From Candidatus Woesearchaeota archaeon (GTDB lineage Archaea; Nanobdellota; Nanobdellia; SCGC-AAA011-G17; JACQNH01): a stretch of 55,840 nucleotides of DNA. The stretch lies in contig JAHFIJ010000003.1 in assembly GCA_023246445.1 (NCBI GenBank), positions 1-55,840 on the forward strand. The letters are read 5' to 3'. Below the pieces are notes generated by a model. The model was not told the DNA's origin, did no database searches, and was given only the letters and a program-made list of their open reading frames with translations. Numbering within the stretch: the stretch's first letter is position 1; every line of letters begins with the position of its first letter. The position numbers and the translations under genes are program-made. Of this stretch, positions 1 through 55,840 are shown one piece after another.

Positions 1-115
1 AGGAGATGAAGATAAAATATATTACGACAAATGTGTAATAGTGCAGGGAAAAGATGAAGATGGAATGATAAGAAGTGCAGACAGATTAGTATTAAGCTTA
101 TTAGGGGTATATTAG
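1..115 (+). CDS. 3' end of hypothetical protein (partial at window edge)
   Basis: Open frame from base 2: GDEDKIYYDKCVIVQGKDEDGMIRSADRLVLSLLGVY, stop TAG at 113-115. Confidence 0.7.
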   Translation, partial: GDEDKIYYDKCVIVQGKDEDGMIRSADRLVLSLLGVY

Positions 116-124
116 AAGGAAAAA

Positions 125-829
125 ATGACTAAAGCAAAGGTATTAATTGGCTGTCCTACATATGATGGAAAGGCTTATTGTTTGGATAGGTTTCTACAGT
201 CGGTTAAAGATTTTAATTTTAAGAATTTTGAGTTTGTATTAGTGGATAATTCTAAAACTGAGGACTATTTTAATTTATTGCAAAGAAAGGGCGTAAATGT
301 AATAAGGGGAAAGGATTTAGGACACCCTGTTAAAAATGTGATTGTTAACAGAAATATATTAAGAGATTATTTTTTAGAGAAGGATTTTGATTATTTCTTT
401 AGCCTGGAGCAGGATGTTATTGCACCTAAAGATGCTGTGGACAAATTGATAGATAATAAGAAGGATATTATAAGCGGGGTTTATTATACAGTATACAGAT
501 TTAAGGGGGAGCCGGGTATTAGGCCTTTATTATGGGCTTCTGTTGAGGGAAATACTGAAGCAGTAAGATTTATGAGCACTGAAGCGAAAAAACCAGGCTT
601 ATACAGGATTAAGGCGTGTGGTTTAGGGTGCTTAATGATAGCCAGAAAAGTGCTGGAGGATATTAAATTCAGATATGTAGAGAATTCTGGTGTTTTTGAT
701 GATATATGGTTTTGTCAGGATGCTGATAAGAAGAGATATGAGATATGGGCTGATACTTCAATACAATGTGATCATGATTTAGATATAAAGGTAAAGCCTG
801 CTGAGAAGCCCAAATATCTGCAATTTTAG
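125..829 (+). CDS. Glycosyltransferase family 2 (GT-A fold)
   Basis: VLIGCPTY start, VLVDNS, SLEQD (DxD-like), GLGCLMI, FDDIWFC motifs. Confidence 0.85.
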   Translation: MTKAKVLIGCPTYDGKAYCLDRFLQSVKDFNFKNFEFVLVDNSKTEDYFNLLQRKGVNVIRGKDLGHPVKNVIVNRNILRDYFLEKDFDYFFSLEQDVIAPKDAVDKLIDNKKDIISGVYYTVYRFKGEPGIRPLLWASVEGNTEAVRFMSTEAKKPGLYRIKACGLGCLMIARKVLEDIKFRYVENSGVFDDIWFCQDADKKRYEIWADTSIQCDHDLDIKVKPAEKPKYLQF

Positions 830-873
830 ATTATAGAAATTTATTTAAAGCAGTTTTCATGAGATTTTAAGAT

Positions 874-1041
874 GCCGTGGTCGCATAATCTGGTAGTGCG
901 CTAATTTCGATTTTAACAAATCGAGAGCGTAAGCCTTGAGAGCTGGTGTCCGCAAGGACATACAGGTTCAAAAGAGTTTTCTTTAAAAAAGAAACCTTGT
1001 AAAGAAAGGTTGAAAGAACGCTGAAAGTCCTGTCCACGGCG
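874..1041 (+). tRNA. tRNA-Ser(UGA) with two non-canonical introns (904-932 at 29/30; 973-1027 at 59/60)
   Basis: Acceptor GCCGTGG/CCACGGC+G, D-stem GCAT/GTGC, spliced anticodon stem CTAGC/GCTGG with loop CT-TGA-GA, long variable arm TGTCC-GCAA-GGACA, T-stem ACAGG/CCTGT with spliced loop TTCAAAT. Confidence 0.9.
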
Positions 1042-1073
1042 CATTTATTTTCAGAAAGGATTACTATCAAAGT

Positions 1074-1790
1074 TTATTTAGTTTCTTTTTCTTTAACAAA
1101 ATTAGCTACATGCAGAAGAGTATCATGAACCCCCATATCAGACCATAAACCCTTTAATATAGTATGGTTTAATTTTCCTTCCTTAAGATAGAGGCTATTA
1201 ATATCAGTTATTTCATATTCTCCTCTTCCTGAAGGTTTTAATGTTTTAAATTTGTCTATATACGTATTATCGTAGAAATATAAACCTGTAACAGCGTAAT
1301 TTGATTTTGGTTCTTTGGGTTTTTCCTCTATTATAGATATTTTTCCATTTATAAAACCAGGACAGCCGAATCTTTGTGGATCTGGAACTTCTTTAAGGAA
1401 TATTATCGAACCAGAATTAAAATTTTTAGTATCTATGAAGTTAGAGATATTGTCTTCAAAATAATTATCTCCTAAGATAACAACAAAAGGTTCATTATTC
1501 AAAAAATCCGTTGTTAATGAAACTGCATGTGCAATACCTAAGGGCTCATCCTGGACAACATAAGTAAATCTTGCATTATACTTCTTTCCAGAACCTAGAA
1601 CATTTGCTATGTCACCAATATTATTACCCCCAGAAACAATAATAATATTTTTTATACCAATATCTAATAAAGTTTGCAATGGATATTCTATCATTAATTT
1701 TTTATAAACTAGTAAAAGATGTTTATTAGTAATTAAAGTGGCTGGCAATAATCTAGTCCCCATCCCCCCTGCTAAAATAACACCTCGCAT
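1074..1790 (-). CDS. Sugar-1-phosphate nucleotidyltransferase (glucose-1-phosphate thymidylyltransferase RmlA/SpsI-like)
   Basis: GVILAGGMGTRL, QDEPLGIAHA, LGDN, EEKP, SGRGEYEITD motifs. Confidence 0.9.
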   Translation of the reverse strand: MRGVILAGGMGTRLLPATLITNKHLLLVYKKLMIEYPLQTLLDIGIKNIIIVSGGNNIGDIANVLGSGKKYNARFTYVVQDEPLGIAHAVSLTTDFLNNEPFVVILGDNYFEDNISNFIDTKNFNSGSIIFLKEVPDPQRFGCPGFINGKISIIEEKPKEPKSNYAVTGLYFYDNTYIDKFKTLKPSGRGEYEITDINSLYLKEGKLNHTILKGLWSDMGVHDTLLHVANFVKEKETK

Positions 1791-1985
1791 AAAAATAATT
1801 TTGCTTAAAATTGCTTTTAAAGGTTATTAATGATGAGTAGAGATTCTTAAAATATTTTAAAACTGTTGTTAGTAGGATTAAATAGTAGGTTATTCCATAT
1901 TAAAATTTCAGTACAGCACCAATTAAGTTATTAAAAACAGAAAGGTTTATAAATAAGTATATCTTATTATAAGAAAGTAAGAAAC

Positions 1986-2270
1986 ATGGGGGGAAATAAA
2001 ATGCATGTTGAAATGATAAAAATGTCCTCGAGGGGGCAGATAGTAATACCTCAAGATATCAGGGCGGAAATATGCGCTTCAGAAGGAACTATGTTCGCAG
2101 TAGTCAGTGGAAAAGACAGTATAGTTCTGAAGAAAGTTGAAATACCTTCTAAAGAAGATTTAATCTGCGAGCTTAAAGAAATAGCTAAAGAAGGAAAGAA
2201 AAGACTTGAAGCAAAAGGTATCAAAGAGACAGACATATCCGATATAGTAGAGAAGTCAAGAAAAAAATGA
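1986..2270 (+). CDS. AbrB/MazE-family antitoxin
   Basis: KMSSRGQIVIPQDIR signature; ATGA overlap with PIN gene. Confidence 0.85.
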   Translation: MGGNKMHVEMIKMSSRGQIVIPQDIRAEICASEGTMFAVVSGKDSIVLKKVEIPSKEDLICELKEIAKEGKKRLEAKGIKETDISDIVEKSRKK

Positions 2271-2488
2271 TAACAAAAGTTGTATTTGATACAAATGTGC
2301 TAATATCTGCTACTTTATGGAATAATAGTGCAGCTCAGAAATTTTTATTTAGATGCATAAAAGAAAATATTCAAATCTTCTCATCCCAAGAAATAATTGA
2401 AGAATACAAAAAGATTTTAGCAAGAGATTTTGATTATAAGGAGCAGGAAGTTGAAAGAATATCAATGCATAAAAATAGTTCGTCCTGA
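2267..2488 (+). pseudogene. Truncated PIN-domain (VapC-like) toxin
   Basis: VVFDTNVLISA...EIIEEY N-half only; 73 aa, lacks C-terminal acidic catalytic motifs. Confidence 0.75.
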
Positions 2489-2606
2489 AGATCTTTGAGA
2501 GAGCAGTAGTTAAGATTCTATTTTGACATTACAAATTTTAAACAAAATTATTAATTTTTGCTAGTTAGAAGGAGAAAAAGTTATTACTTATTATCTACTG
2601 TCAAAC

Positions 2607-2912
2607 TCAGGCAGAAGCCAATAAATGTTCCAGCATATTTGATTGGACAACTGATTTTGAAGCATCGAAAGAGACTACTGCCCCATTAGAATCTTGTAAA
2701 GATAATAATTGAACAGTTGTCAAACCATTATCTGGATTGCTCAAATAATCATCAGCAAATTCTCTTGCCCTGTTCATTGCTTCTTGGTGGGCAACTTGAG
2801 GACTATCTGCTAAAAGAGTTTCGGTCCTTTCCACATTACCAGGATATTTAACTCCATAACCTGGAGAAACTCCACAATCAATTCTGAAAGTTGCTCGATA
2901 TTCCATTTTCAA
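2607..2912 (-). CDS. Hypothetical protein
   Basis: 101-aa ORF with protein-like composition; likely start MEYRATF. Confidence 0.6.
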   Translation of the reverse strand: MKMEYRATFRIDCGVSPGYGVKYPGNVERTETLLADSPQVAHQEAMNRAREFADDYLSNPDNGLTTVQLLSLQDSNGAVVSFDASKSVVQSNMLEHLLASA

Positions 2913-3059
2913 AATAAGAAAATGTGCTAGAATTTAAAAAGATTGTTGTGCTGGAGTTGAAAGTACGCCACTAAAATTAGAAACTGAAATTTACCACAGT
3001 ATTCAGAAATATTAAGAAAAAATTAAATAAAAAAGAAAAAAAAGAAAGGCTTAATGCCT

Positions 3060-5846
3060 TTATTCTACACTTGAGACTTCTTCAGTTGTTCCTTTAACAA
3101 CTACTTCTGTCTTTCCAGCTAATTTTGACTTGTATTGTTTAGCGTTTGCTAATACTACTGCAGCTCTCTTTGTGTCGTCTGCACCTGTACCGGCTACAAG
3201 TACTGCTACTTTATTTCCATTTTCAGCTAGCTTGATAATTCCTTCACCTGGCTTTAAGCTCCAACCAGAGCATGTTAAGCCAAATACGTCAGGAACTACT
3301 GAGTTAGCACATGGACCCCCAACAACAATTAAGTTATTGGCTTTTGCAACACCTGATACTTCACTAGCTGTCTTTGTCGAAGGAGTAATATCCTGTACTG
3401 TACAAGATGTTCCTGTTGATGTTGAAGAAACTGCAACAGAACCCATTGTAACATATACTTGAGCTCCTCTTTCAGCTAATGGGTACTCTACCAACAATGT
3501 CTCAGCTTCTGTTGTACCTGATGGCTCATACAAGTCGATTTTTGCACCATAATCAGTCATAGCTAAATGATGGTCTTCATCGTCATCTGGTTCATTAAGC
3601 ACAAGTCTTTGCGTAACTCTTTTAGCAAAATCTTGAATAATACCTGTAGCTGAAGTTCCATTATCTACATAATAGACATCGGCTTTTGGTATACCTAATT
3701 CATTATTGGTTCTGGTTACAATACTAAATACCAAGATTTCATCCCCACCATTATTTAGAGGGCCGTTCTCATCAAATTCAGAGTTTACTGTAACCAATGT
3801 AAGGTTATTAGTTCCTGTATGGTTACTGATTGTTAAACCCCCTTGGATTTGAGCATTTGTTCCTCTCGCTGCTCTTGGATCCACACCGTGCGATTGTGTG
3901 TGATTACCTAAGTCTAATACAGCCCCGCCTCTTACTGTTACTTTAACTTCTTGCAAATTAGAAGTAGCAAGAGGGAAACCCCCAGTTGCTTGGCTAGAAA
4001 ATTCTGTACCTGATGTAAGAATACTTACACTAGCAGAAGTACCAATTGTACCATCACCATTCTGGTCTACAGCTAAAGCATAGTTTGTAGAGGCATTGTT
4101 GTTGATATATGCCTGATAGGTATTCCCCCCAAATAATAGGTTTGCCTTACCAATTGTTACAGTTGAATTGCCTATGCCTGATGTTGAGTAGGTAAACTCT
4201 CTTGTTCCTGTTGCTAAGTCATCTACTGTTACCTGGTTATTTGATGTGTCAATAGATGTATAACGGACAACATGGGAAACAGCGGTTTCATCTGTTGCAT
4301 TTGCAGCATCTTGCTTAGATAATACAAAGTAGTCATTTGTTTCAATATTGAAGAAAAGATTACTTGCATTAACGCTAGCGCTTGTATTTATGTAACCTTC
4401 ACTAAACACAAGATCATCGTCATCGTCACCAAACTTGAAGATTCCACCTTGATTGGTTATATAAGGCACTCTGTATAGTTGACCTATTTGGTTTGTGAAT
4501 TCTAATGTATAGGCATCGTCACCCTTAGGATCTAATTTAATTACAGAAACACCTGTGTCATCCAGACCTTCATACCTTACGTCCCAGTTTTGACCTAGTA
4601 GTCCTTGAGGTTCATCTAAGAACTCACGAACACCATGTCCTGGCGGAACATAGATATTTGTTAAACCTGGCAAAGAGTCAGCAACAAGCCTGTATTTGAT
4701 ACTAGTTATTTCAGCTTCTGTTGAAGATAACTCAGTTAGATCAATTTCAACCCATGCATCTTCTAATGGTTCATTATCAATTTTAACTCTACTTTCGAAG
4801 TTAGAGTCTATATATTCCTTATCTTCTATTTCAAGCTTATTAGCTCCAATATAGAATTCTACAATGTCGCCGCCACCAGCTTCTCCAGCCTCATTTGAAA
4901 TTACTTCTGAAACACCTAAAAGTGTTCCGTCACTTAATGTAGCAACCTCTCCATCATCAAGTTCTTTGGTTTGTTCACCATTAACCTTGAAGACAACTGT
5001 TTCTGGTGATTGGTCTGTGATAACTACTACCTGGACATCATAGGTCTTTCCTTTTATTGTGTAGGATTTCTTTTCTCCTTCTTCCAAGACATCATAAACT
5101 GCTCCACCTAACAATACTAGTTTAACTTCGTTGTTAGTTGTATCAATCTTTGTGTCTACAAATACATAGGTTTGCCCTAAAATTACTAGGCTTTCATCAT
5201 CCATGTCTGCTAATTTAGAAGATGAGATTGTAGATTCTAGACCTTCTTCAAATTGTAATTCATATTCAAAGAATGCGTCTGTGGCATTTGTTCCACCAAC
5301 CTGGAAAACCAAAAAGTCTCCAACTTTCTCTACTGGCTCATCATTTTCAGTAAAGTTTACTAGTGGTGGATTTGAAATTGATAAAGTGGAGGAGTTAAAC
5401 CTTAAATATTGATTATATTCTGTTCTTCCTTCATTTGTTGTTACTGAGCCACCTCTTAAACCATCTAAATCAAATTCACTTAGTGTTTCTCTTACATCTC
5501 CAATACCCTCTTTTAATTCTAATAGGTCTGAATTTGTAGATATGGCTGCTGCATCGCCTACAACATTAACGGTTCCTTTACCACCGGCGGTACAAACCTT
5601 ACTTTCAAATTGCAGGTTTGCTGCGATGTCTAAAGCACCAAATGTGTCTGGCCCTTTTGCCTCATCACCTAAAACAAAAACATTTGATGGATCATATACT
5701 CCGCCTTTTACAAAAGGGGATGGATACTCTCCAAGATCTAATGCTAGTGCACTAGTCATTGTAGCTCCAAGCATAGTCACTGCTGTGCTTATTGCCAATA
5801 CTTTCTTCATAGCTTTTTTAGCTTTTAATACGAATGTTTCTTGCAT
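3060..5846 (-). CDS. S-layer protein (MJ0822-like N/C-terminal domains)
   Basis: Signal peptide KKVLAISTAVTMLGATMTSALA then DLGEYPSPFV; C-terminal LIVVGGPCANS...VLVAGTGADDT; acidic and rich in N-x-S/T; GGAGGTG RBS. Confidence 0.85.
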   Translation of the reverse strand: MQETFVLKAKKAMKKVLAISTAVTMLGATMTSALALDLGEYPSPFVKGGVYDPSNVFVLGDEAKGPDTFGALDIAANLQFESKVCTAGGKGTVNVVGDAAAISTNSDLLELKEGIGDVRETLSEFDLDGLRGGSVTTNEGRTEYNQYLRFNSSTLSISNPPLVNFTENDEPVEKVGDFLVFQVGGTNATDAFFEYELQFEEGLESTISSSKLADMDDESLVILGQTYVFVDTKIDTTNNEVKLVLLGGAVYDVLEEGEKKSYTIKGKTYDVQVVVITDQSPETVVFKVNGEQTKELDDGEVATLSDGTLLGVSEVISNEAGEAGGGDIVEFYIGANKLEIEDKEYIDSNFESRVKIDNEPLEDAWVEIDLTELSSTEAEITSIKYRLVADSLPGLTNIYVPPGHGVREFLDEPQGLLGQNWDVRYEGLDDTGVSVIKLDPKGDDAYTLEFTNQIGQLYRVPYITNQGGIFKFGDDDDDLVFSEGYINTSASVNASNLFFNIETNDYFVLSKQDAANATDETAVSHVVRYTSIDTSNNQVTVDDLATGTREFTYSTSGIGNSTVTIGKANLLFGGNTYQAYINNNASTNYALAVDQNGDGTIGTSASVSILTSGTEFSSQATGGFPLATSNLQEVKVTVRGGAVLDLGNHTQSHGVDPRAARGTNAQIQGGLTISNHTGTNNLTLVTVNSEFDENGPLNNGGDEILVFSIVTRTNNELGIPKADVYYVDNGTSATGIIQDFAKRVTQRLVLNEPDDDEDHHLAMTDYGAKIDLYEPSGTTEAETLLVEYPLAERGAQVYVTMGSVAVSSTSTGTSCTVQDITPSTKTASEVSGVAKANNLIVVGGPCANSVVPDVFGLTCSGWSLKPGEGIIKLAENGNKVAVLVAGTGADDTKRAAVVLANAKQYKSKLAGKTEVVVKGTTEEVSSVE

Positions 5847-6150
5847 ATCGAAACACCTCCGTTTGAATTTTTGCTGAATATCAGCGTATTATCTACCTCT
5901 TTTTGAAGCATTTATTTTATGCTACTTGATAGACTTGCTAATATTGTAAGAGATGCGTTTATAAATATTTTGGTAATAAAATAGATAGTATAATTTGAAA
6001 ATGTGTTTAAAACGTAGTTATAAGGCTTATAGACTAAATTTTTTAAAAAAAAGTGCGTATAAATATGTTTGTTAATCAAAAGTCTGTATGATAGGTTCAG
6101 TAAAGCAAATAATCCTGGGTTTATTTGAGATTTAATTAAAGTTTTCATTT

Positions 6151-6774
6151 TTATTGATTGCATAGGGCTAATTTGAGAGAGATTCCTGAGATTTGAGTTT
6201 GAATATTCCTGGAACTTGTAATTATATCGCCTTTGCATTCTCCGAACTCCAAAACATCTTTATTTTCTTCTTTAATTGAGATTTTAAATGTTTCTTTTGG
6301 CTTTAATAGTAATTTTAACATTTTTTCTGTTTCTTCCCTGACTAATTCGCAGGCGTTTTTATTACATGCGTTTAGCGATTGAGAGCATAATTTAACTGCT
6401 TCTTCCAGGTTAATTTCCGTGCAAAGCGTAACTTTAGAGATTATGTTTAACATTGAAGTAGATTTAGAGACATCCTTTACAGTAGGCAAAGAAGGGTTTT
6501 TATAGGATAATGTAACAAAGGTTAAGACCCCAAAGACAAGTAAGATTATTATGATAAGAAGACCTATTATCTCCTGTTGAGCAACCTTTCTTTTAGGAAA
6601 AGAAACGTTGGCGAAAGAAAACGGTGTTTGAATCTTTCTTTTAGGAAAAGAAACGTTGGCGAAAGAAAACGGTGTTTGAATCTTTCTTTTAGGAAAAGAA
6701 ACGTTGGCGAAAGAAAACTGTGTTTGAATCTTTCTTTTAGGAAAATTTAAAGGATTTTGAATTGTTTTCTTCAT
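6151..6774 (-). CDS. Class III signal-peptide (pilin-like) protein with repeat-expanded leader
   Basis: KRKVAQ/QEIIGLLIIIILLVFG; Cys-containing C-domain. Confidence 0.75.
   Translation of the reverse strand: MKKTIQNPLNFPKRKIQTQFSFANVSFPKRKIQTPFSFANVSFPKRKIQTPFSFANVSFPKRKVAQQEIIGLLIIIILLVFGVLTFVTLSYKNPSLPTVKDVSKSTSMLNIISKVTLCTEINLEEAVKLCSQSLNACNKNACELVREETEKMLKLLLKPKETFKISIKEENKDVLEFGECKGDIITSSRNIQTQISGISLKLALCNQ
6586..6745. repeat. 48-bp tandem repeat, about 3.3 copies, in frame (FPKRKIQTPFSFANVS)
   Basis: Unit CTTTCTTTTAGGAAAAGAAACGTTGGCGAAAGAAAACGGTGTTTGAAT starting at 6586, 6634, 6682, partial at 6730. Confidence 0.95.
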
Positions 6775-7368
6775 TTAATCTACCTCCATTATTAATGAGC
6801 CTAGAGCATAAATATTTTTATTTGGGTAATATAATAGAACAGGATTTGAGATTATTGATCTTCTTTCTTTTAGATTTAAATCTTTTATTGTGAAATATAG
6901 GCAATTATCCGGGAAATCTGGTGAATTAAAATCTTGTAAGACACATTCTTTTGTAGATGTTTTTATTGGATATAATTGTTTAACCGTAATTCTTGCTTTT
7001 GGCAAAGTAACTGATTTTGATAATTCTGAACTCTTGAATAAAAGCAGTTTAGTAGCATCCAGGCAGATTTCTTTAGAGGCTCTGAAGCTACACTGAAATT
7101 CGGGCATATTTGGAATTGAAACTAGGTAAACCCCTAATCTTTCATTTATCAAATTTTGTGTTGAGGATTTAATGTCTGAGAATTGAAACTGATAATAATA
7201 GTAGATGCCAACTGACAATATAATTAAAAATACAAAGAGGACTGCTATTAATTCCATTGATTGAGTTTGAGCAACCTTTCTTTTTAGAAAAGAAAAGTTT
7301 GAAGAGCTGTGTTGAGCTTTATTATTCAATCCTTTATACCGAATAGAGCCTTTAGTAGAGAGAAACAC
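6775..7368 (-). CDS. Class III signal-peptide (pilin-like) protein
   Basis: KRKVAQTQSMELIAVLFVFLIILSVG; PEFQC...CLD motif. Confidence 0.75.
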   Translation of the reverse strand: MFLSTKGSIRYKGLNNKAQHSSSNFSFLKRKVAQTQSMELIAVLFVFLIILSVGIYYYYQFQFSDIKSSTQNLINERLGVYLVSIPNMPEFQCSFRASKEICLDATKLLLFKSSELSKSVTLPKARITVKQLYPIKTSTKECVLQDFNSPDFPDNCLYFTIKDLNLKERRSIISNPVLLYYPNKNIYALGSLIMEVD

Positions 7369-8344
7369 AGTTACCTCCTGCTAACATGTTGTTTACCTGT
7401 TCCAGAGAATTATAAAATAATCTTAATGATTCTAATGTGGAAGTATCTAATGCATTTAATATTGAAGATGCCTGAGGATAAGGGCAAGAGGCAAAAGAAG
7501 AGAGTAATAAACTGGCTTTCTGATTGTAAAGCTTTGATAATAGTTTTAATTTTTTTAATAATAATTCCTTAGAGCATTCATAAGTCTCCTGTGATTCTGA
7601 GAATATAGCTGCATATAATAATGGCAAAGAGAAGAAATTTGAATCTTTTGATGAGGTTTTTGAGATAAACTTTAAGCTGCCCTGACCATCCTGATAATCT
7701 ACTGATAATATGTCTAAATCGGGGAGCTTTTGTGATATTTTTGTTATATCCTGCTGGGAGAGTTTTGTAAATAAAACTAATCTGGTTATCTGCTGTTTTG
7801 CAAGATCATTAAGGTTAGACAGTAAATTTTGCCTGGATATCAACTGAAAATTAAATATTGATGGCAATTTAACACGGATATCACTTTTAAATGATTCAAC
7901 TAAATTCTTAGTGCTATCATCAAATACAAACAAGTATCTTTTGGAATTTTCTGAAATAATAAATATATTTGTTATTTTAAATGGGAATAAAACGGATTTT
8001 GAGTAGACTGCCAACTGCTTTGAGTTAAGTTTCTTTGGCGAGAAAACTATGGAATTTAATTTTGCAGGCTTGGAATTTTCAACTACTAAATTGCCGCAGG
8101 ATATTTCATAATTCATTTTTAACGGGTTTTTAGTCATTTCCTGGTTATAGATATCTTCTGCTGCAGACAATAATAACAATGTTTCATCAAAATAAAATGC
8201 TGCTTCCTGCGAGGATTTTGATTTTTCAATTTTAAGATGGCCTTGTGCAAACCATAATATAAAGATTAATATTAAAGATCCTGCTATTATGGCAAATAGA
8301 TAAGTAAATGGCTGTGAAACATCACCTTTTTTGTTTAATAACAT
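7352..8344 (-). CDS. Class III signal-peptide membrane-anchored protein
   Basis: NKKG/DVSQPFTYLFAIIAGSLILIFILWF. Confidence 0.75.
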   Translation of the reverse strand: MLLNKKGDVSQPFTYLFAIIAGSLILIFILWFAQGHLKIEKSKSSQEAAFYFDETLLLLSAAEDIYNQEMTKNPLKMNYEISCGNLVVENSKPAKLNSIVFSPKKLNSKQLAVYSKSVLFPFKITNIFIISENSKRYLFVFDDSTKNLVESFKSDIRVKLPSIFNFQLISRQNLLSNLNDLAKQQITRLVLFTKLSQQDITKISQKLPDLDILSVDYQDGQGSLKFISKTSSKDSNFFSLPLLYAAIFSESQETYECSKELLLKKLKLLSKLYNQKASLLLSSFASCPYPQASSILNALDTSTLESLRLFYNSLEQVNNMLAGGNCVSLY

Positions 8345-8380
8345 TTTACCTCTCCTTTAGAATATAAGAAAATTGTGTTT

Positions 8381-8884
8381 TTAATTGTTTTGTATTGGGG
8401 TTATTTCAACATAGACTTTATCTTCTGTTGCTTTTGTTTCTAATGTGAATGATAAGGAACCTTTAGTTGCAATACATAAAGGGTTTATTGAAGGTTCTAA
8501 ATTTTTAACTAAGAATCTTGTTGCTTTAAATGAGGTTAATGGGAGAAAATAAAGGTTGTAATTAGAGTTTTGGATTAAAGGCTTTAAAGATTGATCTGGC
8601 AATTGCCCTGTTATTGGGGATTTAGATTTAACAAAGCAGGCATAATTTACCTTATTTGAGACCCTAATGGAGCTATCAAATTTAAATTGTTTTTTTGATC
8701 CTGGCTCTAAAGTATAGTAAAAATCTACTTTTTCCCTTAGGCTTTCAACTGCTTTTGCCAGCGCTGCTTCATCCACTGTCTTTGTTAGCTTTTGAATTGC
8801 AGAGAAACCAAATGCTAATATTAAAGCTGCGGCTATAATACCAAAAAGATAAATAAATGGCAATGAAAATAATTGTCCTTTCAT
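8381..8884 (-). CDS. Class III signal-peptide (pilin-like) protein
   Basis: MKG/QLFSLPFIYLFGIIAAALILAFG. Confidence 0.75.
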   Translation of the reverse strand: MKGQLFSLPFIYLFGIIAAALILAFGFSAIQKLTKTVDEAALAKAVESLREKVDFYYTLEPGSKKQFKFDSSIRVSNKVNYACFVKSKSPITGQLPDQSLKPLIQNSNYNLYFLPLTSFKATRFLVKNLEPSINPLCIATKGSLSFTLETKATEDKVYVEITPIQNN

Positions 8885-9079
8885 AAGTATGGTTTAGATT
8901 AAGAGTTTATATTTATTATGGAAAATCTTTAAAACAAATTAATTTAATACATAGAAATTTCTTTAGTTGTTTTTTAATTCCATAATTTTAACATAGAGTG
9001 AAATTTGATATCAATTTTGAAAGCTAATCTATTTTTAGTAGAAATAAAAGGTATTGTGAAAATAGAAGTTTGGTGGCAT

Positions 9080-9694
9080 TCATTCAAAAGTGCAGATTTC
9101 TTTCATTGTGTAATCTACTTTTTCTTTATTTAAAAATTCAATTAATTTTAACTGGTTTTCTTTTGGGATTATGAGAATATTAGAACTTAACTTACTTCCA
9201 TTAACATCTTTAATTAAACCATGCTCTTTATAGCCTCTTTCTTTTCTTCCATATAAAAACCTAATTAAATGAAGATATTTCTTTTTGTCTTTTGGTAACT
9301 GGAAAATAAACAAAACCTTACGTTCTGCTGATTCAAATTCTATCTTTTTTGAATATAAAAGCAAACCTTCTGAGTAAATACTTGTTTTTAACTGCCATTC
9401 TTTTATATTACCAACCTGAACTGAAATTGGATAAGTAAATTTCAATAACTGCCATTTTTCATAATCTTTAGATCTGTAAAATCTTGATAAGGCTGATTTT
9501 ACAATGTTTTCCACTTCTCTTTCATTTTTACAATCAATAAAAAGGTCTATATCGCTGTCTTTTGTTAAATCCCCCCTGACTGCTGAGCCAAATAGGTGAA
9601 TGCTGTTAATATGGCTGTCAATATTCGGGTCTAAAAAAATAAAGCTTATAGCATTTTGCATATAAGCTATAGATTTTAATGTTTGCTTATTCAA
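9080..9694 (-). CDS. Minimal nucleotidyltransferase (MNT) with C-terminal extra domain
   Basis: LFGSAVRG...SDIDLFI motif. Confidence 0.85.
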   Translation of the reverse strand: MNKQTLKSIAYMQNAISFIFLDPNIDSHINSIHLFGSAVRGDLTKDSDIDLFIDCKNEREVENIVKSALSRFYRSKDYEKWQLLKFTYPISVQVGNIKEWQLKTSIYSEGLLLYSKKIEFESAERKVLFIFQLPKDKKKYLHLIRFLYGRKERGYKEHGLIKDVNGSKLSSNILIIPKENQLKLIEFLNKEKVDYTMKEICTFE

Positions 9695-10118
9695 TTTCTT
9701 TACCTATTTCCTTAAGTTTATTTTTTATAATTAAATATAATTTTTGAAAAGAAGATAAAACTGCTTCCGTAACCTCTTTAACTGACTTCCCATAGATTAA
9801 TTTGTTCCTTTGATCTTCTATCGAATACATTAAGTTTAAGATTTCCTCTTTATCCGGGAAGTTAACTCCTAATTTTCTTTCTGCTAAAGGTGCAATCTTT
9901 TGTCCGGGTAATGGGGGTTTGAACCAGTCATGTTTTATCATTGTGCCTGTTGAAATCTTTCCTAAAGTATGGAGGTATAACTCCAGAAGGGAGATAGAAC
10001 ATGCAGAAGTATGCAAACCAATAGTTGCAGGTCTTTTTTCTATCCCTATTGTTATAGCATCTTCTATTTCCTGTAAATGTTCTTTTATATGCTCTTTGTG
10101 AATTTGTATCGAAACCAT
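9687..10118 (-). CDS. HEPN-like protein coupled to MNT
   Basis: Helical 143 aa with EDQRNKLIYG (R-x4-Y variant); overlaps the MNT start. Confidence 0.65.
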   Translation of the reverse strand: MVSIQIHKEHIKEHLQEIEDAITIGIEKRPATIGLHTSACSISLLELYLHTLGKISTGTMIKHDWFKPPLPGQKIAPLAERKLGVNFPDKEEILNLMYSIEDQRNKLIYGKSVKEVTEAVLSSFQKLYLIIKNKLKEIGKEIE

Positions 10119-10294
10119 ATTAGGAATAAAAGTTCCAAGTATTTATAAATATTTCGGTAGAAAAGTTCCTAGTTAGATTAAAGAGCTTCCATCTCCACAA
10201 GCTTAAATTCGGACAGTTCTGTTAATGAGACTAATCATAATTAGGACTAATCCAGATTAGTATCTAAAAGTTTCTATTTTACCGAATGTTGAGT

Positions 10295-13200
10295 TTAGGC
10301 TGCAATCTTGAATTTAGCTATATTACTGAAGGTGTCTTTGCAGATAATAAATAAGGAAGAAGAGTCCATAGAAGTCTGATGATTTAGATTGTTTTTTAAC
10401 ATTTTAACCCCTTCTCCAAATGTGAAATCTACTGTTGAAGATTCACAGTCTGCATCTTCATCTATTCCAATTGTTAGTATATTTCCCTGCTTAAATATTG
10501 AGGTTAATTGTGAAGGAACTGTATCTACCTGTATTGAGAATTTGGATTGTAAGTCTATTAAATTACCAGCTGCGTCTAAACATTTAATGAAGAAGGTATA
10601 ATCTCCTTTAGGCAATATTAAATTTTGAGTGTGTTCTGTTGAATCTGTGTTCAGAAATAAAGCCATATCTGTTACTGGAACATTCTTGTCTGAGAATGCG
10701 CATTTGGCTTTTCCATTTTCTGCGCCTTCATCAGTTCTTACTTTTAATGTGATGTTTGAGGTAAATAGAGTTATATTTGCTAATGGAGATATCAAGGTTG
10801 CCTTTAATTGCCTGGCTACTCTTAAGCTGAAAGGGAATGATTCTTCATTTGTATTTCTCTTATCTTCTGGAGCTGAAGGCTGATCTTTGCATCTGAAAAA
10901 GAATTTATTTTCTCCTAAAGCCAAATTATTTAATTTTGTTTTACATTCATATAATCCCTGGAATAATGGTATTCTTGATGCTGAAGACGTAACACAAGTG
11001 AAATTATTCTGCATATTTTTGAAATCTATATCAAATTTATCCCATTTACATTCTGATGGTTCATTTAGGAATATAGATAAATCAGTTTCTGTAGTATTAA
11101 ATTGTAAAAAGGAATTGTCCTGTATTGACGTTACTTCCAAAGAAGGCGCTGTTAAATCAGGGCCTTTTTCTATATTAAATTTAATGAAATAGTCTCTTTG
11201 ATTTGAGTTTCCTTTTGCATCTGTGCATCTAGTAAATAATTCAAATCTTCCGCCGTTTGTTACTTTAATTAATTCCGCTGATGTAACTTCCTGCGGCAAG
11301 GAGAATAACATTGTATGATTAGTTTTAAATGAGGGAGAGCCGAAAAAATTTGGAGGCATGGTTTCAAATTTAACTGAATGATTTAATGATACTTTACATT
11401 GTGAAGGCTCGTTTGTTGTTATTCCTATTGAAATTGCCTGGAATGGTTTGAATTGTGGTGTAATTGTGAAGCCTTCTCCTTTTTGCTCTTGAACTTTAAA
11501 TCCTGATGGCAAAGAGTTTTCATCTGGTGTTATAATTGGAGAGGTAACGTCATTTGGATGTATATCTACACATTTTTCTTCTGTTGTTCCCTGATTTACT
11601 AACTGACAAGATTGACCCAAAGATTTGCATCTGTATTCTGAACAAACTTTTCCTGGCTGGTTGCATTTATCACAGTCTGAGTTTGAAATTATTGGAGGAG
11701 CAACCCAAGGCCTGCATTCTGCTACTAAATTATCTGTTTTTTGTTTTTTTAACATCATATCTATCGCTTGGTAGATTGTGTATGCCCACATTACTGTGTT
11801 TATGACCTGGAAAACGGTTATTCCTGTTGTGCCTTTAACCTCTACTATTGCGTCTTTTGCCGATAATATTTTTTCTTCAATTTTGCCTTTGCCTGGATTT
11901 TCTAGAACGAACGCATAATCATTATTTGACATTTTGTATATAAAACCTTTTTGATTGTTAACTAAAAAAGTTCTACTCTGTTTTATTTCCCCGGTTAAAC
12001 TAGAAAATTTAATTTTACTTAAATGCCCTGCACCTGCCAAAGTCCCGCCAGTATTTGGAAATAATGCTTGAATCCCTTTACCTAATAAAGTCCCACCCAA
12101 TGGAGAAGCACCTGCAAATGAACCTGCTGTTGTAAAGTATTTTGTATAAACTCCTGCTGCTGCAATAAATGTTAATGGAACTGCTAATCTTTTCATTAAA
12201 TCTGTAAATTCATATCTGCTGTCTTTTGTTTTGGAAGATTTTGAAAATGTTGTGAAATCTGATAAGTCTGCCAACTCCAAAGCAAATTTATTTGAGTTTT
12301 CTGAAAAGCCTTCAAATGTTGCTTTCCCTTCTATATTAAAATATGCACCACAATCGCCTATTGCCTTGCATACATTATTAGAGCCAACAATCCACTCTCT
12401 TGTTAAACAGTTGCAATTTTCCAGGCATTCATAACCGCCTGTGCCAAATACTCTGTCTATTCCACCCTTCTCATATTTAACAGAACATTTTTGCGTTGCC
12501 TGAGCGCATAAAGTTAAGCCTGCTGTCTGTGTAGTTGTTGCCTGATTAAATGCTGCCTGCGGATTTAAAGGTGATGCTAATGATGTAGAAGAACCTGCAG
12601 GGGTATTTTCAGCTAGGCCTGCTTCCCAGAATCTAATACCCGGGGAAATATGCGGAACACAAAAACCGCCGCCATCTTCCGGAGAAACTCTTAAGTCAGA
12701 TACGCCAAATGGAGCCCAGAAACAATCTCTTAATGCTAAATTATCACAGGCTTTTTTTCTACAGCATGCTATCTCTCTTTGCTTTTTTATAGCATCGCAG
12801 TCACCATCTTTACAGCCAGATATTTGAAATTTTGCAAAGTCACAGTCTGCACCACAACCACCAATTTGAATTTGATTTGCTGCATTGCAGGTTTCCCACC
12901 TATTATCACGACAAGCTGCTTCTATATATTTTCCTGAACCAGTTAAAAATAATGTCTGAAAATTATCAAAGGGTGGCTCTCCGGAATTACCCTGAACGCA
13001 AATTTCTTCACGAAAGTCTGCACATTCATCTGTAATTTCCTGGCCATCTATACAAATTTTTCTTAAATGCCTTGAGCCTACTAAATCTCTTCCAAAGCCT
13101 ACAGGACCATCATAATTACACCATGATTCGCCTGCTTTTTTCGGGCCGCCTGAAGCAGGAGATGTGGGAGATTTGAAAACATCCTGGGCTGAACAAGCAA

Positions 13201-14203
13201 TTGATTTACAAGTGAATTTTCCAAATGTAGGGGATTTATCACGAGAAGCTTCTTTGCATAGAGTTGATTTAGCAAAATCACAATTGCCACAATTAGAATC
13301 TTCCGGATTTGATAAAGAGCAGGATTGTTCTTTACTTAAAATAAAGCCATTATTAAATGAAGCTCTTTTATCTGAAGAATAAATATTTTCAGGATTGCCG
13401 CAGGAATCCAACCAATAAACTTCATCCTTATCTGATAAACAGCCTGTTGTTTTCTGCCTTGCACAGGTAGTTCCTAATACAGGATTAGAGCATAAAAAAT
13501 CCTTGTGAAATCCAACTGTAGATTTATTTACACCTGATAATGGAGAATCTGTTGTAGTAATCTCAACACCACATGATTCTCTTGTTGTAAAAACACAGGT
13601 ATTATCCGGCTTAACACAAGCACCTCTGTCTAAGGAGCGGCATTGATTTATACAAGCTAATTCTGTATTAATATTAGATAAAAATGTTGAATTAACATCT
13701 GCAAAATTTGAAGTTTCTCTTTTACATCTTGTTTGTGTAACAAAAGAACATTCATTTGATAAAACGCAGCATCCTTTAGTGCAAGGGAGAATGTTACAGT
13801 CTGCACCTTCTTTCCATGTTGAATTGGATTGAGATTCACATAGGCTTCTTGGTGTATTCTTAAAGCAATTGCCGGAGTTTTCATTAAAACAACATCCAGT
13901 CTTGCAAAAGCTGGTTTGATCACATGAAGTTGGAGCTGATAAAAATGAAGAGTCACATTCTGAAGCATTTGTGAAAACACATGATGAGCCTGTTTTGGTT
14001 TTTTGACAGCAGGATTTTTGATCTCCTGAGATAACGGTTTGTGCAGATACTGGAGAAGAGAATAAATCAATAGTTAAGAATGGTGTAAATAACAAGATTA
14101 AGATTTCAAATATAGCATAAAATTTTTTTTTAGGACAACCCTTTTTAATAAACATTAATGAAATAAAATTTCTTATTACTTCAAACGATCCAAGATATGT
14201 CAT
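10295..14203 (-). CDS. Giant Cys-rich secreted protein with central hydrophobic region and C-terminal Ig-like repeats
   Basis: Signal peptide (VSA/Q), CC-x-KTKTG and GCC repeats, GESWC..GSRH, D-x-T-x-P linkers between beta-rich domains. Confidence 0.85.
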   Translation of the reverse strand: MTYLGSFEVIRNFISLMFIKKGCPKKKFYAIFEILILLFTPFLTIDLFSSPVSAQTVISGDQKSCCQKTKTGSSCVFTNASECDSSFLSAPTSCDQTSFCKTGCCFNENSGNCFKNTPRSLCESQSNSTWKEGADCNILPCTKGCCVLSNECSFVTQTRCKRETSNFADVNSTFLSNINTELACINQCRSLDRGACVKPDNTCVFTTRESCGVEITTTDSPLSGVNKSTVGFHKDFLCSNPVLGTTCARQKTTGCLSDKDEVYWLDSCGNPENIYSSDKRASFNNGFILSKEQSCSLSNPEDSNCGNCDFAKSTLCKEASRDKSPTFGKFTCKSIACSAQDVFKSPTSPASGGPKKAGESWCNYDGPVGFGRDLVGSRHLRKICIDGQEITDECADFREEICVQGNSGEPPFDNFQTLFLTGSGKYIEAACRDNRWETCNAANQIQIGGCGADCDFAKFQISGCKDGDCDAIKKQREIACCRKKACDNLALRDCFWAPFGVSDLRVSPEDGGGFCVPHISPGIRFWEAGLAENTPAGSSTSLASPLNPQAAFNQATTTQTAGLTLCAQATQKCSVKYEKGGIDRVFGTGGYECLENCNCLTREWIVGSNNVCKAIGDCGAYFNIEGKATFEGFSENSNKFALELADLSDFTTFSKSSKTKDSRYEFTDLMKRLAVPLTFIAAAGVYTKYFTTAGSFAGASPLGGTLLGKGIQALFPNTGGTLAGAGHLSKIKFSSLTGEIKQSRTFLVNNQKGFIYKMSNNDYAFVLENPGKGKIEEKILSAKDAIVEVKGTTGITVFQVINTVMWAYTIYQAIDMMLKKQKTDNLVAECRPWVAPPIISNSDCDKCNQPGKVCSEYRCKSLGQSCQLVNQGTTEEKCVDIHPNDVTSPIITPDENSLPSGFKVQEQKGEGFTITPQFKPFQAISIGITTNEPSQCKVSLNHSVKFETMPPNFFGSPSFKTNHTMLFSLPQEVTSAELIKVTNGGRFELFTRCTDAKGNSNQRDYFIKFNIEKGPDLTAPSLEVTSIQDNSFLQFNTTETDLSIFLNEPSECKWDKFDIDFKNMQNNFTCVTSSASRIPLFQGLYECKTKLNNLALGENKFFFRCKDQPSAPEDKRNTNEESFPFSLRVARQLKATLISPLANITLFTSNITLKVRTDEGAENGKAKCAFSDKNVPVTDMALFLNTDSTEHTQNLILPKGDYTFFIKCLDAAGNLIDLQSKFSIQVDTVPSQLTSIFKQGNILTIGIDEDADCESSTVDFTFGEGVKMLKNNLNHQTSMDSSSLFIICKDTFSNIAKFKIAA

Positions 14204-14204
14204 T

Positions 14205-14981
14205 TTAACCGGGTTCTCCCTGGATAAAGAATTGGAATCTAAATGGATTATTATTTGTTTTTAAGATGTATAATTTATCCGGATAAGGTTTTTTAAGCTC
14301 AATTAAAATTTTACCTTTATGCGTTATCATATACAATAATTGCTCGAAATTACCAAACTCTGCTTCTGTATCTATAACCTGGTTTACAGCAACATCATAT
14401 AAAGAGCCTAAAGGATAATCCAAGGCTGTGGAAAAGTCCTGAACTGTTAATTGTGCACCTGATCTTGATGTTAATACAACAGGATAATTTACTTTTACCA
14501 AAACCTTGTCTTTTTCTATATTAACATCTGTTTTTAATTTTTTAGGAGTTTGTATTGAAAACCCACTGCTAAAGCCTTTACAACTTTGGACATTAACACA
14601 AGACTGCAAAGCGAAATCCAAAGCGTTTTCTAATTGCTTTTCCATTTCTTCTTTTGTCAGCATCCTATTAATACATTCATCCCTTCCAGGAATATTGTAG
14701 CATAAAACTGAAACTCTAGAGCCATTAAATAATCTGAAAGTATCTGGCGGGGTATTTAAGTAACCGCCTTGCTTTCCTATTAAATTAATATAATCCGGAG
14801 CAACTCTTCCAATACAATCGGTAATAATTTTTTGAGGGCAATCTGTTTCTTTCTGCAAATCTTCTATTTTTGGTGGAGTAATGAAAGAGGATCTTAGATA
14901 GAAGGCTATAGATAACAGAATCAATATAATTATCCCTACTGTAATTAATAGGGTAGCTTGACCCCTTTTTTTTAATATCAT
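14205..14981 (-). CDS. Class III signal-peptide protein
   Basis: KKRG/QATLLITVGIIILILL; IGKQGGY motif. Confidence 0.75.
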   Translation of the reverse strand: MILKKRGQATLLITVGIIILILLSIAFYLRSSFITPPKIEDLQKETDCPQKIITDCIGRVAPDYINLIGKQGGYLNTPPDTFRLFNGSRVSVLCYNIPGRDECINRMLTKEEMEKQLENALDFALQSCVNVQSCKGFSSGFSIQTPKKLKTDVNIEKDKVLVKVNYPVVLTSRSGAQLTVQDFSTALDYPLGSLYDVAVNQVIDTEAEFGNFEQLLYMITHKGKILIELKKPYPDKLYILKTNNNPFRFQFFIQGEPG

Positions 14982-15078
14982 AGATAAATCTTTATAAAGT
15001 AAATATATAAATATTACTGTTTGATTTTAGATATAGTATAACCCTCTGTTATATGAAATTTAATTTTCAAATCCTAGA

Positions 15079-15555
15079 ATGATAAGTAATATAAAGAACT
15101 CCGCCTTAAACAATAATATGAATGACGAACGCTTCATGAAATTAGCAATTGAACAAGCTAAAAACGCACCTTTTCCGTTTGGTTGTGTTTTAGTTAAAGA
15201 CAAGCAGATTATTTCTAGTGGAAAATCAGGTAAAACCAATAATTTTGACCCCACAGCTCATGCAGAAATTAATGCGATAAGAGATGCGTGTAAATCACTA
15301 CATTCCAAAGATTTAAATGGGGTTACTTTATATTCTACTTGTGAGCCTTGCCCTATGTGTTTTTCTGCTTCATGGTGGGCAAATATTAGTAGAATCGTCT
15401 TTGGAATTTCATTAAAAGAATCTTCAAAATTATTTGGTAAAGAAATGCTTGTTAGCACTAAATATCTTAATAGAAAAGGTGCTAATAAAATTGAAATAAA
15501 AGGCGGGGTTCTAAAAGAGGAAATCTTTAAACTATATGACAGATTTGAAAATTAA
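15079..15555 (+). CDS. Nucleoside deaminase (guanine deaminase/TadA-like); likely start at 15118
   Basis: PFGCV, DPTAHAE, CEPCPMC zinc motifs. Confidence 0.9.
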   Translation: MISNIKNSALNNNMNDERFMKLAIEQAKNAPFPFGCVLVKDKQIISSGKSGKTNNFDPTAHAEINAIRDACKSLHSKDLNGVTLYSTCEPCPMCFSASWWANISRIVFGISLKESSKLFGKEMLVSTKYLNRKGANKIEIKGGVLKEEIFKLYDRFEN

Positions 15556-15618
15556 ATTTCTCCGCTTTTTTTCTTCTGAAAAAAATACTCGACCCAATTG
15601 CATTCTCACTTCGTTCGG

Positions 15619-15712
15619 GTCGCTTAACACGTGATTTAGCGGTTCCGTCCTTGCAGTCCTTCAACCCAAATTTCCTTTATTGAAACTTCGTTAAATCCTA
15701 AAGTTAGGCGAC
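15619..15712 (+). mobile_element. Integron attC-like recombination site
   Basis: R'' GCTTAAC (15622-28), 5 nt, ATTTAGC ... GTTAAAT, 6 nt, R' GTTAGGC (15703-09); ends complementary (GTCGCTTAAC/GTTAGGCGAC). Confidence 0.7.
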
Positions 15713-15852
15713 ATATTACTCGGTGGGCTCGAAAACGATTACGAATATTTTTCTTTCAGAAAAATTATGGTGTCGGCTCGAAGTCGCTTACGTGACAGAT
15801 AGCTGAAAACCTGCGGATTTTTAGATTAGTAGACCGAAAAGCTTAAATACTA

Positions 15853-15884
15853 AAGTGAATAACATTATTCATTAAGTGAATAAC
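15853..15884 (+). promoter_or_regulatory. Putative operator of HTH-MNT/HEPN operon
   Basis: AAGTGAATAAC direct repeat (21-bp period) with an inverted partial copy between, located between TATA-like CTTAAATA and the ATG. Confidence 0.55.
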
Positions 15885-15888
15885 TAAA

Positions 15889-16509
15889 ATGAGACAAAAA
15901 ACATTATTAAAGATTATAGAACTGATGAGAACTAAACTAGACAAGGGGCTAACTATACTGGAAATTTCTAAAAAACTGAAAATTGGCTACCGACCAGCAC
16001 ATATGCATATTACCAACATGGAAAAAGAAGGGATAATAAAAATTGAAAAAGTTGGAAGTGCTAAGCAATGTTCTCTCAATTTGGGAAATGCAAATACAAG
16101 ACATCTTTTAGAAGAAGTAGATATATCAAGAAAGGAAGAGCTATATCAAAAGAACCCTAAGTTAAAAATTATAGACAAACTAATCTCAAAATTAACGGAA
16201 AAGTTCATCTCTGAAATTCATTCTATTGTTTTGTTCGGAAGTTATGCCAAAGGAACAGCAACAAACCAATCGGATATTGATATCTTGTTTATAGTAGGCA
16301 ATATTGGAGATAAAAATTTAAGAGAAGAGATAGAAAGAGAGAGTGCAAGTTATCAATATTCTCATAATATAAAAATAAGCCCCCTAATCACAAATATTAT
16401 GGAATTTCAAAAAATGCTAAAGGCGAAAGAATTAAATGTTGGAAAAGAAACAAGAGAATATGGAATATCTTTGTATGGACATGAAATATTTTGGAGGATT
16501 ATGGTATGA
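15889..16509 (+). CDS. wHTH-MNT nucleotidyltransferase antitoxin
   Basis: N-terminal HTH (LTILEISKKLKIGY), LFGSYAKG...SDIDIL. Confidence 0.85.
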   Translation: MRQKTLLKIIELMRTKLDKGLTILEISKKLKIGYRPAHMHITNMEKEGIIKIEKVGSAKQCSLNLGNANTRHLLEEVDISRKEELYQKNPKLKIIDKLISKLTEKFISEIHSIVLFGSYAKGTATNQSDIDILFIVGNIGDKNLREEIERESASYQYSHNIKISPLITNIMEFQKMLKAKELNVGKETREYGISLYGHEIFWRIMV

Positions 16510-17063
16510 AAAATAGAGGTGAAGTTTTAAGGAAGAAGATTGATAGATATTTGAGAAAAGAACAGCTTTTTCAAGATGAAGAACATAAAAAACTGGAAAA
16601 AGCTTTTTTAACAAAATCAAGAAAGAACTTTACTGTTGCTAATCTCATCTTTAAAATATCTGAACAAGAAGGCATAAGAAAATTACTTTCTCTTGCTTCT
16701 GATTTTGAAATGTATGACTGGGTGATTATCGTCTCTTATTATGCAATGTATACTTCTGCTTTATCTGCATTAGCGAAACTTGGATTTAAGTCAAAAAGCC
16801 ATGCAGCAACAATAACTGTTCTTGAGCATCATTATGTAAATGGGAGTAAAGATAATGGTAAATCTTTGGAACAAAAAGATATTCATAAATTGGTAAAAGC
16901 TTATGCTATAAGTGAACAACTTATAACAAAGTTAATTCAAACCAAAACAAAAAGAGAAACTGCTCAATATGATGCAACCCCCTCAATTACGAAAGAAAAT
17001 GCAAAAACAGCTTTACATGATTCAGAAGAATTTATTACAAAGATTGAAGAGATCTTGACTTAG
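16491..17063 (+). CDS. HEPN-domain protein (likely start 16506)
   Basis: WVIIVSYYAMY, KSH, KRETAQY motifs; ATGA overlap with MNT. Confidence 0.8.
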   Translation: MEDYGMKNRGEVLRKKIDRYLRKEQLFQDEEHKKLEKAFLTKSRKNFTVANLIFKISEQEGIRKLLSLASDFEMYDWVIIVSYYAMYTSALSALAKLGFKSKSHAATITVLEHHYVNGSKDNGKSLEQKDIHKLVKAYAISEQLITKLIQTKTKRETAQYDATPSITKENAKTALHDSEEFITKIEEILT

Positions 17064-17485
17064 GTAGTGGCCTCTTTCCACAGTAACTCGAAATAATTTC
17101 TATAAGAATCTGCCACTTCCTTGCTTATGATTAAAGTAGCAATTGGAGTTTCGCTCCAAACAATAATCGCGGTTTTATCATCATAAATAAAAGTGGTTGT
17201 AGGAGAAGAAAACTCATCTTTAAAATATCTGAATTTTGTAAAAGCAATTTTTACTTGTTCTGTATTCTTTGAACTTTTAGATAAAATTACTCTTGCATCA
17301 ATCTTTAATTCTTTTTTCTGCTTTTGGAATATCTCAAAATCATGTTTCATTATCTCTAAAAATCTCCCTGATGAGCCAAAAGCAACATATTCTTTATAGT
17401 TCAGAATATCTTGGAGTATTGATTTTATACCTTTTCTGCCTCTAAATATATCAGATTCTTCCTTTTCTTTTGATTCTTTAAACAC
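17060..17485 (-). pseudogene. C-terminal fragment of TrmB-like transcriptional regulator
   Basis: FRGRKGIKSILQDIL...TFIYDDKTAII...YRNYFELLWK; N-terminal HTH missing. Confidence 0.7.
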
Positions 17486-17584
17486 AGAATTTAATTCAGG
17501 CAGAATTTCTTGCTTATTTTCATATTTTCAGTTAAGCAAGAACCTTTTCTTAATCGAGATGTTATGTCTAATTCAGAATTCGGC

Positions 17585-17935
17585 CTACTCTACTTTGGCA
17601 AATCCATTGAAATGAATTTTAGAATCTTCATGGTCAAATACTTCAACAACTTTATATTTCCCTTTTGTGAATGGCTCACCATCTAATAGAAAATGTGTTG
17701 CTTCCAAAATTATAATGCTCGCCAAGGGTTTTGAAAGTTGTTGATTCCCTTTTGTTTCTAATAATGGAATCTCTCCTTCAATCCAATAATTCCTTTGACC
17801 CTTCTTTAGAAATTCATGGATTTGCTCATTAACAAGATTTTCAGGAATACACTCTTCTTCTTTTCTATTTCCTTTTTTGAATTCTTCAATATTTCTTAAT
17901 GCCAAATCAGGATTGTATTCTGTTTGTATGCCCAT
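17585..17935 (-). CDS. Conserved hypothetical protein
   Basis: 116-aa ORF MGIQTEYNPDLALR...; TATA box about 24 nt upstream. Confidence 0.75.
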   Translation of the reverse strand: MGIQTEYNPDLALRNIEEFKKGNRKEEECIPENLVNEQIHEFLKKGQRNYWIEGEIPLLETKGNQQLSKPLASIIILEATHFLLDGEPFTKGKYKVVEVFDHEDSKIHFNGFAKVE

Positions 17936-17958
17936 AACCGAACAGAAAATCTTGTATT

Positions 17959-18038
17959 TATATAAATGTAATCCTTTTTTACTCTTAACTGATTGGGATA
18001 TAGTGATATTTGTTGATATTTTTTAATTTGTAATAACT
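17959..18038. repeat. 80-bp direct repeat copy 1 (about 91% identical to 19660-19740)
   Basis: TATATAAATGTAAT...ACTCTTAAC...TTGTTGATATTTTTTAATTTGTAAT. Confidence 0.9.
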
Positions 18039-18232
18039 CTATTTCTAATGTTATTTTAGACTCTTTAGTCGTTTCTTAGTTTTTACAATATTTTTGTAAT
18101 ATTTACGAATTTTTGTCAAAAATACGCAATTCATCTCAAGACCTAAAGGAATGAGATTTCTTGCTTAGAAGATCTTAAAGTTTACTTTACAGTGTAGAAA
18201 GGATTTTAAACTGTTTACACTAGTTAAATTTT

Positions 18233-18619
18233 ATGGAAGGGCAAATAAAATTTTTTTTGGAAAAATTGAAAGAGATGTCTGATCTTGGTAGTGTTAAATT
18301 TGTTTTTTTATTTGGTTCTTATGGGCAAGGAAAACAAAATAAACTATCTGATATTGACTTTGCTGTGTATTATGATGGCGAGGGTAAAGAGAGATTTAAA
18401 TTCAGATTGAAGCTTACTGCTAAATTACCTAACAATTATGACATACAGATATTCCAGGATTTACCTCTATTTGTAAGAAAGGAGGTTTTGAAGGGTAAAT
18501 TGATATATACAAGGGATTTAATTTTTGTGTATGATAAAGCCTATGAAACAATAAAGGAGTTTGATCATTTTAAGAAATATTATTATGATTATATAAGGCA
18601 CAGGAGATTAAGAATATGA
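18233..18619 (+). CDS. MNT antitoxin (type VII TA, MntA-like)
   Basis: FLFGSYGQG...SDIDFAV. Confidence 0.88.
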   Translation: MEGQIKFFLEKLKEMSDLGSVKFVFLFGSYGQGKQNKLSDIDFAVYYDGEGKERFKFRLKLTAKLPNNYDIQIFQDLPLFVRKEVLKGKLIYTRDLIFVYDKAYETIKEFDHFKKYYYDYIRHRRLRI

Positions 18620-19035
18620 GGAAGGAAATAATTGAAAGTAAGCTAGCTAAAATTACTGATAGTTTGAATGTTATAGTGGAAAATATGCCCGAGGAATATG
18701 AAGATTTTATTAAATTAGGGCTGATAAAAGAGGGCTTATATAAAAAAGTTGAATTTGCAATAGAAACTATTCTTGATATCTGTGCTGTAATAAATTCGGA
18801 TTTGGGCTTGGGGATGCCTGAAGTAGAAGATGATATCCTTGATAATTTAGAGAAAAAAAGAGTCTTGAAAAAAGAAGTAATTGCAAAAATAAGGGAAATG
18901 AAAGGGTTTAGAAATTTGCTTGTTCACAAATATGGTGATGTAGACGATAAAAAGGCATTTGATAATCTAAAAGAAGGCATAGAAGATTTTGATATAGCCA
19001 TGAAGGATATTGAGAATGTTCTTAAAAGATATTAA
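18616..19035 (+). CDS. HEPN/DUF86 RNase toxin (HepT-like)
   Basis: GFRNLLVHKY R-x4-H motif. Confidence 0.9.
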   Translation: MRKEIIESKLAKITDSLNVIVENMPEEYEDFIKLGLIKEGLYKKVEFAIETILDICAVINSDLGLGMPEVEDDILDNLEKKRVLKKEVIAKIREMKGFRNLLVHKYGDVDDKKAFDNLKEGIEDFDIAMKDIENVLKRY

Positions 19036-19093
19036 TTTGTTATAACTTTGCAAAATTGTAGATCTTATAAATAAGAGAGTTATGTATTATAGT

Positions 19094-19258
19094 ATGAGGA
19101 TGCGAGTAAAAACTGTCAAAGAAAGCGAGTATAATGAATTGAAAAAAAAGGCCGAGCTAAATGAAGACTTGTTAACTCAGTTAGTAAGTGGATTAGAAGA
19201 TATAAAGGCTGGAAGAATAAAACCTTGGAAAAGAACTACAAACCGATCTTCTTCTTAA
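19094..19258 (+). CDS. Small orphan antitoxin-like protein (54 aa, not in ORF track)
   Basis: MRMRVKTVKESEYNELKKKAELNEDLLTQLVSGLEDIKAGRIKPW...; TATA upstream; no toxin follows. Confidence 0.55.
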   Translation: MRMRVKTVKESEYNELKKKAELNEDLLTQLVSGLEDIKAGRIKPWKRTTNRSSS

Positions 19259-19324
19259 TTTCTTCTCTGTAAGAATGTGCAGGTAATTCTATTAATAGCG
19301 GCCATATTCAATTGAAAAAGAACT

Positions 19325-19639
19325 TTATTTCTTCTGATATCGATTATTATCCCGATTATAACATTTATCCATGACTTGCTTCCATGCTTCTTCAAGATTT
19401 ACCCCATTTGAGTTTGCAAGACAACATAATGTAAAAATCACGTCTGCAATTTCAGTTCCCAGTTCCTGCTCTTTTTCAGAACTTTTCTTCTTTTTTGGGC
19501 CATGTAAATGGTTAACTTCTCTCGCCAGTTCACCTATTTCTTCCATAAGTCTTGCTAAAATTTCATGAGGTTTCCAATATTGTGGCTCGAACTGGGAAGT
19601 CCATTGGTCTACTTCATCTTGCAAATTTTTTAGTGCCAT
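19325..19639 (-). CDS. MazG-like nucleotide pyrophosphohydrolase (YpjD-like)
   Basis: LMEEIGELARE...EIADV motif. Confidence 0.9.
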   Translation of the reverse strand: MALKNLQDEVDQWTSQFEPQYWKPHEILARLMEEIGELAREVNHLHGPKKKKSSEKEQELGTEIADVIFTLCCLANSNGVNLEEAWKQVMDKCYNRDNNRYQKK

Positions 19640-19659
19640 GGATAAATGAAGTTACAGGA

Positions 19660-19740
19660 TATATAAATGTAATTCCTTTTTCACTCTTAACCGATTGGAA
19701 TATAGCGATGTTTGTTGATATTTTTTAATTTGTAATTACT
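19660..19740. repeat. 80-bp direct repeat copy 2
   Basis: Matches 17959-18038; includes the last codons of the 19725..22940 gene and the MazG TATA box. Confidence 0.9.
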
Positions 19741-22700
19741 TTAATTTTCTGCATCTGATTATTGAAAATATCTGTGCATTGTATAAAATGTATTAGGTTT
19801 AAATCTACTGAGAATTGTTTTGAATTTTCAGCTATTCTAGTTGCGTTTGCGGAATTATCCTGTGCAAAGAAACAAGTTGATATTTCATTTGTGGATAAGA
19901 ATAGTTTAGTTGTTTCTTTGTAAATGCCAGTAATTAAAGGTGGTAAGGTATCTGCTTTTACTTCAAAGCTTATTATGGAAGAAGCCAAGTTATCTGCTGA
20001 ATCCCTACATTTAACAAAGAAGGTGTAGTTTCCTAAGATTAATGTTAAGGGCTGCTGTGATAATTGAGTATCTGTATTTAAAAATTCAATCATATTTTCA
20101 TAAACTGTATTCTGCTCTGAGAATCTGCAATTTGCAATACCGCTATCTGCACCCCCTTGTGTTGAAACCAATAGAGTTAAATTAGTTGCGAAAATTTCCC
20201 CTTTTGGTGTTGTGTCTGAGATTGATAAATTTTCAGTAGATATTAATGATAATTTGAAACTTTCCTGATTTGTGTTGTTTGCTAAATCCCTGCATCTGAA
20301 GAAAAAGTTATTTATTTTTTGCTTTTCTATATTTAATACAGTCTGGCATTCTGCTGATTTATAAAAAGTAAAGTTATATTCTAAAGGCAAAGCGCAGCCT
20401 AAATTATTATTTAACAGCTCAAAGTCATTATCTCTTGTATCAAATTTACAGTTTACAGGCTCTGAAACAAATAATGTTAATGGCATTGAACTGAAATCTG
20501 CATTTAGTTTTGTTCCATCTTTTAATGAAGAAGATTCAATTACTGGTGGTGTTAAGTCTGGCCCTGCCTGTGTTTCAAAATTTATTAAATATTCCCTGTT
20601 ATTCTTATTTCCTGAGGCATCCTGACATCTAATAAAAAAAGTGAAATCTTTTCCCGGCATTAGAGATAAGGTTGTATTATGCTCTTTTCTGTATATTCCG
20701 TCACCAATATTATTAGCCATTTCATCGAAGGTTTTTGTGTGAATGTCTGAAATTTTACATATAGCAAGCTCATGGGTTTTAATTCCGAATCTTATTGGTG
20801 CAAAGGGATTAATTTTGGGTGAGATTTTGAAACCAGATTCAACTGCAGCTAAAGTATAGCCTTTTGTTAAAACTTCTGAGTCTGGGGATATTAAAGGTGA
20901 GTTGGCGTCATTTGGATTAGAGTCAAAACATTTAACTTCTACTGTTCCTTCATTTACAATCTTACAATTTTGCCCTAAAGATCTGCATCTGTATTCTGAA
21001 CATTCTTTTGAAGGCTGATTGCATTTATCACAGTCTGAACCTCCTGTTGGAGCAACCCAAGGCCTGCATTCTATAATTTTCGTTGATACTAATCTATTTG
21101 TTAATAATTCTAAAATTAATTTTGTTACTGAATATGCTAAGAGAACCCAACCTACAATTTGAACTGCAAAAAGAAGATGACCTAAAAATGACTCTGCTAG
21201 TTGCGTTGCTGCTAATTCTGATGCTGCTTTCGTTCCGAGGTCTCCGAAAAGAAATGTCATGCTAGGTAAATAACCCTTTGTAAATATATGCAAAGCAATT
21301 TTAGTTACAAGTTTTTCAATCCCTAACAAAACCAAACCCGTAATTGCAGTTGCAACTGCTGATTCATCTTCCATCCAAGCCGCAAATCCAACCTGCTGTT
21401 CTGCATCTGGCGATAAAGGTTTAATATTCAAGCCTTTGGATTCTATAGAGTAATCTGTAAATGGTTGTTGAGGTAAAGTTCCTTCTGAAGATTCTGAAAA
21501 GCCTTCTGTAGTGTATTTACCAACAATATTATAATGAGCCCCGCAATCCCCTATTGAACGACAATGAGTGTTCATAGCAGTCAACCATTCATCGGTTTCA
21601 CAGATACAATTTCCCTTGCATTCCCAATCCCCAAATGGCTTTTTTTCATATAATACTTGGCAAGATGTAGATGCTGAAGAACATTCAGTGCCACCAGTAA
21701 AAGAAGAAACTTGCCTTGATTGTGTTTGGCCTAATTCCCAAAATCTAAATCCGGGCGGAACAGCGGGAATACATTTTCCATTCTCATCATCTCCTGCCCA
21801 GACACAAGTTCTTAATGAATTTTCACAGCATTTTTTATCATCCAGTATTTTTTCCTTAAAATTTGGAAAGTCTGGTTTGGCCTGATTACATGTTGTTATG
21901 CAATCAATAAAATTATTCTGCTTGCATTGTGCTTCTATATATGTTGAACCTGAGGGAAGATTAACCTCTGCATTAATACAGATTTCTTCCCTAAAATCCC
22001 TACAAGGCTCTATAATCTCTTCACCATTAACACACATATGCCTATAATGCCTTGAGCCCACTAAATCAAAACCTAATCCAGTTTTACCATCATAAGAACA
22101 CCACGATTCACCATTTTTTCTTGGAACCCCATCATTATCCATAGAAGGGGAGTCATAGGTTTTTTCGCAATTTATAGAGATACATTTAGGCTCACTATTT
22201 TTATCTGAACAAACAGTTCCTTTATTGTAATCGCAATCTTCTGCCTTGTCTTCCAAATTACCACAGGAGTCTACATAATAAACATCATCTTCAAAGCATT
22301 TTTTAGATTTTTTAGGAGTGCATTCACCACAATCATTTATAGAAGAACAAAATTTTCCAGATTCAAAATTATCTGTTACCTGACATTCATCTCTTGTAAT
22401 AAATTTGCAAGTATCCTCTGTGGAAGAAACACAGCAGCCTTTTTCCTGGGCTCTGCAGACATTAGTGCATTCTAATTCTGATGCAACTTCACGAAAATCA
22501 AATTCAAATTGATTATCCTTGAATAAAGCTTTAAAGGATTTTTTGCAATTTGCTTCTGTTCCTAGAAAACATTGAGAGCCTAGAACACAACAGCCTTGAG
22601 AACATTCATCCACTGAACAGTCTGCGGATGTTTTAAATATTTTATCCGGATCCTGACATGCTGCCTGAGGAGTATTTTTAAAACAATTAGATGAGGTTTT

Positions 22701-22940
22701 ATCTATGCAACAACCTAACTGACAATAAGTGGCTTTGTCACATGTATTTTTTAAATTTTGAGATCTTACATTTAAATCGCAATTTGACTCTTCAGTATAC
22801 AAACAAGTTTCTCCTGTTTTTGTTTTTTCACAGCAGGCTTGTTGAGCTGAAACCTGAGAAGAAAAATTAATAACAGAAAATATAGAGGTTAATATTATAG
22901 TGATTAGGAATAATGCTTTTGATTTAATAAGCTTAGTCAT
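19725..22940 (-). CDS. Giant Cys-rich secreted protein, paralog of 10295..14203
   Basis: Same motifs: CCEKTKTG, GESWC, GSRH, IGDCGA, CRPWVAP, GPDLTPP. Confidence 0.85.
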   Translation of the reverse strand: MTKLIKSKALFLITIILTSIFSVINFSSQVSAQQACCEKTKTGETCLYTEESNCDLNVRSQNLKNTCDKATYCQLGCCIDKTSSNCFKNTPQAACQDPDKIFKTSADCSVDECSQGCCVLGSQCFLGTEANCKKSFKALFKDNQFEFDFREVASELECTNVCRAQEKGCCVSSTEDTCKFITRDECQVTDNFESGKFCSSINDCGECTPKKSKKCFEDDVYYVDSCGNLEDKAEDCDYNKGTVCSDKNSEPKCISINCEKTYDSPSMDNDGVPRKNGESWCSYDGKTGLGFDLVGSRHYRHMCVNGEEIIEPCRDFREEICINAEVNLPSGSTYIEAQCKQNNFIDCITTCNQAKPDFPNFKEKILDDKKCCENSLRTCVWAGDDENGKCIPAVPPGFRFWELGQTQSRQVSSFTGGTECSSASTSCQVLYEKKPFGDWECKGNCICETDEWLTAMNTHCRSIGDCGAHYNIVGKYTTEGFSESSEGTLPQQPFTDYSIESKGLNIKPLSPDAEQQVGFAAWMEDESAVATAITGLVLLGIEKLVTKIALHIFTKGYLPSMTFLFGDLGTKAASELAATQLAESFLGHLLFAVQIVGWVLLAYSVTKLILELLTNRLVSTKIIECRPWVAPTGGSDCDKCNQPSKECSEYRCRSLGQNCKIVNEGTVEVKCFDSNPNDANSPLISPDSEVLTKGYTLAAVESGFKISPKINPFAPIRFGIKTHELAICKISDIHTKTFDEMANNIGDGIYRKEHNTTLSLMPGKDFTFFIRCQDASGNKNNREYLINFETQAGPDLTPPVIESSSLKDGTKLNADFSSMPLTLFVSEPVNCKFDTRDNDFELLNNNLGCALPLEYNFTFYKSAECQTVLNIEKQKINNFFFRCRDLANNTNQESFKLSLISTENLSISDTTPKGEIFATNLTLLVSTQGGADSGIANCRFSEQNTVYENMIEFLNTDTQLSQQPLTLILGNYTFFVKCRDSADNLASSIISFEVKADTLPPLITGIYKETTKLFLSTNEISTCFFAQDNSANATRIAENSKQFSVDLNLIHFIQCTDIFNNQMQKIKVITN

Positions 22941-23081
22941 TTTTAACCCCTTTTTAATTAGAAAAGTAAGTAAAAGCAGTATATAAATATGTTTTTGTTC
23001 TAATGATCAGAATAAAAAGCATTAAATTTTTAGATATTGTATTTAAGTGATTTATTTTTAATGAAGATTTTAACAAGAAAA

Positions 23082-23357
23082 CTATAAGCCAAAGGCATCA
23101 GTAATGTTTTTAATTTTCCTTAATTCTTCTGTTAATTTTAAGCCATTATCTGTAATCCTGAAGAATTTCTTTTCACCATCAGTTATCTCTTCTATCAACT
23201 GCTTAACTAATAATTCATCTATGTAAATCTTTAATCTGTCATGGCTCAAGTTTCCACCATATAAAATATGTGTTGGTTTAACTTTCCCACCTTTCCTCTG
23301 CATTAGGAAAAGGATGTCGCCAATTATTTCTATTTTTGATCTTCTTTTTGATGCCAT
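23082..23357 (-). CDS. Winged-helix transcriptional regulator (HTH_45-like)
   Basis: RRSKIEIIGDIL...THILYGGNLS...ITDNG. Confidence 0.8.
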   Translation of the reverse strand: MASKRRSKIEIIGDILFLMQRKGGKVKPTHILYGGNLSHDRLKIYIDELLVKQLIEEITDGEKKFFRITDNGLKLTEELRKIKNITDAFGL

Positions 23358-24001
23358 TTTGTTTCAATCCTTAGAACAATTGCCAAGAAAAATAAAAATG
23401 CAACTAACTGAATTGTATATGCTGCTGCAACTATCTCTGTCACAGGCCCTAAAAAGAATAGTAAGGCGTGACTTAATAAGAATAATATAAAAGCAATAAT
23501 GACTAATAACTTGTTTAATTCTTTTTTCTCTAAATAATTTCTTGCTTGATAGAATAGTACAAATAATAATAAGCCTATAGCAACTGCATTAAAAAACCTG
23601 AAAGAATGATAAGCCGGATACATTAAAGCCAGGATTAAAAAACCAATTAGAGTTAGTTCTGCCTTTTCCTTTATTTCTGAGTAGATTAAAATAAATAGAG
23701 TATAGGCTGTTAAAGTAAATAAAATATAAACACCATATATTGAGTGGTAGACAGGAATTATATTTTTGATAACATCAGGTATTGCTTCCGGGAAAAAGTA
23801 GCTGGTTGTTTTATGGATTACAAAGGCGGTTATTAATATTACATAGCCCATTAACTGCAATAAAAAGGACAGACCAAAAAAGGCGTATTTCTTCTCATTT
23901 GTTAATTTATAGGCCTTATAACCATAAAGAGCTATAATTGCAGCTACTATAACACTGATTATATTCAAGAAATAATAGATATTATGCATTACGAATACCA
24001 T
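23330..24001 (-). CDS. Multi-pass membrane protein coupled to wHTH regulator
   Basis: About 7 hydrophobic segments; overlaps regulator start. Confidence 0.7.
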   Translation of the reverse strand: MVFVMHNIYYFLNIISVIVAAIIALYGYKAYKLTNEKKYAFFGLSFLLQLMGYVILITAFVIHKTTSYFFPEAIPDVIKNIIPVYHSIYGVYILFTLTAYTLFILIYSEIKEKAELTLIGFLILALMYPAYHSFRFFNAVAIGLLLFVLFYQARNYLEKKELNKLLVIIAFILFLLSHALLFFLGPVTEIVAAAYTIQLVAFLFFLAIVLRIETKWHQKEDQK

Positions 24002-24176
24002 TGTGTAGTAAGTAAACCTTATTGATGGTTTATAAATATTATGATTTTTTCCTCTCTATAAAACTTCCTTACAAGCCTTTCATAAGGCATTTATAAGCGG
24101 TTTTATTATTAATCCTAACAGAAGTTGGAGGTGATAACAAAAAAAATGAAAAATAACTGAAAAATAAAGGCTGCGT

Positions 24177-24209
24177 GGGGGGTTATAATTGTAACCTCCC
24201 TTTATATTT
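24177..24209 (+). terminator. Hairpin followed by T-rich tract
   Basis: GGGGGGTTAT-AATT-GTAACCTCCC then TTTATATTT. Confidence 0.45.
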
Positions 24210-24306
24210 ATGTTGCGTTACGAGACCAATTTAGAGGCTCCTTGAAGTTTGTTATGCTATTGAATTTTGGGGGGCTTCTATTCCTCCTTTTGAATTTTAA
24301 TCAGAA

Positions 24307-24873
24307 TTAATGACAACCACAAGAAGATTTACCACAAGAAGATTTTTTATTTGGATTAGAAATTTTAAAGCCTGAATGTTCTGGATTATCTATGAAATCA
24401 ACTTCTGAACCCCTTAGATTTTTCCATGAATCAGGATCAATAACAACCTTGGATTTATCTGCCAAAATTAAATGATCATCAGGCAATTGTTCTGAAAAAC
24501 CGAGAACATACTGAGCACCTGAACAACCACCTGGAACAACTTGAATTCTGAAAACGGCTTTTTGGTTTTTTTCTTTTTTAGATAATTCAAGAATTTTGTC
24601 TGATGCTGTTTTTGAGATTGTGACTTTGTTTGATATTATTTTAGGTTTTTGATTTAAAGCCAGAGTATTTATCTCCTTTAGCATTAATTCAAACTCTTTT
24701 TTATCCATTCCATGGCTTAAGGCACCTTGCTCCAGTGTTTCCATAGGATTAGCATGGCAACCAATACAGTGCAAACCGTGTGATAACATAACTTCTGTAG
24801 TGTCTGGATATTTTGATACTACCCCCCCAATTGCCATATCTTTTGTTACTAACTGATTATTTTTTGTTTTCAT
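24307..24873 (-). CDS. DUF1858 domain fused to HesB/IscA A-type Fe-S carrier
   Basis: GLHCIGC...ETLEQGALSHG, then GGCSG...GSEVDF...GFKISNPN...CG. Confidence 0.85.
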   Translation of the reverse strand: MKTKNNQLVTKDMAIGGVVSKYPDTTEVMLSHGLHCIGCHANPMETLEQGALSHGMDKKEFELMLKEINTLALNQKPKIISNKVTISKTASDKILELSKKEKNQKAVFRIQVVPGGCSGAQYVLGFSEQLPDDHLILADKSKVVIDPDSWKNLRGSEVDFIDNPEHSGFKISNPNKKSSCGKSSCGCH

Positions 24874-24938
24874 GTTGAATAGAAAAATAAAATTATTTAT
24901 ATAATTATCCTTTTTCGTTAACAGCGTTACCTTTTAAT

Positions 24939-25289
24939 TTATTCATTCTCGCATTTGTCGCTAAGATCTTTACAGGATCTAACAAAATTAGCCTTGAACC
25001 TTTTTTCTGCTTCGTCTAATTCATTTACTAAGATATTAAAACCACCAATACCCAAAAGAAAAATCTCTGAGAGTGGAGGTGGCTGACCGGCAAGAACATT
25101 TACCATAAAAAATGGCATACCTAACACAAAAGTTGGAATGTGAAATCTGTTATATAAACCAGTAAGAGTATTGTAAATATTGCTAAAGAATCCAGAATCA
25201 TATTTATAATTACTCTCCTCTAAAAAATGAGATTTTGAAGATAATTCATTTAAGTCTAATCTTTCTTCATTTAACGGATATTGAGCCAT
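24939..25289 (-). CDS. Hypothetical membrane protein
   Basis: 116-aa ORF with two hydrophobic stretches. Confidence 0.55.
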   Translation of the reverse strand: MAQYPLNEERLDLNELSSKSHFLEESNYKYDSGFFSNIYNTLTGLYNRFHIPTFVLGMPFFMVNVLAGQPPPLSEIFLLGIGGFNILVNELDEAEKRFKANFVRSCKDLSDKCENE

Positions 25290-25448
25290 AAATATTATTA
25301 AGAAATTCGATTTTTAAATTTAATGAATTAGTCATTGTGCACTAGTCCAATAGATATGGTGGTTTTTTATTCTTATTTTTTAATCCTTTAAAACAATTTA
25401 TGAAATGCAAAATATACCTAAACAGGTCTTTTCTCATCTAATTATTGA

Positions 25449-25560
25449 ATATAACATCGGAATTTAACGAAGTCGTGAGCGTAACGAGTATATATATGCG
25501 AAGCACGGGGGGGTTCGTCGTTCTATCGTTTGAGCGAAGCGATACATCAAGAACAGTATA
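25449..25560 (-). mobile_element. attC-like element (3' half) downstream of 25633..26163
   Basis: Minus strand GTATCGCTTCGCTC...CGATAGAACG...CTTCGTTAAAT-TCCGAT-GTTATAT; CTTCGTTAAAT identical to 15686-15696. Confidence 0.55.
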
Positions 25561-25632
25561 ACACAAATTCTATTAAAACGTTCCTAAATCAAATAGATTA
25601 GCCATAATAATAGAATAAAGAGGTCGGTGGGC

Positions 25633-26163
25633 TTACTTTATTTCGATAATTTTATCGGCGCTTCCAAATGAAATTTTGTATTTACTAGGAATGGCATTTT
25701 TTAAATCATAACTTTGCATACTCCTATTGATTAATTCATTATTGTAAGGATTTTTACTGTAAGGATTTAAGCAAGATTCCACAATTCCTTTTCTTTCATA
25801 AATTTTTGAATTCCAAGTAAAATCTCCACTCTTAAAATTAGGTTTTGGGAATCTGCAAGAACCAAAATCACAATGCATTGGCAAACCAATCATTTCACCA
25901 TTAACACAAGCCCATCCACCAAAACCATATAATTGTGTTGGAACTATTTCCCAACCAGTTGTTTCCTGTTTGAATATTTGAATTTCTTTATTACTGCATG
26001 TGCACTCTTCAAGACTAAAGTCAGACCAATGAATTTGTATTTTTTCACCTAGAGAATATACCTTTTTGTCAGTTGAAAGAGTTTGAATACCCGAAACTGA
26101 AAAGTAGATTAAACCAAATAGAATTACAAAAATGATTATAAGTATTGGGTATCGTTTTTTCAT
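25633..26163 (-). CDS. Secreted Cys-containing hypothetical protein (cassette-like)
   Basis: N-terminal TM then TDKKVYSLGEKI beta-rich domain. Confidence 0.75.
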   Translation of the reverse strand: MKKRYPILIIIFVILFGLIYFSVSGIQTLSTDKKVYSLGEKIQIHWSDFSLEECTCSNKEIQIFKQETTGWEIVPTQLYGFGGWACVNGEMIGLPMHCDFGSCRFPKPNFKSGDFTWNSKIYERKGIVESCLNPYSKNPYNNELINRSMQSYDLKNAIPSKYKISFGSADKIIEIK

Positions 26164-26267
26164 TATAATGTATTATATTATTGGGTATATTTAAATCCAC
26201 CGAAAACTTCAACGAAAGTTGAAACAATCTACGAGCCGGCCTCTTTCTATTTTTAGCCAATTTTTTT

Positions 26268-26332
26268 ATTGCGTATAGCATCGGATTCCCGTTATCCGCC
26301 CCAAGCCGAAGGCAAGGGACAGTATGACGCAT
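26268..26332 (-). mobile_element. Degenerate attC-like element between cassette-like genes
   Basis: GC-rich GCCTTCGGC hairpin then TCCGAT-GCTATAC-GCAAT, matching the TCCGAT-GTTATAT-TCAAT end at 25449. Confidence 0.45.
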
Positions 26333-26346
26333 GAGCCCAAAATACG

Positions 26347-26778
26347 TTAGAAGAATAAAAACTTTATAATTAATATTAGAATAATAAAACCAATAATATA
26401 AGGAATCATCTTAAAAAAATCTCTAAAATTTTCATCATCTTTTTTAGCATCAATCTCTGCTTGTTTTTTATATTCTTTAGATTGGAGATTAATTTTATTG
26501 TGTAAATCTTTTGAAGAGATTTTTTTATGATAGTAATCAAGAATTATTTTTTCATATTTATTTGGTATTTCATCATAATCAGAATTACACTTATCACATG
26601 TTTTGAAAACTCGTTCTGATGCCCAAAAATAATTTATTGGAATGAAATACAAAGTGTTATATCTTTTGCCAATAATAATTCTATGTTTAAGTTTATGTTT
26701 TTCACATGAACTTTCAAGCTCAGGAATATCAATATTTAATTCCGCTATTGGTTTTATTTTCCATCCAAATATAATCAT
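26347..26778 (-). CDS. Zinc-ribbon membrane protein (cassette-like)
   Basis: MIIFGW...TLYFIP...CDKC; C-terminal TM; flanked by 13-bp inverted repeats. Confidence 0.75.
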   Translation of the reverse strand: MIIFGWKIKPIAELNIDIPELESSCEKHKLKHRIIIGKRYNTLYFIPINYFWASERVFKTCDKCNSDYDEIPNKYEKIILDYYHKKISSKDLHNKINLQSKEYKKQAEIDAKKDDENFRDFFKMIPYIIGFIILILIIKFLFF

Positions 26779-27024
26779 AACTAGAATAGATTAATTGATT
26801 TATATAAAGTTTTAGTATTTTGGGCTCCGAGTAATATTGCAATTAACATCTGGCTTAAACAACCCCAATGGCTCGAATGGAATGAAGTGACCTCGAGAGT
26901 TTTTTACGAAGTAAAAAATTTCGTTGAACATAATAGACAGTATTCACAAGACATACGATTGTGCTCTTAAAGCATGGAATAAACTTAGGAAAAAGTTTCT
27001 TGAGCATTACAAGTCCATGAATAT

Positions 27025-27771
27025 TTAGTCATTTGGAACTCTTGGGGCCATGATAAAACTTAACTCTAATTTATCTTTTATTTTGTAGCTTAATTTTATT
27101 GGATAGTCTTGGCCAAATTCCAAAGATACAATCTCTGAAAATTTAGAAGCTTTCATGAATTTTTTTAAATATTCTACACCATATCTTGATTTTACACTAT
27201 CCCCTGTTAAATTAATAATCATGCTATCACTATTAGGGATCTCTACTTTTGCAGAATTAACTGATGATTCAGCCTCTAAGATTAATTTATCTTTATGGAC
27301 TATTAAAGCGACAGCATCTGAGATAATTGATATATCTTCTACTGCATCATTTAAGTTTAAAGCGGGCATTTCTATTTTTAATGGAAAATTTAAGTCAGGA
27401 ATCTTTTTTTCCTCTTCTTCTAATTCCAGCAAAGAGATATGAAATGTTCTTGTTGTGTCTCCTTTCAATTGTATTTTTAGACTGTTTTTTTCTTTATCTA
27501 ATTCTATTTTAATTGTATCTGAAGTTTTTGCCCTGTTTAAGACTGATTTTAGGCTATCCAGGGACAGAGATAACTCCAGATGCTCTGGAACTTCATATTC
27601 AACAAAGGCAGATGATAAAAGCTTAAAATTAACCAAAGAAATTTTAGCAGGATCTAAGGCAATTAATTCAATCTTATCGCTATCAAATTTGAATTTTACT
27701 TCATTAACTATATCTGAGATTATAGATACGGGCTCTTTTAAAAATCTTGGCTCTGATAGTAGTAGATTCAT
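27025..27771 (-). CDS. pcn: DNA polymerase sliding clamp PCNA
   Basis: ALDPAKISLV, SRYGVEYL, GQDYPI, FIMAPR; 248 aa. Confidence 0.95.
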   Translation of the reverse strand: MNLLLSEPRFLKEPVSIISDIVNEVKFKFDSDKIELIALDPAKISLVNFKLLSSAFVEYEVPEHLELSLSLDSLKSVLNRAKTSDTIKIELDKEKNSLKIQLKGDTTRTFHISLLELEEEEKKIPDLNFPLKIEMPALNLNDAVEDISIISDAVALIVHKDKLILEAESSVNSAKVEIPNSDSMIINLTGDSVKSRYGVEYLKKFMKASKFSEIVSLEFGQDYPIKLSYKIKDKLELSFIMAPRVPND

Positions 27772-27826
27772 CTGTTTACAGGCTTGAGATTAATTTATAA
27801 CCATTATTGTAATGCTTTGTATATGA

Positions 27827-28246
27827 TTATTCGTGTATTTCAGAATGATTCTTCATTACAAATGCGTCTACCAGCAGATATATACCAAAAAAGGCTAATA
27901 TCCCCTGAAAAACCGTTAAATCTGTAAATGGTAGAGGGATTTTAATTATATTTAATTTTAAAACTAAGACAGGGATAATCCCAATTGCTAAGATAATTAA
28001 ACCTGCTAGGATTGATAGAAATTTCCCACCACCATGACTAATAGAGAAAGAGTCTACGAATAATAAAAAGCCTCCAATTACCAGGCAAATGTAAATGAAC
28101 AGATCATTGTTGAAAAAATTAGATAAAAAGGCTAATGCCTGAATGTTTTTAAAAATTAACTGATAAGAGCCTATAAATAAAAATATTAAACCTAAAATAA
28201 AACTGGATATACTTCTATAACCTTTTACCCAACCCCTTTTGTTCAT
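27827..28246 (-). CDS. 4-TM membrane protein
   Basis: Four hydrophobic helices with internal duplication. Confidence 0.7.
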   Translation of the reverse strand: MNKRGWVKGYRSISSFILGLIFLFIGSYQLIFKNIQALAFLSNFFNNDLFIYICLVIGGFLLFVDSFSISHGGGKFLSILAGLIILAIGIIPVLVLKLNIIKIPLPFTDLTVFQGILAFFGIYLLVDAFVMKNHSEIHE

Positions 28247-28364
28247 GGATTTTAGTATAAAGTGAGATATTTAAAGATTATTATTCTGTTTTAATAAAAA
28301 TAGTAATCTAAAATACAGATTTTAGCTACAATATATTTTTATATGCACGTCTAAACGAAAGAAT

Positions 28365-29537
28365 ATGGTAAAACAGGAAAGTGTTTATTATATAACTTCT
28401 GAGAGCGTTACTGAAGGGCATCCGGATAAAATTTGCGACCAGATCAGTGATGCAATTTTAGACAATTTAATTTCACAAGACCCATATTCCAGAGTTGCAA
28501 TTGAGTGCTTAACAACTACCGGAACAGTTCATGTGGCTGGAGAAGTTACAACTAAAGGGTATGTGAATGTTCAGAAAATTGTTAGGGAAACATTAAGAGA
28601 GATAGGATATACAAATCCATTATTTGGAATTGATGCTGATGATGCAGGAGTCTGGGTTAGTATTCACGGACAAAGTCCGGATATTGCTCTTGGAGTTGAT
28701 GAAAATCCTGATGCAAATAAGGATCAGGGTGCTGGAGATCAGGGGATGATGTATGGCTTTGCCTGCAATGAAACTCCTGAATTAATGCCATTTCCTATTA
28801 TTACAGCACATAGATTAACCAGAAGAATGGCTGAAGTAAGAAAAAAAGGAATTATTAATGAATTAGGTCCTGATGGAAAGTCACAGGTTTCGGTCAGATA
28901 TAAAAATGGAAGGCCTGAGAAGATAATTGCGGTTGTAATCGCACAGCAACATACAAATAATATTGATGAAAAAGAATTAAGAGAAAAAATTATTAAAAAT
29001 GTAGTAGAGCCAATATGCAGGGATATGATCGATGATGAAACCAAGATTTACGTGAATGCTACAGGGAGATTTGTTATTGGTGGGCCTGAAGGAGACACAG
29101 GCGTAACAGGAAGAAAAATAATAGTTGATACTTATGGTGGTGTTGGAAGGCATGGTGGCGGCTGTTTTAGCGGGAAGGACCCAAGTAAGGTTGACAGATC
29201 AGGTGCATATATGTCAAGGCATATTGCAAAAAATATAGTTGCAGCCGGATTATCAGATAAATGTGAGGTGCAAGTAAGCTACTCTATTGGGATTGCTAAG
29301 CCTACTTCATTAAATATAGACACATTTGGAACTGGAAAGATTTCAGATGAAAAAATAAAGGAATTAGTGGAAAAACATTTTGATTTGAGACCAAAAGCAA
29401 TTATCACATATTTAAATTTAAGAAGACCAATATTCAAGAAAACTGCAGCTTACGGACATTTTGGCAGGAGTGAAGAAGAGTTTACATGGGAACATACTAA
29501 TAAAGCTGAGATTTTAAAAAAAGAATCCGGAATCTGA
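28365..29537 (+). CDS. metK: S-adenosylmethionine synthetase, bacterial/eukaryotic type
   Basis: [41 protein letters not shown]. Confidence 0.97.
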
Positions 29538-29873
29538 TTATTTAGAAGATCTCCATCTGTTTTTGCATTTAACACATTCAAAAAATCTTGTTTCTGCTTC
29601 ATCACCAGCTCTTGTTTGAATTGTCCAAAAATAGGCTTCCTTGTGCCTACATTTAGGGCATTCCTCTTCTGTTTTTGGAAGAGAATCAACACGCTTTTCA
29701 ATAACTGCAATTTCCTCGTTTTTATGGACTTTAAGAGTTTCTTTAATAATTAAATCATCTGAAGATTTAGATTTGTAAGAGCAACCAGAACAAGATAAAA
29801 CACCTTTCACCCCTGGCTTTGGGATTAAAATTGATGAGCATTTTGGGCAAAATAACATTTTAAGAACCTCCAA
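29538..29873 (-). CDS. tfs: Transcription factor S (TFS)
   Basis: FCPKC N-ribbon; CPKC...QTRAGDEAET..C..C. Confidence 0.93.
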   Translation of the reverse strand: MEVLKMLFCPKCSSILIPKPGVKGVLSCSGCSYKSKSSDDLIIKETLKVHKNEEIAVIEKRVDSLPKTEEECPKCRHKEAYFWTIQTRAGDEAETRFFECVKCKNRWRSSK

Positions 29874-30432
29874 ATAATTTCATTAAAGGCGAAACTATTA
29901 ATTCTGTAAATATAATTTTTATGTAGCCTACAAATGGAATTCTTAAGATAGCTTTACCAATTATACTATCCCTTGGGATTTCCTTTTCAAATTCCTGGAT
30001 TCTGTTCACATTATCCCCTTTTGTTGAAATTTTATCATTGATTATCACAGCCCTATGAATAATCGGGTTTGAATGACTTGCTGAGTGGTAAACGAGAACA
30101 TTTCCCCTTTTTATATTTTTTGGAGCTATTAAAATCATTAAATCACCCTTATTAAAGCCATTTTTAAATGAGTAAGAGGAAAATTCTTCTTTTGTAATAT
30201 TTAAAGATTCGTAGAAATTACTGTTTAAAGACCACCAATTTTCAAAATTCTTATTATGCTCCATGCTTTCTGAAACAACAGCTACTATTGGAAAATTAGT
30301 CCCTAAGAAAAAACCCAAAACAGGATAAAAAATAAATTTAACAATTATAACTGCTAATATTACAGTAGTAACCCACGACGCTAAAGAATCTTCATGCCAA
30401 ATAAAATGCCACAGCTTTTTTAAAAATGACAT
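29860..30432 (-). CDS. Archaeal signal peptidase I (S26)
   Basis: VVSESM, GDL, IIHR, TKGDN. Confidence 0.9.
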   Translation of the reverse strand: MSFLKKLWHFIWHEDSLASWVTTVILAVIIVKFIFYPVLGFFLGTNFPIVAVVSESMEHNKNFENWWSLNSNFYESLNITKEEFSSYSFKNGFNKGDLMILIAPKNIKRGNVLVYHSASHSNPIIHRAVIINDKISTKGDNVNRIQEFEKEIPRDSIIGKAILRIPFVGYIKIIFTELIVSPLMKLFGGS

Positions 30433-30448
30433 TTTGATTATAAAGAGA

Positions 30449-30718
30449 TTAAATTAATTTCTTAAATTTCTCTTTTAATTCCTCAGTTTGTTTTATTAAT
30501 CTTGAGATTGCATTCTGGACAGCTTTTTTAGCATCTTTTCTGTGCTCAACTATAAAGGTTGGATGACCTATCATTGGATGCTCTAGATGATAAGCTGCAG
30601 CTATTAGGTCTTTATCATTCCAAAGCTCTTTTCTTAAGATATTACATATAGTGTGGGATTCACCTTTAAGCTCAAATTTTAGCCTTGTTTTTGTATCTTC
30701 CAGAATTGTTATTTTCAT
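30449..30718 (-). CDS. rpoL: RNA polymerase subunit L (Rpo11)
   Basis: GESHTICNILR...AAYHLEHP. Confidence 0.93.
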   Translation of the reverse strand: MKITILEDTKTRLKFELKGESHTICNILRKELWNDKDLIAAAYHLEHPMIGHPTFIVEHRKDAKKAVQNAISRLIKQTEELKEKFKKLI

Positions 30719-30763
30719 AGGTGATAAAAGAGGAAAGATAATGTTTTTAAAGCTTTCCTAGGT

Positions 30764-31027
30764 TTATTTTCTATGTTTTTTATTAGATTTCTTTTTATTA
30801 ACCTTAACAACAAAATAATACAATATAGCACCCAAAAGCCCGAGCAATATTAAAATAATTACCCAAACAATTTTTTCATTATCTGACTTGAATTTTCTTT
30901 GTATACAATCAACTAATAACCATAGCCAAAATATTGTTCCCAGTATTGCAATCAAGAATCCAAATGCGCCCATTGCAAAAAAGAATGGGATAAACATTAG
31001 ACCGAACATATTTGATAAGCCCATCAT
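30764..31027 (-). CDS. PLDc N-terminal-type small membrane protein
   Basis: FWLWLLVDCIQR...KIVWVIIL...GAILYYF. Confidence 0.75.
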   Translation of the reverse strand: MMGLSNMFGLMFIPFFFAMGAFGFLIAILGTIFWLWLLVDCIQRKFKSDNEKIVWVIILILLGLLGAILYYFVVKVNKKKSNKKHRK

Positions 31028-31055
31028 AAAATTCAGTTAATTTCTTAGTTTATAT

Positions 31056-31517
31056 TCATTTCTTTTTTAATTTTATTAGATCACCTATTGTTAATTCTGA
31101 GCTTTTGAAGTCTATTGTTTTATTTTTAATATCTTCCTCAACTTCCTGCAATATATTAATTTTAAGAAGATTTTCAATTTTTATGGTTAGATTTATCGGT
31201 GGAATGAAATGGCCTGATTCCAGATTATGGATTAGAGAAACTTTCTCATTTAGTTTTTTTGCCAATTCTTCCTGTGTTAAGTTTAATTTTTCTCTTGCAG
31301 ATTTAACTTTTAAATTAAATTTATCTACAAATACAGACCATGGCTCTTCATGTTTTACTGGTTTTTTTATAGTTTGGGGGACAAGAGCAACATCATCAAT
31401 TAGTTTAGTTCCATGCTGCAAACAAGAGGGGCAAACCAAAAACTTTGTATCTTCCACTAGTGCAGGAGTCAGATTAGCGGTTTTACCACATAATTCGCAT
31501 TCTACCATAGAGATCAC
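31056..31517 (-). CDS. Archaeal multiprotein bridging factor aMBF1
   Basis: CELCG..C..C ribbon, HTH (AREKLNLTQEELA), LTIGDLIK end. Confidence 0.9.
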   Translation of the reverse strand: MISMVECELCGKTANLTPALVEDTKFLVCPSCLQHGTKLIDDVALVPQTIKKPVKHEEPWSVFVDKFNLKVKSAREKLNLTQEELAKKLNEKVSLIHNLESGHFIPPINLTIKIENLLKINILQEVEEDIKNKTIDFKSSELTIGDLIKLKKK

Positions 31518-31574
31518 ATTAATTAATTTAGAATATTAAAAGGGTTTAAATATTTTGTTATTCTACAGAAATAT

Positions 31575-32222
31575 ATGAAGGGCTTAAGTATTGTAATACC
31601 TACATTAAACGAGGAAGAGAATATTAAAGAAATAATAGGAATTTTGAATAGATTGTATAATGGGGTTGAGATTTTAGTTGTGGACTCAGATAGTAAAGAT
31701 AAAACCAGAGAAACTGCAATAAGGTTGGGGGTTAGGGTTATAGGAACAGGCAAAGGATTATGCAGAGCTGTTTTAGAAGGTTTAAAGATGGCTAAAAATG
31801 ATTTTATAGTTGTGATGGATGCAGATTTGCAGCACCCACCGGAATTAATTAAAGAGATGTATGAAACTTTAAAATATAGTGACGTAGTAATTGCAACGAG
31901 ATTTAACAGAGAAGATTATGGAGATTTTAGTTTTAAAAGATATTTGATAAGCAAAGCTGCTAATTTTACTGCAAGAAGATTTTTAAAGGTTAAAGTTAAA
32001 GATCCTATGTCTGGGTTTTTTGGGATTAGAAAAGAAATAGTAAATAAAATAAATGAGGGTAGATTTGTTAAAGAAGGCTATAAGGTTTTATTTGACATAT
32101 TAAAGCAGTTTAAAGATATAAAAATTAAAGAAATTAAATATAAGTTTCAAATAAGAAAAAAAGGGAAAAGTAAATTTAATTTTAAACATGTAAAATGCCT
32201 GATAAAAAGTTTTTTAAGATAA
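31575..32222 (+). CDS. Polyprenol-phosphate mannosyltransferase-like GT2
   Basis: IVIPTLNEE, VMDADLQHPPE, DPMSGFF. Confidence 0.9.
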   Translation: MKGLSIVIPTLNEEENIKEIIGILNRLYNGVEILVVDSDSKDKTRETAIRLGVRVIGTGKGLCRAVLEGLKMAKNDFIVVMDADLQHPPELIKEMYETLKYSDVVIATRFNREDYGDFSFKRYLISKAANFTARRFLKVKVKDPMSGFFGIRKEIVNKINEGRFVKEGYKVLFDILKQFKDIKIKEIKYKFQIRKKGKSKFNFKHVKCLIKSFLR

Positions 32223-32223
32223 T

Positions 32224-32907
32224 TTAACAGTCTTCTGGCTTTTGCTTATAATTTTGGCATATTATTTCTTTTAAAGGCTCATTTTCTATTAAACCTTCAT
32301 ATTTTTTATTTTCAACAACAATCGCAGGATAAGCAGTAATATTAAACTGAACCATCAGGGTTTTAACTAATGGCTCCTGCTCAGCTAATCTTGCATCAAA
32401 AGTGAACACTAAAAATTTGTCCCCTAAAAGTTTTTTATAATAGTCAAGAACAAATGCCTGAGGATCACAATCATTACAATCTTCTGACAAGAAGAACAAT
32501 ACACGAACAAAATCCTCATTGCAAGACCTTTTAATTTCTCCGGCTAAAGTCCAGTATTTTATTTCTTCCAGAACATACTGACGATGAGTTAAAACAAAAT
32601 CTTCTGTTTTGTAAATTGCCCGATCTTTGTAAGAAACCAATCTGCCTAAAGATTTGCTTAAAGATTTAATATTACTATTAAGTATTTCCTTTATTGCAGG
32701 ACAACTTTGGGTAATATTTTGTGTTGTTAGATATAAGTATTGCAGCTGAATAGAATCTGACTCAACTTTTTGCTGGGATAATACTGTAGAAACATAATTT
32801 GATCTGACCTTATCAATTATTATACCTGAAATAAAGCCTATAGAGAATACTGTTAAAGTTATAAAAAATGCAGCTACATATTTTTTTGTGCTTAGTTTTC
32901 TTTCCAT
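32224..32907 (-). CDS. Membrane-anchored thioredoxin-fold protein
   Basis: N-terminal TM; CNDC motif and YP cis-Pro-like. Confidence 0.65.
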   Translation of the reverse strand: MERKLSTKKYVAAFFITLTVFSIGFISGIIIDKVRSNYVSTVLSQQKVESDSIQLQYLYLTTQNITQSCPAIKEILNSNIKSLSKSLGRLVSYKDRAIYKTEDFVLTHRQYVLEEIKYWTLAGEIKRSCNEDFVRVLFFLSEDCNDCDPQAFVLDYYKKLLGDKFLVFTFDARLAEQEPLVKTLMVQFNITAYPAIVVENKKYEGLIENEPLKEIICQNYKQKPEDC

Positions 32908-34211
32908 TCTGTTGAGTAAATCCTGGCATATTTATAAGCATTCTGATGGAGGGATATTGGTTTGAATGTTTTGTCAATAAAATCCCTGTATTCTGGTTCA
33001 CCGTGATAGTTATCCATAAAGATATACTTTATGCTATTATCCTTAAGATTAGTTAAAAATTCTTCTTTTGTTTTTGGAAAGAATAAAGAGTTGTCTTTTT
33101 TTCCGAAATAGGCACAATAAGGCTGAGAATTGCAATAAATCTTACTATCTGGTAAATTACTTAACTCTTTTGAAGAGTCTATTAATAATTTTGTGTTTGC
33201 CTTATCATTTAAGATTATTGATATTGAAACCGGAAGCATTAGTAAAAATATAATTAATAAGATAATGGATGAATATTTTTTTATTATAAGTTCAATGCCT
33301 GAAGCTATAAATGGCAGAATTAACGGGAATAATGGAAGCAAAAATCTTTCCTGAACATTATGGCTAAATACCAATTGCAAGATTATAAAATTTATTATTA
33401 AAGTGATTAAAAACAGTTTTAGTTTTTTTCTGTAATTCATTAAACCCAAGATTATAAATGGGGAAGTAAATAAAAATATTTTAAAGAAATGCCTTAAATA
33501 AAACAAATAATCTTTTGCTTCTATTGTTATCTGAGATTGAAATATTAATGCGCCTAATGGGTGGCCATAATATAAAACCCCCTGAATAAAAACAGGAATT
33601 AATGGGATAATAAATGCAAAGAAGGCTTTTAATAATTTTATTTTTGTTATTAGTTTTATGTTCTCTATCAAAATATACATTAAGAAGGGAAGAGTGAAGG
33701 CCAAGTTTAATGGCTTTGATAATGTTGATAAAGATGATGAAAAAATTGCCAGGTAGACATTAATCTCGTTATTGGTTTGCTTAAACTTAAAATAGAAAAA
33801 CAAAGAAAGAGTTATGAGCAACATTGAAGGGGATTCTGTCATTATTTTAGAAGTCCAAAAAAGATAAAGATATAATGTAGAAATTGAAATTATAGATAAT
33901 AAGGATATTTTTTCACTAAAAAAGTAATTTAGCAGTTTATAAAAGAGGTATAAGACTAATAGGGATATAATCACCATAATTAAATGCTGGATAAAACTGT
34001 TTTGTGTAAAGGAGAGTATTGCGGGCAATAAAACCGGCCTAAAACCTTCTTCTATATAAGCATTATAAGACTCTTTCTGATTAAGATTTTTAGCTAATTG
34101 CAAGTAAACAACTTCATCCCAATAATAGTTTTCTTTTGTGAAATTTATTAAGTAGACGTTAACCAGAAAAAATATTAATAAGTATAACAGGAAATAATGT
34201 TTAGTTTTCAT
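32892..34211 (-). CDS. GT-C (PMT-2/GT39-like) glycosyltransferase
   Basis: YWDEVVY, RP, TES, ERFLLP in a polytopic protein. Confidence 0.8.
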   Translation of the reverse strand: MKTKHYFLLYLLIFFLVNVYLINFTKENYYWDEVVYLQLAKNLNQKESYNAYIEEGFRPVLLPAILSFTQNSFIQHLIMVIISLLVLYLFYKLLNYFFSEKISLLSIISISTLYLYLFWTSKIMTESPSMLLITLSLFFYFKFKQTNNEINVYLAIFSSSLSTLSKPLNLAFTLPFLMYILIENIKLITKIKLLKAFFAFIIPLIPVFIQGVLYYGHPLGALIFQSQITIEAKDYLFYLRHFFKIFLFTSPFIILGLMNYRKKLKLFLITLIINFIILQLVFSHNVQERFLLPLFPLILPFIASGIELIIKKYSSIILLIIFLLMLPVSISIILNDKANTKLLIDSSKELSNLPDSKIYCNSQPYCAYFGKKDNSLFFPKTKEEFLTNLKDNSIKYIFMDNYHGEPEYRDFIDKTFKPISLHQNAYKYARIYSTEWKEN

Positions 34212-35413
34212 TTAACTCTTTTACCAGCACTATACCATTTATAATTTCTGTCGAATATTGCACTGTAAGTAACTATTATAAAAACAAAAGCCAAGAATAA
34301 AGGATGGACAAACATATAATAGGCCAATGAGCTAAAGGTTTTACCATATAAATTTAATTTTTCATTGATTAATTTATGGGAATAGTAAACAATTATTAAG
34401 GCCATTACCGCAGAAACTAAAATAATTGAGAGGTTTACAAATTTAATATCAAGCATTTTATAATTAAATTCAAATGTTTTTATTAAAGTGAATATATCAA
34501 AGTTTATCATTATTAATTTTTCAATTCCTCTTGTTACCCAAAGCCTTATATCGTTCATGAAAGCTATGAACATTGTTATTGATAAAAAAGGCAATATTAA
34601 AATTGAAGGCATTCTCATATACCATCTTTTTCTTTGGTAATACAAGCCTTTAATAGTATTTGGGGGGAGAGTGTAGACTTCTGCATCATATGTCTGGAGA
34701 ATTCTATAATTCTTTTTTTGAATTCTTATTGCTAATTCCAAATCTTCTGTAATGCAAGTTTCATCAAAACCATTTAATTCTTTTAAGACTGAGGTTCTGT
34801 ATAATGGAAAAGGCCCAGGAGTAACGTGGATGCAGTTTAATTTTTCATTCATTAACCTGTAAAACATATTAACAGTGTATTCAATTCTTTGCATTCTTTG
34901 CAATAAGTTTTTAGGATTTTTTATCTTCATTGTGGGGAGAACAGAGGCAATATTTTTCTCTGTAAAATAAGGCAATAGATTTTTTAATATAGATGGCGTT
35001 GCAAATGAATCTGCGTCTAATGTTGCTGTAAATTCAGAATCAACTAATTTCAGAGCAGTATTTAAAGCACTTGCCTTTCCACCATTTAGTTTATTTATTA
35101 ACAAAACATTTTTATTTTCCTTAACAATTTTTTCTACTATTTCCTGTGTCCTATCCCTGCTACCATCGTTTATCACTATAATTTTTAGTTTATCTTTTGG
35201 ATAATCCAGATTTATAACTGACTTAACTGTTTCTTCTATAGAGTCTTCTTCATTATAAGCAGGGATTAAAACTGAAACTGTGGGCCATATTTTCCAATGC
35301 CTCTTCTTTACTTCTGTTTTTTCCAATAAAGTTAATAACCAAAATACTGTAAAGTATAAAGACGCAAAGTATACTACAGTTAATACTACTTCCGAGAAAT
35401 ATATGCTAACCAT
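34208..35413 (-). CDS. Processive-type GT2 (PgaC/cellulose-synthase-like)
   Basis: PAYNEE, DAD, TEDLE, QRKRW. Confidence 0.85.
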   Translation of the reverse strand: MVSIYFSEVVLTVVYFASLYFTVFWLLTLLEKTEVKKRHWKIWPTVSVLIPAYNEEDSIEETVKSVINLDYPKDKLKIIVINDGSRDRTQEIVEKIVKENKNVLLINKLNGGKASALNTALKLVDSEFTATLDADSFATPSILKNLLPYFTEKNIASVLPTMKIKNPKNLLQRMQRIEYTVNMFYRLMNEKLNCIHVTPGPFPLYRTSVLKELNGFDETCITEDLELAIRIQKKNYRILQTYDAEVYTLPPNTIKGLYYQRKRWYMRMPSILILPFLSITMFIAFMNDIRLWVTRGIEKLIMINFDIFTLIKTFEFNYKMLDIKFVNLSIILVSAVMALIIVYYSHKLINEKLNLYGKTFSSLAYYMFVHPLFLAFVFIIVTYSAIFDRNYKWYSAGKRVK

Positions 35414-35495
35414 GGATTTATAGGTTATTTTAAGGGTTATAAATATTGCGTAGGTTTTGTAAAAAGTGCATTATTGCGTTGTCGGGTGCTGGATT

Positions 35496-35571
35496 GTGCT
35501 GTATGGCATGAGCTAACAGAGAAAAATTAGCCAGAATTATGCTAATCTTTCATAATCATACCACACAGCAC
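35496..35571 (-). repeat. 16-bp imperfect inverted repeat (hairpin or MITE-like)
   Basis: GTGCTGTATGGCATGA / TCATACCACACAGCAC. Confidence 0.6.
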
Positions 35572-35652
35572 CAGAAAAGTCATAACATGTTATAGTGACA
35601 GAATTGTAGTATAAAGGAATAAAAGCCTATTTTAATGCAATGTGGAAGTTAG

Positions 35653-37089
35653 CTAAATTTTAATTATCTTCCAAATCTCTACCTTATCATTTTTGTAGAA
35701 TCTTACTATGTTTGGGTTGTTTTTTAAAATAAACTGCAAGCCTTCATCATCTGTATTCCATAACTGCTTTTTTAGCTCTGAGTCTATAAAGATATAATTT
35801 ATTTTGTATTTGTCTGCTATTCCATTAAATTTATTAATGTCTCTTGTCTGGAAAATTTCATTAATATCATTTAACCTTTCTTTTGCTTGCGGCGCTAAAA
35901 AAGTATTTGAGTCTGCTATATTTTTCCTTTCTGCGAAATAATTAATCCAGTGGCCTCTTGATGGATCTGATAAGATAACGGAATCTTCAGGAGAGTTTTC
36001 ATTTAGATATTTTAATGATAAAATCAATTCTTTATCAGGCAACTGAGTTTCAATACTAAAAACAAATGTTAAGCTGGATAAAACAATGCCAAACATTAAA
36101 GCCGTGATAGTTATAATTTTTAGATTACCTGAGATCCATTTTTTATTATGCAGATTAAATATCCCAAAGGCAGCCAGGACCGAGGCTATTGGCGCTAATA
36201 AGAATAAAGCAAAAGATGAAAAAAATGATAAAATAAATAAAAATATGACCGCAAAGTATAACTGCTTCGAATATGAAAATTTTTTCCATAAATGAATTAA
36301 GCTATAGACTGAAGCAATTAATAAAAATATAGATAACCCCGGGTTAAAACCAAAATCAGAGATTATTAAAGATAGAGAATTAACTTTTTGAAATGGATTA
36401 AAGTAAGAGGAGAACTTTGATAAGTAAATTAGATATATAAAATAAATTATTAAAGTCAAAAATGAGGGGAATAATAGATAGATTTGTTTTTTGTTTTTAG
36501 AAATTATTAATATTATAAAAAGGATTATAACTATTAAAGCGGCTAAAGGGTTTACAAGAGGAAATAAAAATAGGATAAATGATAATGCTTTATATTTTGA
36601 TTTAAGATATAAATAAAATGCGAGAATTGAGAATAATAAAGGCGTTAAATTCTGGGATATTGTAGAGATTAAATAAATAAAAACAGGCGATAAAATAAAT
36701 AAAAGGACCGATAAAAATGAGATTTTATTTTCAATTTTTAGCTCTTTTAAGATAATGATAAATAAAATTAAAATTAGTATTGAGATTAAAATCGAGAATA
36801 TCTTTGCGATAACCAAAACATTAATGTTAATTAAAACAGATATAATGGCTAAGAATATTTCTGATAAGGAAAACGCAGGATTGAACCTTGATGAAAAACT
36901 TAACCCATCTTTTATTATTATGGAAGGATCTTTTAAAAATTCTTTAGCTATCTTTAATGTTAAGTAAGAATCTTCTCCTAAGGGATAATCAAATGATCTT
37001 GAAAATGAGAATAGTATTACTAGTAAAAGAATTAAGAATATTAATTTATTCTTTTTAACATTCGGCGCTATAGAGCTCTGCTTCTTCAT
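35653..37089 (-). CDS. GT-C-like polytopic membrane protein
   Basis: DSY loop, many TMs, C-terminal ILSDPSRGHWINYFAERK (AglB-like soluble domain). Confidence 0.7.
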   Translation of the reverse strand: MKKQSSIAPNVKKNKLIFLILLLVILFSFSRSFDYPLGEDSYLTLKIAKEFLKDPSIIIKDGLSFSSRFNPAFSLSEIFLAIISVLININVLVIAKIFSILISILILILFIIILKELKIENKISFLSVLLFILSPVFIYLISTISQNLTPLLFSILAFYLYLKSKYKALSFILFLFPLVNPLAALIVIILFIILIISKNKKQIYLLFPSFLTLIIYFIYLIYLSKFSSYFNPFQKVNSLSLIISDFGFNPGLSIFLLIASVYSLIHLWKKFSYSKQLYFAVIFLFILSFFSSFALFLLAPIASVLAAFGIFNLHNKKWISGNLKIITITALMFGIVLSSLTFVFSIETQLPDKELILSLKYLNENSPEDSVILSDPSRGHWINYFAERKNIADSNTFLAPQAKERLNDINEIFQTRDINKFNGIADKYKINYIFIDSELKKQLWNTDDEGLQFILKNNPNIVRFYKNDKVEIWKIIKI

Positions 37090-38512
37090 TTTTGAATACC
37101 TCTTTCAGACATTTATCCCGGAATGATAATTTTTGGATATTATAGAATTTTCTTCCGTGTTTTGTTAATAACATATAATCGATGCCATATTTATCTATTA
37201 TTTGTTTTGCAACTGATGATATTTCTGTTATATATAATGTGTTTAAGTCATCAAATCTTTCTGTTGTTTCCGGAGCATTCAAGTAATAAGTATCCATTAT
37301 ATTTCTCCGGCCAATAAAATTAATTAAGTGCCCTTCTACTGGTGAAGCAGCTATTTTTGATAAAGGAGAGGTTTTAGATTTAATAAACTCAAAGGCTTCA
37401 AATTCTTTTTTTGATATTGTATCCAATGCTGAGGCTTGCGTGAAAGATGGGAGTATGGACGTTAAGATTATTAGTATTAAGATTATAAAAATAAAAATAG
37501 GTTTTAATTTATAAAGTTTGGTTTTGGAAATATATGAAAAAAATGCTATTATGCCTAAAGATGATAATAACGATAGAGACAGACCTAAGATTAAAAGCCC
37601 CAGATTAAAATCAATAAGCTTGAAGGCTAATAATGCAAACAAGGTTAATATCAAAGAAGAGATTAAGAATATGGATGCTTTTTTTGCCTTGAATAAACCA
37701 TTTGAAATACCAATTAAGCCAAATACCAGATTAATTAGACCAATACCGGAGACAATTTCAATGAGATTAACAGATTTGAAGAAGTTATGCTGAATTTGTG
37801 ATGGAATGTTCTGGAAGATTGTGTTAAAGCCTAATATGGAAAGATCTTTTTTAAATATCAAAAGTGCGGCTAGTAAAGATAAGATAATAAAAAATATTAT
37901 TGCTTCTTTTCTATTTTCATTTATTTTTATGTTAACAATTTTTAATAAGAGAGGATATAACATAAATGAGATAGTTAAAATTAAAAATAAAGGATGTGTA
38001 AATAAAAGCAATACAGTTGTTAGTATCAAAAGATTAAATACCGGCTTTTCTTTTAGAGTTATGACGAAGTATAATATTAGAAACATTAAAGGGATTGCTA
38101 AAGTGTAGATTGAAACTGAATTTAAAGTTTGTTTAATGGCTATGGGTGTAAAAGAATATAAAACTGCAGCTAACAGGGAAGCCCATTCATTATTTGAGAT
38201 TCTTAATGAGACTAAAAAGGCAATGATAACAGATAATGAAAATAATAAAGCGGGGATTATTTTGTAGTTGTTTGGAATGAAGGACGTTAATGCCAGGATA
38301 TAATGGAATAATGGCGGATAGGAAATAGTTCTGCCTGAATAGCTTAACTCATCATAACCTGGTGGGATAATATTTTCTTTTATTTTTTCTGTTTGGTAGA
38401 TATGAAAATAAGATTGACCTAACGTAAAATTATCATAGGAAAAAGAGAAATATAATCTAAATAAAAATGTTACTATAACAATCAAGATTAGTAATAAAAA
38501 CACCTTACGCAT
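37055..38512 (-). CDS. GT-C-like polytopic membrane protein (paralog of neighbour)
   Basis: SYFH, YSGR..YPPLFH, EGHLINFIGRRN. Confidence 0.7.
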   Translation of the reverse strand: MRKVFLLLILIVIVTFLFRLYFSFSYDNFTLGQSYFHIYQTEKIKENIIPPGYDELSYSGRTISYPPLFHYILALTSFIPNNYKIIPALLFSLSVIIAFLVSLRISNNEWASLLAAVLYSFTPIAIKQTLNSVSIYTLAIPLMFLILYFVITLKEKPVFNLLILTTVLLLFTHPLFLILTISFMLYPLLLKIVNIKINENRKEAIIFFIILSLLAALLIFKKDLSILGFNTIFQNIPSQIQHNFFKSVNLIEIVSGIGLINLVFGLIGISNGLFKAKKASIFLISSLILTLFALLAFKLIDFNLGLLILGLSLSLLSSLGIIAFFSYISKTKLYKLKPIFIFIILILIILTSILPSFTQASALDTISKKEFEAFEFIKSKTSPLSKIAASPVEGHLINFIGRRNIMDTYYLNAPETTERFDDLNTLYITEISSVAKQIIDKYGIDYMLLTKHGRKFYNIQKLSFRDKCLKEVFKNEEAELYSAEC

Positions 38513-39113
38513 TTTGTTTCGACTCTTCCTTTGTATTTTCTAAGGCTTCTTTAACTTCTGTTTTAGGCTCTTCAGCTAAAATCTGTTTTGCTTCCTTTTC
38601 CAAGGATTCTAAGACTTTAGTTTCTATTTTCTGGAATTCCTGTTTTAATTTTGTGTCAGGAATGTCAAAGTAATCGTAGAATTTCTGCGTTAATTTCAAT
38701 AATCTTGTTCTTCCAAATTTCTCGGATATTATAAAATCCAACTCCTTTAATCTTTGAATATGATCATAGGCTTTGTTGCCTCTTACTTTGATTACTTCTG
38801 ATTGAGTCATTGGCTGTTTATAGGCTATAACTGCCAGAGTTTCTTGAGATGGACGATCTAGTTCTGCATCTGAAATTAAGCTTGAAGTTAAATAATTATA
38901 AGACCGTTTTAAACCTAGTTTCCATTTATCACTTTCATTGAAGATTTCTAATGCTGTCTGTTTTTGATCGTATTCTTTTTTTAATTCTGTTAAAGCAATT
39001 TTAATATCTTCCAATGAATTGTGGCAGTAAGGTGAAAATTCTTCTGGCAGCATAAACCTGCCTGTAATAAATAAGACTGCTTCTACCTTTAGTTTTAAAT
39101 CTTGATTTTCCAT
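38505..39113 (-). CDS. scpB: SMC-Scp complex subunit ScpB
   Basis: VEAVLF, ETLAVIAYKQP.T...IKVRG, TQKFYDYF. Confidence 0.92.
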   Translation of the reverse strand: MENQDLKLKVEAVLFITGRFMLPEEFSPYCHNSLEDIKIALTELKKEYDQKQTALEIFNESDKWKLGLKRSYNYLTSSLISDAELDRPSQETLAVIAYKQPMTQSEVIKVRGNKAYDHIQRLKELDFIISEKFGRTRLLKLTQKFYDYFDIPDTKLKQEFQKIETKVLESLEKEAKQILAEEPKTEVKEALENTKEESKQNA

Positions 39114-39200
39114 TAGACTAATAAGAAATAAGGATTTTTTAAAGGTTGTTATTGCCTTTTGATAATTTTGACTTCAACATATAACATATTGTATACAAAT

Positions 39201-39440
39201 TTAATGAATTTCTACAAGCTCATTATCCATGATTTTTACAGCATACATTTTTGGGTTTATTTCTCCATTGGATTGAACTTTTATTAGCCCATTTAGAGTA
39301 TCTATTGTTCCAATATTCTTTATGTTTTCTGCAATTTCTTCTCCCGGTAATTTTTTTCCTTCTGTAGCTCTTCCAATCAGTTTTATTATATCATAGCCAA
39401 ATGAAGCTGCAAATAAGGGATCGCTATTGAAAACTTCTTG
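39201..39440 (-). pseudogene. C-terminal fragment of LivK-like ABC substrate-binding protein
   Basis: Start-less open frame QEVFNSDPLFAASFGYDIIKLI...TLNGLIKVQSNGE...ELVEIH*. Confidence 0.65.
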
Positions 39441-39610
39441 TTAATTGCAATAAATTTGAAGTCCTAAATAACAAAACAGGGATTTGGTTTAGCATTGTAT
39501 TTCATGAACTATATATCTGTCTCCTTGCTCACCAGTTACGTCTCGACCGACCATTCTTTTATCATTGAGAGAATAAATAAATCTGTTTCATTAGAAAAGT
39601 TTATAATAAG

Positions 39611-40078
39611 GTGGTGTTAAATAGTATATATTCGAGGGGCGAGAAAACTCGAAGGGGAATCAAAATGCCAAATTGTGCTCAATGTGGAAAACAGGTCGGC
39701 GTATTTTCAGCAAAATCTGATTTTTCTGGAAACTCTTTTTGTAGTGATGAATGTAAAAGTAAATTTACTGAAAAAAAGAACAAGGAAAAAGAAACAGAAA
39801 AGGAAATGATGTCGAAAGGAATGATAAAGGAAATAAAATGCAAATGCAACCAATGTGGGGATGTATGGCACTATCTTGAGGAAGATGAGAAGAAATTAAA
39901 AAGTCAATCCATGAGCAATGCTATGATTGGTTGTGGAATGTGCTGTAATCCTTTCGGAGCATTATTTTCTAATAAGTCCATTGATTTACAAAGAGAAATG
40001 GACAAGATGAAGAAATGTCCAAAGTGCAATTCAACAGATGTTACAAGAACTCCAACTTACCATGCAAAGAGAACCTAA
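39611..40078 (+). CDS. Multi zinc-ribbon hypothetical protein (likely start MPNCAQC)
   Basis: CAQC, CSDEC, CNQC, CPKC motifs. Confidence 0.75.
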   Translation: MVLNSIYSRGEKTRRGIKMPNCAQCGKQVGVFSAKSDFSGNSFCSDECKSKFTEKKNKEKETEKEMMSKGMIKEIKCKCNQCGDVWHYLEEDEKKLKSQSMSNAMIGCGMCCNPFGALFSNKSIDLQREMDKMKKCPKCNSTDVTRTPTYHAKRT

Positions 40079-40304
40079 TTTTCTGGAGAAAGTATCAATT
40101 TATATCATTATCCATATCCATCAGAAGAAACTATCTCCTAAATTCAATAGAATGGGTGCTAAATGTAGGTTTTATCCATCTTGTTCAAACTATGGATTAA
40201 AGGCAATTGAAAAATACGGTTTCTTCAAAGGATGGATAAAAACTATTAGGAGGATATGGAGATGCAATCCATGGAATGATAATTCTCATGTAGATTATCC
40301 ATAA
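40038..40304 (+). CDS. yidD: Membrane protein insertion efficiency factor YidD-like
   Basis: CRFYPSCSNY..AIEKYG..KG...RIWRCNPW...DYP. Confidence 0.88.
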   Translation: MLQELQLTMQREPNFLEKVSIYIIIHIHQKKLSPKFNRMGAKCRFYPSCSNYGLKAIEKYGFFKGWIKTIRRIWRCNPWNDNSHVDYP

Positions 40305-40310
40305 TGTTAA

Positions 40311-41369
40311 ATGCCAGAACAAAAAAATCAACATTATGTTCCAGAATTTTATCTTAAAAATTTTTCAGGGGATAATAAGAATTTGAATATATACGTGTTT
40401 AAAGACAAAAAGTTTATTTCAGGACCGATAAAACATCAATGTAGTAAATCATATTTTTATTCAAAGAATACAATTCTTGAAACTTTGCTATCTCAATTAG
40501 AATCCAGAGAAGCGTCAGCAATTAATAAATTAATAAAAGAAAAGAATTGGACTAATCTCAATTATGAAGATGATTACATAAGGGTTCTTGAATTTATCTC
40601 AATGATGCATGGTAGAACATTAACTAAGAAAAAAGAAATGGAAAAGATGGTAGAAGATTTCACAGAAAAAATCTTTAAGCCGATGTTTAGAGCAGACCCG
40701 TTAAGTAAAGACCTATCTGATGGGGATATAGCATCTATTAAAATGAAATGGCCTTACTTACATCTATTAGGGATTCAAGTGTGTCTTAAAGGTTGGATAT
40801 TGCTCTCAGATTTAATACCTGTTCTACTGATTAATAATACAGAAATTGAGTTTTGGATTTCAGACAATCCAATAGTATTCTATAATCGCGCTTTCCATCA
40901 TCTAAAAGGAGTGAGTATGTCAGGATATACTTGCTATGGGCTTCAAATATTTTGTCCAATCTCTCCCACACTTTGTTTATTGTTCTTCCATCTTCCTTAT
41001 TATGAAATAAGAATAGATAACTCACATAAGGTTGAATTATCAATTGAGGATGTGAAAGAGATTAATAAACTTCAATTTTTCGCAGGATTTAATTCCATAT
41101 TCTATAAGAATGACAATCAAAAATCACATGTTGAAAAAGCACATAATGAATTGGGAGGGATACCTGAAAAACCATATGTCAGTAGTAAGTTTGAAAAATT
41201 TACATCTGATTCTGGAGAAATTAAAGACATGTTCCATACTTCTGATGATAAAATTCCTTACCAGATCAATCTAAAGTTTATTAATCCAATAGAAATTGGT
41301 GCAGGCACAATCGGATTTATAAGAAATCGTGAACTCTACGAACTTTTTGAAAAGATACCTTTAAAATAA
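40311..41369 (+). CDS. DUF4238 family protein
   Basis: QHYVPEFYLKNF, FWISDNP, PISP motifs. Confidence 0.8.
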   Translation: MPEQKNQHYVPEFYLKNFSGDNKNLNIYVFKDKKFISGPIKHQCSKSYFYSKNTILETLLSQLESREASAINKLIKEKNWTNLNYEDDYIRVLEFISMMHGRTLTKKKEMEKMVEDFTEKIFKPMFRADPLSKDLSDGDIASIKMKWPYLHLLGIQVCLKGWILLSDLIPVLLINNTEIEFWISDNPIVFYNRAFHHLKGVSMSGYTCYGLQIFCPISPTLCLLFFHLPYYEIRIDNSHKVELSIEDVKEINKLQFFAGFNSIFYKNDNQKSHVEKAHNELGGIPEKPYVSSKFEKFTSDSGEIKDMFHTSDDKIPYQINLKFINPIEIGAGTIGFIRNRELYELFEKIPLK

Positions 41370-41384
41370 AATGTTTTCTCGCCT

Positions 41385-41433
41385 TGATTCTTGTCATCTA
41401 TTGCTCACTATGTTCGCCCGATAGAACGCCACT
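41385..41433 (+). repeat. Truncated copy of the cassette-downstream element
   Basis: TTCTTG...CTCACTATGTTCG..CGATAGAACG, shared with 15605-15616 and 25516-25550 (minus). Confidence 0.45.
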
Positions 41434-41467
41434 AAAAATTACTCTGTGATTTATTGGGATAAAGTTC

Positions 41468-41758
41468 TTGCAAAATTACCTAAATTTAGAAGAGAAAAAA
41501 AGAATTAAAAATAAAATCAAAGCGTATCATATTTTTTCTGAAAGAAGTGATTATTATGAAGCTTTTAAAAGGATGAAATTTACTGAAATTAGGGTGTTAA
41601 CTGCAATAACCCCTGTTGCGCTTGACATATTTGGAGATGATAAGGTTTTAATTTTAAATTATAAAGAACCTGCATCCTGTATTTTAATTTATGATGTTCA
41701 TACTGCAACATCTTTTAAACAATTTTTTGAACAATTATGGAAGATTGCTTTAAAATAG
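41468..41758 (+). pseudogene. C-terminal fragment of TrmB-like regulator
   Basis: IFGDDKVLIL...ATSFKQFFEQLWKIA; no N-terminus. Confidence 0.65.
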
Positions 41759-41769
41759 AAATCTTTAAA

Positions 41770-41809
41770 TATTATCATAATGGTGATATTTATTATCATA
41801 ATGGTGATA
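41770..41809 (+). promoter_or_regulatory. Tandem palindromic operator of MNT-HEPN operon
   Basis: Perfect 19-bp repeat TATTATCATAATGGTGATA x2 (21-bp period) right after TTTAAATA. Confidence 0.65.
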
Positions 41810-41819
41810 ATTTAATAAA

Positions 41820-42326
41820 ATGGGACTATTAAGAGTGCTAAAGGAAAACTTGAATGTAAGAAGAATATTTGGGAAGAGAGAACTAGTTATAATCCAAAAG
41901 CAGTTATTTGGAGTAAATTTAAAAGATTCGGAGCGCACAAGGCTTTCTAGGGACATAAGAAAGAAGTTTGAGGTTATAGAAGCACTTTTACTATTTAAGG
42001 AAGAGTTTAAGTTGAAAAAAGGTGCTGAAATTAATAGAATGATAAAAGAAGCCAAAGAGGTTATTTTTGAAAGTAGATTTTTTCCCCGTATTAAAAAAAT
42101 TTTGTTATTTGGTTCAGCTGTAGAGAATAAACTAGCATTAACTTCAGATATCGATATAGCAGTTGAATTTGACAGAATTTCTAGCGAAGAAGCTACAAAA
42201 TTTAGAAAGGAAGTTTTAGGGAAATTAAATGAAAAATTAGACATACAGGTTTATAATTCACTTCCTGACAAAATAAAAGAGGAAATCCGGGAAAAAAATG
42301 GAATATTATATGAAAGGAAGAATTAA
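41820..42326 (+). CDS. MNT antitoxin with N-terminal extension
   Basis: LLFGSAVE...SDIDIAV. Confidence 0.85.
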   Translation: MGLLRVLKENLNVRRIFGKRELVIIQKQLFGVNLKDSERTRLSRDIRKKFEVIEALLLFKEEFKLKKGAEINRMIKEAKEVIFESRFFPRIKKILLFGSAVENKLALTSDIDIAVEFDRISSEEATKFRKEVLGKLNEKLDIQVYNSLPDKIKEEIREKNGILYERKN

Positions 42327-42723
42327 AGACAAGATTGAAGAGATTGAAAATTACTTAAACGAACTTTCAAAGATAAAACCTGAAAATTTTGAATTATATA
42401 AAAAAGATTTTAAGACTAAAACTGCATGTGAAAGATATATTGAGAAAATTATTGAGGCTGTAGTTGATTTAGCTTTTCTGGTTATTAAAGATAAAGGCTT
42501 GGAACTGCCCGAAGATGATAACAAGGCATTTGAAACATTGGCTAAGGCAGATATAATTGATGAAATTTCAGTCAAAAAATTAATAGAAGCGAAGGGGATG
42601 AGGAATATAGTGGCACATCAGTATGGTCAAGTTGATGATAAAATAATATTTAATGCAGTTACAAAGGAAATTGAAGCCGATGTTAATGAGTTTATTATAC
42701 AGATAAAGAAGATTAATCCATGA
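42298..42723 (+). CDS. HEPN/DUF86 RNase toxin
   Basis: GMRNIVAHQY R-x4-H. Confidence 0.9.
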   Translation: MEYYMKGRIKDKIEEIENYLNELSKIKPENFELYKKDFKTKTACERYIEKIIEAVVDLAFLVIKDKGLELPEDDNKAFETLAKADIIDEISVKKLIEAKGMRNIVAHQYGQVDDKIIFNAVTKEIEADVNEFIIQIKKINP

Positions 42724-42766
42724 TTCAAAAGATTTATATACATAATATTATGTATCAATATACATA

Positions 42767-43342
42767 ATGGAAACAGAGAACAAGATAATTAAGTTATTTA
42801 TTGAAGAAAAAAATCCAAAGACAATTAGGGAAATCTCAAAGAAAATTAAATCAGATTACAGGATAACCCATATTGCAACCCAGAGATTAATAGGTAGGGG
42901 GATTCTTCTCTACAAGAGAGTTGGCAAAAGTAGTTTATGCGAGTTGAATAATTTATATTACGGTCTTGAAATCTACGAAGCCGAAAGTAAAAGAAAAGAG
43001 AATCTGCTGAAAAATAAAGATTTTAAGCAATTATATAATGAGATCATGAGCAAGGTAAAATCAAGTTTATTTGTTTTTATTATTTTTGGTTCATGGGCTA
43101 AAGGCAAACCAACAATATCTTCGGATATTGATATTATATTTATCTCAAATGAACAGGGATTTGAAGAACGAATTTCAAACATTCTTTCTTTATTACCAAT
43201 AAAAACTCATACTTTGGTATTTTCAGAAGAAGAATTTATAAGAATGAAAGATTCTAAAAAATCAAATGTAGTCAAAGAAGCTATTGAAAATAATGTTATA
43301 TTATATGGAGTGGAAACTTATTATAGGTTGAAAAATGCTTAG
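42767..43342 (+). CDS. wHTH-MNT nucleotidyltransferase
   Basis: TIREISKKI HTH; IFGSWAKG...SDIDII; upstream palindrome ATACATAATATTATGTAT. Confidence 0.85.
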   Translation: METENKIIKLFIEEKNPKTIREISKKIKSDYRITHIATQRLIGRGILLYKRVGKSSLCELNNLYYGLEIYEAESKRKENLLKNKDFKQLYNEIMSKVKSSLFVFIIFGSWAKGKPTISSDIDIIFISNEQGFEERISNILSLLPIKTHTLVFSEEEFIRMKDSKKSNVVKEAIENNVILYGVETYYRLKNA

Positions 43343-43871
43343 TGATAAAAGGATAAAGGAAGCCGAATCAAATGTAAAGCGATATTTAGCTGAAGGTTTG
43401 TTAAAGAAACAAACAACCGAAACTGCTAAAGAGATGTATATTGAAAATAGTGATGTATCATTAGAAACAGCTCAGAAATTAGTATCTCTGGAAACTCAAA
43501 CTTACCAACCTTTTCTTTGAATAATTGTTTCTTCTTATTATGCCATGTATTACATTGCAAATGCAGTCTTACTTAAAATTGGTTATAAAGTGGGGGATAA
43601 AATAAGCCACAAAGTAACAGCAGATGCACTAATTGTCTTTGCAAGAGACAAACTTAAGAAAGAGCTTATTGAAAAATATGAAGATGTTAAGCAAGATGCG
43701 CTGGATCTTATGGCATCTAAAGCAGATTCTTTATTAGAATCTCTTGATTTTGAAAGAGAAAAACGTTCAAAATTTCAATACCAAATGGATGAAAGGGTTA
43801 AGAAATCAAAGTCTTTAACTTCATTAGAAAGAGCCAAACAATTTGTGTTTGAATTGAAAAAATTACTATAA
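43335..43871 (+). pseudogene. HEPN protein interrupted by in-frame TGA (43518-43520)
   Basis: QPFL*IIVSSYYAMYY aligns to DWVIIVSYYAMY of the 16491 paralog; both ORF pieces are in the same frame. Confidence 0.85.
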
Positions 43872-44046
43872 ATTTCTTGCTTGCTTCCACATATAAAAGC
43901 TAGCTGCATTCTGCTGTAGCATATTAACAATTTTCCAGCCATTTTTTCATCCAGCGGATTTTTTTAGCTACAATTGGCCGTAGCAAAGGAGGCGATAGCC
44001 AGATTTTCAGAACATCGAGTGCTATAATATTTATAGAAAGAGGCTT

Positions 44047-44064
44047 GGGGCTGTCCAAAAAGTC
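44047..44064 (+). mobile_element. Possible solitary IS terminal inverted repeat
   Basis: GGGGCTGTCCAAAAAGTC resembles IS5/IS1182-type ends; no partner end found. Confidence 0.3.
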
Positions 44065-44296
44065 ATTATATTTTCTGAGTAAAAGTATATACTACAGAAC
44101 AATATTATCTATATACTTGTAGCCCTTAAACAACTGGGATATACACCTCCTAAACCCTAAGAGATTCCCGAAGAAGACAAAGAGAGAGCCGATGATGAAG
44201 AAGTGTACTGGAAAAATGAGAGAGTCCGAGTAAGGGGGGAAAAATTCGTGAATAGAAGGATAATGCGGTATAGACCTAAGAAAAGAGGGCATTAAA

Positions 44297-45214
44297 ATGA
44301 TTGAAGAAAATTTTGAAAAAGGAAAAAAAGCTGAAAAGATAGTTAAACAAATGTTTAAGGAAGCAGGTTTCAAGGTTAAAAAATCAGGTTATGAGAATAC
44401 TTTCGGAGATCTTGCAGACAAAGATAATCTAATACAAGGTCCTGCTGCCAAATATATCAGGCATTATCCTGATTTTATAGTCGTAGACCCATCTAACAAT
44501 GCGTATCTAATAGAAGTAAAATATAGAAGATTTGGCGAAATAAAACAAGGAGACATGTTCAATTTCCCAGAAACACAGGTTATACTGCTAACAAAAGATT
44601 CTATGCATTGCCAATCGCTTAAGCAGATTCATAAAGGTGGCAAAAAGTTTTTATCATTAGATGCTCTAAAGCCCTTCTCAGACATCCCTCTTGGAATAAG
44701 AGAGAAATACATCAAAAAGATGAGGAGATGGTTAGGAGATGAAAATATAATCGGCCAGTTAATAGAAAATATCTCTGAAAAGATAGTTGGCAAGAACTTT
44801 AAGCAACCATATACCCCGGGTGGAATCAGATTCAAATACACCTATATCGAATCTTATAATCCTGAAGGAGATTCTTATGAGAATACAGGAGATAGAGAGA
44901 TTATAAGCAACAGACATGAAGCTGAAATCACCTCCAATGACAAAAAGCAGTGGAGTGAACATGAAACAAGCCTGCTGAAGGATTATTATAACACTGGAAT
45001 GGCGATTAATGATATTGCTGGGAATCTTGGCAGAAAAAGAGAAGCAGTAATATTCAGATTAGCTAGGCTGGGTCTAATAAACATGAGGCAAGCCGTGGGA
45101 TTGGTAAGAGGAAGAAACCAAGGCCATCATCATGGTAGACTAGGTAGAGGAAACAGGAGAGCACAAAGAAACAGATGGAAACAAAGACAGAGACATAAAA
45201 AGAGAAGGCGATGA
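44297..45214 (+). CDS. PD-(D/E)XK nuclease-like protein with HTH and Arg-rich tail
   Basis: GKKAE, PDFIV...IEVKY; WSEHE...IAGNLGRK...RL. Confidence 0.75.
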   Translation: MIEENFEKGKKAEKIVKQMFKEAGFKVKKSGYENTFGDLADKDNLIQGPAAKYIRHYPDFIVVDPSNNAYLIEVKYRRFGEIKQGDMFNFPETQVILLTKDSMHCQSLKQIHKGGKKFLSLDALKPFSDIPLGIREKYIKKMRRWLGDENIIGQLIENISEKIVGKNFKQPYTPGGIRFKYTYIESYNPEGDSYENTGDREIISNRHEAEITSNDKKQWSEHETSLLKDYYNTGMAINDIAGNLGRKREAVIFRLARLGLINMRQAVGLVRGRNQGHHHGRLGRGNRRAQRNRWKQRQRHKKRRR

Positions 45215-45420
45215 CTAAGTTAATTGATAACCTTAAAATGCGATGGAATAAATTAAAATTATTTCATAAGATATTATCTATTTGTTTTCTTTCTTCTATT
45301 TTTATTATTTTAATTCTGATCTCTTTCAACATATTAAAACCAGTATATGTTTTATGGATTCTATTCTCGATATTTATTATAGTATTAATGATATGGGGTA
45401 AAAAGGGGCTAAGGTTTTGA
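45211..45420 (+). CDS. Small 2-TM protein
   Basis: 69 aa; ATGA overlap with upstream gene. Confidence 0.6.
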   Translation: MTKLIDNLKMRWNKLKLFHKILSICFLSSIFIILILISFNILKPVYVLWILFSIFIIVLMIWGKKGLRF

Positions 45421-45424
45421 GTGT

Positions 45425-45535
45425 GCCTCTTGACTATTGTCCTTTACGTATCGCTTCGCTTTAAAGAATAGACGACGGTGTGCCACTGCGTCATAACTTT
45501 GCGGACGTAATTTTAACAGCAGACGCCGCCCCATA
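45425..45535 (+). repeat. Copy of the cassette-downstream element
   Basis: GTATCGCTTCGCT (45448-60) identical to 25533-45 minus; ATAGACGACG; TGCGTCATA shared with the 26.3 kb element. Confidence 0.5.
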
Positions 45536-45745
45536 ATTATTTTTAAAACAACATTTTAACGAGAAAAAATATTTTTAACATCCTTGGGTTGCTCTCAATC
45601 TCCAAATCTTCTGTAGATTATGTGCTATGCTCGCCAAATTCATTTCAATTCTTACGTTTTCAAGACCCTTGAGCAGATATGGAAAATTGCTAAAGATTAA
45701 TCAATGATTCAGAAGATTTTTAAGATGGAATTTTAGTGAAATTTT

Positions 45746-46168
45746 ATGGGAAGAGCTTTTGATTTAAATTCGTTGACTAGATTGGTTCCTCAATTAGGAA
45801 ATTGTTTGGAATTAAACACTAAGAAACAAAAAGAACCATTTAGTGGGGCTTATTTGGATAGAACAGACCAGACAGAAGATTGGAGGTATAATCAGGCAGG
45901 AATTTTGATTCCAATAAAAGAAAGTATAAAACTTGGTTTAGAAGTCTATAAACAAGGATTAGTTACTAAAATAAGCATTCAGCCTTCTTTTGGAGCAAAA
46001 AGAGTTGTTCGTTTAGGGGCTATACCGAGACGACCTTTGGTTCTATTTAATGAAACGAATTTAAATGAATTAGTTTATGATATTAAAGAGGGGGAAGAAT
46101 TAATTTTAGGCACTAATCTTGAAGAGATGGGGTTGAGATTCAGAGTTTATCCTCTTAAAATAAATTAA
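45746..46168 (+). CDS. Hypothetical protein
   Basis: 140-aa ORF with TATA-like TTTTTAAG upstream. Confidence 0.6.
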   Translation: MGRAFDLNSLTRLVPQLGNCLELNTKKQKEPFSGAYLDRTDQTEDWRYNQAGILIPIKESIKLGLEVYKQGLVTKISIQPSFGAKRVVRLGAIPRRPLVLFNETNLNELVYDIKEGEELILGTNLEEMGLRFRVYPLKIN

Positions 46169-47262
46169 ATTTCATATCTTAACAAAGCAGCTACTTTTCC
46201 CAAATCCCTTAGCTGCTGGCCTTCTTTTGTATCCACAGATATTATTTTAATTTCTGTTGACATTTGCTCTGCTAAAGCTTCCAATTCTAATATTTTATTT
46301 TCTTCCAAAGTTTCTGATATTAATAATGTTGAAACTGCACCCATTTCCAAGGCTTTTTTTACTTTCTCATAACCATAAGAGGTTTTATTTTGTTCTTTTG
46401 CTAAAGCCTGAAAAAATTTCTCCATAATTTTCTTTTCTTCTATTATGTGTTCTTTTGCTAGAGTAGACTGTGCTTTGTCAATTAAATGATGCAATCCAGT
46501 TTCATCTGTGTAAGTAATATCTTCTATGGCTTTAACCTTGTCTTTTAATTCCCTATTGATATAATCTGCTTCATAGAATTCTGTTTTTGTCATTCCAGGC
46601 CCACCAATAATTATTCCTTTGATATTCGTTTTTAACGGCAGTAATTCTGTGTTTACTATATTTCCAATCTTAACAAAAAATTCCTTAGCTGCTTCTTCCC
46701 TTAATCTCTGGAAACGTGCTGAACTTTGCCCTCCTGCTTTGAATTTGCCAGGAACAAAAGAAGTCAAATGCTGCAATACATCTATTCTAGTCCCCCTCAA
46801 AATTCCTAAAGTTGCTTCTCTTTTGTCCATTACTAATAAACCATAAATTTCTTTAATATCCAACATTTCTTTTAATGGTTCAATAACGAAAGTTTGATCA
46901 CATCTGTATAACCTAATCTGTATTGGCTCTGGCGGCTCTAGGGAATAGGCTTCAACTTGTGTTTTACTCGGATTATCTGAAACATTTCCGGAAAAAACTG
47001 CTAAACCATGCTCGGGTGTTCTTTTATATAATCTTAAATGGCGGATCATCTTGTCAATGCTTTCTATAACATGGGTTCTTGTATTTTTGTCTTTTATATT
47101 TGCTGCTGTAGACTGTTCCTGATCTAATTGTTGAACTACTTTATTAATATCGAAACCAGCCGGAATATAAACTGAAACTAATTCAGTATGCCTTCCACGA
47201 ATTTTACTTATGTCATTAATAAATTTTCTTAATTTTTGTTTTTGAGATGTGTTTAATACCAT
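46165..47262 (-). CDS. prf1: Peptide chain release factor aRF1
   Basis: GRHTELVSVYIP, NIKD, YRCDQTF, GGQS. Confidence 0.96.
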   Translation of the reverse strand: MVLNTSQKQKLRKFINDISKIRGRHTELVSVYIPAGFDINKVVQQLDQEQSTAANIKDKNTRTHVIESIDKMIRHLRLYKRTPEHGLAVFSGNVSDNPSKTQVEAYSLEPPEPIQIRLYRCDQTFVIEPLKEMLDIKEIYGLLVMDKREATLGILRGTRIDVLQHLTSFVPGKFKAGGQSSARFQRLREEAAKEFFVKIGNIVNTELLPLKTNIKGIIIGGPGMTKTEFYEADYINRELKDKVKAIEDITYTDETGLHHLIDKAQSTLAKEHIIEEKKIMEKFFQALAKEQNKTSYGYEKVKKALEMGAVSTLLISETLEENKILELEALAEQMSTEIKIISVDTKEGQQLRDLGKVAALLRYEI

Positions 47263-47333
47263 TTTTATTTTGTTATAATGGGGGTTTAAAAATTATTCTA
47301 GAGATATATTTTAAAGCAGTCTTTTAAGCATTA

Positions 47334-48108
47334 GTAACTACTTAATAATGGTTAATATTAGAAAGGTTTAAAATATAGTAAAGCCTACATATAATTTTAT
47401 GATAACAATTGATAATTTGACCTGGATTCCTGAAGATAAAAGAAGAAATAAAAAAATCACAACAGGTTAATGCTGATGAAACAGGGAATAAGATAAATGG
47501 AAATAATGTATGGGGCTGGGTTTTTATTACGCTCGCTTCAGTGTTACACTTGATAAGCGATACAAGAGGGCAAAAAACAATAAAGGAAAGTTAGGGTGTG
47601 ATGGGTGGACTTCGTATCCCAAATGCGTAAAGATATTACAAAGGTGTTGGGCCCATTTGTTAAGAGAAGCCAAATGGTATGCAGAAAAATATGAAGGGCA
47701 GTCAAGATTAATTTACAAATGGCTGTGTGAGATATTTGTAAGAGTAAGAAAAGCAAAAGTCTATACAAAAACAGGCTTAACAAGAACCTACAATTGGGGC
47801 ATCAAACAAATGCAAAGGTGTATTAACATTTGCAAAGGCTATACAGAACTTAGGAAATTTGCAAATAAAATAGAGAATGGATTGGAGCACTGGTTTACCT
47901 GCTTGTTGTATCCTGAGATAGAACCAACAAATAATAAAGCGAAAAGAGCAATAAGAGAGATAGTAATACAAAGGAAAATAAGCAAGTTAAGAACAGAAAA
48001 AGGTACAATGGTAATGGGGATCATAATGTCAGTATTAGCCACATGGAGATTAAGAGGGCTAAATACATATAGCTTACTTAGGCAAACCCTAAGTAGCTAA
48101 CCAGTTAC
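47334..48108 (+). mobile_element. Internally deleted IS66-family element
   Basis: Ends GTAACTACTTA / TAACCAGTTAC; frameshifted transposase VNADETG...WGWVF, CDGW, QRCWAHLLR, PTNN.A.RAIR, all on the plus strand. Confidence 0.85.
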
Positions 48109-48151
48109 CTCTAAATGAATTAATACGTTTCCAGGCTTTTTAGTCAATAAA

Positions 48152-48652
48152 TTATTTAATAGCATTTTGAGTATTAGGGAAATCCTCCCTTATCTCTTTT
48201 TTTTGTATTGCCTTTGCATAAATGTTTAGAAAATCTATTGTTCCAGGTAAACAATCTTCGTCTTTTGGAGCTTCATTTACTTTAAACCATTTTATTTCAC
48301 TAACTCCATGATCCTTAAGAAGCATCTTCCCCCCCAATACGCTACAAACATAGCATATCAAAATTTGTTGAGCCTCTCTTTCTGGAGATTCCCATTTTGA
48401 TGAGAGTAGTTTTGGCAGAACATATTCTACTTTAATATCGTAACCAGATTCCTCTTTTGCTTCCCTTTCTGCAGTTTGCTCTGGAGACTCGCCAAAATCT
48501 ATTTTTCCTCCTGGGAATTCCCATTTATTGTGAGCTTGCTTCATTTCCTTTTTATTCCTTTTAACAAACAAGACTTCACCTTTTTCATTTACAACAAGAC
48601 TTTTAACTATTATAAACTGCTTTCTTATCTTCTCTGGTTTTTTGTCTATCAT
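48152..48652 (-). CDS. NUDIX hydrolase
   Basis: WEFPGGKIDFGESPEQTAEREAKEESG Nudix box. Confidence 0.92.
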   Translation of the reverse strand: MIDKKPEKIRKQFIIVKSLVVNEKGEVLFVKRNKKEMKQAHNKWEFPGGKIDFGESPEQTAEREAKEESGYDIKVEYVLPKLLSSKWESPEREAQQILICYVCSVLGGKMLLKDHGVSEIKWFKVNEAPKDEDCLPGTIDFLNIYAKAIQKKEIREDFPNTQNAIK

Positions 48653-49057
48653 CTTATCCTCCTGAGTATCAATTCAACTGTACGATTTATACCTGTGTTG
48701 TTAATTACTAGTCCGGATATTAATAAATCTTTGCCATACTGTTCAAAATAGTGCCTACTTAATTCAAGTTCTAGGTGAACTAATCCTCTGTCCCAATATT
48801 TATCCGCCTTGCTCTCGCATCTTCTCTTGAAAAGTGTTTCTTCGTCAAGATCTAATAAAATTAAGTCTATTGATTTCAATTTTTGCTTTATGAACTCTTC
48901 GATAAGAAGATGTATCAAAGAATCTATCTTTATGTTGTATGCAGTATGCGCAGTCCAATGGACATCCAAAACTAAGATTTATTGCCATCCAACTTTTCAT
49001 CTGCGTAGCTATCTGAAATTCATTGGAATAATTATAAGATTTTTCTTGGGATTCCAT
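48649..49057 (-). pseudogene. Deletion chimera: radical SAM N-terminus joined out of frame to NMP-kinase-like C-terminus
   Basis: INLSFGCPLDCAYC in 48845..49057; LILLDLDEETLFKRR...INNT in 48649..48969. Confidence 0.55.
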
Positions 49058-49400
49058 AAGAGTTCAATCAACTCCAGTTAAAATTAGCCCGTCCAATATA
49101 TAAAACCTGCGTTTTGACATTTCTCTAGAGTGGCTACAGAACACCTCTCTGTTAGTCAAAATTCTAAACACTGCAACAAACGATAAAGAATTGTTTAACC
49201 CTCTTTAATTTGCCAAAAGAAATAAAGATAGATACCCACCGAACTTCCACCTTACTAGTAGAAACATTTATAAATTACTTCAAGTTTACTTAAAGTTACT
49301 TAAAGTTACTAAAAAGAGTTGATAGTAAAAATGGATAAAGAAAAATTAGTTCAAATAATAAAGGATATCCTGAAGAGAATCCAAAATTATTGAGTGTTGC

Positions 49401-51818
49401 TTATATTTTTTCCACCTTTATTTTTAATGCATTTTTATCTATTACTGCTGGAAGATTATTACTAAATTCTATTTCTTTGATATTACATACTGTTTTTAAA
49501 TCATTCAGTATTAAATCGATCTGTTTTTTATCTGACTTATCTAACTTTAACTTAATTGGATCCTTTAAAGACATTTTGTTTTCTGCTTTGAATTTTCTTA
49601 CTTCTGAGATTATTAAAATCCCTTTATCGCCTGCTTTTTCAATATCAGGATTTGCTTCTATGATTAAAGGCCATGAACTAATATGGATGCTAATTGATTT
49701 TTCTTTTTCCCTGAACATTGTTTGATAAATCTCTTCAGTGACATGGGGTGTTATGGATGCAAATAATTTTAAAATGCTTAACAAAGAGCTATATAAAACA
49801 TACTGCGCTGATTTTTTAGGATCTCCCTGCGAATTGTATAATCTAAACTTAACAATCTCTAAATAATAATCGCAGAAAGTATTCCAGAAGAAATTTTCTA
49901 CTAAACTTTTAGGTGCAGCATACTCATAATTTTCAAATGCTTCTGTGCATTCTTTGATTATTTTATTTAATTTTCTTAATAACCATTCATCAAATATCTC
50001 TAATTTTTTAGGTTTAGAATAATCATAATTTTCCAGGTGCATTGAACAAAATTTAGAAGCATTCCATAACTTTGTAATTGTTTTCTGCCCGGTTACTAAA
50101 TCTTTTTCTAAATATCTTAAATCTTCACCTAATTTAGAGCCTGCTGCCCAAAATCTCATGGCATCTGCACCATATTTTTCCAAAACTCCTGCAGGTTCTA
50201 CTGCATTCCCTTTTGATTTGTGCATAGCCTCTCCTTTGGGATCTAAAACATGACCTGAAATAATGATATTTTTCCACGGAATCTCATTATGATGATAAAT
50301 GCTCTTAACGATTGTATAAAAAGCCCATGTTCTAATAATATCATGAGCCTGCGGCCTTAGAGACAAAGGGTGCATTTTTTTAAAATCTAAATTATAACCC
50401 GGATCATTTACCCAATTAAGAATAATTTCAGGAGTTACTGAAGATGTAGCCCAAGTATCCATAACATCTTTTTCACCTTCAAAATTATCTGAACCACATT
50501 TACATTTATTTTTGGGTTTATTTGTTAATGGATCTACTGGCAAATCCTTTTCTTCTGCTATTAAGATAGAATTACATTTTTTACAATACCAAACCGGAAA
50601 TGGAACTCCAAAATGCCTTTGCCTTGAGATGCACCAGTCCCAGTTTAAACCTTCAACCCAATGCATATATCTTTTTTTCATATATTCAGGATACCATTTT
50701 ATTTTATTTCCTGCATCTATGAACTTTTTCTTATTATCTAAAATTTTAATAAACCATTGTTTTGTGCTTAAAAACTCTATTTCTGTTCCGCATCTTTCAT
50801 GAACATTAACTATGTGCTTTATTAGTTTTTTATTAACTAACAACTTTTCTTTTTCCAGATCATTAATTATTTCCTTTCTTGCTTCTTTAATGGCTAAGCC
50901 TTGATATTTTTTTGCTAATTCATTTAATTTTCCATCTCTTGTGAAAATAATTCTAGGCTCTAATTTTCTTTTGTTTACTGCTTCTACATCATATTTGTCT
51001 CCATAGCTGCATATCATTAAAACCCCGGTCCCTTTATCCTGATCTGCTGATTCATCTGCATAAATCCTGACTTTTTGATTAAACAATGGAACTGTAGCTT
51101 TTTTCCCTGCTAAATTTTTGTATCTTTTGTCATTTGGATGAACATAGATACAAACACAGGCGGCTAATAACTCCGGTCTTGTAGTTGCTATTGTTATTTT
51201 AGTTTTGTCTTCTAATTCAAAATGAACATCTATAAAACTTGAATCTAATTCTTTATCTTCCAAATCTGCCTGAGCTATTGCTGTCTGGCACTGGACACAC
51301 CACATTGAAGGGGCTTCATGCTGGTAAACTAATTTCTCTTTAAATAAATCTAAAAAAGATTTTTGCGATGTTTTAATGCAGTGCTTGTCTATGGTTGAAT
51401 ATGTTGTAGAGAAATCACAGCTCATTCCAATAAATTTCCAGTCATTGATGAAATCCTCTTTAATTTCTGTAATTGTCTTTTGGCATAAAGCAACAAATTC
51501 CTGCCTTGACATTTTAGTAGATTTAACATTTTTTAATTTTTCAACTAATCTTTCTGTTGGCAATCCATTGTCATCGGTTCCAAAAGGATAGAAAACATTT
51601 TCTTGCTTCATTCTGTGGAACCTAGCTATAAAATCCTGTTGTGAATATGAAAAGGCGTGGCCTATATGCATCTTGCCTGAAACTGTTGGGGGGGGTGTAT
51701 CTATGGAATATATTTCTTTTTTACTATCTGGATCAAATTTATATATTTTAGATTTTTCCCAGAACTTCTGCCATTTTCTTTCTGCTTCTTGGGGATTATA
51801 TTTTTCAGGAAATTTCAT
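49401..51818 (-). CDS. valS: Valine-tRNA ligase
   Basis: DTPPPTVSGKMHIGH, DWCISRQR, AMHKSKGN (KMSKS variant). Confidence 0.97.
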   Translation of the reverse strand: MKFPEKYNPQEAERKWQKFWEKSKIYKFDPDSKKEIYSIDTPPPTVSGKMHIGHAFSYSQQDFIARFHRMKQENVFYPFGTDDNGLPTERLVEKLKNVKSTKMSRQEFVALCQKTITEIKEDFINDWKFIGMSCDFSTTYSTIDKHCIKTSQKSFLDLFKEKLVYQHEAPSMWCVQCQTAIAQADLEDKELDSSFIDVHFELEDKTKITIATTRPELLAACVCIYVHPNDKRYKNLAGKKATVPLFNQKVRIYADESADQDKGTGVLMICSYGDKYDVEAVNKRKLEPRIIFTRDGKLNELAKKYQGLAIKEARKEIINDLEKEKLLVNKKLIKHIVNVHERCGTEIEFLSTKQWFIKILDNKKKFIDAGNKIKWYPEYMKKRYMHWVEGLNWDWCISRQRHFGVPFPVWYCKKCNSILIAEEKDLPVDPLTNKPKNKCKCGSDNFEGEKDVMDTWATSSVTPEIILNWVNDPGYNLDFKKMHPLSLRPQAHDIIRTWAFYTIVKSIYHHNEIPWKNIIISGHVLDPKGEAMHKSKGNAVEPAGVLEKYGADAMRFWAAGSKLGEDLRYLEKDLVTGQKTITKLWNASKFCSMHLENYDYSKPKKLEIFDEWLLRKLNKIIKECTEAFENYEYAAPKSLVENFFWNTFCDYYLEIVKFRLYNSQGDPKKSAQYVLYSSLLSILKLFASITPHVTEEIYQTMFREKEKSISIHISSWPLIIEANPDIEKAGDKGILIISEVRKFKAENKMSLKDPIKLKLDKSDKKQIDLILNDLKTVCNIKEIEFSNNLPAVIDKNALKIKVEKI

Positions 51819-51862
51819 AGTTTTTTAGTATTTTTTCAGGTTTAAAAATTCTTTCTTCTTGA

Positions 51863-51879
51863 GTAACTGATTAGCTACT
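51863..51879 (-). mobile_element. Solitary IS66 right-end remnant
   Basis: GTAACTGATTAGCTACT is the reverse complement of 48092-48108 at 16/17. Confidence 0.65.
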
Positions 51880-51932
51880 CTATCACAATAATCAACAAAT
51901 AGTTTTTTAAGCGTTGTTTTTCTAATATTTTT

Positions 51933-52352
51933 ATGGGGGGAAAACCGACATTTAGGATTGTGCTTGCATGTGCTCTTATTAATGGCGGGAAAGTTCTATT
52001 GTGCAAGAGAAGCGAAGACGAAGATGTCTTGCCAGGTTACTGGGGCTTACCAGGAGGAAACCTAACTACCATAGGAAACATACAAGACATAATTGAGAAG
52101 GAATTAAAAAGAGAAATTCTTGAAGAAGTGGGTGTAGAAATAGATAATATTAAGTATGTTGAAAGTCATTCTCATGAAAAACAAATAATAAATATGTGTT
52201 TTGTGGCAGATATTATTTCTGGTGAGCCACAAGCCTTAAATGAAACAGAAGAAGTAAAATGGTTCACTTTTGAAGAAGCAAAAAAGTTAAAATTGACACC
52301 CCATGTGATAGAAAGATTAGAAATTATTTTTAATACAAAAATAACATTATAA
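51933..52352 (+). CDS. NUDIX hydrolase
   Basis: WGLPGG...LKREILEEVG. Confidence 0.88.
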   Translation: MGGKPTFRIVLACALINGGKVLLCKRSEDEDVLPGYWGLPGGNLTTIGNIQDIIEKELKREILEEVGVEIDNIKYVESHSHEKQIINMCFVADIISGEPQALNETEEVKWFTFEEAKKLKLTPHVIERLEIIFNTKITL

Positions 52353-52434
52353 AATCTTTGGTTTCAAAACTCCCTTTAACGTTACAATGTAGGTTAACCA
52401 AAATATATTTATAGACAAATAATAGTTATAGACT

Positions 52435-53013
52435 ATGCTAATAAAAAGAGAACAAATACCAATTTTAGTTGTAAACATAATAACTATAATGCTCTTTACT
52501 ATTTTATTCAGCGCTAAAAAGAATTATGAGTTTCTTATTTATGTAGGGATTATTGTAATATTATTAATATTGATAGCTTTAACAAATAAGAAGGTTAATT
52601 ATTCTAATAGTGTTTTATGGGGTTTAACTGTATGGGCATTAATGCATATGTCTGGGGGTGGGATTTATATTAGAGGTGTAAGATTATATGAGACTATTTT
52701 AATTCCATTATCTAAAGCTTATCCAATACTAAAATATGATCAGTTTGTGCATATAATCGGGTTTGGTGTTGCTACTATTTTAATGTATGAATTGATAAAA
52801 CCTAAATTAAGATCTAATAAGTGGACGGCTATTTCTATTGTTGTTATAATGGCCGGATTAGGTGTTGGTGCTTTGAATGAGATATTAGAGTTTATTGCAA
52901 CTGTTTTAGTGCCTGAAACTGGTGTTGGCGGTTATCTGAACACTACTCTGGATTTAGTATCTGACTTAATAGGGGCAATTTTAGCTATGATATTAATCAG
53001 GGTAAAAAAATAA
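52435..53013 (+). CDS. DUF2238-like membrane protein
   Basis: LMHMSGG, YDQFVH, NEILEF, NTTLDL. Confidence 0.7.
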   Translation: MLIKREQIPILVVNIITIMLFTILFSAKKNYEFLIYVGIIVILLILIALTNKKVNYSNSVLWGLTVWALMHMSGGGIYIRGVRLYETILIPLSKAYPILKYDQFVHIIGFGVATILMYELIKPKLRSNKWTAISIVVIMAGLGVGALNEILEFIATVLVPETGVGGYLNTTLDLVSDLIGAILAMILIRVKK

Positions 53014-53052
53014 TTTAGAAACTTTTAAAAGAAGACTTGTTTTAATTATTTT

Positions 53053-53137
53053 GGGACAGTAGCTCAGCCTGGGAGAGCATACGGCTGAAGTTTATATGGA
53101 CACCGTAGTATCGGGGGTTCAAATCCCCCCTGTCCCA
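53053..53137 (+). tRNA. tRNA-Phe(GAA) with 11-nt intron at 37/38 (53091-53101)
   Basis: GGGACAG/CTGTCCC acceptor, GCTC/GAGC D-stem, TACGG/CCGTA anticodon stem, GGGGG-TTCAAAT-CCCCC. Confidence 0.92.
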
Positions 53138-53232
53138 TTTTTTACGTTCTCTGGTGCATTAACTGGTCTTAAAAAATAAAAAGAATTAAGGATAATTTTA
53201 GAGGATGGAAAGATTGTTATTGAAAAAGAAAA

Positions 53233-53583
53233 TTAAATCCTTACTCTTTGTTTAATTTGCGATTCCTCAACAATTCTTTTTAACACTAAGTTAAAAGTTT
53301 CTATTAATACTTTAACTTCATTTTTTTCTGTGTTAAGCTTATACAGTTGTGCTCCGCTTACCTTTCTGGTTAGGATTATATAGCCTTCTTTAATTAATTC
53401 CTCTATTGTATTATAAGTTGTTGCACGGTTTAATCCTATTTCTCGTGCTATGTCACCAATCGTAAAATCTACTCCCTTAGTTTCTATTAAAAATTCTAAG
53501 ATTCTATTTCTAGGATTAACGCCAATTACATTACAAAATTCTCCCCATTCACTCTTTACCATTTGTTTAGTTTCCACTCGCAT
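53233..53583 (-). CDS. Winged-helix DNA-binding protein
   Basis: PRNRILEFL...TIGDIAREIGLNRATTY...LYKLN; likely start MRVETK. Confidence 0.8.
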   Translation of the reverse strand: MRVETKQMVKSEWGEFCNVIGVNPRNRILEFLIETKGVDFTIGDIAREIGLNRATTYNTIEELIKEGYIILTRKVSGAQLYKLNTEKNEVKVLIETFNLVLKRIVEESQIKQRVRI

Positions 53584-53620
53584 TTTTTCACCTCTTTTTT
53601 TATACCGAAACATTTAAATA

Positions 53621-53658
53621 TATGGATAGCCTATCCACCATCGTGGTGATGGATAGGC
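53621..53658. promoter_or_regulatory. Palindrome/operator between the two small genes
   Basis: GCCTATCCA...TGGATAGGC plus direct repeat ATGGATAG, next to TTTAAATA. Confidence 0.5.
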
Positions 53659-53687
53659 AATAGTCTTGTGCTTTTTTCTTACTTATT

Positions 53688-53966
53688 TTACTGAACCAAT
53701 TGGTAGATTTCAGCTAGTCTTCTTGGATTCAAGAAAACGTGTCTTCCAGAAGGTTTTGGTTTTGTTAATACCAAACCTTCTTTTATACACCTCTCCCAAT
53801 CCTTTAAAGCATTTTTATGCTCTGTTTTTGGAAGATGCTTAATCCACCTTAAACATAGATTTTCAGGAATGTGTTTCCCTCCAATCCTTTTTTGATTCAA
53901 TAATCTTCGTAAGATTATTACACAACCCACACTTACAGATTTCACATTTCGTTTACCTCCTTTCAC
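53688..53966 (-). CDS. Small basic hypothetical protein (likely GTG start at 53945)
   Basis: IGGKH...KEGLVLTKP...VFLNP; GGAGGT RBS upstream of 53945. Confidence 0.7.
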   Translation of the reverse strand: MKGGKRNVKSVSVGCVIILRRLLNQKRIGGKHIPENLCLRWIKHLPKTEHKNALKDWERCIKEGLVLTKPKPSGRHVFLNPRRLAEIYQLVQ

Positions 53967-54249
53967 TTCTGTTACACAGAGTGAACATGATCAACACAGG
54001 AGGTAATCAATGGTCTTCTTCGAAAGGAAGTAAACCGATGTAAAACCTATAATTTCTATATACTTTAGACTTTATAAATATTTCTATTATTTTAGACATA
54101 GTGTATTTTAAAATAGAAAACTTTATTCCTTTCCGGGTTTAATATCCCGTGAGCTCTGCTCCGATTGCATAGTTCATTTTTTAAGCCCACTTAATGCACT
54201 AGTGTATTTTTTACGAAATCTTTATTAACTATCTAAATAATAAAATTCT

Positions 54250-54786
54250 ATGGTGAAAAGAGGAAAAAAGGGTGCGATTGAACTTTCTATGACTACGATT
54301 ATTGTTATTATTCTAGGCGTTACTTTATTGAGTTTGGGTTTAGTTTTTATAAGAGGAGTTATAGCTAAAGTAACTAATCTAAGTTTGAGAGCTTTTGAGG
54401 CTGCTGATACTGAAATTGGAAAAATTTCAGGGGTTGATCAATTATTAACTTTAAATCCTACCAGCATTGATTTGCCTCAGAAATCTTCTAAATATATAGA
54501 TGTGATAATTGCGAACTTTGAAGATAGCCCAATCTCTGTGATGGCTGATGCAGAAAGCGGAGATCCTAAGCTATCCTGCTCTTTTGTGGACCAAAAAGAA
54601 AGAAAAGACAAATCCAAGCAATATCAATTAGCTTCCGGAAAACAGGCTAAGGTTAAATTAATAGTGGAAGATACTGGCAGCGATTTGGGAATAAATCATT
54701 GCGTTATAAATATGAAAGGGACTGGTGTTGATGAGACAACTGAAACCTTAATAATTAATTTAATCCCTAAAAGAGGTGTTTTTTAA
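54250..54786 (+). CDS. Class III signal-peptide (pilin-like) protein
   Basis: KKG/AIELSMTTIIVIILGVTLLSLGLVFI. Confidence 0.8.
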   Translation: MVKRGKKGAIELSMTTIIVIILGVTLLSLGLVFIRGVIAKVTNLSLRAFEAADTEIGKISGVDQLLTLNPTSIDLPQKSSKYIDVIIANFEDSPISVMADAESGDPKLSCSFVDQKERKDKSKQYQLASGKQAKVKLIVEDTGSDLGINHCVINMKGTGVDETTETLIINLIPKRGVF

Positions 54787-55482
54787 TTATTTTCCAAACC
54801 TTCTTTCTCTTAGGCTATATTCTTTCAAGCATTCAACGAAATCTTCTTTACTAAATTCAGGCCATAATTTATCAATGAAAATTAATTCTGCATAACTGCC
54901 CTGCCATATTAAAAAATTAGATATTCTTTTTTCTCCACCAGTTCTTATGATCAGGTCTATATTAGAATTCAAATTTAGATTTTCTTTAAAAACTTCTTCA
55001 TTTACTTCTTTTATATTTTGATTCTTTTTAATTTTATTAACTGCATCTATTATTTCCTGTTTACCACCATAAGCAATAGCAAAGTTTACCTGATAAGATT
55101 TATGATTTTTGGTTTTTTCCATTACAGAAGATAGGATTTCCTGTAAATCTTTCGGCAACATCCATAATCTACCAATGAAATTTACTTTTATCTGATTTTT
55201 GTAAATTTTTTCATCTGTTAATAAACAAGTAAACTCCTTTTTAAAAATATTCATTAAATAATCAAATTCTTCTTTTGGCCTATTAAAGTTTTCAATTGAG
55301 AAGCAGAATAAGGTTAATTCTTTTATATCATACTCTAAACACCAGTTAAACAGCTCTTCCACTTTTTTAGCCCCCCACTCGTGACCTTTCCATGGCTTTA
55401 GCATTAATCTCTTGGCAAAACGCCTATTGCCATCTAAAATGACACCAATACTTCTTGGGACTTTATTGCTGCTGGGCTCCAT
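54787..55482 (-). CDS. uppS: cis-prenyltransferase (undecaprenyl diphosphate synthase family)
   Basis: ILDGNRRFA, FSIENFNRP, IIRTGGEKRISNFL; likely start MEPSS. Confidence 0.95.
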   Translation of the reverse strand: MEPSSNKVPRSIGVILDGNRRFAKRLMLKPWKGHEWGAKKVEELFNWCLEYDIKELTLFCFSIENFNRPKEEFDYLMNIFKKEFTCLLTDEKIYKNQIKVNFIGRLWMLPKDLQEILSSVMEKTKNHKSYQVNFAIAYGGKQEIIDAVNKIKKNQNIKEVNEEVFKENLNLNSNIDLIIRTGGEKRISNFLIWQGSYAELIFIDKLWPEFSKEDFVECLKEYSLRERRFGK

Positions 55483-55583
55483 AATGAAATTTAGATAAAA
55501 AATGCTTATAAAGGTTTTGAACGTATTTTTTAATAAAAAGCACAAACGAAAGACTTTTAAAAGAGTTTAGAGGCTTTAAAACA

Positions 55584-55840
55584 ATGACAGGAATTCATGA
55601 TGTGGATACAGGAAGATTAATAGAGAAAACTGCTGAAGAATTAAAGAAATTAAAAACTATGGAAATGCCACCTTGGGCCAGGTTTGTTAAAACAGGAGTA
55701 GGACAAGATAGAGCACCTGAAAACAAAGAATGGTGGTATGTAAGAGCTGCTTCATTATTAAGAAAAGTGTATATGTTAGGGCCTATAGGTGTAAGCAAAT
55801 TAACAGGATATTACAGAAGGAGAAAAAACAGGGGTTATAA
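55584..55840 (+). CDS. rps19e: 30S ribosomal protein S19e (partial; not in ORF track)
   Basis: MPPWARFVKTG...WWYVRAASLLRKVY..GPIGV. Confidence 0.95.
   Translation, partial: MTGIHDVDTGRLIEKTAEELKKLKTMEMPPWARFVKTGVGQDRAPENKEWWYVRAASLLRKVYMLGPIGVSKLTGYYRRRKNRGY

Follow-up and report, generated by a model that had tools for sequence, protein, structure and literature searches.

In groundwater and sediments, Woesearchaeota and Pacearchaeota rank with the most abundant archaea that have not been cultured; they are thought to be host-dependent, and to our knowledge nothing is known about how they attach to their hosts. The stretch of DNA analysed here (the window, 55,840 nucleotides), from a tiny groundwater archaeon, encodes two large Cys-rich paralogs, P0001 and P0002, which an earlier reading of the sequence (the original prediction) had likened to TraN, the adhesin of F-type T4SSs, and had described as contact proteins that a DPANN symbiont may use to dock on host cells. 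The locus raises the question of what surface structure these two proteins belong to, and whether a role in cell contact can be argued for them.

The longer paralog, P0001 (LONG; 10295..14203, minus strand), contains 1302 aa with 71 Cys, and the shorter one, P0002 (SHORT; 19725..22940, minus strand), contains 1071 aa with 66 Cys, for which the earlier label "giant" was generous. BLASTP aligned the two proteins end to end with 435/1287 identities (34%), 18% gaps and E = 0.0. As had been predicted, they were collinear except between the IGDCGA motif (residues 615-620 of P0001 and 463-468 of P0002) and the ECRPWVAP motif (residues 829-836 and 624-631, respectively). The other quoted motifs were all found: VMWAYTIYQAIDMML in P0001, GWVLLAYSVTKLILELL in P0002, and CSEYRCKSLGQSC in P0001, the counterpart of which in P0002 is CSEYRCRSLGQNC. 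The architecture of both proteins is the same and all parts lie on the minus strand. A Sec-type signal peptide is followed by a Cys-rich head, or N-domain, of 430-560 aa (residues 57-620 of P0001, 12344..14035; residues 33-468 of P0002, 21537..22844), a Cys-free middle segment (residues 621-829, 11717..12343; residues 469-624, 21069..21536), a Cys knot (residues 830-878, 11570..11716; residues 625-671, 20928..21068) and a C-terminal array of Ig-like domains (10298..11569; 19728..20927). The two ranges that had been reported as divergent lie inside the middle segments, and the Cys cluster described behind them is the conserved knot, which is the best conserved part of the family and has seven invariant or nearly invariant Cys. 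By their appearance, P0001 and P0002 look like secreted, surface-located proteins.

Pfam and NCBIfam searches with P0001 and P0002 gave only sub-threshold Ig-like matches, those of P0001 being weak matches to Big_13, DUF4625 and Y_Y_Y. For some homologs, precomputed annotation lists PF19077, PF15418 or PF07495. These families of bacterial and archaeal surface proteins resemble the C-terminal 400 aa in being tandem Ig-like domains, but they cover the C-terminal third only, and the head, hairpin and knot have no counterpart in them. The AF2 model of P0002 had a pLDDT of 84.4 and an all-beta C-terminal array, and Foldseek against the PDB with the whole model returned solely tandem Ig/FN3 chains, from this array. 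The head was modelled confidently and showed no significant fold match. With residues 33-690, no PDB chain reached E <= 1e-3 in Foldseek, RANK (0.17) and fibronectin type I modules coming closest, and in the VIA-wide search none of 48161 chains reached Z >= 5, the highest values being those of Avr3/SIX1 (4.5), Fusexin1 (4.3) and FnI fingers (about 4). The viral library fold search gave no match at E <= 1e-3, and a profile search of PDB sequences based on the family alignment gave nothing below E 0.9. We make no claim of a new fold for the head, because a 658-residue model was searched and single domains can be missed in this way.

The TraN likeness was not borne out by these comparisons. Neither P0001 nor P0002 matched the TraN family (PF06986) at E <= 1 in Pfam hmmscan. 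When the 87-sequence family profile was aligned by hhalign with 12 F-type TraN sequences, the probability was 0.18% with E 0.33 over 17 columns, the TraN profile being shallow since its sequences are 74-90% identical to the first one. TraN was absent from the listed Foldseek PDB and VIA-wide matches of residues 33-690, which does not by itself exclude an unlisted family. The window context agreed with these results, as a scan of its 57 ORFs found no tra, T4SS or conjugation families. Bindosome-like substrate binding was also considered and rejected, no binding-protein domain having been found in P0001, P0002 or the window ORFs.

The middle segment contains no Cys in either protein, although the Cys density outside it would lead one to expect 13.6 (P0001) and 11.3 (P0002). 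Its Gly plus Ala content was 18.2% versus 12.3% for the rest of P0001 and 16.7% versus 9.9% for that of P0002, indicating that the enrichment described as "Gly/Ala-rich" exists and is moderate only. Across 87 family members, the Cys density was 0.3% in the middle versus 6.6% elsewhere, and the Gly plus Ala content was 24% versus 12.3%. The length of the middle ranged from 99 to 296 aa across the family, with a CV of 0.20 versus 0.04 in the C-terminal part, and its column entropy was higher (2.6-3.05 versus 1.76-2.2 bits). In the P0002 model, the middle comprises a linker, a first helix assigned to residues 519-553 (helical from 526 in the AF2 model), a low-confidence loop (554-585, pLDDT < 50) and a second helix (586-613). 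In P0001, it comprises a weakly hydrophobic helix 1 (about 671-692), a hypervariable loop (about 693-793) and a conserved, polar-hydrophobic helix 2 (794-820). Among orthologs with flanks that are 67-89% identical (head 78-89%), identity fell to 23-45% in the loop, where gaps were numerous, and was 46-91% in the helices. The middle segment is thus predicted to be a helical hairpin with two conserved helices and hypervariability confined to the loop that joins them. The hypervariability that had been proposed for this region holds for the loop, but the specificity module proposed with it is not supported, the loop being Cys-free, low in complexity and placed between conserved helices.

The unannotated family to which P0001 and P0002 belong is very large and comes from Woesearchaeota/Pacearchaeota-type (Nanobdellota) archaea. 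Of 7494 candidates, 130 were family proteins at E <= 1e-3; those with a name are all called "hypothetical", and the named relatives come from Woesearchaeota, Pacearchaeota or "archaeon". With 2483 cluster representatives at E <= 1e-30, the family is among the largest unannotated ones found for these organisms. Stretches encoding relatives numbered at least 722 in species genomes, and the 62 loci that were kept all come from Woesearchaeota/Pacearchaeota/Nanoarchaeia-type MAGs. Matches were present in 56/58 other genomes of the same order, so that the cluster is near-universal, occurring in nearly every searched genome of the order. These relatives, together with the PCNA, TFS and S-layer genes of the window, are in agreement with the DPANN-type organism that had been predicted. 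A search of the full-text literature found no description of the Cys-rich family.

Comparison of the loci revealed a conserved gene order, namely SHORT, pilin-like A, LONG, pilin-like B, C, D and E, and an S-layer gene. A pilin-like A homolog was found in 49/62 loci and stood directly after 24/41 full-length SHORT ORFs, and a large paralog followed within two ORFs in the case of 42/50 A genes. The complete order through the S-layer gene was seen in L042, L057, L046, L032, L037 and others, and the S-layer gene closes the cluster in 11/62 loci, where enough flank was available. In the window, the cluster genes lie closely spaced on a single strand as far as the S-layer gene (3060..5846, minus strand; S_layer_C, E 4.8e-13), the last in the conserved order.

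The five small proteins of the cluster, all encoded on the minus strand, share a charged N-terminal motif followed by a hydrophobic helix. The class III pattern consists of a short charged leader with a [KR][GA] cleavage motif and about 20 hydrophobic residues behind it. Pilin-like A (P0121; 14205..14981, 258 aa) has KRGQ before the helix and four conserved Cys, and its stop codon lies 1 nt ahead of the P0001 start; the two upstream neighbours (258 and 223 aa) were not paralogs in sequence comparison. Pilin-like B (8381..8884, 167 aa) has MKGQ, pilin-like C (7352..8344, 330 aa) has KKGD, and pilin-like D (6775..7368) and E (6151..6774) both have KRKVAQ. The last two have 197 and 207 aa, respectively, as listed; the real start of D is probably further in, and the 5' part of E contains a 48-bp tandem repeat. 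When we applied our own rule for prepilin-type N-termini ([KR][GA][QDEST] followed by an uncharged hydrophobic stretch), 47/54 A, 11/18 B, 7/14 C, 12/13 D and 5/5 E proteins were positive, versus 13/725 other ORFs of the same loci; the D and E proteins of the window, with K-V-A-Q, fail the strict rule. Within family A, Q8 is invariant and K5 nearly so. Pfam gave no match for the five proteins of the window or for 46 family A members, NCBIfam nothing above cut-off for the five and the S-layer protein, and the PDB profile search nothing below E 0.3, while ESM Atlas returned only Nanobdellota clusters without name or model. It is from the N-terminal pattern that the five small proteins are read as putative pilins.

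The same genome encodes an A24 prepilin peptidase (PF01478, 37.9 bits), T2SSE ATPases (PF00437) at three loci and three T2SSF matches (PF00482), two of which are adjacent platform ORFs near an ATPase on contig 19. These genes suggest that the class III prepilin-type N-termini of the five small proteins may be cut by the A24 peptidase, and that the proteins may be handled by a type IV filament core composed of the ATPase and the two platform genes, which is encoded on another contig.

We then examined a predicted complex between the small and the large proteins. Complex prediction with pilin-like A (residues 36-258) and P0001 (residues 57-625 plus 826-1030) gave an ipSAE of 0.82, and the best control gave 0.20. 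The ipSAE mark is reached by 116/157 solved complexes and by 2/215 mismatched pairs, figures that are a rough guide here (own alignments, three chains), and the score is the model's confidence and not a measurement. The runs agreed in at least 92% of contacts, with a partner pLDDT of at least 84. The predicted interface, with a docking surface on the LONG head that includes residues 63-136, 381-399 and others, is centred on a conserved FKNTP loop of the head and a conserved C-x-N-R-M stretch of pilin-like A. With Cys excluded, conservation of the LONG head was 0.52 at the interface versus 0.38 in the rest; for pilin-like A it was 0.49 versus 0.47, i.e. no higher. Based on these results, pilin-like A is predicted to sit on the LONG N-domain, and the pair forms a concrete, testable complex.

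Sets of pilin-like proteins with large partners have precedents. In the fimU-pilVWXY1E operon of bacterial type IVa pili and in GspH-K of the T2SS, four to five pilin-like proteins of unequal size share their locus with a large Sec-secreted non-pilin protein, which binds them. The present cluster resembles these systems in having a pilin-like set and a large secreted protein, with A-LONG binding predicted. However, the sequence and fold searches gave no match to PilY1 or to the bacterial minor pilins, PilY1 has no membrane hairpin, and two large paralogs, not one, are present here. PilY is also mentioned in PMC4858521 and PMC13705601.

A closer comparison is offered by the clade 1 or system 1 module, i.e. 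the Epd pilus loci of Methanococcales, Methanobacteriales and Thermococcales, for which a model (Makarova, Koonin and Albers 2016; PMC4858521) and a survey (PMC13705601) are available. As described in PMC4858521, clade 1 loci combine an ATPase and two TadC genes with no fewer than five minor-pilin-like proteins and with two large DUF2341 proteins, the latter being proposed tip adhesins. First, at least five proteins that have class III signal peptides without being major pilins occur with two large secreted proteins in one locus, as in the present cluster. Second, the core consists of one ATPase and two platform genes, to which the two adjacent T2SSF ORFs near an ATPase correspond here. Third, PMC13705601 reports system 1 pilins in 1990 Nanobdellati genomes, scattered apart from the ATPase and platform genes, as are the putative pilins here. 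Finally, components of this type often have several conserved cysteines. In contrast, P0001 and P0002 lack DUF2341 and carry a Cys-rich head for which no fold match was found, a membrane hairpin in mid-chain and a Cys knot, the cluster is tied to an S-layer gene, and the five small proteins match no pilin family model. DUF2341 (PF10102) had no match at E <= 1 in P0001 or P0002, nor any in the whole 91%-complete genome, and because of this absence we claim no homology to the clade 1 large proteins.

We suggest, with a belief evenly balanced between acceptance and rejection, that P0001, P0002 and the pilin-like set are a DPANN version of the proposed module of at least five minor pilins and two adhesin-like large proteins, in which the large subunits are of a new type, and form a short pilin-based adhesion or contact structure. 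LONG and SHORT would be the two large subunits of this conserved cell-surface gene cluster, pilin-like A would clamp the LONG head, and the short surface structure would probably expose the Cys-rich heads, serving adhesion or cell contact. A cell-contact role of the large proteins is possible because of their pilin-like partners and not because of any TraN likeness. The mid-chain membrane hairpin does not fit a tip adhesin, which must exit the membrane with the filament. If the suggestion is correct, the type IV filament design of minor pilins plus a large adhesin would be shared by DPANN archaea, in a form that has a new disulfide-rich head, and the proteins to seek in cryo-tomograms and metaproteomes are named.

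In the proposed topology, the Cys-free hairpin would anchor each large subunit in the membrane of the cell that makes it, with both large parts outside, the seven-Cys knot lying right at the membrane and the Ig-like array following it. The Cys content of 6-7% on either side of the Cys-free middle counts in favour of this arrangement. In another family within the class, the gene is split at the middle segment: the N-terminal half has a signal peptide and the head without an anchor, and the C-terminal half, with a signal peptide of its own, contains a stretch of extracellular appearance (LysM-like motif, Cys pairs, Pro/Thr linker) together with two hydrophobic helices, the knot and the Ig array. 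We rejected a single membrane pass with a cytoplasmic C-terminal part in view of these split forms, the Ig array and the conserved Cys pairs. Most simply, the hairpin loop would lie within or beneath the membrane of the cell itself. Support from the positive-inside rule for placing both knot and head outside is not clear, as the loop lacks any charged residue in many SHORT-clade members and the number of Lys and Arg per residue was highest after helix 2 (0.133) and was 0.055 in the loop. SHORT hairpins reached Kyte-Doolittle values of up to 3.6, whereas LONG hairpins reached 2.0 at most or had no segment. Since the LONG-clade helices are weakly hydrophobic (<H> 0.45-0.55, and no Kyte-Doolittle segment >= 1.6 in P0001), membrane insertion of the LONG hairpin is not certain.

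A static envelope scaffold is a doubtful reading that nevertheless deserves weight. Here, the hairpin-anchored pair and five N-terminally anchored proteins would be pillars or a base plate below the S-layer that organise the lattice, without a filament or adhesion. The S-layer gene at the cluster end fits such a role equally well, as does the packing on one strand in the window, and both large proteins combine a membrane hairpin with an Ig-like array of sufficient length to bridge the space under the S-layer. The near-universal occurrence in the order is as expected for a core envelope part. According to PMC13705601, S-layer-like Ig-rich proteins also occur in archaeal type IV filament loci, where wall priming was suggested. 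However, five distinct prepilin-type proteins in fixed order and of minor-pilin-like sizes are more than an anchor needs, no search gave similarity to known S-layer anchors, and the SHORT gene tolerates a shift of 5 kb without loss, as in this genome.

It is unlikely, in our estimation, that the cluster is a host-attachment apparatus of Woesearchaeales-type DPANN with a pilin stalk through the S-layer, two disulfide-rich heads, a weakly hydrophobic, Gly/Ala-rich LONG hairpin acting as a latent host-membrane-inserting element, and a fast-changing loop that is exposed and relevant to insertion. Highly unlikely is a host-membrane-inserting device in which SHORT anchors in the symbiont and the LONG hairpin is shielded until it inserts on contact, like a fusion peptide or a pore-forming hairpin. 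The systematic hydrophobicity difference between the clades would suit this device, as would the conserved polar residues of LONG helix 2 (N, T, W, Y, T, Y and D), the many SHORT loops that are uncharged Ala/Gly/Ser/Thr runs, and the genome size of 883 kb, which is typical of host-dependent DPANN archaea. The row for archaeal Fusexin1 (VIA Z 4.3, rmsd 2.8, 51 residues; model 223-309 versus 7p4l_A 455-508) is a weak lead, but it is tied with unrelated rows and within the stated noise of the search tool, and none of the Foldseek PDB, viral library and VIA-wide searches gave a significant fusogen or pore-former match. Moreover, the hairpin adjoins the best conserved juxtamembrane knot, the split forms keep it with the anchored half, and the Eisenberg values of LONG helix 2 suit an ordinary helix of a multimeric membrane bundle. 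A TraN-like mating-pair stabiliser, homologous or analogous to the F-type T4SS adhesin, is hardly tenable and close to refuted by the evidence of profile, context and organism: the resemblance is a general one (both are Cys-rich and secreted, and F TraN has an Ala-rich, i.e. small-residue-rich, stretch before its Cys-rich region), the segment concerned models as a hairpin with a loop that is not conserved, and TraN is an outer-membrane protein of diderm bacteria, unlike these proteins of an archaeon with an S-layer and archaeal markers, so that domain of life, envelope and gene context all differ.

Some further features of the locus were observed. In a metatranscriptome of the same sample, contigs fell on the S-layer gene only, which says nothing on the other genes; RNA records listed none for the large genes. 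A promoter and terminator scan gave 59 sites versus 65 expected, its models being bacterial and uninformative for an archaeon. The cluster takes up about 1% of the genome. Between SHORT and pilin-like A, an insertion (14982..19724) encodes a deaminase, two nucleotidyltransferase/HEPN-type pairs, MazG and two unknown proteins. A nucleotidyltransferase and its 143-aa partner (9080..10118, minus strand) are inserted between LONG and pilin-like B, and the same insertion is present in the close relative L066.

LONG (P0001) and SHORT (P0002), the two Cys-rich surface paralogs, are encoded on the minus strand at 10295-14203 (1302 amino acids, 71 cysteines) and 19725-22940 (1071 amino acids, 66 cysteines), respectively. 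They align from end to end with 435 identities in 1287 positions (34%, E = 0.0), and the part that does not align is bounded by the GDCG and C-x-P-W motifs. This middle comprises residues 621-829 of LONG (nt 11717-12343, minus strand) and residues 469-624 of SHORT (nt 21069-21536, minus strand). It contains no cysteines, while 13.6 and 11.3 would be expected from the density of the remainder of LONG and SHORT, respectively. The two collinear paralogs with differing middles of the original prediction were thus confirmed as real ORFs, and the motifs quoted there were all found in the two proteins. The middle had also been described as Gly/Ala-rich, which holds in part: Gly and Ala are enriched in both copies (18.2% vs 12.3% in the remainder of LONG, and 16.7% vs 9.9% in SHORT), but only moderately, and the enrichment is stronger across the 87 sequences of the family (24% vs 12.3% elsewhere).

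We then compared the middle among relatives. In three close SHORT orthologs (68-76% identical), both helices are kept and the differences lie in the intervening loop, which carries about 60 additional Ala, Gly, Thr and Ser residues in one of them. Two elements are conserved in the LONG clade (26 sequences), namely a modest first hydrophobic stretch and a second helix. The second helix is well conserved, its polar residues N, T, W, Y, T, Y and D are fixed, and it is followed by K-T-E and then by the C-x-P-W motif. Between the two elements lie 100-170 unalignable residues of low complexity. Among close orthologs, the identity of LONG is 78-89% in the head (the Cys-rich N-domain), 80-85% in the knot (the Cys cluster after the hairpin) and the C-terminal Ig array, 56-91% in the helices, and 23-45% in the gap-rich loop. 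The corresponding values of SHORT are 77-82% in the head, and 28% and 43% in the loop. Family-wide, the column entropy is lowest in the knot (1.76 bits), which is the most conserved part, and the helices and the loop are the least conserved (2.6-3.05 bits, occupancy 0.53-0.60). Based on the ortholog identities and the per-site entropy, the proposed variable core is a real hot spot of variability, but this hot spot is the loop of a helical hairpin.

The AlphaFold2 model of SHORT, for which the family alignment was supplied, is confident, with a mean pLDDT of 84.4 and a pTM of 0.57. It opens with a signal-peptide helix, after which the beta-rich, Cys-rich head extends to about residue 483. Two long helices follow (526-553 and 586-613), separated by a loop of pLDDT below 50; next are a strand and a small Cys-rich unit, and from about residue 690 onwards the chain forms an all-beta array. 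When the whole model was searched against the PDB with Foldseek, it matched solely tandem Ig/FN3 chains, in agreement with weak Pfam matches to Big_13, DUF4625 and Y_Y_Y. When residues 33-690 were modelled on their own (pLDDT 84.1), Foldseek retrieved nothing at E <= 1e-3 from the PDB or from a viral library, and none of 48161 representative chains reached Z >= 5. The top rows were small disulfide-rich modules (Avr3/SIX1 at Z 4.5 and fibronectin type I fingers at about 4), and a 51-residue stretch of archaeal Fusexin1 scored Z 4.3; all of these values are within noise by the tool's own account. Since the best Z values are within noise, we restrict our claim to a head for which no known fold was found.

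Homology with TraN, the Cys-rich protein of F-type T4SS to which the paralogs had been likened, is unsupported. Neither paralog matched the Pfam TraN model at E <= 1. When a profile of traN of plasmid F and its relatives (twelve aligned) was compared with the 87-sequence family profile, the probability was 0.18% (E 0.33) over 17 columns, where the TraN profile is shallow (74-90% identity) and the Pfam model is not. A sequence search of the family profile against solved structures found none (best E 0.96), and the window contains no conjugation genes.

A run of minus-strand genes extends from 14981 down to 3060. It starts with pilin-like A (P0121, 258 amino acids), whose stop lies 1 nt ahead of the start of LONG, and continues with LONG itself, a nucleotidyltransferase pair (9080-10118; also present between LONG and pilin-like B in the close relative L066), the overlapping or abutting genes of pilin-like B, C, D and E (167, 330, 197 and 207 amino acids), and an S-layer gene at its end. 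Homologs were found in 49 of 62 related loci for A, and in 15, 14, 12, 4 and 11 for B, C, D, E and the S-layer protein, respectively, the lower counts being in part due to short flanks. The usual order in relatives is SHORT, A, LONG, B, C, D, E, S-layer; A directly follows SHORT in 24 of 41 full-length SHORT ORFs, and a large paralog lies at most two ORFs after A in 42 of 50 A genes. SHORT and A, adjacent in most relatives, are parted in the window by a 4.7-kb block (14982-19724) encoding a cytidine deaminase, an HTH-nucleotidyltransferase and HEPN pair, a nucleotidyltransferase and HepT pair, MazG and two unknown ORFs. Further nucleotidyltransferase/HEPN-type pairs lie at 41820-42723 and 42767-43342, and such toxin-antitoxin-like pairs are unusually many in the window.

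A short basic leader, a [KR][GA] motif and a hydrophobic stretch form the class III (prepilin) signal peptide pattern of archaea. All five small families carry a short basic leader, [KR][GA]Q or a near variant, and then about 20 hydrophobic residues. Scored by our own rule, the prepilin-type N-terminus was found in 47/54 A, 11/18 B, 7/14 C, 12/13 D and 5/5 E sequences, compared with 13 of 725 other ORFs. Pilin family models of Pfam and NCBIfam matched none of the five proteins, nor did a PDB profile search for family A. The other parts of such a machinery are encoded in the genome, namely an A24 prepilin peptidase, three T2SSE ATPases, and T2SSF platform matches; two of these matches fall in neighbouring ORFs of contig 19, with an ATPase a few kb away. 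In the 5' part of the pilin-like E ORF, at 6586-6745, 3.3 copies of a 48-bp tandem repeat (99% matches) encode a repeated 16-residue leader before a KRKVAQ motif; hence the annotated start of E is probably too far upstream, or the length of the leader is variable. The S-layer gene is partly covered, within 3838-5429, by metatranscriptome contigs from the same sample (three of four at >= 99%) and is the only gene covered within 3050-23000, a record of presence rather than a ranking of expression. Nine kb off the cluster, glycosyltransferase genes and genes for membrane proteins (GT2, PMT_2-like and EpsG-like) lie in a row at 31575-38512, and their products might glycosylate surface proteins.

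This composition resembles known archaeal type IV filament modules. In the model of Makarova et al. 2016 (PMC4858521), where the class III pattern is also found, clade 1 loci encode an ATPase and two TadC proteins, together with small major pilins that stand alone and at least five class III proteins resembling minor pilins. Two large DUF2341 proteins complete these loci, and a role as tip adhesins is proposed for them by analogy with PilY. In a 2026 survey (PMC13705601), system 1 pilins are reported in 1990 Nanobdellati genomes, with ATPase and platform genes close together and pilins scattered, and Ig-rich, S-layer-like accessory proteins are noted. The cluster likewise combines five class III proteins with two large secreted proteins, and a two-platform core is present elsewhere in this genome. 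Unlike the clade 1 proteins, LONG and SHORT carry the Cys-rich head, the hairpin and the knot instead of DUF2341, which was found neither in them nor in the whole 91%-complete genome. Since the composition is alike but DUF2341 is absent, we suggest by analogy that the cluster may work like a clade 1 / system 1 module, and we claim no membership of these protein families.

We predicted a complex of pilin-like A (residues 36-258, without its helix) with the LONG head (57-625) and the LONG knot and first Ig domain (826-1030), supplying family alignments. The ipSAE was 0.82 in three runs (0.81-0.82), compared with 0.20 for the best control. Of 157 solved complexes, 116 reached this value, as did 2 of 215 mismatched pairs; these counts apply here only roughly, since the alignments were our own and the prediction involved three chains. 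The runs shared at least 92% of their contacts, and the partner pLDDT was at least 84. A profile search of the PDB found no solved relatives of A or LONG, and no similar solved complex is known. The predicted interface is formed chiefly by the head (residues 63-136, 381-399 and others) with few knot contacts, and the closest contacts are between the FKNTP loop of the head and a C-x-N-R-M stretch of A. Residues of these stretches recur among relatives (in the head, N116 in 43/55 and P118 in 42/55 sequences; in A, N105 in 42/46 and R106 in 38/46). With Cys excluded, interface residues of the head are more conserved than the remainder (0.52 vs 0.38), while those of A are not (0.49 vs 0.47). The modelling supports a putative binding of pilin-like A to the LONG head.

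There are 57 invariant columns in the family alignment, mostly Cys; invariant cysteines are abundant on both sides of the middle, and each paralog begins with a Sec-type signal peptide. In the simplest topology, the two large parts lie outside the cell and the membrane is crossed an even number of times. This putative arrangement is supported by naturally split forms. In one family of the class (loci L072-L076; genomes G249, G250, G106, G281 and G085), the second large paralog is encoded by two genes. The N-half (545-617 amino acids) has a signal peptide and the head, has no hydrophobic anchor, and terminates 15-55 residues past GDCG; binding of LONG by A, if true, would account for its retention on the cell. 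The C-half (680-879 amino acids) starts with a signal peptide of its own, and the next 150-330 residues look extracellular; the pieces gained here include a LysM-like motif (L072) and Cys pairs together with a Pro/Thr linker (L075). Two hydrophobic helices come next, and the knot and Ig array complete the protein. The loop is entirely without charged residues in many members of the SHORT clade, and K/R density peaks directly after helix 2 (0.133 vs 0.055 in the loop), which counts against a cytoplasmic loop since it is contrary to the positive-inside rule. A further point against this topology is the weak hydrophobicity of the LONG helices: in P0001, no window of 19 residues reaches a Kyte-Doolittle value of 1.6, and its helix 2 has an <H> of 0.45-0.55 with a low hydrophobic moment, values that would fit a helix of a multimeric bundle. 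With these points against it, insertion of the LONG hairpin in the membrane is an inference.

As our best explanation, to which we give about an even chance, we propose that the cluster encodes a surface complex of DPANN archaea associated with pilins. The two paralogs would be its disulfide-rich display subunits, anchored by the hairpin, and the variable segment would be the hairpin loop, free of constraint. A purely structural role beneath the S-layer seems distinctly less probable, and we consider insertion of the LONG hairpin into a host membrane very improbable. The cluster is of real interest to DPANN cell biology, although its general design is already in print.

The family is widespread among related archaea. 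Among the 7494 candidates of a word-indexed search, 130 were relatives at E <= 1e-3, and wherever the source gave a name, it was 'hypothetical protein' from Woesearchaeota, Pacearchaeota or 'archaeon'. In an exhaustive profile search, cluster representatives numbered 8942 at E <= 1e-3, 4462 at 1e-10 and 2483 at 1e-30, and relative-encoding stretches in species-representative genomes came to at least 722. All 62 loci kept are from MAGs of Woesearchaeota, Pacearchaeota, Nanoarchaeota or Nanoarchaeia. In a phylum sample, 175 of 301 genomes, a count that takes in one unpublished genome (G243) used for no other result, had a match at E <= 1e-10, as did 56 of the 58 other genomes of the window's own order; many weaker matches outside the order cover the profile partially and may be due to the Ig-like or central domains only. 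In a tree, 87 members fell into three clades, SHORT (with P0002), LONG (with P0001) and a more distant third. A full-text literature search found no description of this Cys-rich family.

The window (GC about 31%) is archaeal, with genes for PCNA, a TFS/RpoM-type zinc ribbon protein, an S-layer protein with S_layer_C, and aRF1. The assembly (46 contigs, 883 kb in total) has a completeness of 91%, and P0001 and P0002 are the sole paralogs in it. A 196-aa ORF at 47510-48100 matches the C-terminal part alone of the IS66 transposase model and is probably a transposase remnant. Finally, the tRNA-Phe (GAA) gene at 53052-53138 (87 nt) matches the full 71-position Rfam model across 85 nt and may contain an insertion or a small intron.

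What the first reader, a model, noticed from the sequence alone, without database searches (positions are those of the whole stretch)
15036..45535. Dispersed integron-like cassette system in a DPANN archaeon, with no integrase in the window
Seen: related GTT-core ends (L'-like box, about 6 nt, GTTA..., often CAAT) at 15048(+), 15703(+), 17561(+), 25455(-), 26279(-, GCT variant), 26847(-) and 39440(+). A second GC-rich element (TCTTG..CGCTTCGCT or CACTTCGTTCG..ATAGAACG) sits just downstream of accessory genes at 15605, 25516-50, 41385 and 45425, always oriented with the gene. Cargo is cassette-typical (deaminase, YidD, DUF4238, nuclease, small membrane proteins). Known: integrons and attC sites have been reported in archaeal MAGs. 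Unusual here: units are scattered, self-promoted and mostly half-sites, suggesting genome-wide cassette insertion rather than one attI array.
Basis: partly seen in the sequence, partly recalled or inferred. Interest (0 to 1): 0.8.

Follow-up and report, generated by a model that had tools for sequence, protein, structure and literature searches.

The report
Integron-like gene cassettes, Xer-type integrase
This small archaeal genome carries mobile gene cassettes bounded by folded, integron-style recombination sites, and the likely enzyme is an Xer-like recombinase encoded on another contig rather than a classical integron integrase.

Summary
The repeats are real but uneven. Of seven "GTT-core" ends, 15703 and 25455 belong to a genome-wide structured family. 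15048 is confirmed as a unit boundary by comparison. 26279 and 26847 are plausible variants. 17561 and 39440 cannot be told from chance. The "second GC-rich element" is real at 4 of 4 sites and is the 5' module of the same site.

The site reads: GC-rich hairpin, xATAAC(A), a variable core, a GA bulge, then TGTTAnnnnCAAT. The core is 3-11 nt (short form) or a ~100-nt three-way junction (long form). My covariance model finds 15 firm copies in this 0.88-Mb genome. It also finds co-oriented arrays in 9 of 40 relatives and in DPANN and CPR records.

The deaminase unit recurs in four other genomes, and homology starts exactly at the G of GTTATAT (15047-15049). Two congeners lack both insert regions tested.

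In 12 loci a divergent Xer-like recombinase sits beside the array. It lacks the IntI-specific insert, and none of 240 genomes of the order has a canonical IntI.

Verdict: an integron-like cassette system, a new variant of a known kind. Recombination itself is inferred, not shown.

The parts
15037..15059 (+). Short-form site: TATAAC-CCTCT-GTTATATGAAAT. It is the left boundary of the deaminase unit, with the putative crossover at G15048|TT.
   Evidence: Sequence read. Homology to L211-L214 starts at 15047-15049. In alignment A3, everything right of GTTAT is near-identical and only xATAAC is shared to the left.
15079..15555 (+). Cargo ORF: cytidine/deoxycytidylate-type deaminase, 158 aa.
   Evidence: PF00383, E 1.6e-27. 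Homologues at 79-84% aa identity occur in four DPANN records and one 'bacterium' MAG.
15570..15621 (+). GC-rich 5' hairpin module of the site (CGACCC...GGGTCG).
   Evidence: Sequence read. A 94-nt, 94.7% match to C11:14803-14894 begins at 15603. The same module precedes R'' in other copies.
15622..15714 (+). Long-form attC-like site. R'' is GCTTAAC (15622-15628); then an L stem, a three-way junction, and R' GTTAGGC (15703-15709).
   Evidence: R1: 74.1 bits, E 2.6e-12. The DNA fold gives a 10-bp R stem, a 4/5-nt internal loop and an L stem.
25444..25584 (-). Site downstream of ORF176. It has a GC-rich 5' module with GATAGAAC and a perfect 3' block ACTTCGTTAAATTCCGATGTTATATTCAAT. The inner stem is degenerate.
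   Evidence: 0 mismatches to the 30-nt block. R1: 23.2 bits, E 0.08-0.44. The 5'-module profile scores 49.7 bits, but this site was a seed. The fold is no better than shuffles, z +1.45.
25633..26163 (-). Cargo ORF, 176 aa, no family.
   Evidence: no Pfam match. Absent at this locus in G001 and G002.
26268..26353 (-). Short-form site after ORF143 with the GCT variant (GGATAAC-gggaatcc-GA-TGCTATACGCAAT).
   Evidence: Sequence read. It aligns with eight short-form sites from other genomes. It was a seed of that profile, so this is not an independent test.
26347..26778 (-). Cargo ORF, 143 aa, no family.
   Evidence: Absent at this locus in G001 and G002.
26836..27024 (-). Degenerate site directly after the PCNA stop, ending in GATGTTAATTGCAAT (26850-26836).
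   Evidence: Sequence read. A 47-nt, 87% match to C11:13046-13092. No R1 match; nhmmer E 2.2.
25337..27024 (-). 1,688-nt insert between PCNA and the resident ORF116. It is flanked by the 9-bp direct repeat AATGACTAA (27025-27033 and 25328-25336).
   Evidence: In G001:C60 and G002:C12, PCNA is followed within about 50 nt by the ORF116 homologue. Repeats read.
41379..41452 (+). GC-rich 5' module with GATAGAAC after the DUF4238 ORF. A possible R' variant GTTCTTGCAAAAT lies about 36 nt on.
   Evidence: nhmmer: 55.6 bits, but it was a seed. A 27-nt, 100% match to C12:12927-12953. The R' reading is by eye only.
45423..45519 (+). GC-rich 5' module followed by TAACAG, after a 69-aa ORF. The site is cut off by the transposase remnant at 45514-45687.
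   Evidence: (I2). The same junction stands at C12:13032.
39440..39452 (+). GTTAATTGCAATA, possibly the left junction of the 39.4-45.7 kb accessory island. Unverified.
   Evidence: The motif alone gives 13 matches with up to 1 mismatch against 6.1 expected. It resembles the C12 junction GTTATATTCAATAAATT.
17559..17572 (+). ATGTTATGTCTAAT, a claimed end. Unverified.
   Evidence: motif only. 22-25-nt matches to C39 and C28. R1 E 2.7.

Best explanation
The window holds gene cassettes of an integron-like system.

The site. Each unit is an accessory ORF followed by a recombination site. The site reads: a GC-rich hairpin, an R''-like box xATAAC(A), a variable core, a 2-nt GA bulge, and an R'-like box TGTTAnnnnCAAT. 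The core is 3-11 nt in short forms. In long forms it is an L''/L' stem enclosing two hairpins, about 100 nt in all.

Inferred mechanism. The AAC and GTT boxes pair when one DNA strand folds. A tyrosine recombinase cuts at G|TT, as at integron attC sites. This excises or inserts ORF-plus-site units, either at a platform next to the recombinase gene or at short secondary sites elsewhere.

The enzyme. The likely recombinase is not in the window. It is an Xer-like protein with intact RKHRHY-type motifs that lacks the IntI-specific insert. It is encoded divergently from an array on contig C11.

Shown: the family, its structure and covariation, the co-oriented arrays, the recombinase adjacency, the boundary at GTT in one cassette, and presence/absence between congeners.

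Inferred: strand folding, the cut site, which recombinase acts, and current activity.
For: 1. Family. The 30-nt block has 10 genome matches. R1 finds 20 matches at E<=1 in the own genome, 15 of them at E<=1.2e-4.

2. Structure. In A1 (14 own-genome copies) 73.0% of cells are paired against 58.2+-1.7 in shuffles, and 26-51% when the partner is slid. In A2 (96 copies from other genomes) the figures are 86.8% against 65.8+-0.6, and 34-56% slid. The outer AACA/TGTT helix is invariant (72-91 of 94). In the L helix 9 of 10 pairs change on both sides. This is the attC pattern.

3. Arrays. Hits occur in 10 of 41 genomes, G000 included. In 73 external loci with 127 hits, all 54 neighbouring pairs are co-oriented. 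Median spacing is 955 nt, and 52 of 54 are under 4 kb. The upstream ORF is co-oriented in 73 cases, opposite in 27 and absent in 27.

4. Recombinase. A divergent PF00589 gene lies 0.1-1.4 kb from the first element in G000:C11, G002:C7, G009:C3, G026:C5 and G033:C8. All 7 recombinase ORFs found in the 80 external loci are also divergent from their arrays. A junction ATAAT..GATGTTAnnnnnAAT recurs beside them.

5. Boundary. Homology of the deaminase unit to L211-L214 starts at window 15047-15049 and ends at 15566-15567.

6. Empty and filled sites. G001 and G002 lack window ~15029-18231 and 25337-27024.

7. Strand test. G-T wobbles number 57 and A-C cells 80, out of 2,246. There is no RNA-like bias towards one strand.
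Against: - No recombination event was seen. Contigs of two runs show no excision joint; contigs drop rare variants, so this is not evidence either way.
- The PCNA-locus insert is bounded by a 9-bp direct repeat, and one end is an IS-like repeat terminus. That looks like transposition rather than G|TT exchange.
- The 3.2-kb deaminase island as a whole ends on its right without any GTT site.
- The MNT/HEPN module moves without such a site. In G001 it is flanked by 22-nt direct repeats.
- In four of five genomes the deaminase is followed by a short form, not by R1.
- Single folds are barely better than shuffles, z -1.55 to +1.45 for the window copies.
- The array-adjacent recombinases do not form a well-supported clade. 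Four of five fall in a 9-row group with SH-aLRT 82, and the fifth lies elsewhere.
- The spacing between the R and L boxes (1-2 and 2-4 nt) differs from what I recall for classical attC.
Confidence: 0.7

Rival explanations
1. These are ordinary integron cassettes (CALINs or single attCs). A canonical IntI, encoded on an unassembled part of the genome or in a neighbouring organism, made them and moves them. The Xer-like gene next to arrays is merely the housekeeping XerA.
For: The AAC/GTT boxes, covarying stems and co-oriented arrays after ORFs fit attC. Archaeal CALINs, Nanoarchaeota included, are already in print, and most lack IntI (PMC9668308, Results read). The genome is 90.8% complete.
Against: TIGR02249 is over its cut-off in 0 of 240 genomes of the order. 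All 15 recombinases scanned against NCBIfam score best as XerA_Arch: 11 of the 12 array-adjacent ones, the genome's two others, and two duplicates of G000:C11 and G026:C5. TIGR02249 scores 123.5 bits (degenerate C11b copy) to 222.4 bits, under its cut-off of 265, always in two stretches that skip the IntI insert. The fragment L144 gave no match. The divergent orientation is seen in 12 of 12 loci. A second truncated copy of the recombinase start plus platform stands in front of cassettes on C12.
Confidence: 0.12
2. The elements act as RNA, for example as 3'-UTR stabilisers, terminators or a small RNA that travels with accessory genes. They are not DNA recombination sites.
For: They lie downstream of co-oriented ORFs. 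They have a conserved structure with conserved loops (CTTGCAG, CCCAAATTT..AAACTTC).
Against: There is no Rfam match. There is no excess of G-U over A-C cells. The 3' box also stands alone at the junction beside the recombinase, where no structure precedes it. The homology edge falls at GTT. The recombinase adjacency also argues against it.
Confidence: 0.08
3. They are non-autonomous transposable elements (MITE-like or IS-end-derived) spread by a DDE transposase. The GTT motifs are terminal sequences.
For: A 9-bp direct repeat flanks the PCNA-locus insert. An IS-like terminus (25337-25426) has at least 12 copies at contig ends in G002. A transposase remnant abuts two truncated sites.
Against: No terminal inverted repeats were found. 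The stems covary instead of being conserved. Co-orientation is 54 of 54. No transposase lies beside the arrays, but a tyrosine recombinase does.
Confidence: 0.07

Closest known systems
Integron gene cassettes and attC sites, including archaeal integrons and CALINs (Ghaly et al. 2022, PMC9668308; Cury et al. 2016, PMC4889954)
   Same: - ORF plus an imperfect palindromic site with conserved AAC...GTT.
- A sequence-variable but paired inner box and a variable terminal structure.
- Co-oriented arrays with spacing under 4 kb.
- A divergent tyrosine recombinase with a junction site.
- ORFan-rich and toxin-antitoxin-rich cargo.
- Sites more alike within a lineage than between lineages.
   Different: - The adjacent recombinase lacks the IntI-specific insert.
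- The site carries an extra GC-rich 5' hairpin and a conserved inner hairpin.
- Short forms have no L boxes at all.
- The 2-nt bulge lies on the 3' arm of the coding strand.
- Many copies are single and lie between core genes.
- Host genomes are under 1.2 Mb. Cury et al. found no complete integrons in very small genomes (passage seen).
Xer/dif recombination and elements that exploit it (XerA of archaea; IMEX such as CTX phage with a folded single-stranded site; pdif modules). Recalled, apart from the Xer subgroup text in PMC8138268.
   Same: The recombinase is closest to XerA: PDB 4a8e at 156 bits, and NF040815 at 205.6-253.8 bits for the array-adjacent ones (eight over its cut-off of 220, three under). 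The short-form sites look like two inverted arms around a short spacer.
   Different: The genome has a second, separate XerA-like gene on C4 that could serve dimer resolution. The sites are many, they follow ORFs, and they form arrays. The long forms require folding.
Vibrio-type chromosomal integron repeats (VCR-like homogeneous attC families). Recalled.
   Same: One lineage-wide attC type with high sequence conservation, including parts of the terminal structure.
   Different: Here the type is spread over DPANN archaea and CPR bacteria, by record titles. One case sits inside a bacterial str operon.

Membership tests
attC site (integron cassette recombination site) | Imperfect inverted repeats R''-L''...L'-R' able to fold as a hairpin | tested here: met
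   73.0% and 86.8% of cells are paired, far above the shuffled and slid controls. Folds.
attC site (integron cassette recombination site) | Conserved AAC in R'' and GTT in R', with little other sequence conservation in the boxes | tested here: met
   the outer helix A-U/A-U/C-G/A-U is invariant in 72-91 of 94 sequences, and the L helix covaries. The window copy reads GCTTAAC / GTTAGGC. An extra conserved inner hairpin is atypical.
attC site (integron cassette recombination site) | Unpaired central spacer and extrahelical bases that set strand choice | tested here: inconclusive
   A 2-nt bulge (GA in 76 of 96) lies on the 3' arm. The window copy has a 4/5-nt internal loop. Which arm carries the bases in classical attC is recalled only; the review passages seen do not say.
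attC site (integron cassette recombination site) | Detected by the IntegronFinder/HattCI attC models | not testable with these tools
   Neither program nor its model is on hand.
attC site (integron cassette recombination site) | Cassette boundaries at G|TT between genomes | tested here: met
   Met for one unit only, the deaminase. Not met for the PCNA-locus insert as a whole.
Integron (complete) | Integron integrase: a tyrosine recombinase with the IntI-specific additional domain | tested here: not met
   TIGR02249 scores 123.5-222.4 bits against a cut-off of 265, in two stretches. 0 of 240 genomes of the order are over the cut-off. PDB 2a3v matches in two stretches.
Integron (complete) | attI-type site between the integrase gene and the first cassette, with the array divergent from the integrase gene | tested here: met
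   The arrangement is divergent in 12 of 12 loci. The junction ATAAT..GATGTTA recurs. Function as attI is not tested.
CALIN (cluster of attC lacking integrase) | At least two attC sites less than 4 kb apart with no intI nearby | tested here: inconclusive
   The window has sites at 25444-25584, 26268-26353 and 26836-27024 within 1.6 kb, but only one reaches even a weak model score. Relatives clearly meet the definition.
XerA (archaeal dimer-resolution recombinase) | NF040815 over its cut-off; one housekeeping copy acting at dif | tested here: inconclusive
   The C11 copy scores 231.1 bits and the C4 copy 227.1 bits, both over 220. Which one serves dif is unknown. The tree gives weak separation.

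The most novel reading that the evidence does not exclude
A lineage of Xer-like tyrosine recombinases that never had, or has lost, the IntI-specific insert runs a true folded-site cassette system. One site type is shared by DPANN archaea and CPR bacteria. Units insert both at a platform and between core genes of very small genomes. This would be either an independent invention of the integron principle or a surviving intermediate between Xer/dif and integrons. It would also be a route of gene exchange between the two groups of ultra-small symbionts.
Probability: 0.4. Interest if true: 0.85.

Novelty: new variant of a known kind. Interest (0 to 1): 0.72.

Why it matters
Integrons are defined by IntI and its extra domain, which is held to be essential for recognising folded attC sites. 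Here attC-like sites form arrays beside a recombinase that lacks that domain. If the association is functional, it bears on how integrons arose from Xer-type recombinases, and that becomes testable with a small set of proteins and sites.

The system also gives a concrete mechanism for accessory-gene turnover in DPANN and CPR organisms, whose genomes are under about 1 Mb. By record titles and by one str-operon context, the same site type stands in both domains.

Practically, IntI-based screens would miss the integrase of these elements.

Tried and rejected
- tRNA and Rfam scans found only tRNA-Phe at 53052-53138, and nothing at the elements.
- RNAalifold on the plain MAFFT alignment found only the inner hairpin, because the arms were out of register. 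I supplied the structure by hand and let the model realign.
- The search of earlier findings was not open.
- Sequencing runs: two runs of one study hold the stretch, and one may be the source. Laid contigs show no joint at 15048/15703 or elsewhere at the sites. Contigs break inside the repeats (15648-15715, 25450-25479). This gives no information on excision.
- I first read the 174-nt segment 45514-45687 / C12:13032-13205 as the end of a full IS. The long ORF beside it on C12 reads by eye as a tRNA-guanine transglycosylase-like core gene (no family search was run). Only a degraded transposase C-terminus remains.
- I looked for terminal inverted repeats at the PCNA-locus insert and found none (by eye).
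- A hammerhead-like CTGATGAG in one relative (G026) was considered and dropped, because the rest of the core is missing.
- R1 does not follow the deaminase in its closest homologues: 3 weak or displaced hits in 13 loci. That result led to recognising the short-form sites.
- Literature searches for an Xer-type integrase with cassette arrays in DPANN or CPR gave no such paper among the listed titles. Supplements of PMC9668308 (lists of MAGs and attCs) could not be seen and may already include these elements as CALINs.

Full report
**What the window is.** The window is contig C27 of an 883-kb, 46-contig genome with 31% G+C, 90.8% complete. It is archaeal: PCNA, TFS, RpoL, ScpB and aRF1 lie in the region. 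The closest named records for one of its genes are Pacearchaeota and Woesearchaeota MAGs. Between the core genes sit accessory genes: a deaminase, MNT/HEPN and MNT/HepT pairs, MazG, DUF4238 and many ORFs without a family.

The copies share one fold. An AAC(A) box pairs with a (T)GTT box. Inside that lies a 10-11-bp stem whose sequence differs between copies but stays complementary, for example GGAATTTAAC/GTTAAATTCC, GGGCTTATGAG/CTCATAAGCCC and GACATTTACAG/CTGTAAATGTC. Inside that are two hairpins.

On 14 copies, 73.0% of cells pair against 58.2+-1.7 in shuffles and 26-51% with slid partners. A covariance model, R1, finds 20 matches at E<=1 in the genome, 15 of them at E<=1.2e-4.

Only two matches are in the window: 15622-15714(+), which is firm, and 25444-25579(-), which is weak. 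The short motif by itself is barely enriched: 7 matches against 2.46 expected, with 2 of 100 shuffles as high. On that basis 17561 and 39440 remain unproven.

It always follows a co-oriented ORF. It is the 5' part of the same site: a GC-rich hairpin followed by xATAAC.

**Evidence from other genomes.** R1 matches 9 of 40 other genomes of the same order, often as co-oriented groups of 2-4. Those 80 loci gave 121 R1 matches at E<=1e-3.

By record title the hosts are Woese-, Pace-, Nano-, Aenigm- and Nanohaloarchaeota, some Methanosarcinales and Thermoplasmata MAGs, many CPR/Patescibacteria MAGs, and a few other bacterial MAGs. Binning errors are possible for short contigs. In one CPR single-cell genome, however, two units lie between fusA and tuf of a bacterial str operon.

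On 96 such copies, 86.8% of cells pair against 65.8+-0.6 shuffled and 34-56% slid. The outer AACA/TGTT helix never varies, and 9 of 10 pairs of the next helix change on both sides. The alignment was fitted to the model, which favours the structure.

In 73 loci with 127 hits, all 54 neighbouring pairs are co-oriented, with a median spacing of 955 nt. The ORF upstream is co-oriented in 73 cases, opposite in 27 and absent in 27. G-T wobbles (57) do not exceed A-C cells (80), so no single strand is favoured as it would be in an RNA.

**The recombinase.** The genome has three tyrosine recombinases, none in the window. One of them, C11:5308-6120, is read away from an array: ORF353, site, ORF144, site. 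About 95 nt of intergenic DNA ends in GATAATCTTATGTTAGTAGAAAT.

Contig C12 holds a second copy of the first 13 codons of that gene. The same 95 nt follows, and then cassettes.

The same divergent arrangement is seen in G002, G009, G026 and G033. It is also seen in all 7 external loci that hold a recombinase ORF.

Every recombinase scanned scores best as XerA_Arch: 11 of the 12 array-adjacent ones and the genome's two others. The fragment L144 gave no match. TIGR02249 (integron integrase) reaches 123.5 bits (the degenerate C11b copy) to 222.4 bits, against a cut-off of 265, always in two stretches that skip the IntI-specific region. The best solved relatives of the C11 protein are XerA 4a8e (156 bits) and IntI4 2a3v (139 bits, two stretches).

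No genome of 240 in the order has a match over the IntI cut-off. The 14 control genomes have none either, so that control says nothing about sensitivity.

I built a quick tree of 45 of the high-scoring recombinases. It used a subset of genomes and left out two fragments and the duplicates. It puts 4 of the 5 array-adjacent proteins of the relatives in a 9-row group with weak support (SH-aLRT 82). The fifth lies elsewhere.

**Boundaries.** The deaminase unit has homologues at 79-84% protein identity in four DPANN records. Nucleotide homology to the window begins at 15047-15049, the G of GTTATATGAAAT, and ends at 15566-15567, just past the stop codon.

In the alignment the 20 columns after GTTAT..AAT are invariant. 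To the left only xATAAC(A) is shared.

The upstream and downstream sites in those genomes are short forms: a GC-rich module, xATAACA, 3-11 nt, then GTTATnnnCAAT. The window's 15037-15059 (TATAAC-CCTCT-GTTATAT) is such a short form. So is 26268-26353(-), with GCT in place of GTT.

**Empty and filled sites.** Two genomes of the same genus, at about 75-78% nucleotide identity, lack window ~15029-18231. They also lack 25337-27024.

The left edge of the first segment lies within about 20 nt of 15048. Its right edge has no GTT site.

The second insert sits exactly after the PCNA stop codon and is flanked by a 9-bp direct repeat, AATGACTAA. Its far end (25337-25426) is the terminus of a repeat that has at least 12 copies at contig ends in G002.

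So islands are built by more than one process. Transposition is probably one of them.

**How it most likely works.** The sites have the logic of attC: conserved AAC and GTT that pair on folding, a paired but variable inner box, and a variable terminal part. The enzyme beside the arrays is Xer-like. I infer cutting at G|TT and exchange between two sites or with the platform, as in integrons. Short forms may be products of, or targets for, such exchange.

This is an inference. No recombination product was observed.

**Comparison with what is known.** Archaeal integrons and CALINs are in print, Nanoarchaeota among them. Only six IntI genes were found in 75 MAGs, and cross-domain similarity of attC sites was reported (PMC9668308, Results read).

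These elements may therefore already be counted there as CALINs. I could not see the supplements. What I did not find among the titles listed by four searches is the link to an Xer-like recombinase without the IntI insert, the short and long forms with a GC-rich 5' module, or the sharing with CPR bacteria.

The insert is described as essential for integron function (PMC8138268, passage seen).

**Verdict.** This is a real, integron-like cassette system, and a new variant of a known kind. The window itself holds one clean unit, two or three degraded ones, and several remnants.

Noticed in passing
window 17959-18191 (also 19660-19746): A ~230-nt AT-rich repeat upstream of the MNT/HepT pair. There are 6-7 copies in G000 and many short matches in G001 and G002. 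It may be a promoter or leader module, or a MITE that travels with toxin-antitoxin pairs (D5, 22, 65, 71).
   Followed up: partly
window 25337-25426: Terminus (TGCACTAGTCCAATAGATATGG...) of a repeat that has at least 12 copies in G002, all at contig ends. A related 68-nt copy lies between a tRNA gene and a ribosomal-protein operon at G000:C26:22091-22158.
   Followed up: partly
window 45514-45687 and G000:C12:13032-13205: A 174-nt segment shared at 91% identity. On the minus strand it encodes a degraded transposase-like C-terminus (...NLASIAHNLQKIW...). In both loci it starts right at TAACAG of a truncated site.
   Followed up: partly
G001:C17:2560-3970 (L086): The MNT/HEPN module of window 15833-17062 lies in another genome. 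There it is flanked by 22-nt direct repeats that duplicate the 3' end of the neighbouring gene (...FIAKI.K*), as after site-specific integration into a gene end.
   Followed up: partly
G000:C11:12033-12860: A third Xer-like gene with changed catalytic motifs (RSS for RHS, GTKRY for GHS..Y). It lies near the 47-nt relative of window 26844-26890.
   Followed up: no
window 42714-46165: In G002 the MNT/HepT pair is 52 nt from the end of aRF1. G000 has 3.45 kb more here: an MNT, four ORFs, a truncated site and the transposase remnant.
   Followed up: partly
window 6577-6745 and 7267-7299: Three to four tandem copies of a 48-nt unit, plus one distant copy (D2 and D3).
   Followed up: no
window 10295-14203 and 19725-22940: Two very large minus-strand ORFs (1302 and 1071 aa, no Pfam for the second) share segments of 74-83% nucleotide identity, so they are paralogues (D1, D7 and D11).
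   Followed up: no
window 28365-29537: The S-adenosylmethionine synthetase is of the bacterial/eukaryotic MetK type (PF00438, PF02772, PF02773) in an archaeal genome. Contig depth from other organisms piles up here.
   Followed up: no
G240:C3:533000-559389 (records of L213 and L214): A Woesearchaeota scaffold ends in a region of at least 26 kb. It holds two deaminase units 8 kb apart and four long-form sites in the last 4 kb, which suggests a large array at a scaffold end.
   Followed up: partly

Follow-up and report, generated by a model that had tools for sequence, protein, structure and literature searches.

On its minus strand the window (the whole stretch of DNA that was analysed, 55,840 nt) carries a segment at 25337–27024, flanked by the PCNA gene and by a small conserved gene, that is probably what remains of an integron-type cassette array after decay. 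The segment contains two cassettes, each made of a promoter and an orphan gene for a membrane or secreted protein followed by an attC-like hairpin site, and the mobility of this copy has presumably been lost. The motif GATGYTAWNNNCAATA occurs exactly at 26850–26835, 26282–26267 and 25458–25443, all on the minus strand, and these are its sole exact matches in the window; when up to two mismatches were allowed, 21 matches were counted against 11.8 expected. Direct reading of the sequence confirmed the three cassette ends of the original prediction, with the core G at 26847, 26279 and 25455 and spacings of 568 and 824 nt, the middle end having GCT instead of GTT. The features described below lie on the minus strand unless stated otherwise.

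The upstream site, attC_a (26835–26995), is degenerate, and its 3' arm alone (...GTTGTTTAAGCCAGATG|TTAATTGCAAT, G at 26847) is well kept (right-arm HMM, E 8.8e-4). Its covariance-model score of 12.8 bits (E 0.42) is at noise level, its 5' module is truncated about 30 nt past the PCNA stop codon, and it shares 87% identity over 47 nt with C11:13046–13092. The 5' leader of cassette 1 (26815–26847) consists, as deduced from sequence and pairing, of the R' core GTTAATTGCA (26847–26838), ATATTACTCGG (26837–26827) and the outer-stem arm GAGCCCAAAATAC (26827–26815). A TATA-like box, TTTATATA (26801–26808), the putative archaeal promoter inside the inverted repeat, is located 30 nt 5' of the ATG of ORF1 (26347–26778), which encodes a predicted orphan protein of 143 aa with a C-terminal hydrophobic segment. 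No Pfam match was found for ORF1, and its only matches, at E ~3e-4, were in 2 of 150 other genomes of the order. The 3' outer-stem arm GTATTTTGGGCTC (26333–26345), recognised by sequence, pairing and fold, begins 2 nt past the ORF1 stop. GAGCCCAAAATAC and GTATTTTGGGCTC are exact reverse complements enclosing TTTATATA and the ORF, in agreement with the perfect 13-bp inverted repeat that had been reported around this gene and its promoter, and the leader/trailer duplex has an energy of -22.1 kcal/mol, reached by 0.16% of 1260 non-cognate pairs. Site attC_b (26265–26332) follows, with a GC-rich 5' module including a small hairpin (26332–26296) and a collapsed core composed of R'' ATAAC (26295–26291), a 3–4-bp stem and R' GCTATACGC (G at 26279). 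In the model alignment 67 interior positions are absent, and the score of this site (13.0 bits, E 0.39) is not significant alone; the repeat search grouped the ends as a family of direct repeats.

Cassette 2 opens with a leader (26236–26279) containing R' GCTATACGCAAT and an imperfect outer-stem arm (26261–26236), as detected by repeat search, fold and duplex energy. The TATA-like box TTTAAATA (26188–26195) is 32 nt 5' of the ATG of ORF2 (25633–26163), whose 176-aa translation is cysteine-rich and has a signal or membrane segment at its N-terminus. A Pfam search found no family for it, and across 150 genomes of the order a single notable relative turned up, at G010:C33:520–849 (E 2.7e-7, 28% identity), on a contig with a hairpin-model match. 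The 3' outer-stem arm (25597–25627; repeat search and fold) is imperfect too, and the imperfect repeat previously described around this gene proved real though decayed: the repeat search aligned 20 nt at 75%, and the fold pairs about 24 bp with bulges. The leader/trailer duplex of -14.5 kcal/mol is reached by 6.6% of non-cognate pairs, and the cassette's own trailer is the best of 36. The array ends with attC_c (25441–25589, G at 25455), a full-length degenerate site in which the right arm CTTCGTTAAATTCCGATGTTATATTCAATAA is canonical while the left arm and the inner hairpins are decayed. It is the sole minus-strand array site of the window with a recognisable full hairpin (right-arm HMM, E 1.1e-6; covariance model R2, 22.1 bits, a marginal E of 0.0064 over 4 kb), and is followed by the leader stub of a third cassette (TTATATTCAATAATTAGATGAGAAAAGACC..., 25427–25454), truncated by the remnant of an insertion sequence (IS).

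The whole segment of about 1.7 kb is absent from the congeners G001 and G002, and one of its ends is the IS remnant. In the congeners the PCNA stop is followed by about 45 nt and then by the homologue of the resident conserved small gene at 24939–25289 (116 aa), as found directly after PCNA in G001:C60 and G002:C12. By this synteny the gene was ruled out as a third cassette, so that the array originally drawn at 24939..26870 retains its two cassettes and loses this gene. The sequence GGTAACGCTGTTAACG (about 24925–24910) was considered as a terminal mini-site and rejected, being conserved native intergenic sequence that is present in G001 too.

Two copies of AATGACTAA, in direct orientation, bracket the entire insertion, the first forming the last 9 nt of the PCNA gene (27025–27033) and the second placed immediately after the IS end (25328–25336), with the native intergenic TTCATTAAATTT continuing behind it. 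The remnant (25337–25426), identified by similarity to copies in G002, comprises the last codons of a DDE (rve-type) transposase, ...VYFAFHKLF and a stop, together with the terminal repeat ...CTATTGGACTAGTGCAC. Six contig-end copies in G002, where the frame reads on as YNHERPHMSLDGLTPAEVYFAFHKLF before its stop, share 85% identity with the remnant, and the pattern of the IS end was counted 10 times in G002, three times in the genome of the window (G000) and once in G001. A search of G000 found no rve gene, and no inverted IS end for the left insertion border at up to 3 mismatches; the left border ATATTCATGGACTTGT resembles the right end of the IS in direct orientation only (13/16 by eye). A Y1 transposase, considered for IS200/IS605-type hairpin ends, left as its only trace a stop-containing fragment on C44, and in an Rfam scan of the window the gathering score was reached by one tRNA (53053–53137) only. 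The assembled contigs of three public DNA runs, when compared with the window, break at the repeated attC_c arm and have extra depth over 25353–25586; no circle junction, deletion or inversion was seen in them, and a joint of 24652 to 26800 was disregarded, its shorter side being 21 letters with 2349 unrelated letters between.

The hairpin site family

The plus strand has, at 15613–15723, a well-preserved site that belongs to this family and shares the leader subfamily (model R1, 87 bits; G at 15703), with the subfamily motif ATATTACTCGG at 15713–15723. It is 95% identical over 94 nt to C11:14803–14894, and the homology of these copies (C27:15603–15696 and C11:14894–14803) ends 7 nt before G|TT and not at G|TT. 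The recurrence of ATATTACTCGG behind the GTT end at 15713 and 26837 had been pointed out before; four copies occur in the genome (883 kb) against 0.6 expected, and each of them (C27:15713, C27:26837, C28:14847 and C30:26730) begins exactly 10 nt past the G of the end.

Matches to the hairpin model were detected in 16 of 61 genomes of the order, including G000. Relatives carry same-orientation arrays of 10, 8, 7 and 5 sites spaced by 0.5–3.5 kb, and in G000 C11, G052 C12 and G009 C3 the first cassette or site has a divergent XerA-type recombinase gene at a distance of 0.2–1.1 kb. As the same-orientation arrays of relatives adjoin such genes, the system is regarded as integron-like. No IntI-type recombinase neighbours the array in the window.

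In relatives the sites are flanked by RYYYAAC-like sequence on the left and GTTRRRY-like sequence on the right. On the 3' arm the R and L stems are separated by a constant 2-nt bulge (GA or AA), another bulge occurs close to ACTTCG, and the interior includes conserved hairpins, one with the loop TTGCAG, then CCCAAATTT. Covariation was assessed on 16 distinct site copies aligned with a hand-given structure and Infernal realignment, hence fitted to the model: 81% of cells were paired against 29–43% with the partners slid by 1–3 columns, 84% of the main stem was paired and all 11 of its pairs had compensatory changes, and the stem AACA.../...TGTT was 91% paired. On the first MAFFT alignment, in which the left arms were not in register, RNAalifold predicted no pairing. 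A motif scan tolerating 2 mismatches returned 2836 uninformative matches before the criterion was tightened. The attC hairpin of the lineage comprises an R box of 9–10 bp, a gap of 1–2 nt and then 12–17 perfectly paired nt, often more, the partner of the outer arm lying upstream of a GC-rich module of 27–93 nt that precedes R''.

Cognate pairing across cassettes and the crossover point

Pairing between the two ends of each cassette was surveyed in 34 cassettes of seven genomes (17 from G054), including relatives and two other arrays of G000; these cassettes are not independent, since several share a frame. The first 10 nt of a cassette matched the reverse complement of its own downstream R'' at a mean of 7.9/10, with at least 8 matches in 25 of 34, whereas non-cognate pairs gave 5.5/10 and the two flanks of one site 5.3. 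The cassettes of the window scored 5/10 and 3/10, with R'' positions set by hand. Cassettes that share a leader differ in the sequence immediately 5' of GTT.

A perfect, cassette-specific inverted repeat of at least 11 nt (range 11–17 bp) was found in 27 of the 34 cassettes compared with 1.7% of 1122 non-cognate pairs, and in 20 of these 27 the outer arm begins 11 nt after the G. The local repeat score had a median of 13 for cognate and 7 for non-cognate pairs, and none of 20000 permutations reached the observed mean, whether or not the window cassettes were included. Duplex energies gave the same picture (cognate median -17.4, non-cognate mean -9.8), and the own trailer was the best partner for 23 of 36 leaders. 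The flanking repeat, sought in cassettes from related genomes as originally proposed, is thus general and non-random in the cassette family, and each gene is bracketed by its own repeat. Cassette 1, whose arm measures 13 nt and whose module measures 36 nt, fits the site architecture, though its outer arm begins at +20 instead of +11 and the intervening stretch pairs imperfectly; cassette 2 matches it in a decayed form.

Among 698 genes of the window's genome only 9 are flanked by a perfect inverted repeat of at least 13 nt, and the eight strongest flanking duplexes belong to ORF1, six genes abutting hairpin-model matches and one other gene. Because of this genome-wide rarity and clustering at hairpin-model matches, the notion that such repeats are no commoner than around random genes does not hold. 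A TATA-like motif was present at -40 to -21 in 22 of 36 cassettes compared with 3.4% of windows inside ORFs, in keeping with the earlier proposal that each gene is self-promoted from a predicted promoter inside the repeat.

Folds of the reconstituted junctions contain the outer stem, the module, the R box, the 2-nt bulge, the L stem and the inner hairpins, and in the fold of the reconstituted circular cassette the arms close around attC and not around the gene. As the arms are in fixed register to the crossover and close around attC on the circle, the most plausible reading is that they form the base of an attC hairpin which insertion has split. The best explanation as a whole, which is considered likely, is therefore a decayed integron-type array in which the inverted repeat is the basal stem of each cassette's own attC, divided by a crossover that falls within the hairpin. 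Strand exchange would take place at G|TT, about 28 nt within the 3' arm, and such a crossover would cut the hairpin open on insertion. The remainder of R' and the outer arm would become the first ~28 nt of the integrated cassette while the complementary arm would stay 3' of the gene, and each gene would thereby come to stand between the arms of an inverted repeat of its own. Excision as a circle would reunite the two arms, which would then close a three-way junction around attC. The crossover would be catalysed by the XerA-type recombinases encoded beside the array heads. The outer stem presumably acts at the DNA level, where it may stabilise the folded site on free cassettes or, alternatively, bring together in single-stranded DNA both sites flanking one cassette.

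Alternative readings, recombinases and reusable frames

The original prediction had read the repeats as a creation seam, empty hairpin cassettes existing first and promoter-bearing genes being inserted later into the hairpin loop; this is unlikely to be what the repeats record, though not without points in its favour. The same frame, a leader of about 65–93 nt and a trailer/attC of 130–240 nt with 76–95% identity, was found around interiors without DNA similarity (in L084_2, L084_7, L085_0 and G000 C11, and in L085_2 with L087_0), and of four blastp matches between cassette ORFs at E ≤1e-3 none joined frame-sharing cassettes. The longest ORF is forward in 18 of 36 cassettes and reverse in 18, mostly each with its own TATA-like box, and a frame that is the same at 5' and 3' around unrelated genes in either orientation is as expected from genes entering a pre-existing frame. 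The arms are also perfect while the remainder of the hairpin is imperfect, and nearly empty units occur as tandem sites about 120 nt apart at C30:26726–26972 and in the stretch after 15703. Against it, bacterial chromosomal integrons as a rule also surround unrelated genes with uniform attC sites, which do not alone demonstrate insertion into empty frames, and on a circle a gene in the loop is topologically the same as attC in the loop. The empty cassette suggested at 15713–15790 contains direct, not inverted, repeats (GGCTCGAA..CG.TTACG twice) and no second match to the hairpin model, and the search for empty hairpin versions gave no intact outer stem with a short loop among 36 cassettes, the shortest being 499 nt. 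That genes once entered empty hairpins would agree with the data, and such a history may stand alongside the split-attC structure.

It is somewhat less probable still that the system is no strict integron and that XerA-type enzymes recombine double-stranded dif-like sites, the inverted repeats being incidental. All five recombinases tested scored best on the archaeal XerA model NF040815, three of them (G000 C11:5317, G000 C4 and G052 C12) above its cut-off of 220 with 226–231 bits and two below it (G009 C3, 205.6 bits; G000 C11:12033, 168.7 bits). All five were under the integron-integrase cut-off (124–205 bits against 265), those at the array heads (G000 C11:5317–6120, G052 C12 and G009 C3) reaching 189–205 bits on TIGR02249 against 265, and all five, of 270–292 aa, had no sequence at about positions 181–235 of the integron-integrase model. 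The IntI-specific domain that the array-neighbouring recombinases lack is thought to be necessary for attC recombination. The covariation of a 100–130-nt hairpin with conserved bulges, however, points to a folded single-strand substrate, as does the cognate pairing across cassettes, and array-adjacent and non-adjacent recombinases are not clearly separate (five compared, 37–45% identity).

That the repeats are RNA-level hairpins serving as terminators or insulators around each transcription unit is very improbable. Runs of T or A occur in many arms, e.g. TAATTTTTTGAGC and TTGAGAAAAAAGCCCC, and could stop archaeal transcription past a site, but with the promoter inside the repeat the leader arm is outside the gene's own transcript, the sense strand 3' of the gene does not consistently carry the T runs, and the arms in the window have no long T run. 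Chance in an AT-rich genome (31% G+C, 125 inverted pairs found by the repeat search in 2.3 kb) or terminal inverted repeats of a transposon or MITE are hardly credible, as the arms are rich in G+C, specific to their cassette and kept in a fixed register to G|TT, perfect repeats of at least 13 nt are as rare and clustered as given above, the arms have no shared terminal sequence or target duplication and differ except between cassettes sharing a whole frame, and the permutations, arm census, duplex energies and genome-wide repeat count already contradict this reading.

Beyond the split basal stem, a more speculative proposal, for which the chances are judged low, is that the cassettes are built on reusable hairpin frames of ~300–400 nt (attC core, 5' module and long basal stem), recombined by XerA-type enzymes without the IntI domain, and that the basal stem is the seam at which promoter-bearing genes are spliced in, in either orientation.

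Comparison with known systems and implications

The classical bacterial attC has the order R''-L''-variable loop-L'-R' with the crossover in GTTRRRY, an R box of 7 bp and only 6 nt past the crossover, and its extrahelical bases are probably on the arm opposite L'-R'. The archaeal sites resemble it as imperfect hairpins with conserved AAC/GTT boxes and unpaired bulges, and a crossover at G|TT would likewise make the opening bases of each cassette part of that cassette's own site. They differ in the R box of 9–10 bp, the further perfect stem of 12–17 bp, often more, and the structured module of 27–93 nt 5' of R'', and their bulged bases, as oriented in the present analysis, are on the L'-R' arm.

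The VCRs of the Vibrio super-integron are near-identical attC sites around unrelated genes, with most cassettes in one orientation. Here too a single site type or frame serves many unrelated genes, most of them orphans, and the same question of site acquisition arises, but the reused frame reaches 65–93 nt into the start of the next cassette and pairs with the trailer, and the genes are in either orientation with their own promoters. In the pdif modules of Acinetobacter plasmids, modules are bracketed by inverted XerC/XerD sites, which are conserved 28-bp dif-like sites. The likeness lies in Xer-family recombinases linked to small gene modules flanked by inverted sequences; unlike those of pdif modules, the arms described here are module-specific and flank a large folded site, and the modules form one-orientation arrays.

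Archaeal integrons and CALINs (attC clusters without integrase) were reported by Ghaly et al. 2022 (Sci Adv, PMC9668308). The arrays described in its main text are similar to the present ones, with same-orientation folded attC-type sites, AAC...GTT cores and mostly unknown genes between them, a patchy occurrence in archaeal metagenome genomes, DPANN or Nanoarchaeota included, and mostly no recognisable IntI. The archaeal IntIs presented there carry the IntI-specific additional domain, while the array-head genes found here are XerA-type without it. A term search found none of the words stem, hairpin or inverted repeat in that main text, and the outer stem, 5' module and conserved leader are therefore not described in it, although its supplements may list some of the sites. 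Searches of open-access full text found neither an extended attC stem nor XerA-linked arrays described. Standard integron finders would call such arrays integrase-less clusters, and the site borders they draw would miss ~30 nt at the 3' end and 40–110 nt at the 5' end.

How a gene gains an attC site and becomes a cassette is an old open question of integron biology. In this archaeal group the recombination site appears to be far larger than the textbook hairpin, with the crossover well inside it, and each integrated cassette would therefore carry a readable, cassette-specific pair of arms marking the exact border of frame and cargo. The split stem, common to most cassettes of this group, is a possible clue to how cassettes are built, and can be tested by a census and by recombination assays addressing the joints of cargo and frame, empty frames, and any need for the long stem in folding or in the excision of single cassettes. 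The XerA-type instead of IntI-type genes at the array heads would bear on the origin of integron integrases from Xer recombinases. If the proposal of reusable frames were true, the frames that hold unrelated genes, like those that are almost empty, would capture stages in the creation of integron cassettes, and the system would point to an Xer-based forerunner or parallel of the integron.

The insertion behind the PCNA gene

The window, contig C27, comes from an archaeal metagenome genome (G000) of 883 kb and 31% G+C. Its minus strand carries a shared end motif in three copies, at 26850-26835, 26282-26267 and 25458-25443, and these three ends are the only exact GATGYTAWNNNCAATA matches within the window. 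The core G lies at 26847, 26279 and 25455 in the three sites, here attC_a, attC_b and attC_c, and the core at 26279 reads GCT instead of GTT. Two cassettes are carried, with ORF1 (26347-26778, minus strand, 143 aa) and ORF2 (25633-26163, minus strand, 176 aa), neither of which matched any Pfam family. Reading of the minus strand confirmed the original prediction that each gene is enclosed, with its own presumed promoter box, by inverted repeats: a perfect 13-bp repeat (26827-26815/26345-26333) brackets ORF1 and its TTTATATA box, and an imperfect one (26261-26236/25627-25597) brackets ORF2 and its TTTAAATA box.

The PCNA gene is located at 27025-27771, and an ORF resembling MetK lies at 28365-29537. 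In the congeners G001 and G002 the PCNA stop is followed, after about 45 nt, by a homologue of the gene at 24939-25289; therefore this gene is resident and the segment 25337-27024 is an insertion. Its terminal part (25337-25426) is a solo 3' end of an rve-type IS, comprising the final ~90 nt of that element, and truncates the leader (the cassette start after G|TT) of a third cassette. In G002 this IS is present in multiple copies, located at contig ends, and its gene was not found in G000. A 9-nt direct repeat, AATGACTAA, at 27033-27025 and 25336-25328 brackets the whole 1.7-kb insertion, with the end of the PCNA gene as one of its copies; an inverted IS end was sought at the other border of the insertion and not found. 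Close to an IS-end remnant in G001 there is a 435-aa ORF (locus L093, G001:C80, 73-1380) whose YVDD motif resembles that of the reverse transcriptases of group II introns or retrons, and G000 C44:25325-25594 holds a Y1 (IS200/IS605-type) transposase fragment with an internal stop codon.

Hairpin sites, arrays and recombinases

The 3' arm of the sites, consensus AAACTTCGTTAAATTCCGATGTTAnnnnCAATAA, occurs about 20 times in the G000 genome, and its upstream partners yTAAC-A-GGAATTTAACGG are complementary to it, two 2-nt bulges excepted, the pairing being preserved in copies whose arm sequences differ. The conserved interior comprises, in order, a hairpin with the loop TTGCAG, CCCAAATTT and a second hairpin. 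A covariance model made from 10 copies, with the stem supplied by hand, matched 20 places in G000 at E ≤1. Upon realignment of 16 distinct copies, fitted to the model, 81% of the cells were paired, against 29–43% with slid partners; in the same model-fitted alignment, compensatory changes were present in 11 of 11 main-stem pairs and the covariation score was reached by none of 500 shuffles. The rebuilt model had matches in 16 of the 61 genomes of the order, counting G000.

In several genomes the matches form same-orientation arrays, of 10 sites in G054:C8, 8 in G054:C22, 7 in G052:C12 and 5 in G011:C27, with shorter ones in G044, G009 and G002. Same-strand matches were accepted up to E 0.19 and three weak opposite-strand matches were excluded (L089 1540-1650, L092 4485-4588 and L085 4964-5098, in array loci extracted from relatives), giving 34 cassettes (G054, 17; G052, 6; G011, 4; G044, G009 and G000, 2 each; G002, 1). 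The first 10 nt of a cassette (GTT and 7 more) matched the reverse complement of its own downstream inverse core with a mean of 7.9/10, and with at least 8 in 25 cassettes, while non-cognate pairs averaged 5.5 and the flanks on either side of a single site 5.3. Where cassettes have a leader in common, they diverge directly upstream of GTT. The cognate match is the signature of an integron-like crossover at G|TT, and the site family is integron-type.

Each of the three array heads not cut by a contig end has a divergent tyrosine recombinase gene 0.2–1.1 kb away: G000 C11:5317-6120 (sites at 3865-3967 and 3099-3223), G052:C12:106117-106965 and G009:C3:21489-22368. These proteins of 270–292 aa retain the catalytic R, K, HxxR, H and Y residues, and their best model is the archaeal XerA NF040815 (cut-off 220), exceeded by those of G000 (231 bits) and G052 (226) and not by that of G009 (205.6). 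The integron-integrase model gave 189–205 bits, under its cut-off of 265, and no residues aligned to the IntI-specific domain of that model. Comparison of five sequences disclosed no clear separation between array-adjacent and other recombinase copies. In a third Xer-like ORF of G000 (C11:12033-12860), beside two attC-type sites, the catalytic motifs HxxR and LLGH are gone, replaced by RSSYASHL and LLGT, and the product is probably inactive.

In open-access full text, no account came to light of attC sites with an extended stem or of arrays linked to XerA, and the words stem, hairpin and inverted repeat are absent from the main text of PMC9668308, where archaeal integrons and CALINs are already published. 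According to that text archaeal IntIs carry the additional IntI-specific domain, whereas the array-head XerA-type genes described here are without it.

Leader pieces, cargo and reused frames

The occurrence of ATATTACTCGG after attC-type ends was borne out: four copies were found against 0.6 expected, all beginning 10 nt past an attC G, and the arm behind it differs from copy to copy. It belongs to the leader of one site subfamily, where it is conserved, and does not count as evidence for an empty cassette. The proposal that 15713-15790 is an empty cassette is unconvincing; this segment has direct repeats, and a second model match was looked for there and not found. In G001 the two flanks of this locus lie on separate contigs. 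In the stretch 15029-15832, neither congener gave a DNA match to the dCMP-deaminase gene (15079-15555) or to the attC behind it; the gene itself may be cassette cargo. At G000 C30:26726-26972 two head-to-tail model matches stand about 120 nt apart with no cargo between, the second being followed by ATATTACTCGG.

A MITE-like element of ~150 nt with terminal repeats CAGGCTGT.../...ACAGCCTG (G000 C23:17600-17660 and 19560-19675; C28:15745-15880) sits in the L'' arm of attC sites, directly after AACAG(CG), and because of its insertion these sites were missed by the model. This placement is reminiscent of the bacterial IS1111 elements and group IIC introns that target attC.

By crude ORF calling, 22 of 36 cassettes have a TATA-like box 21–40 nt ahead of their longest ORF, a motif present in 3.4% of ORF-internal windows; the longest ORF is forward in half of the cassettes (18) and reverse in the other 18. 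The same frame (leader, attC and the trailer, which lies behind the gene before the inverse core box R'') encloses unrelated interiors in cassettes L084_2, L084_7, L085_0 and G000 C11, and again in L085_2 and L087_0; blastp among 64 cassette ORFs gave four matches, none between frame-sharing cassettes. Among 150 genomes of the order, ORF2 had a single weak relative, on a contig with a model match, and ORF1 none of note.

The repeats that flank the genes

The observation of flanking repeats extended to the cassettes of related genomes. With the R box left out, each leader was set against the 100 nt that precede its own R'', and the median local inverted-repeat score was 13 for cognate and 7 for non-cognate pairs (99th percentile of the latter, 13); no permutation of 20000 gave as high a cognate mean, whether the window's two cassettes were included or left out. 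A perfect repeat of 11–17 nt was present in 27 of 34 cassettes, and one of at least 11 nt in 1.7% of 1122 non-cognate pairs, all from frame-sharing cassettes. In 20 of these 27 the distance from the G to the start of the leader arm is exactly 11 nt, and the partner arm lies 27–93 nt upstream of R''. The median duplex energy of cognate pairs was -17.4 kcal/mol, whereas non-cognate pairs averaged -9.8 (sd 2.8), and the own trailer was the best partner for 23 of 36 leaders. The genes of the genome at large served as a control: among 698 G000 ORFs of at least 110 aa, only nine had a perfect flanking repeat of at least 13 nt, and the eight strongest flanking duplexes belonged to ORF1, six genes abutting a model match (C11 twice, C28, C7, C23 and C30) and one other gene.

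When the 3' part of a cassette was joined to its own leader, imitating the excised circle, the predicted folds comprised, from the outside in, a perfect outer stem, then a 5' module that is GC-rich and bears small hairpins, an R box of 9–10 bp, a bulge of 2 nt, and finally the L stem with the inner hairpins. In some frames pairing continues for 60–90 nt, past a CCCACCC motif on both arms, up to a GC-rich clamp. From the cognate pairing and these folds, the inverted repeat is with good confidence the split basal stem of the cassette's own enlarged attC hairpin, and it brackets the gene solely because the crossover sits ~28 nt inside the 3' arm. CCCACCC(A), often followed by GACGGCGCGC, occurs on both basal-stem arms just outside the perfect arm in many leaders and trailers (L084, L085, L089, G000 C11:3223-3865); it is identical, not complementary, on the two arms, and its presence on both suggests a protein-binding site.

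Of the three sites in the insertion, the model recognises attC_c alone, with 22.1 bits (E 0.0064 in 4 kb). The scores of attC_a, of which the 3' half alone is retained, and of attC_b, which aligned in collapsed form with the loss of 67 interior positions, were indistinguishable from noise, and with hand-set R'' positions the cognate R-box match was not apparent in the two cassettes. The ORF1 cassette has a 13-nt arm with a duplex energy of -22.1, a strength reached by 0.16% of non-cognate pairs, and a module of 36 nt; its arm begins at +20, behind a ATATTACTCGG that is imperfectly complementary to GCGTCATAC on the opposite side. For the ORF2 cassette the energy is -14.5, equalled by 6.6% of non-cognate pairs, and its own trailer ranks first of 36. 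Both fit the split-basal-stem architecture, the ORF2 cassette in a decayed form.
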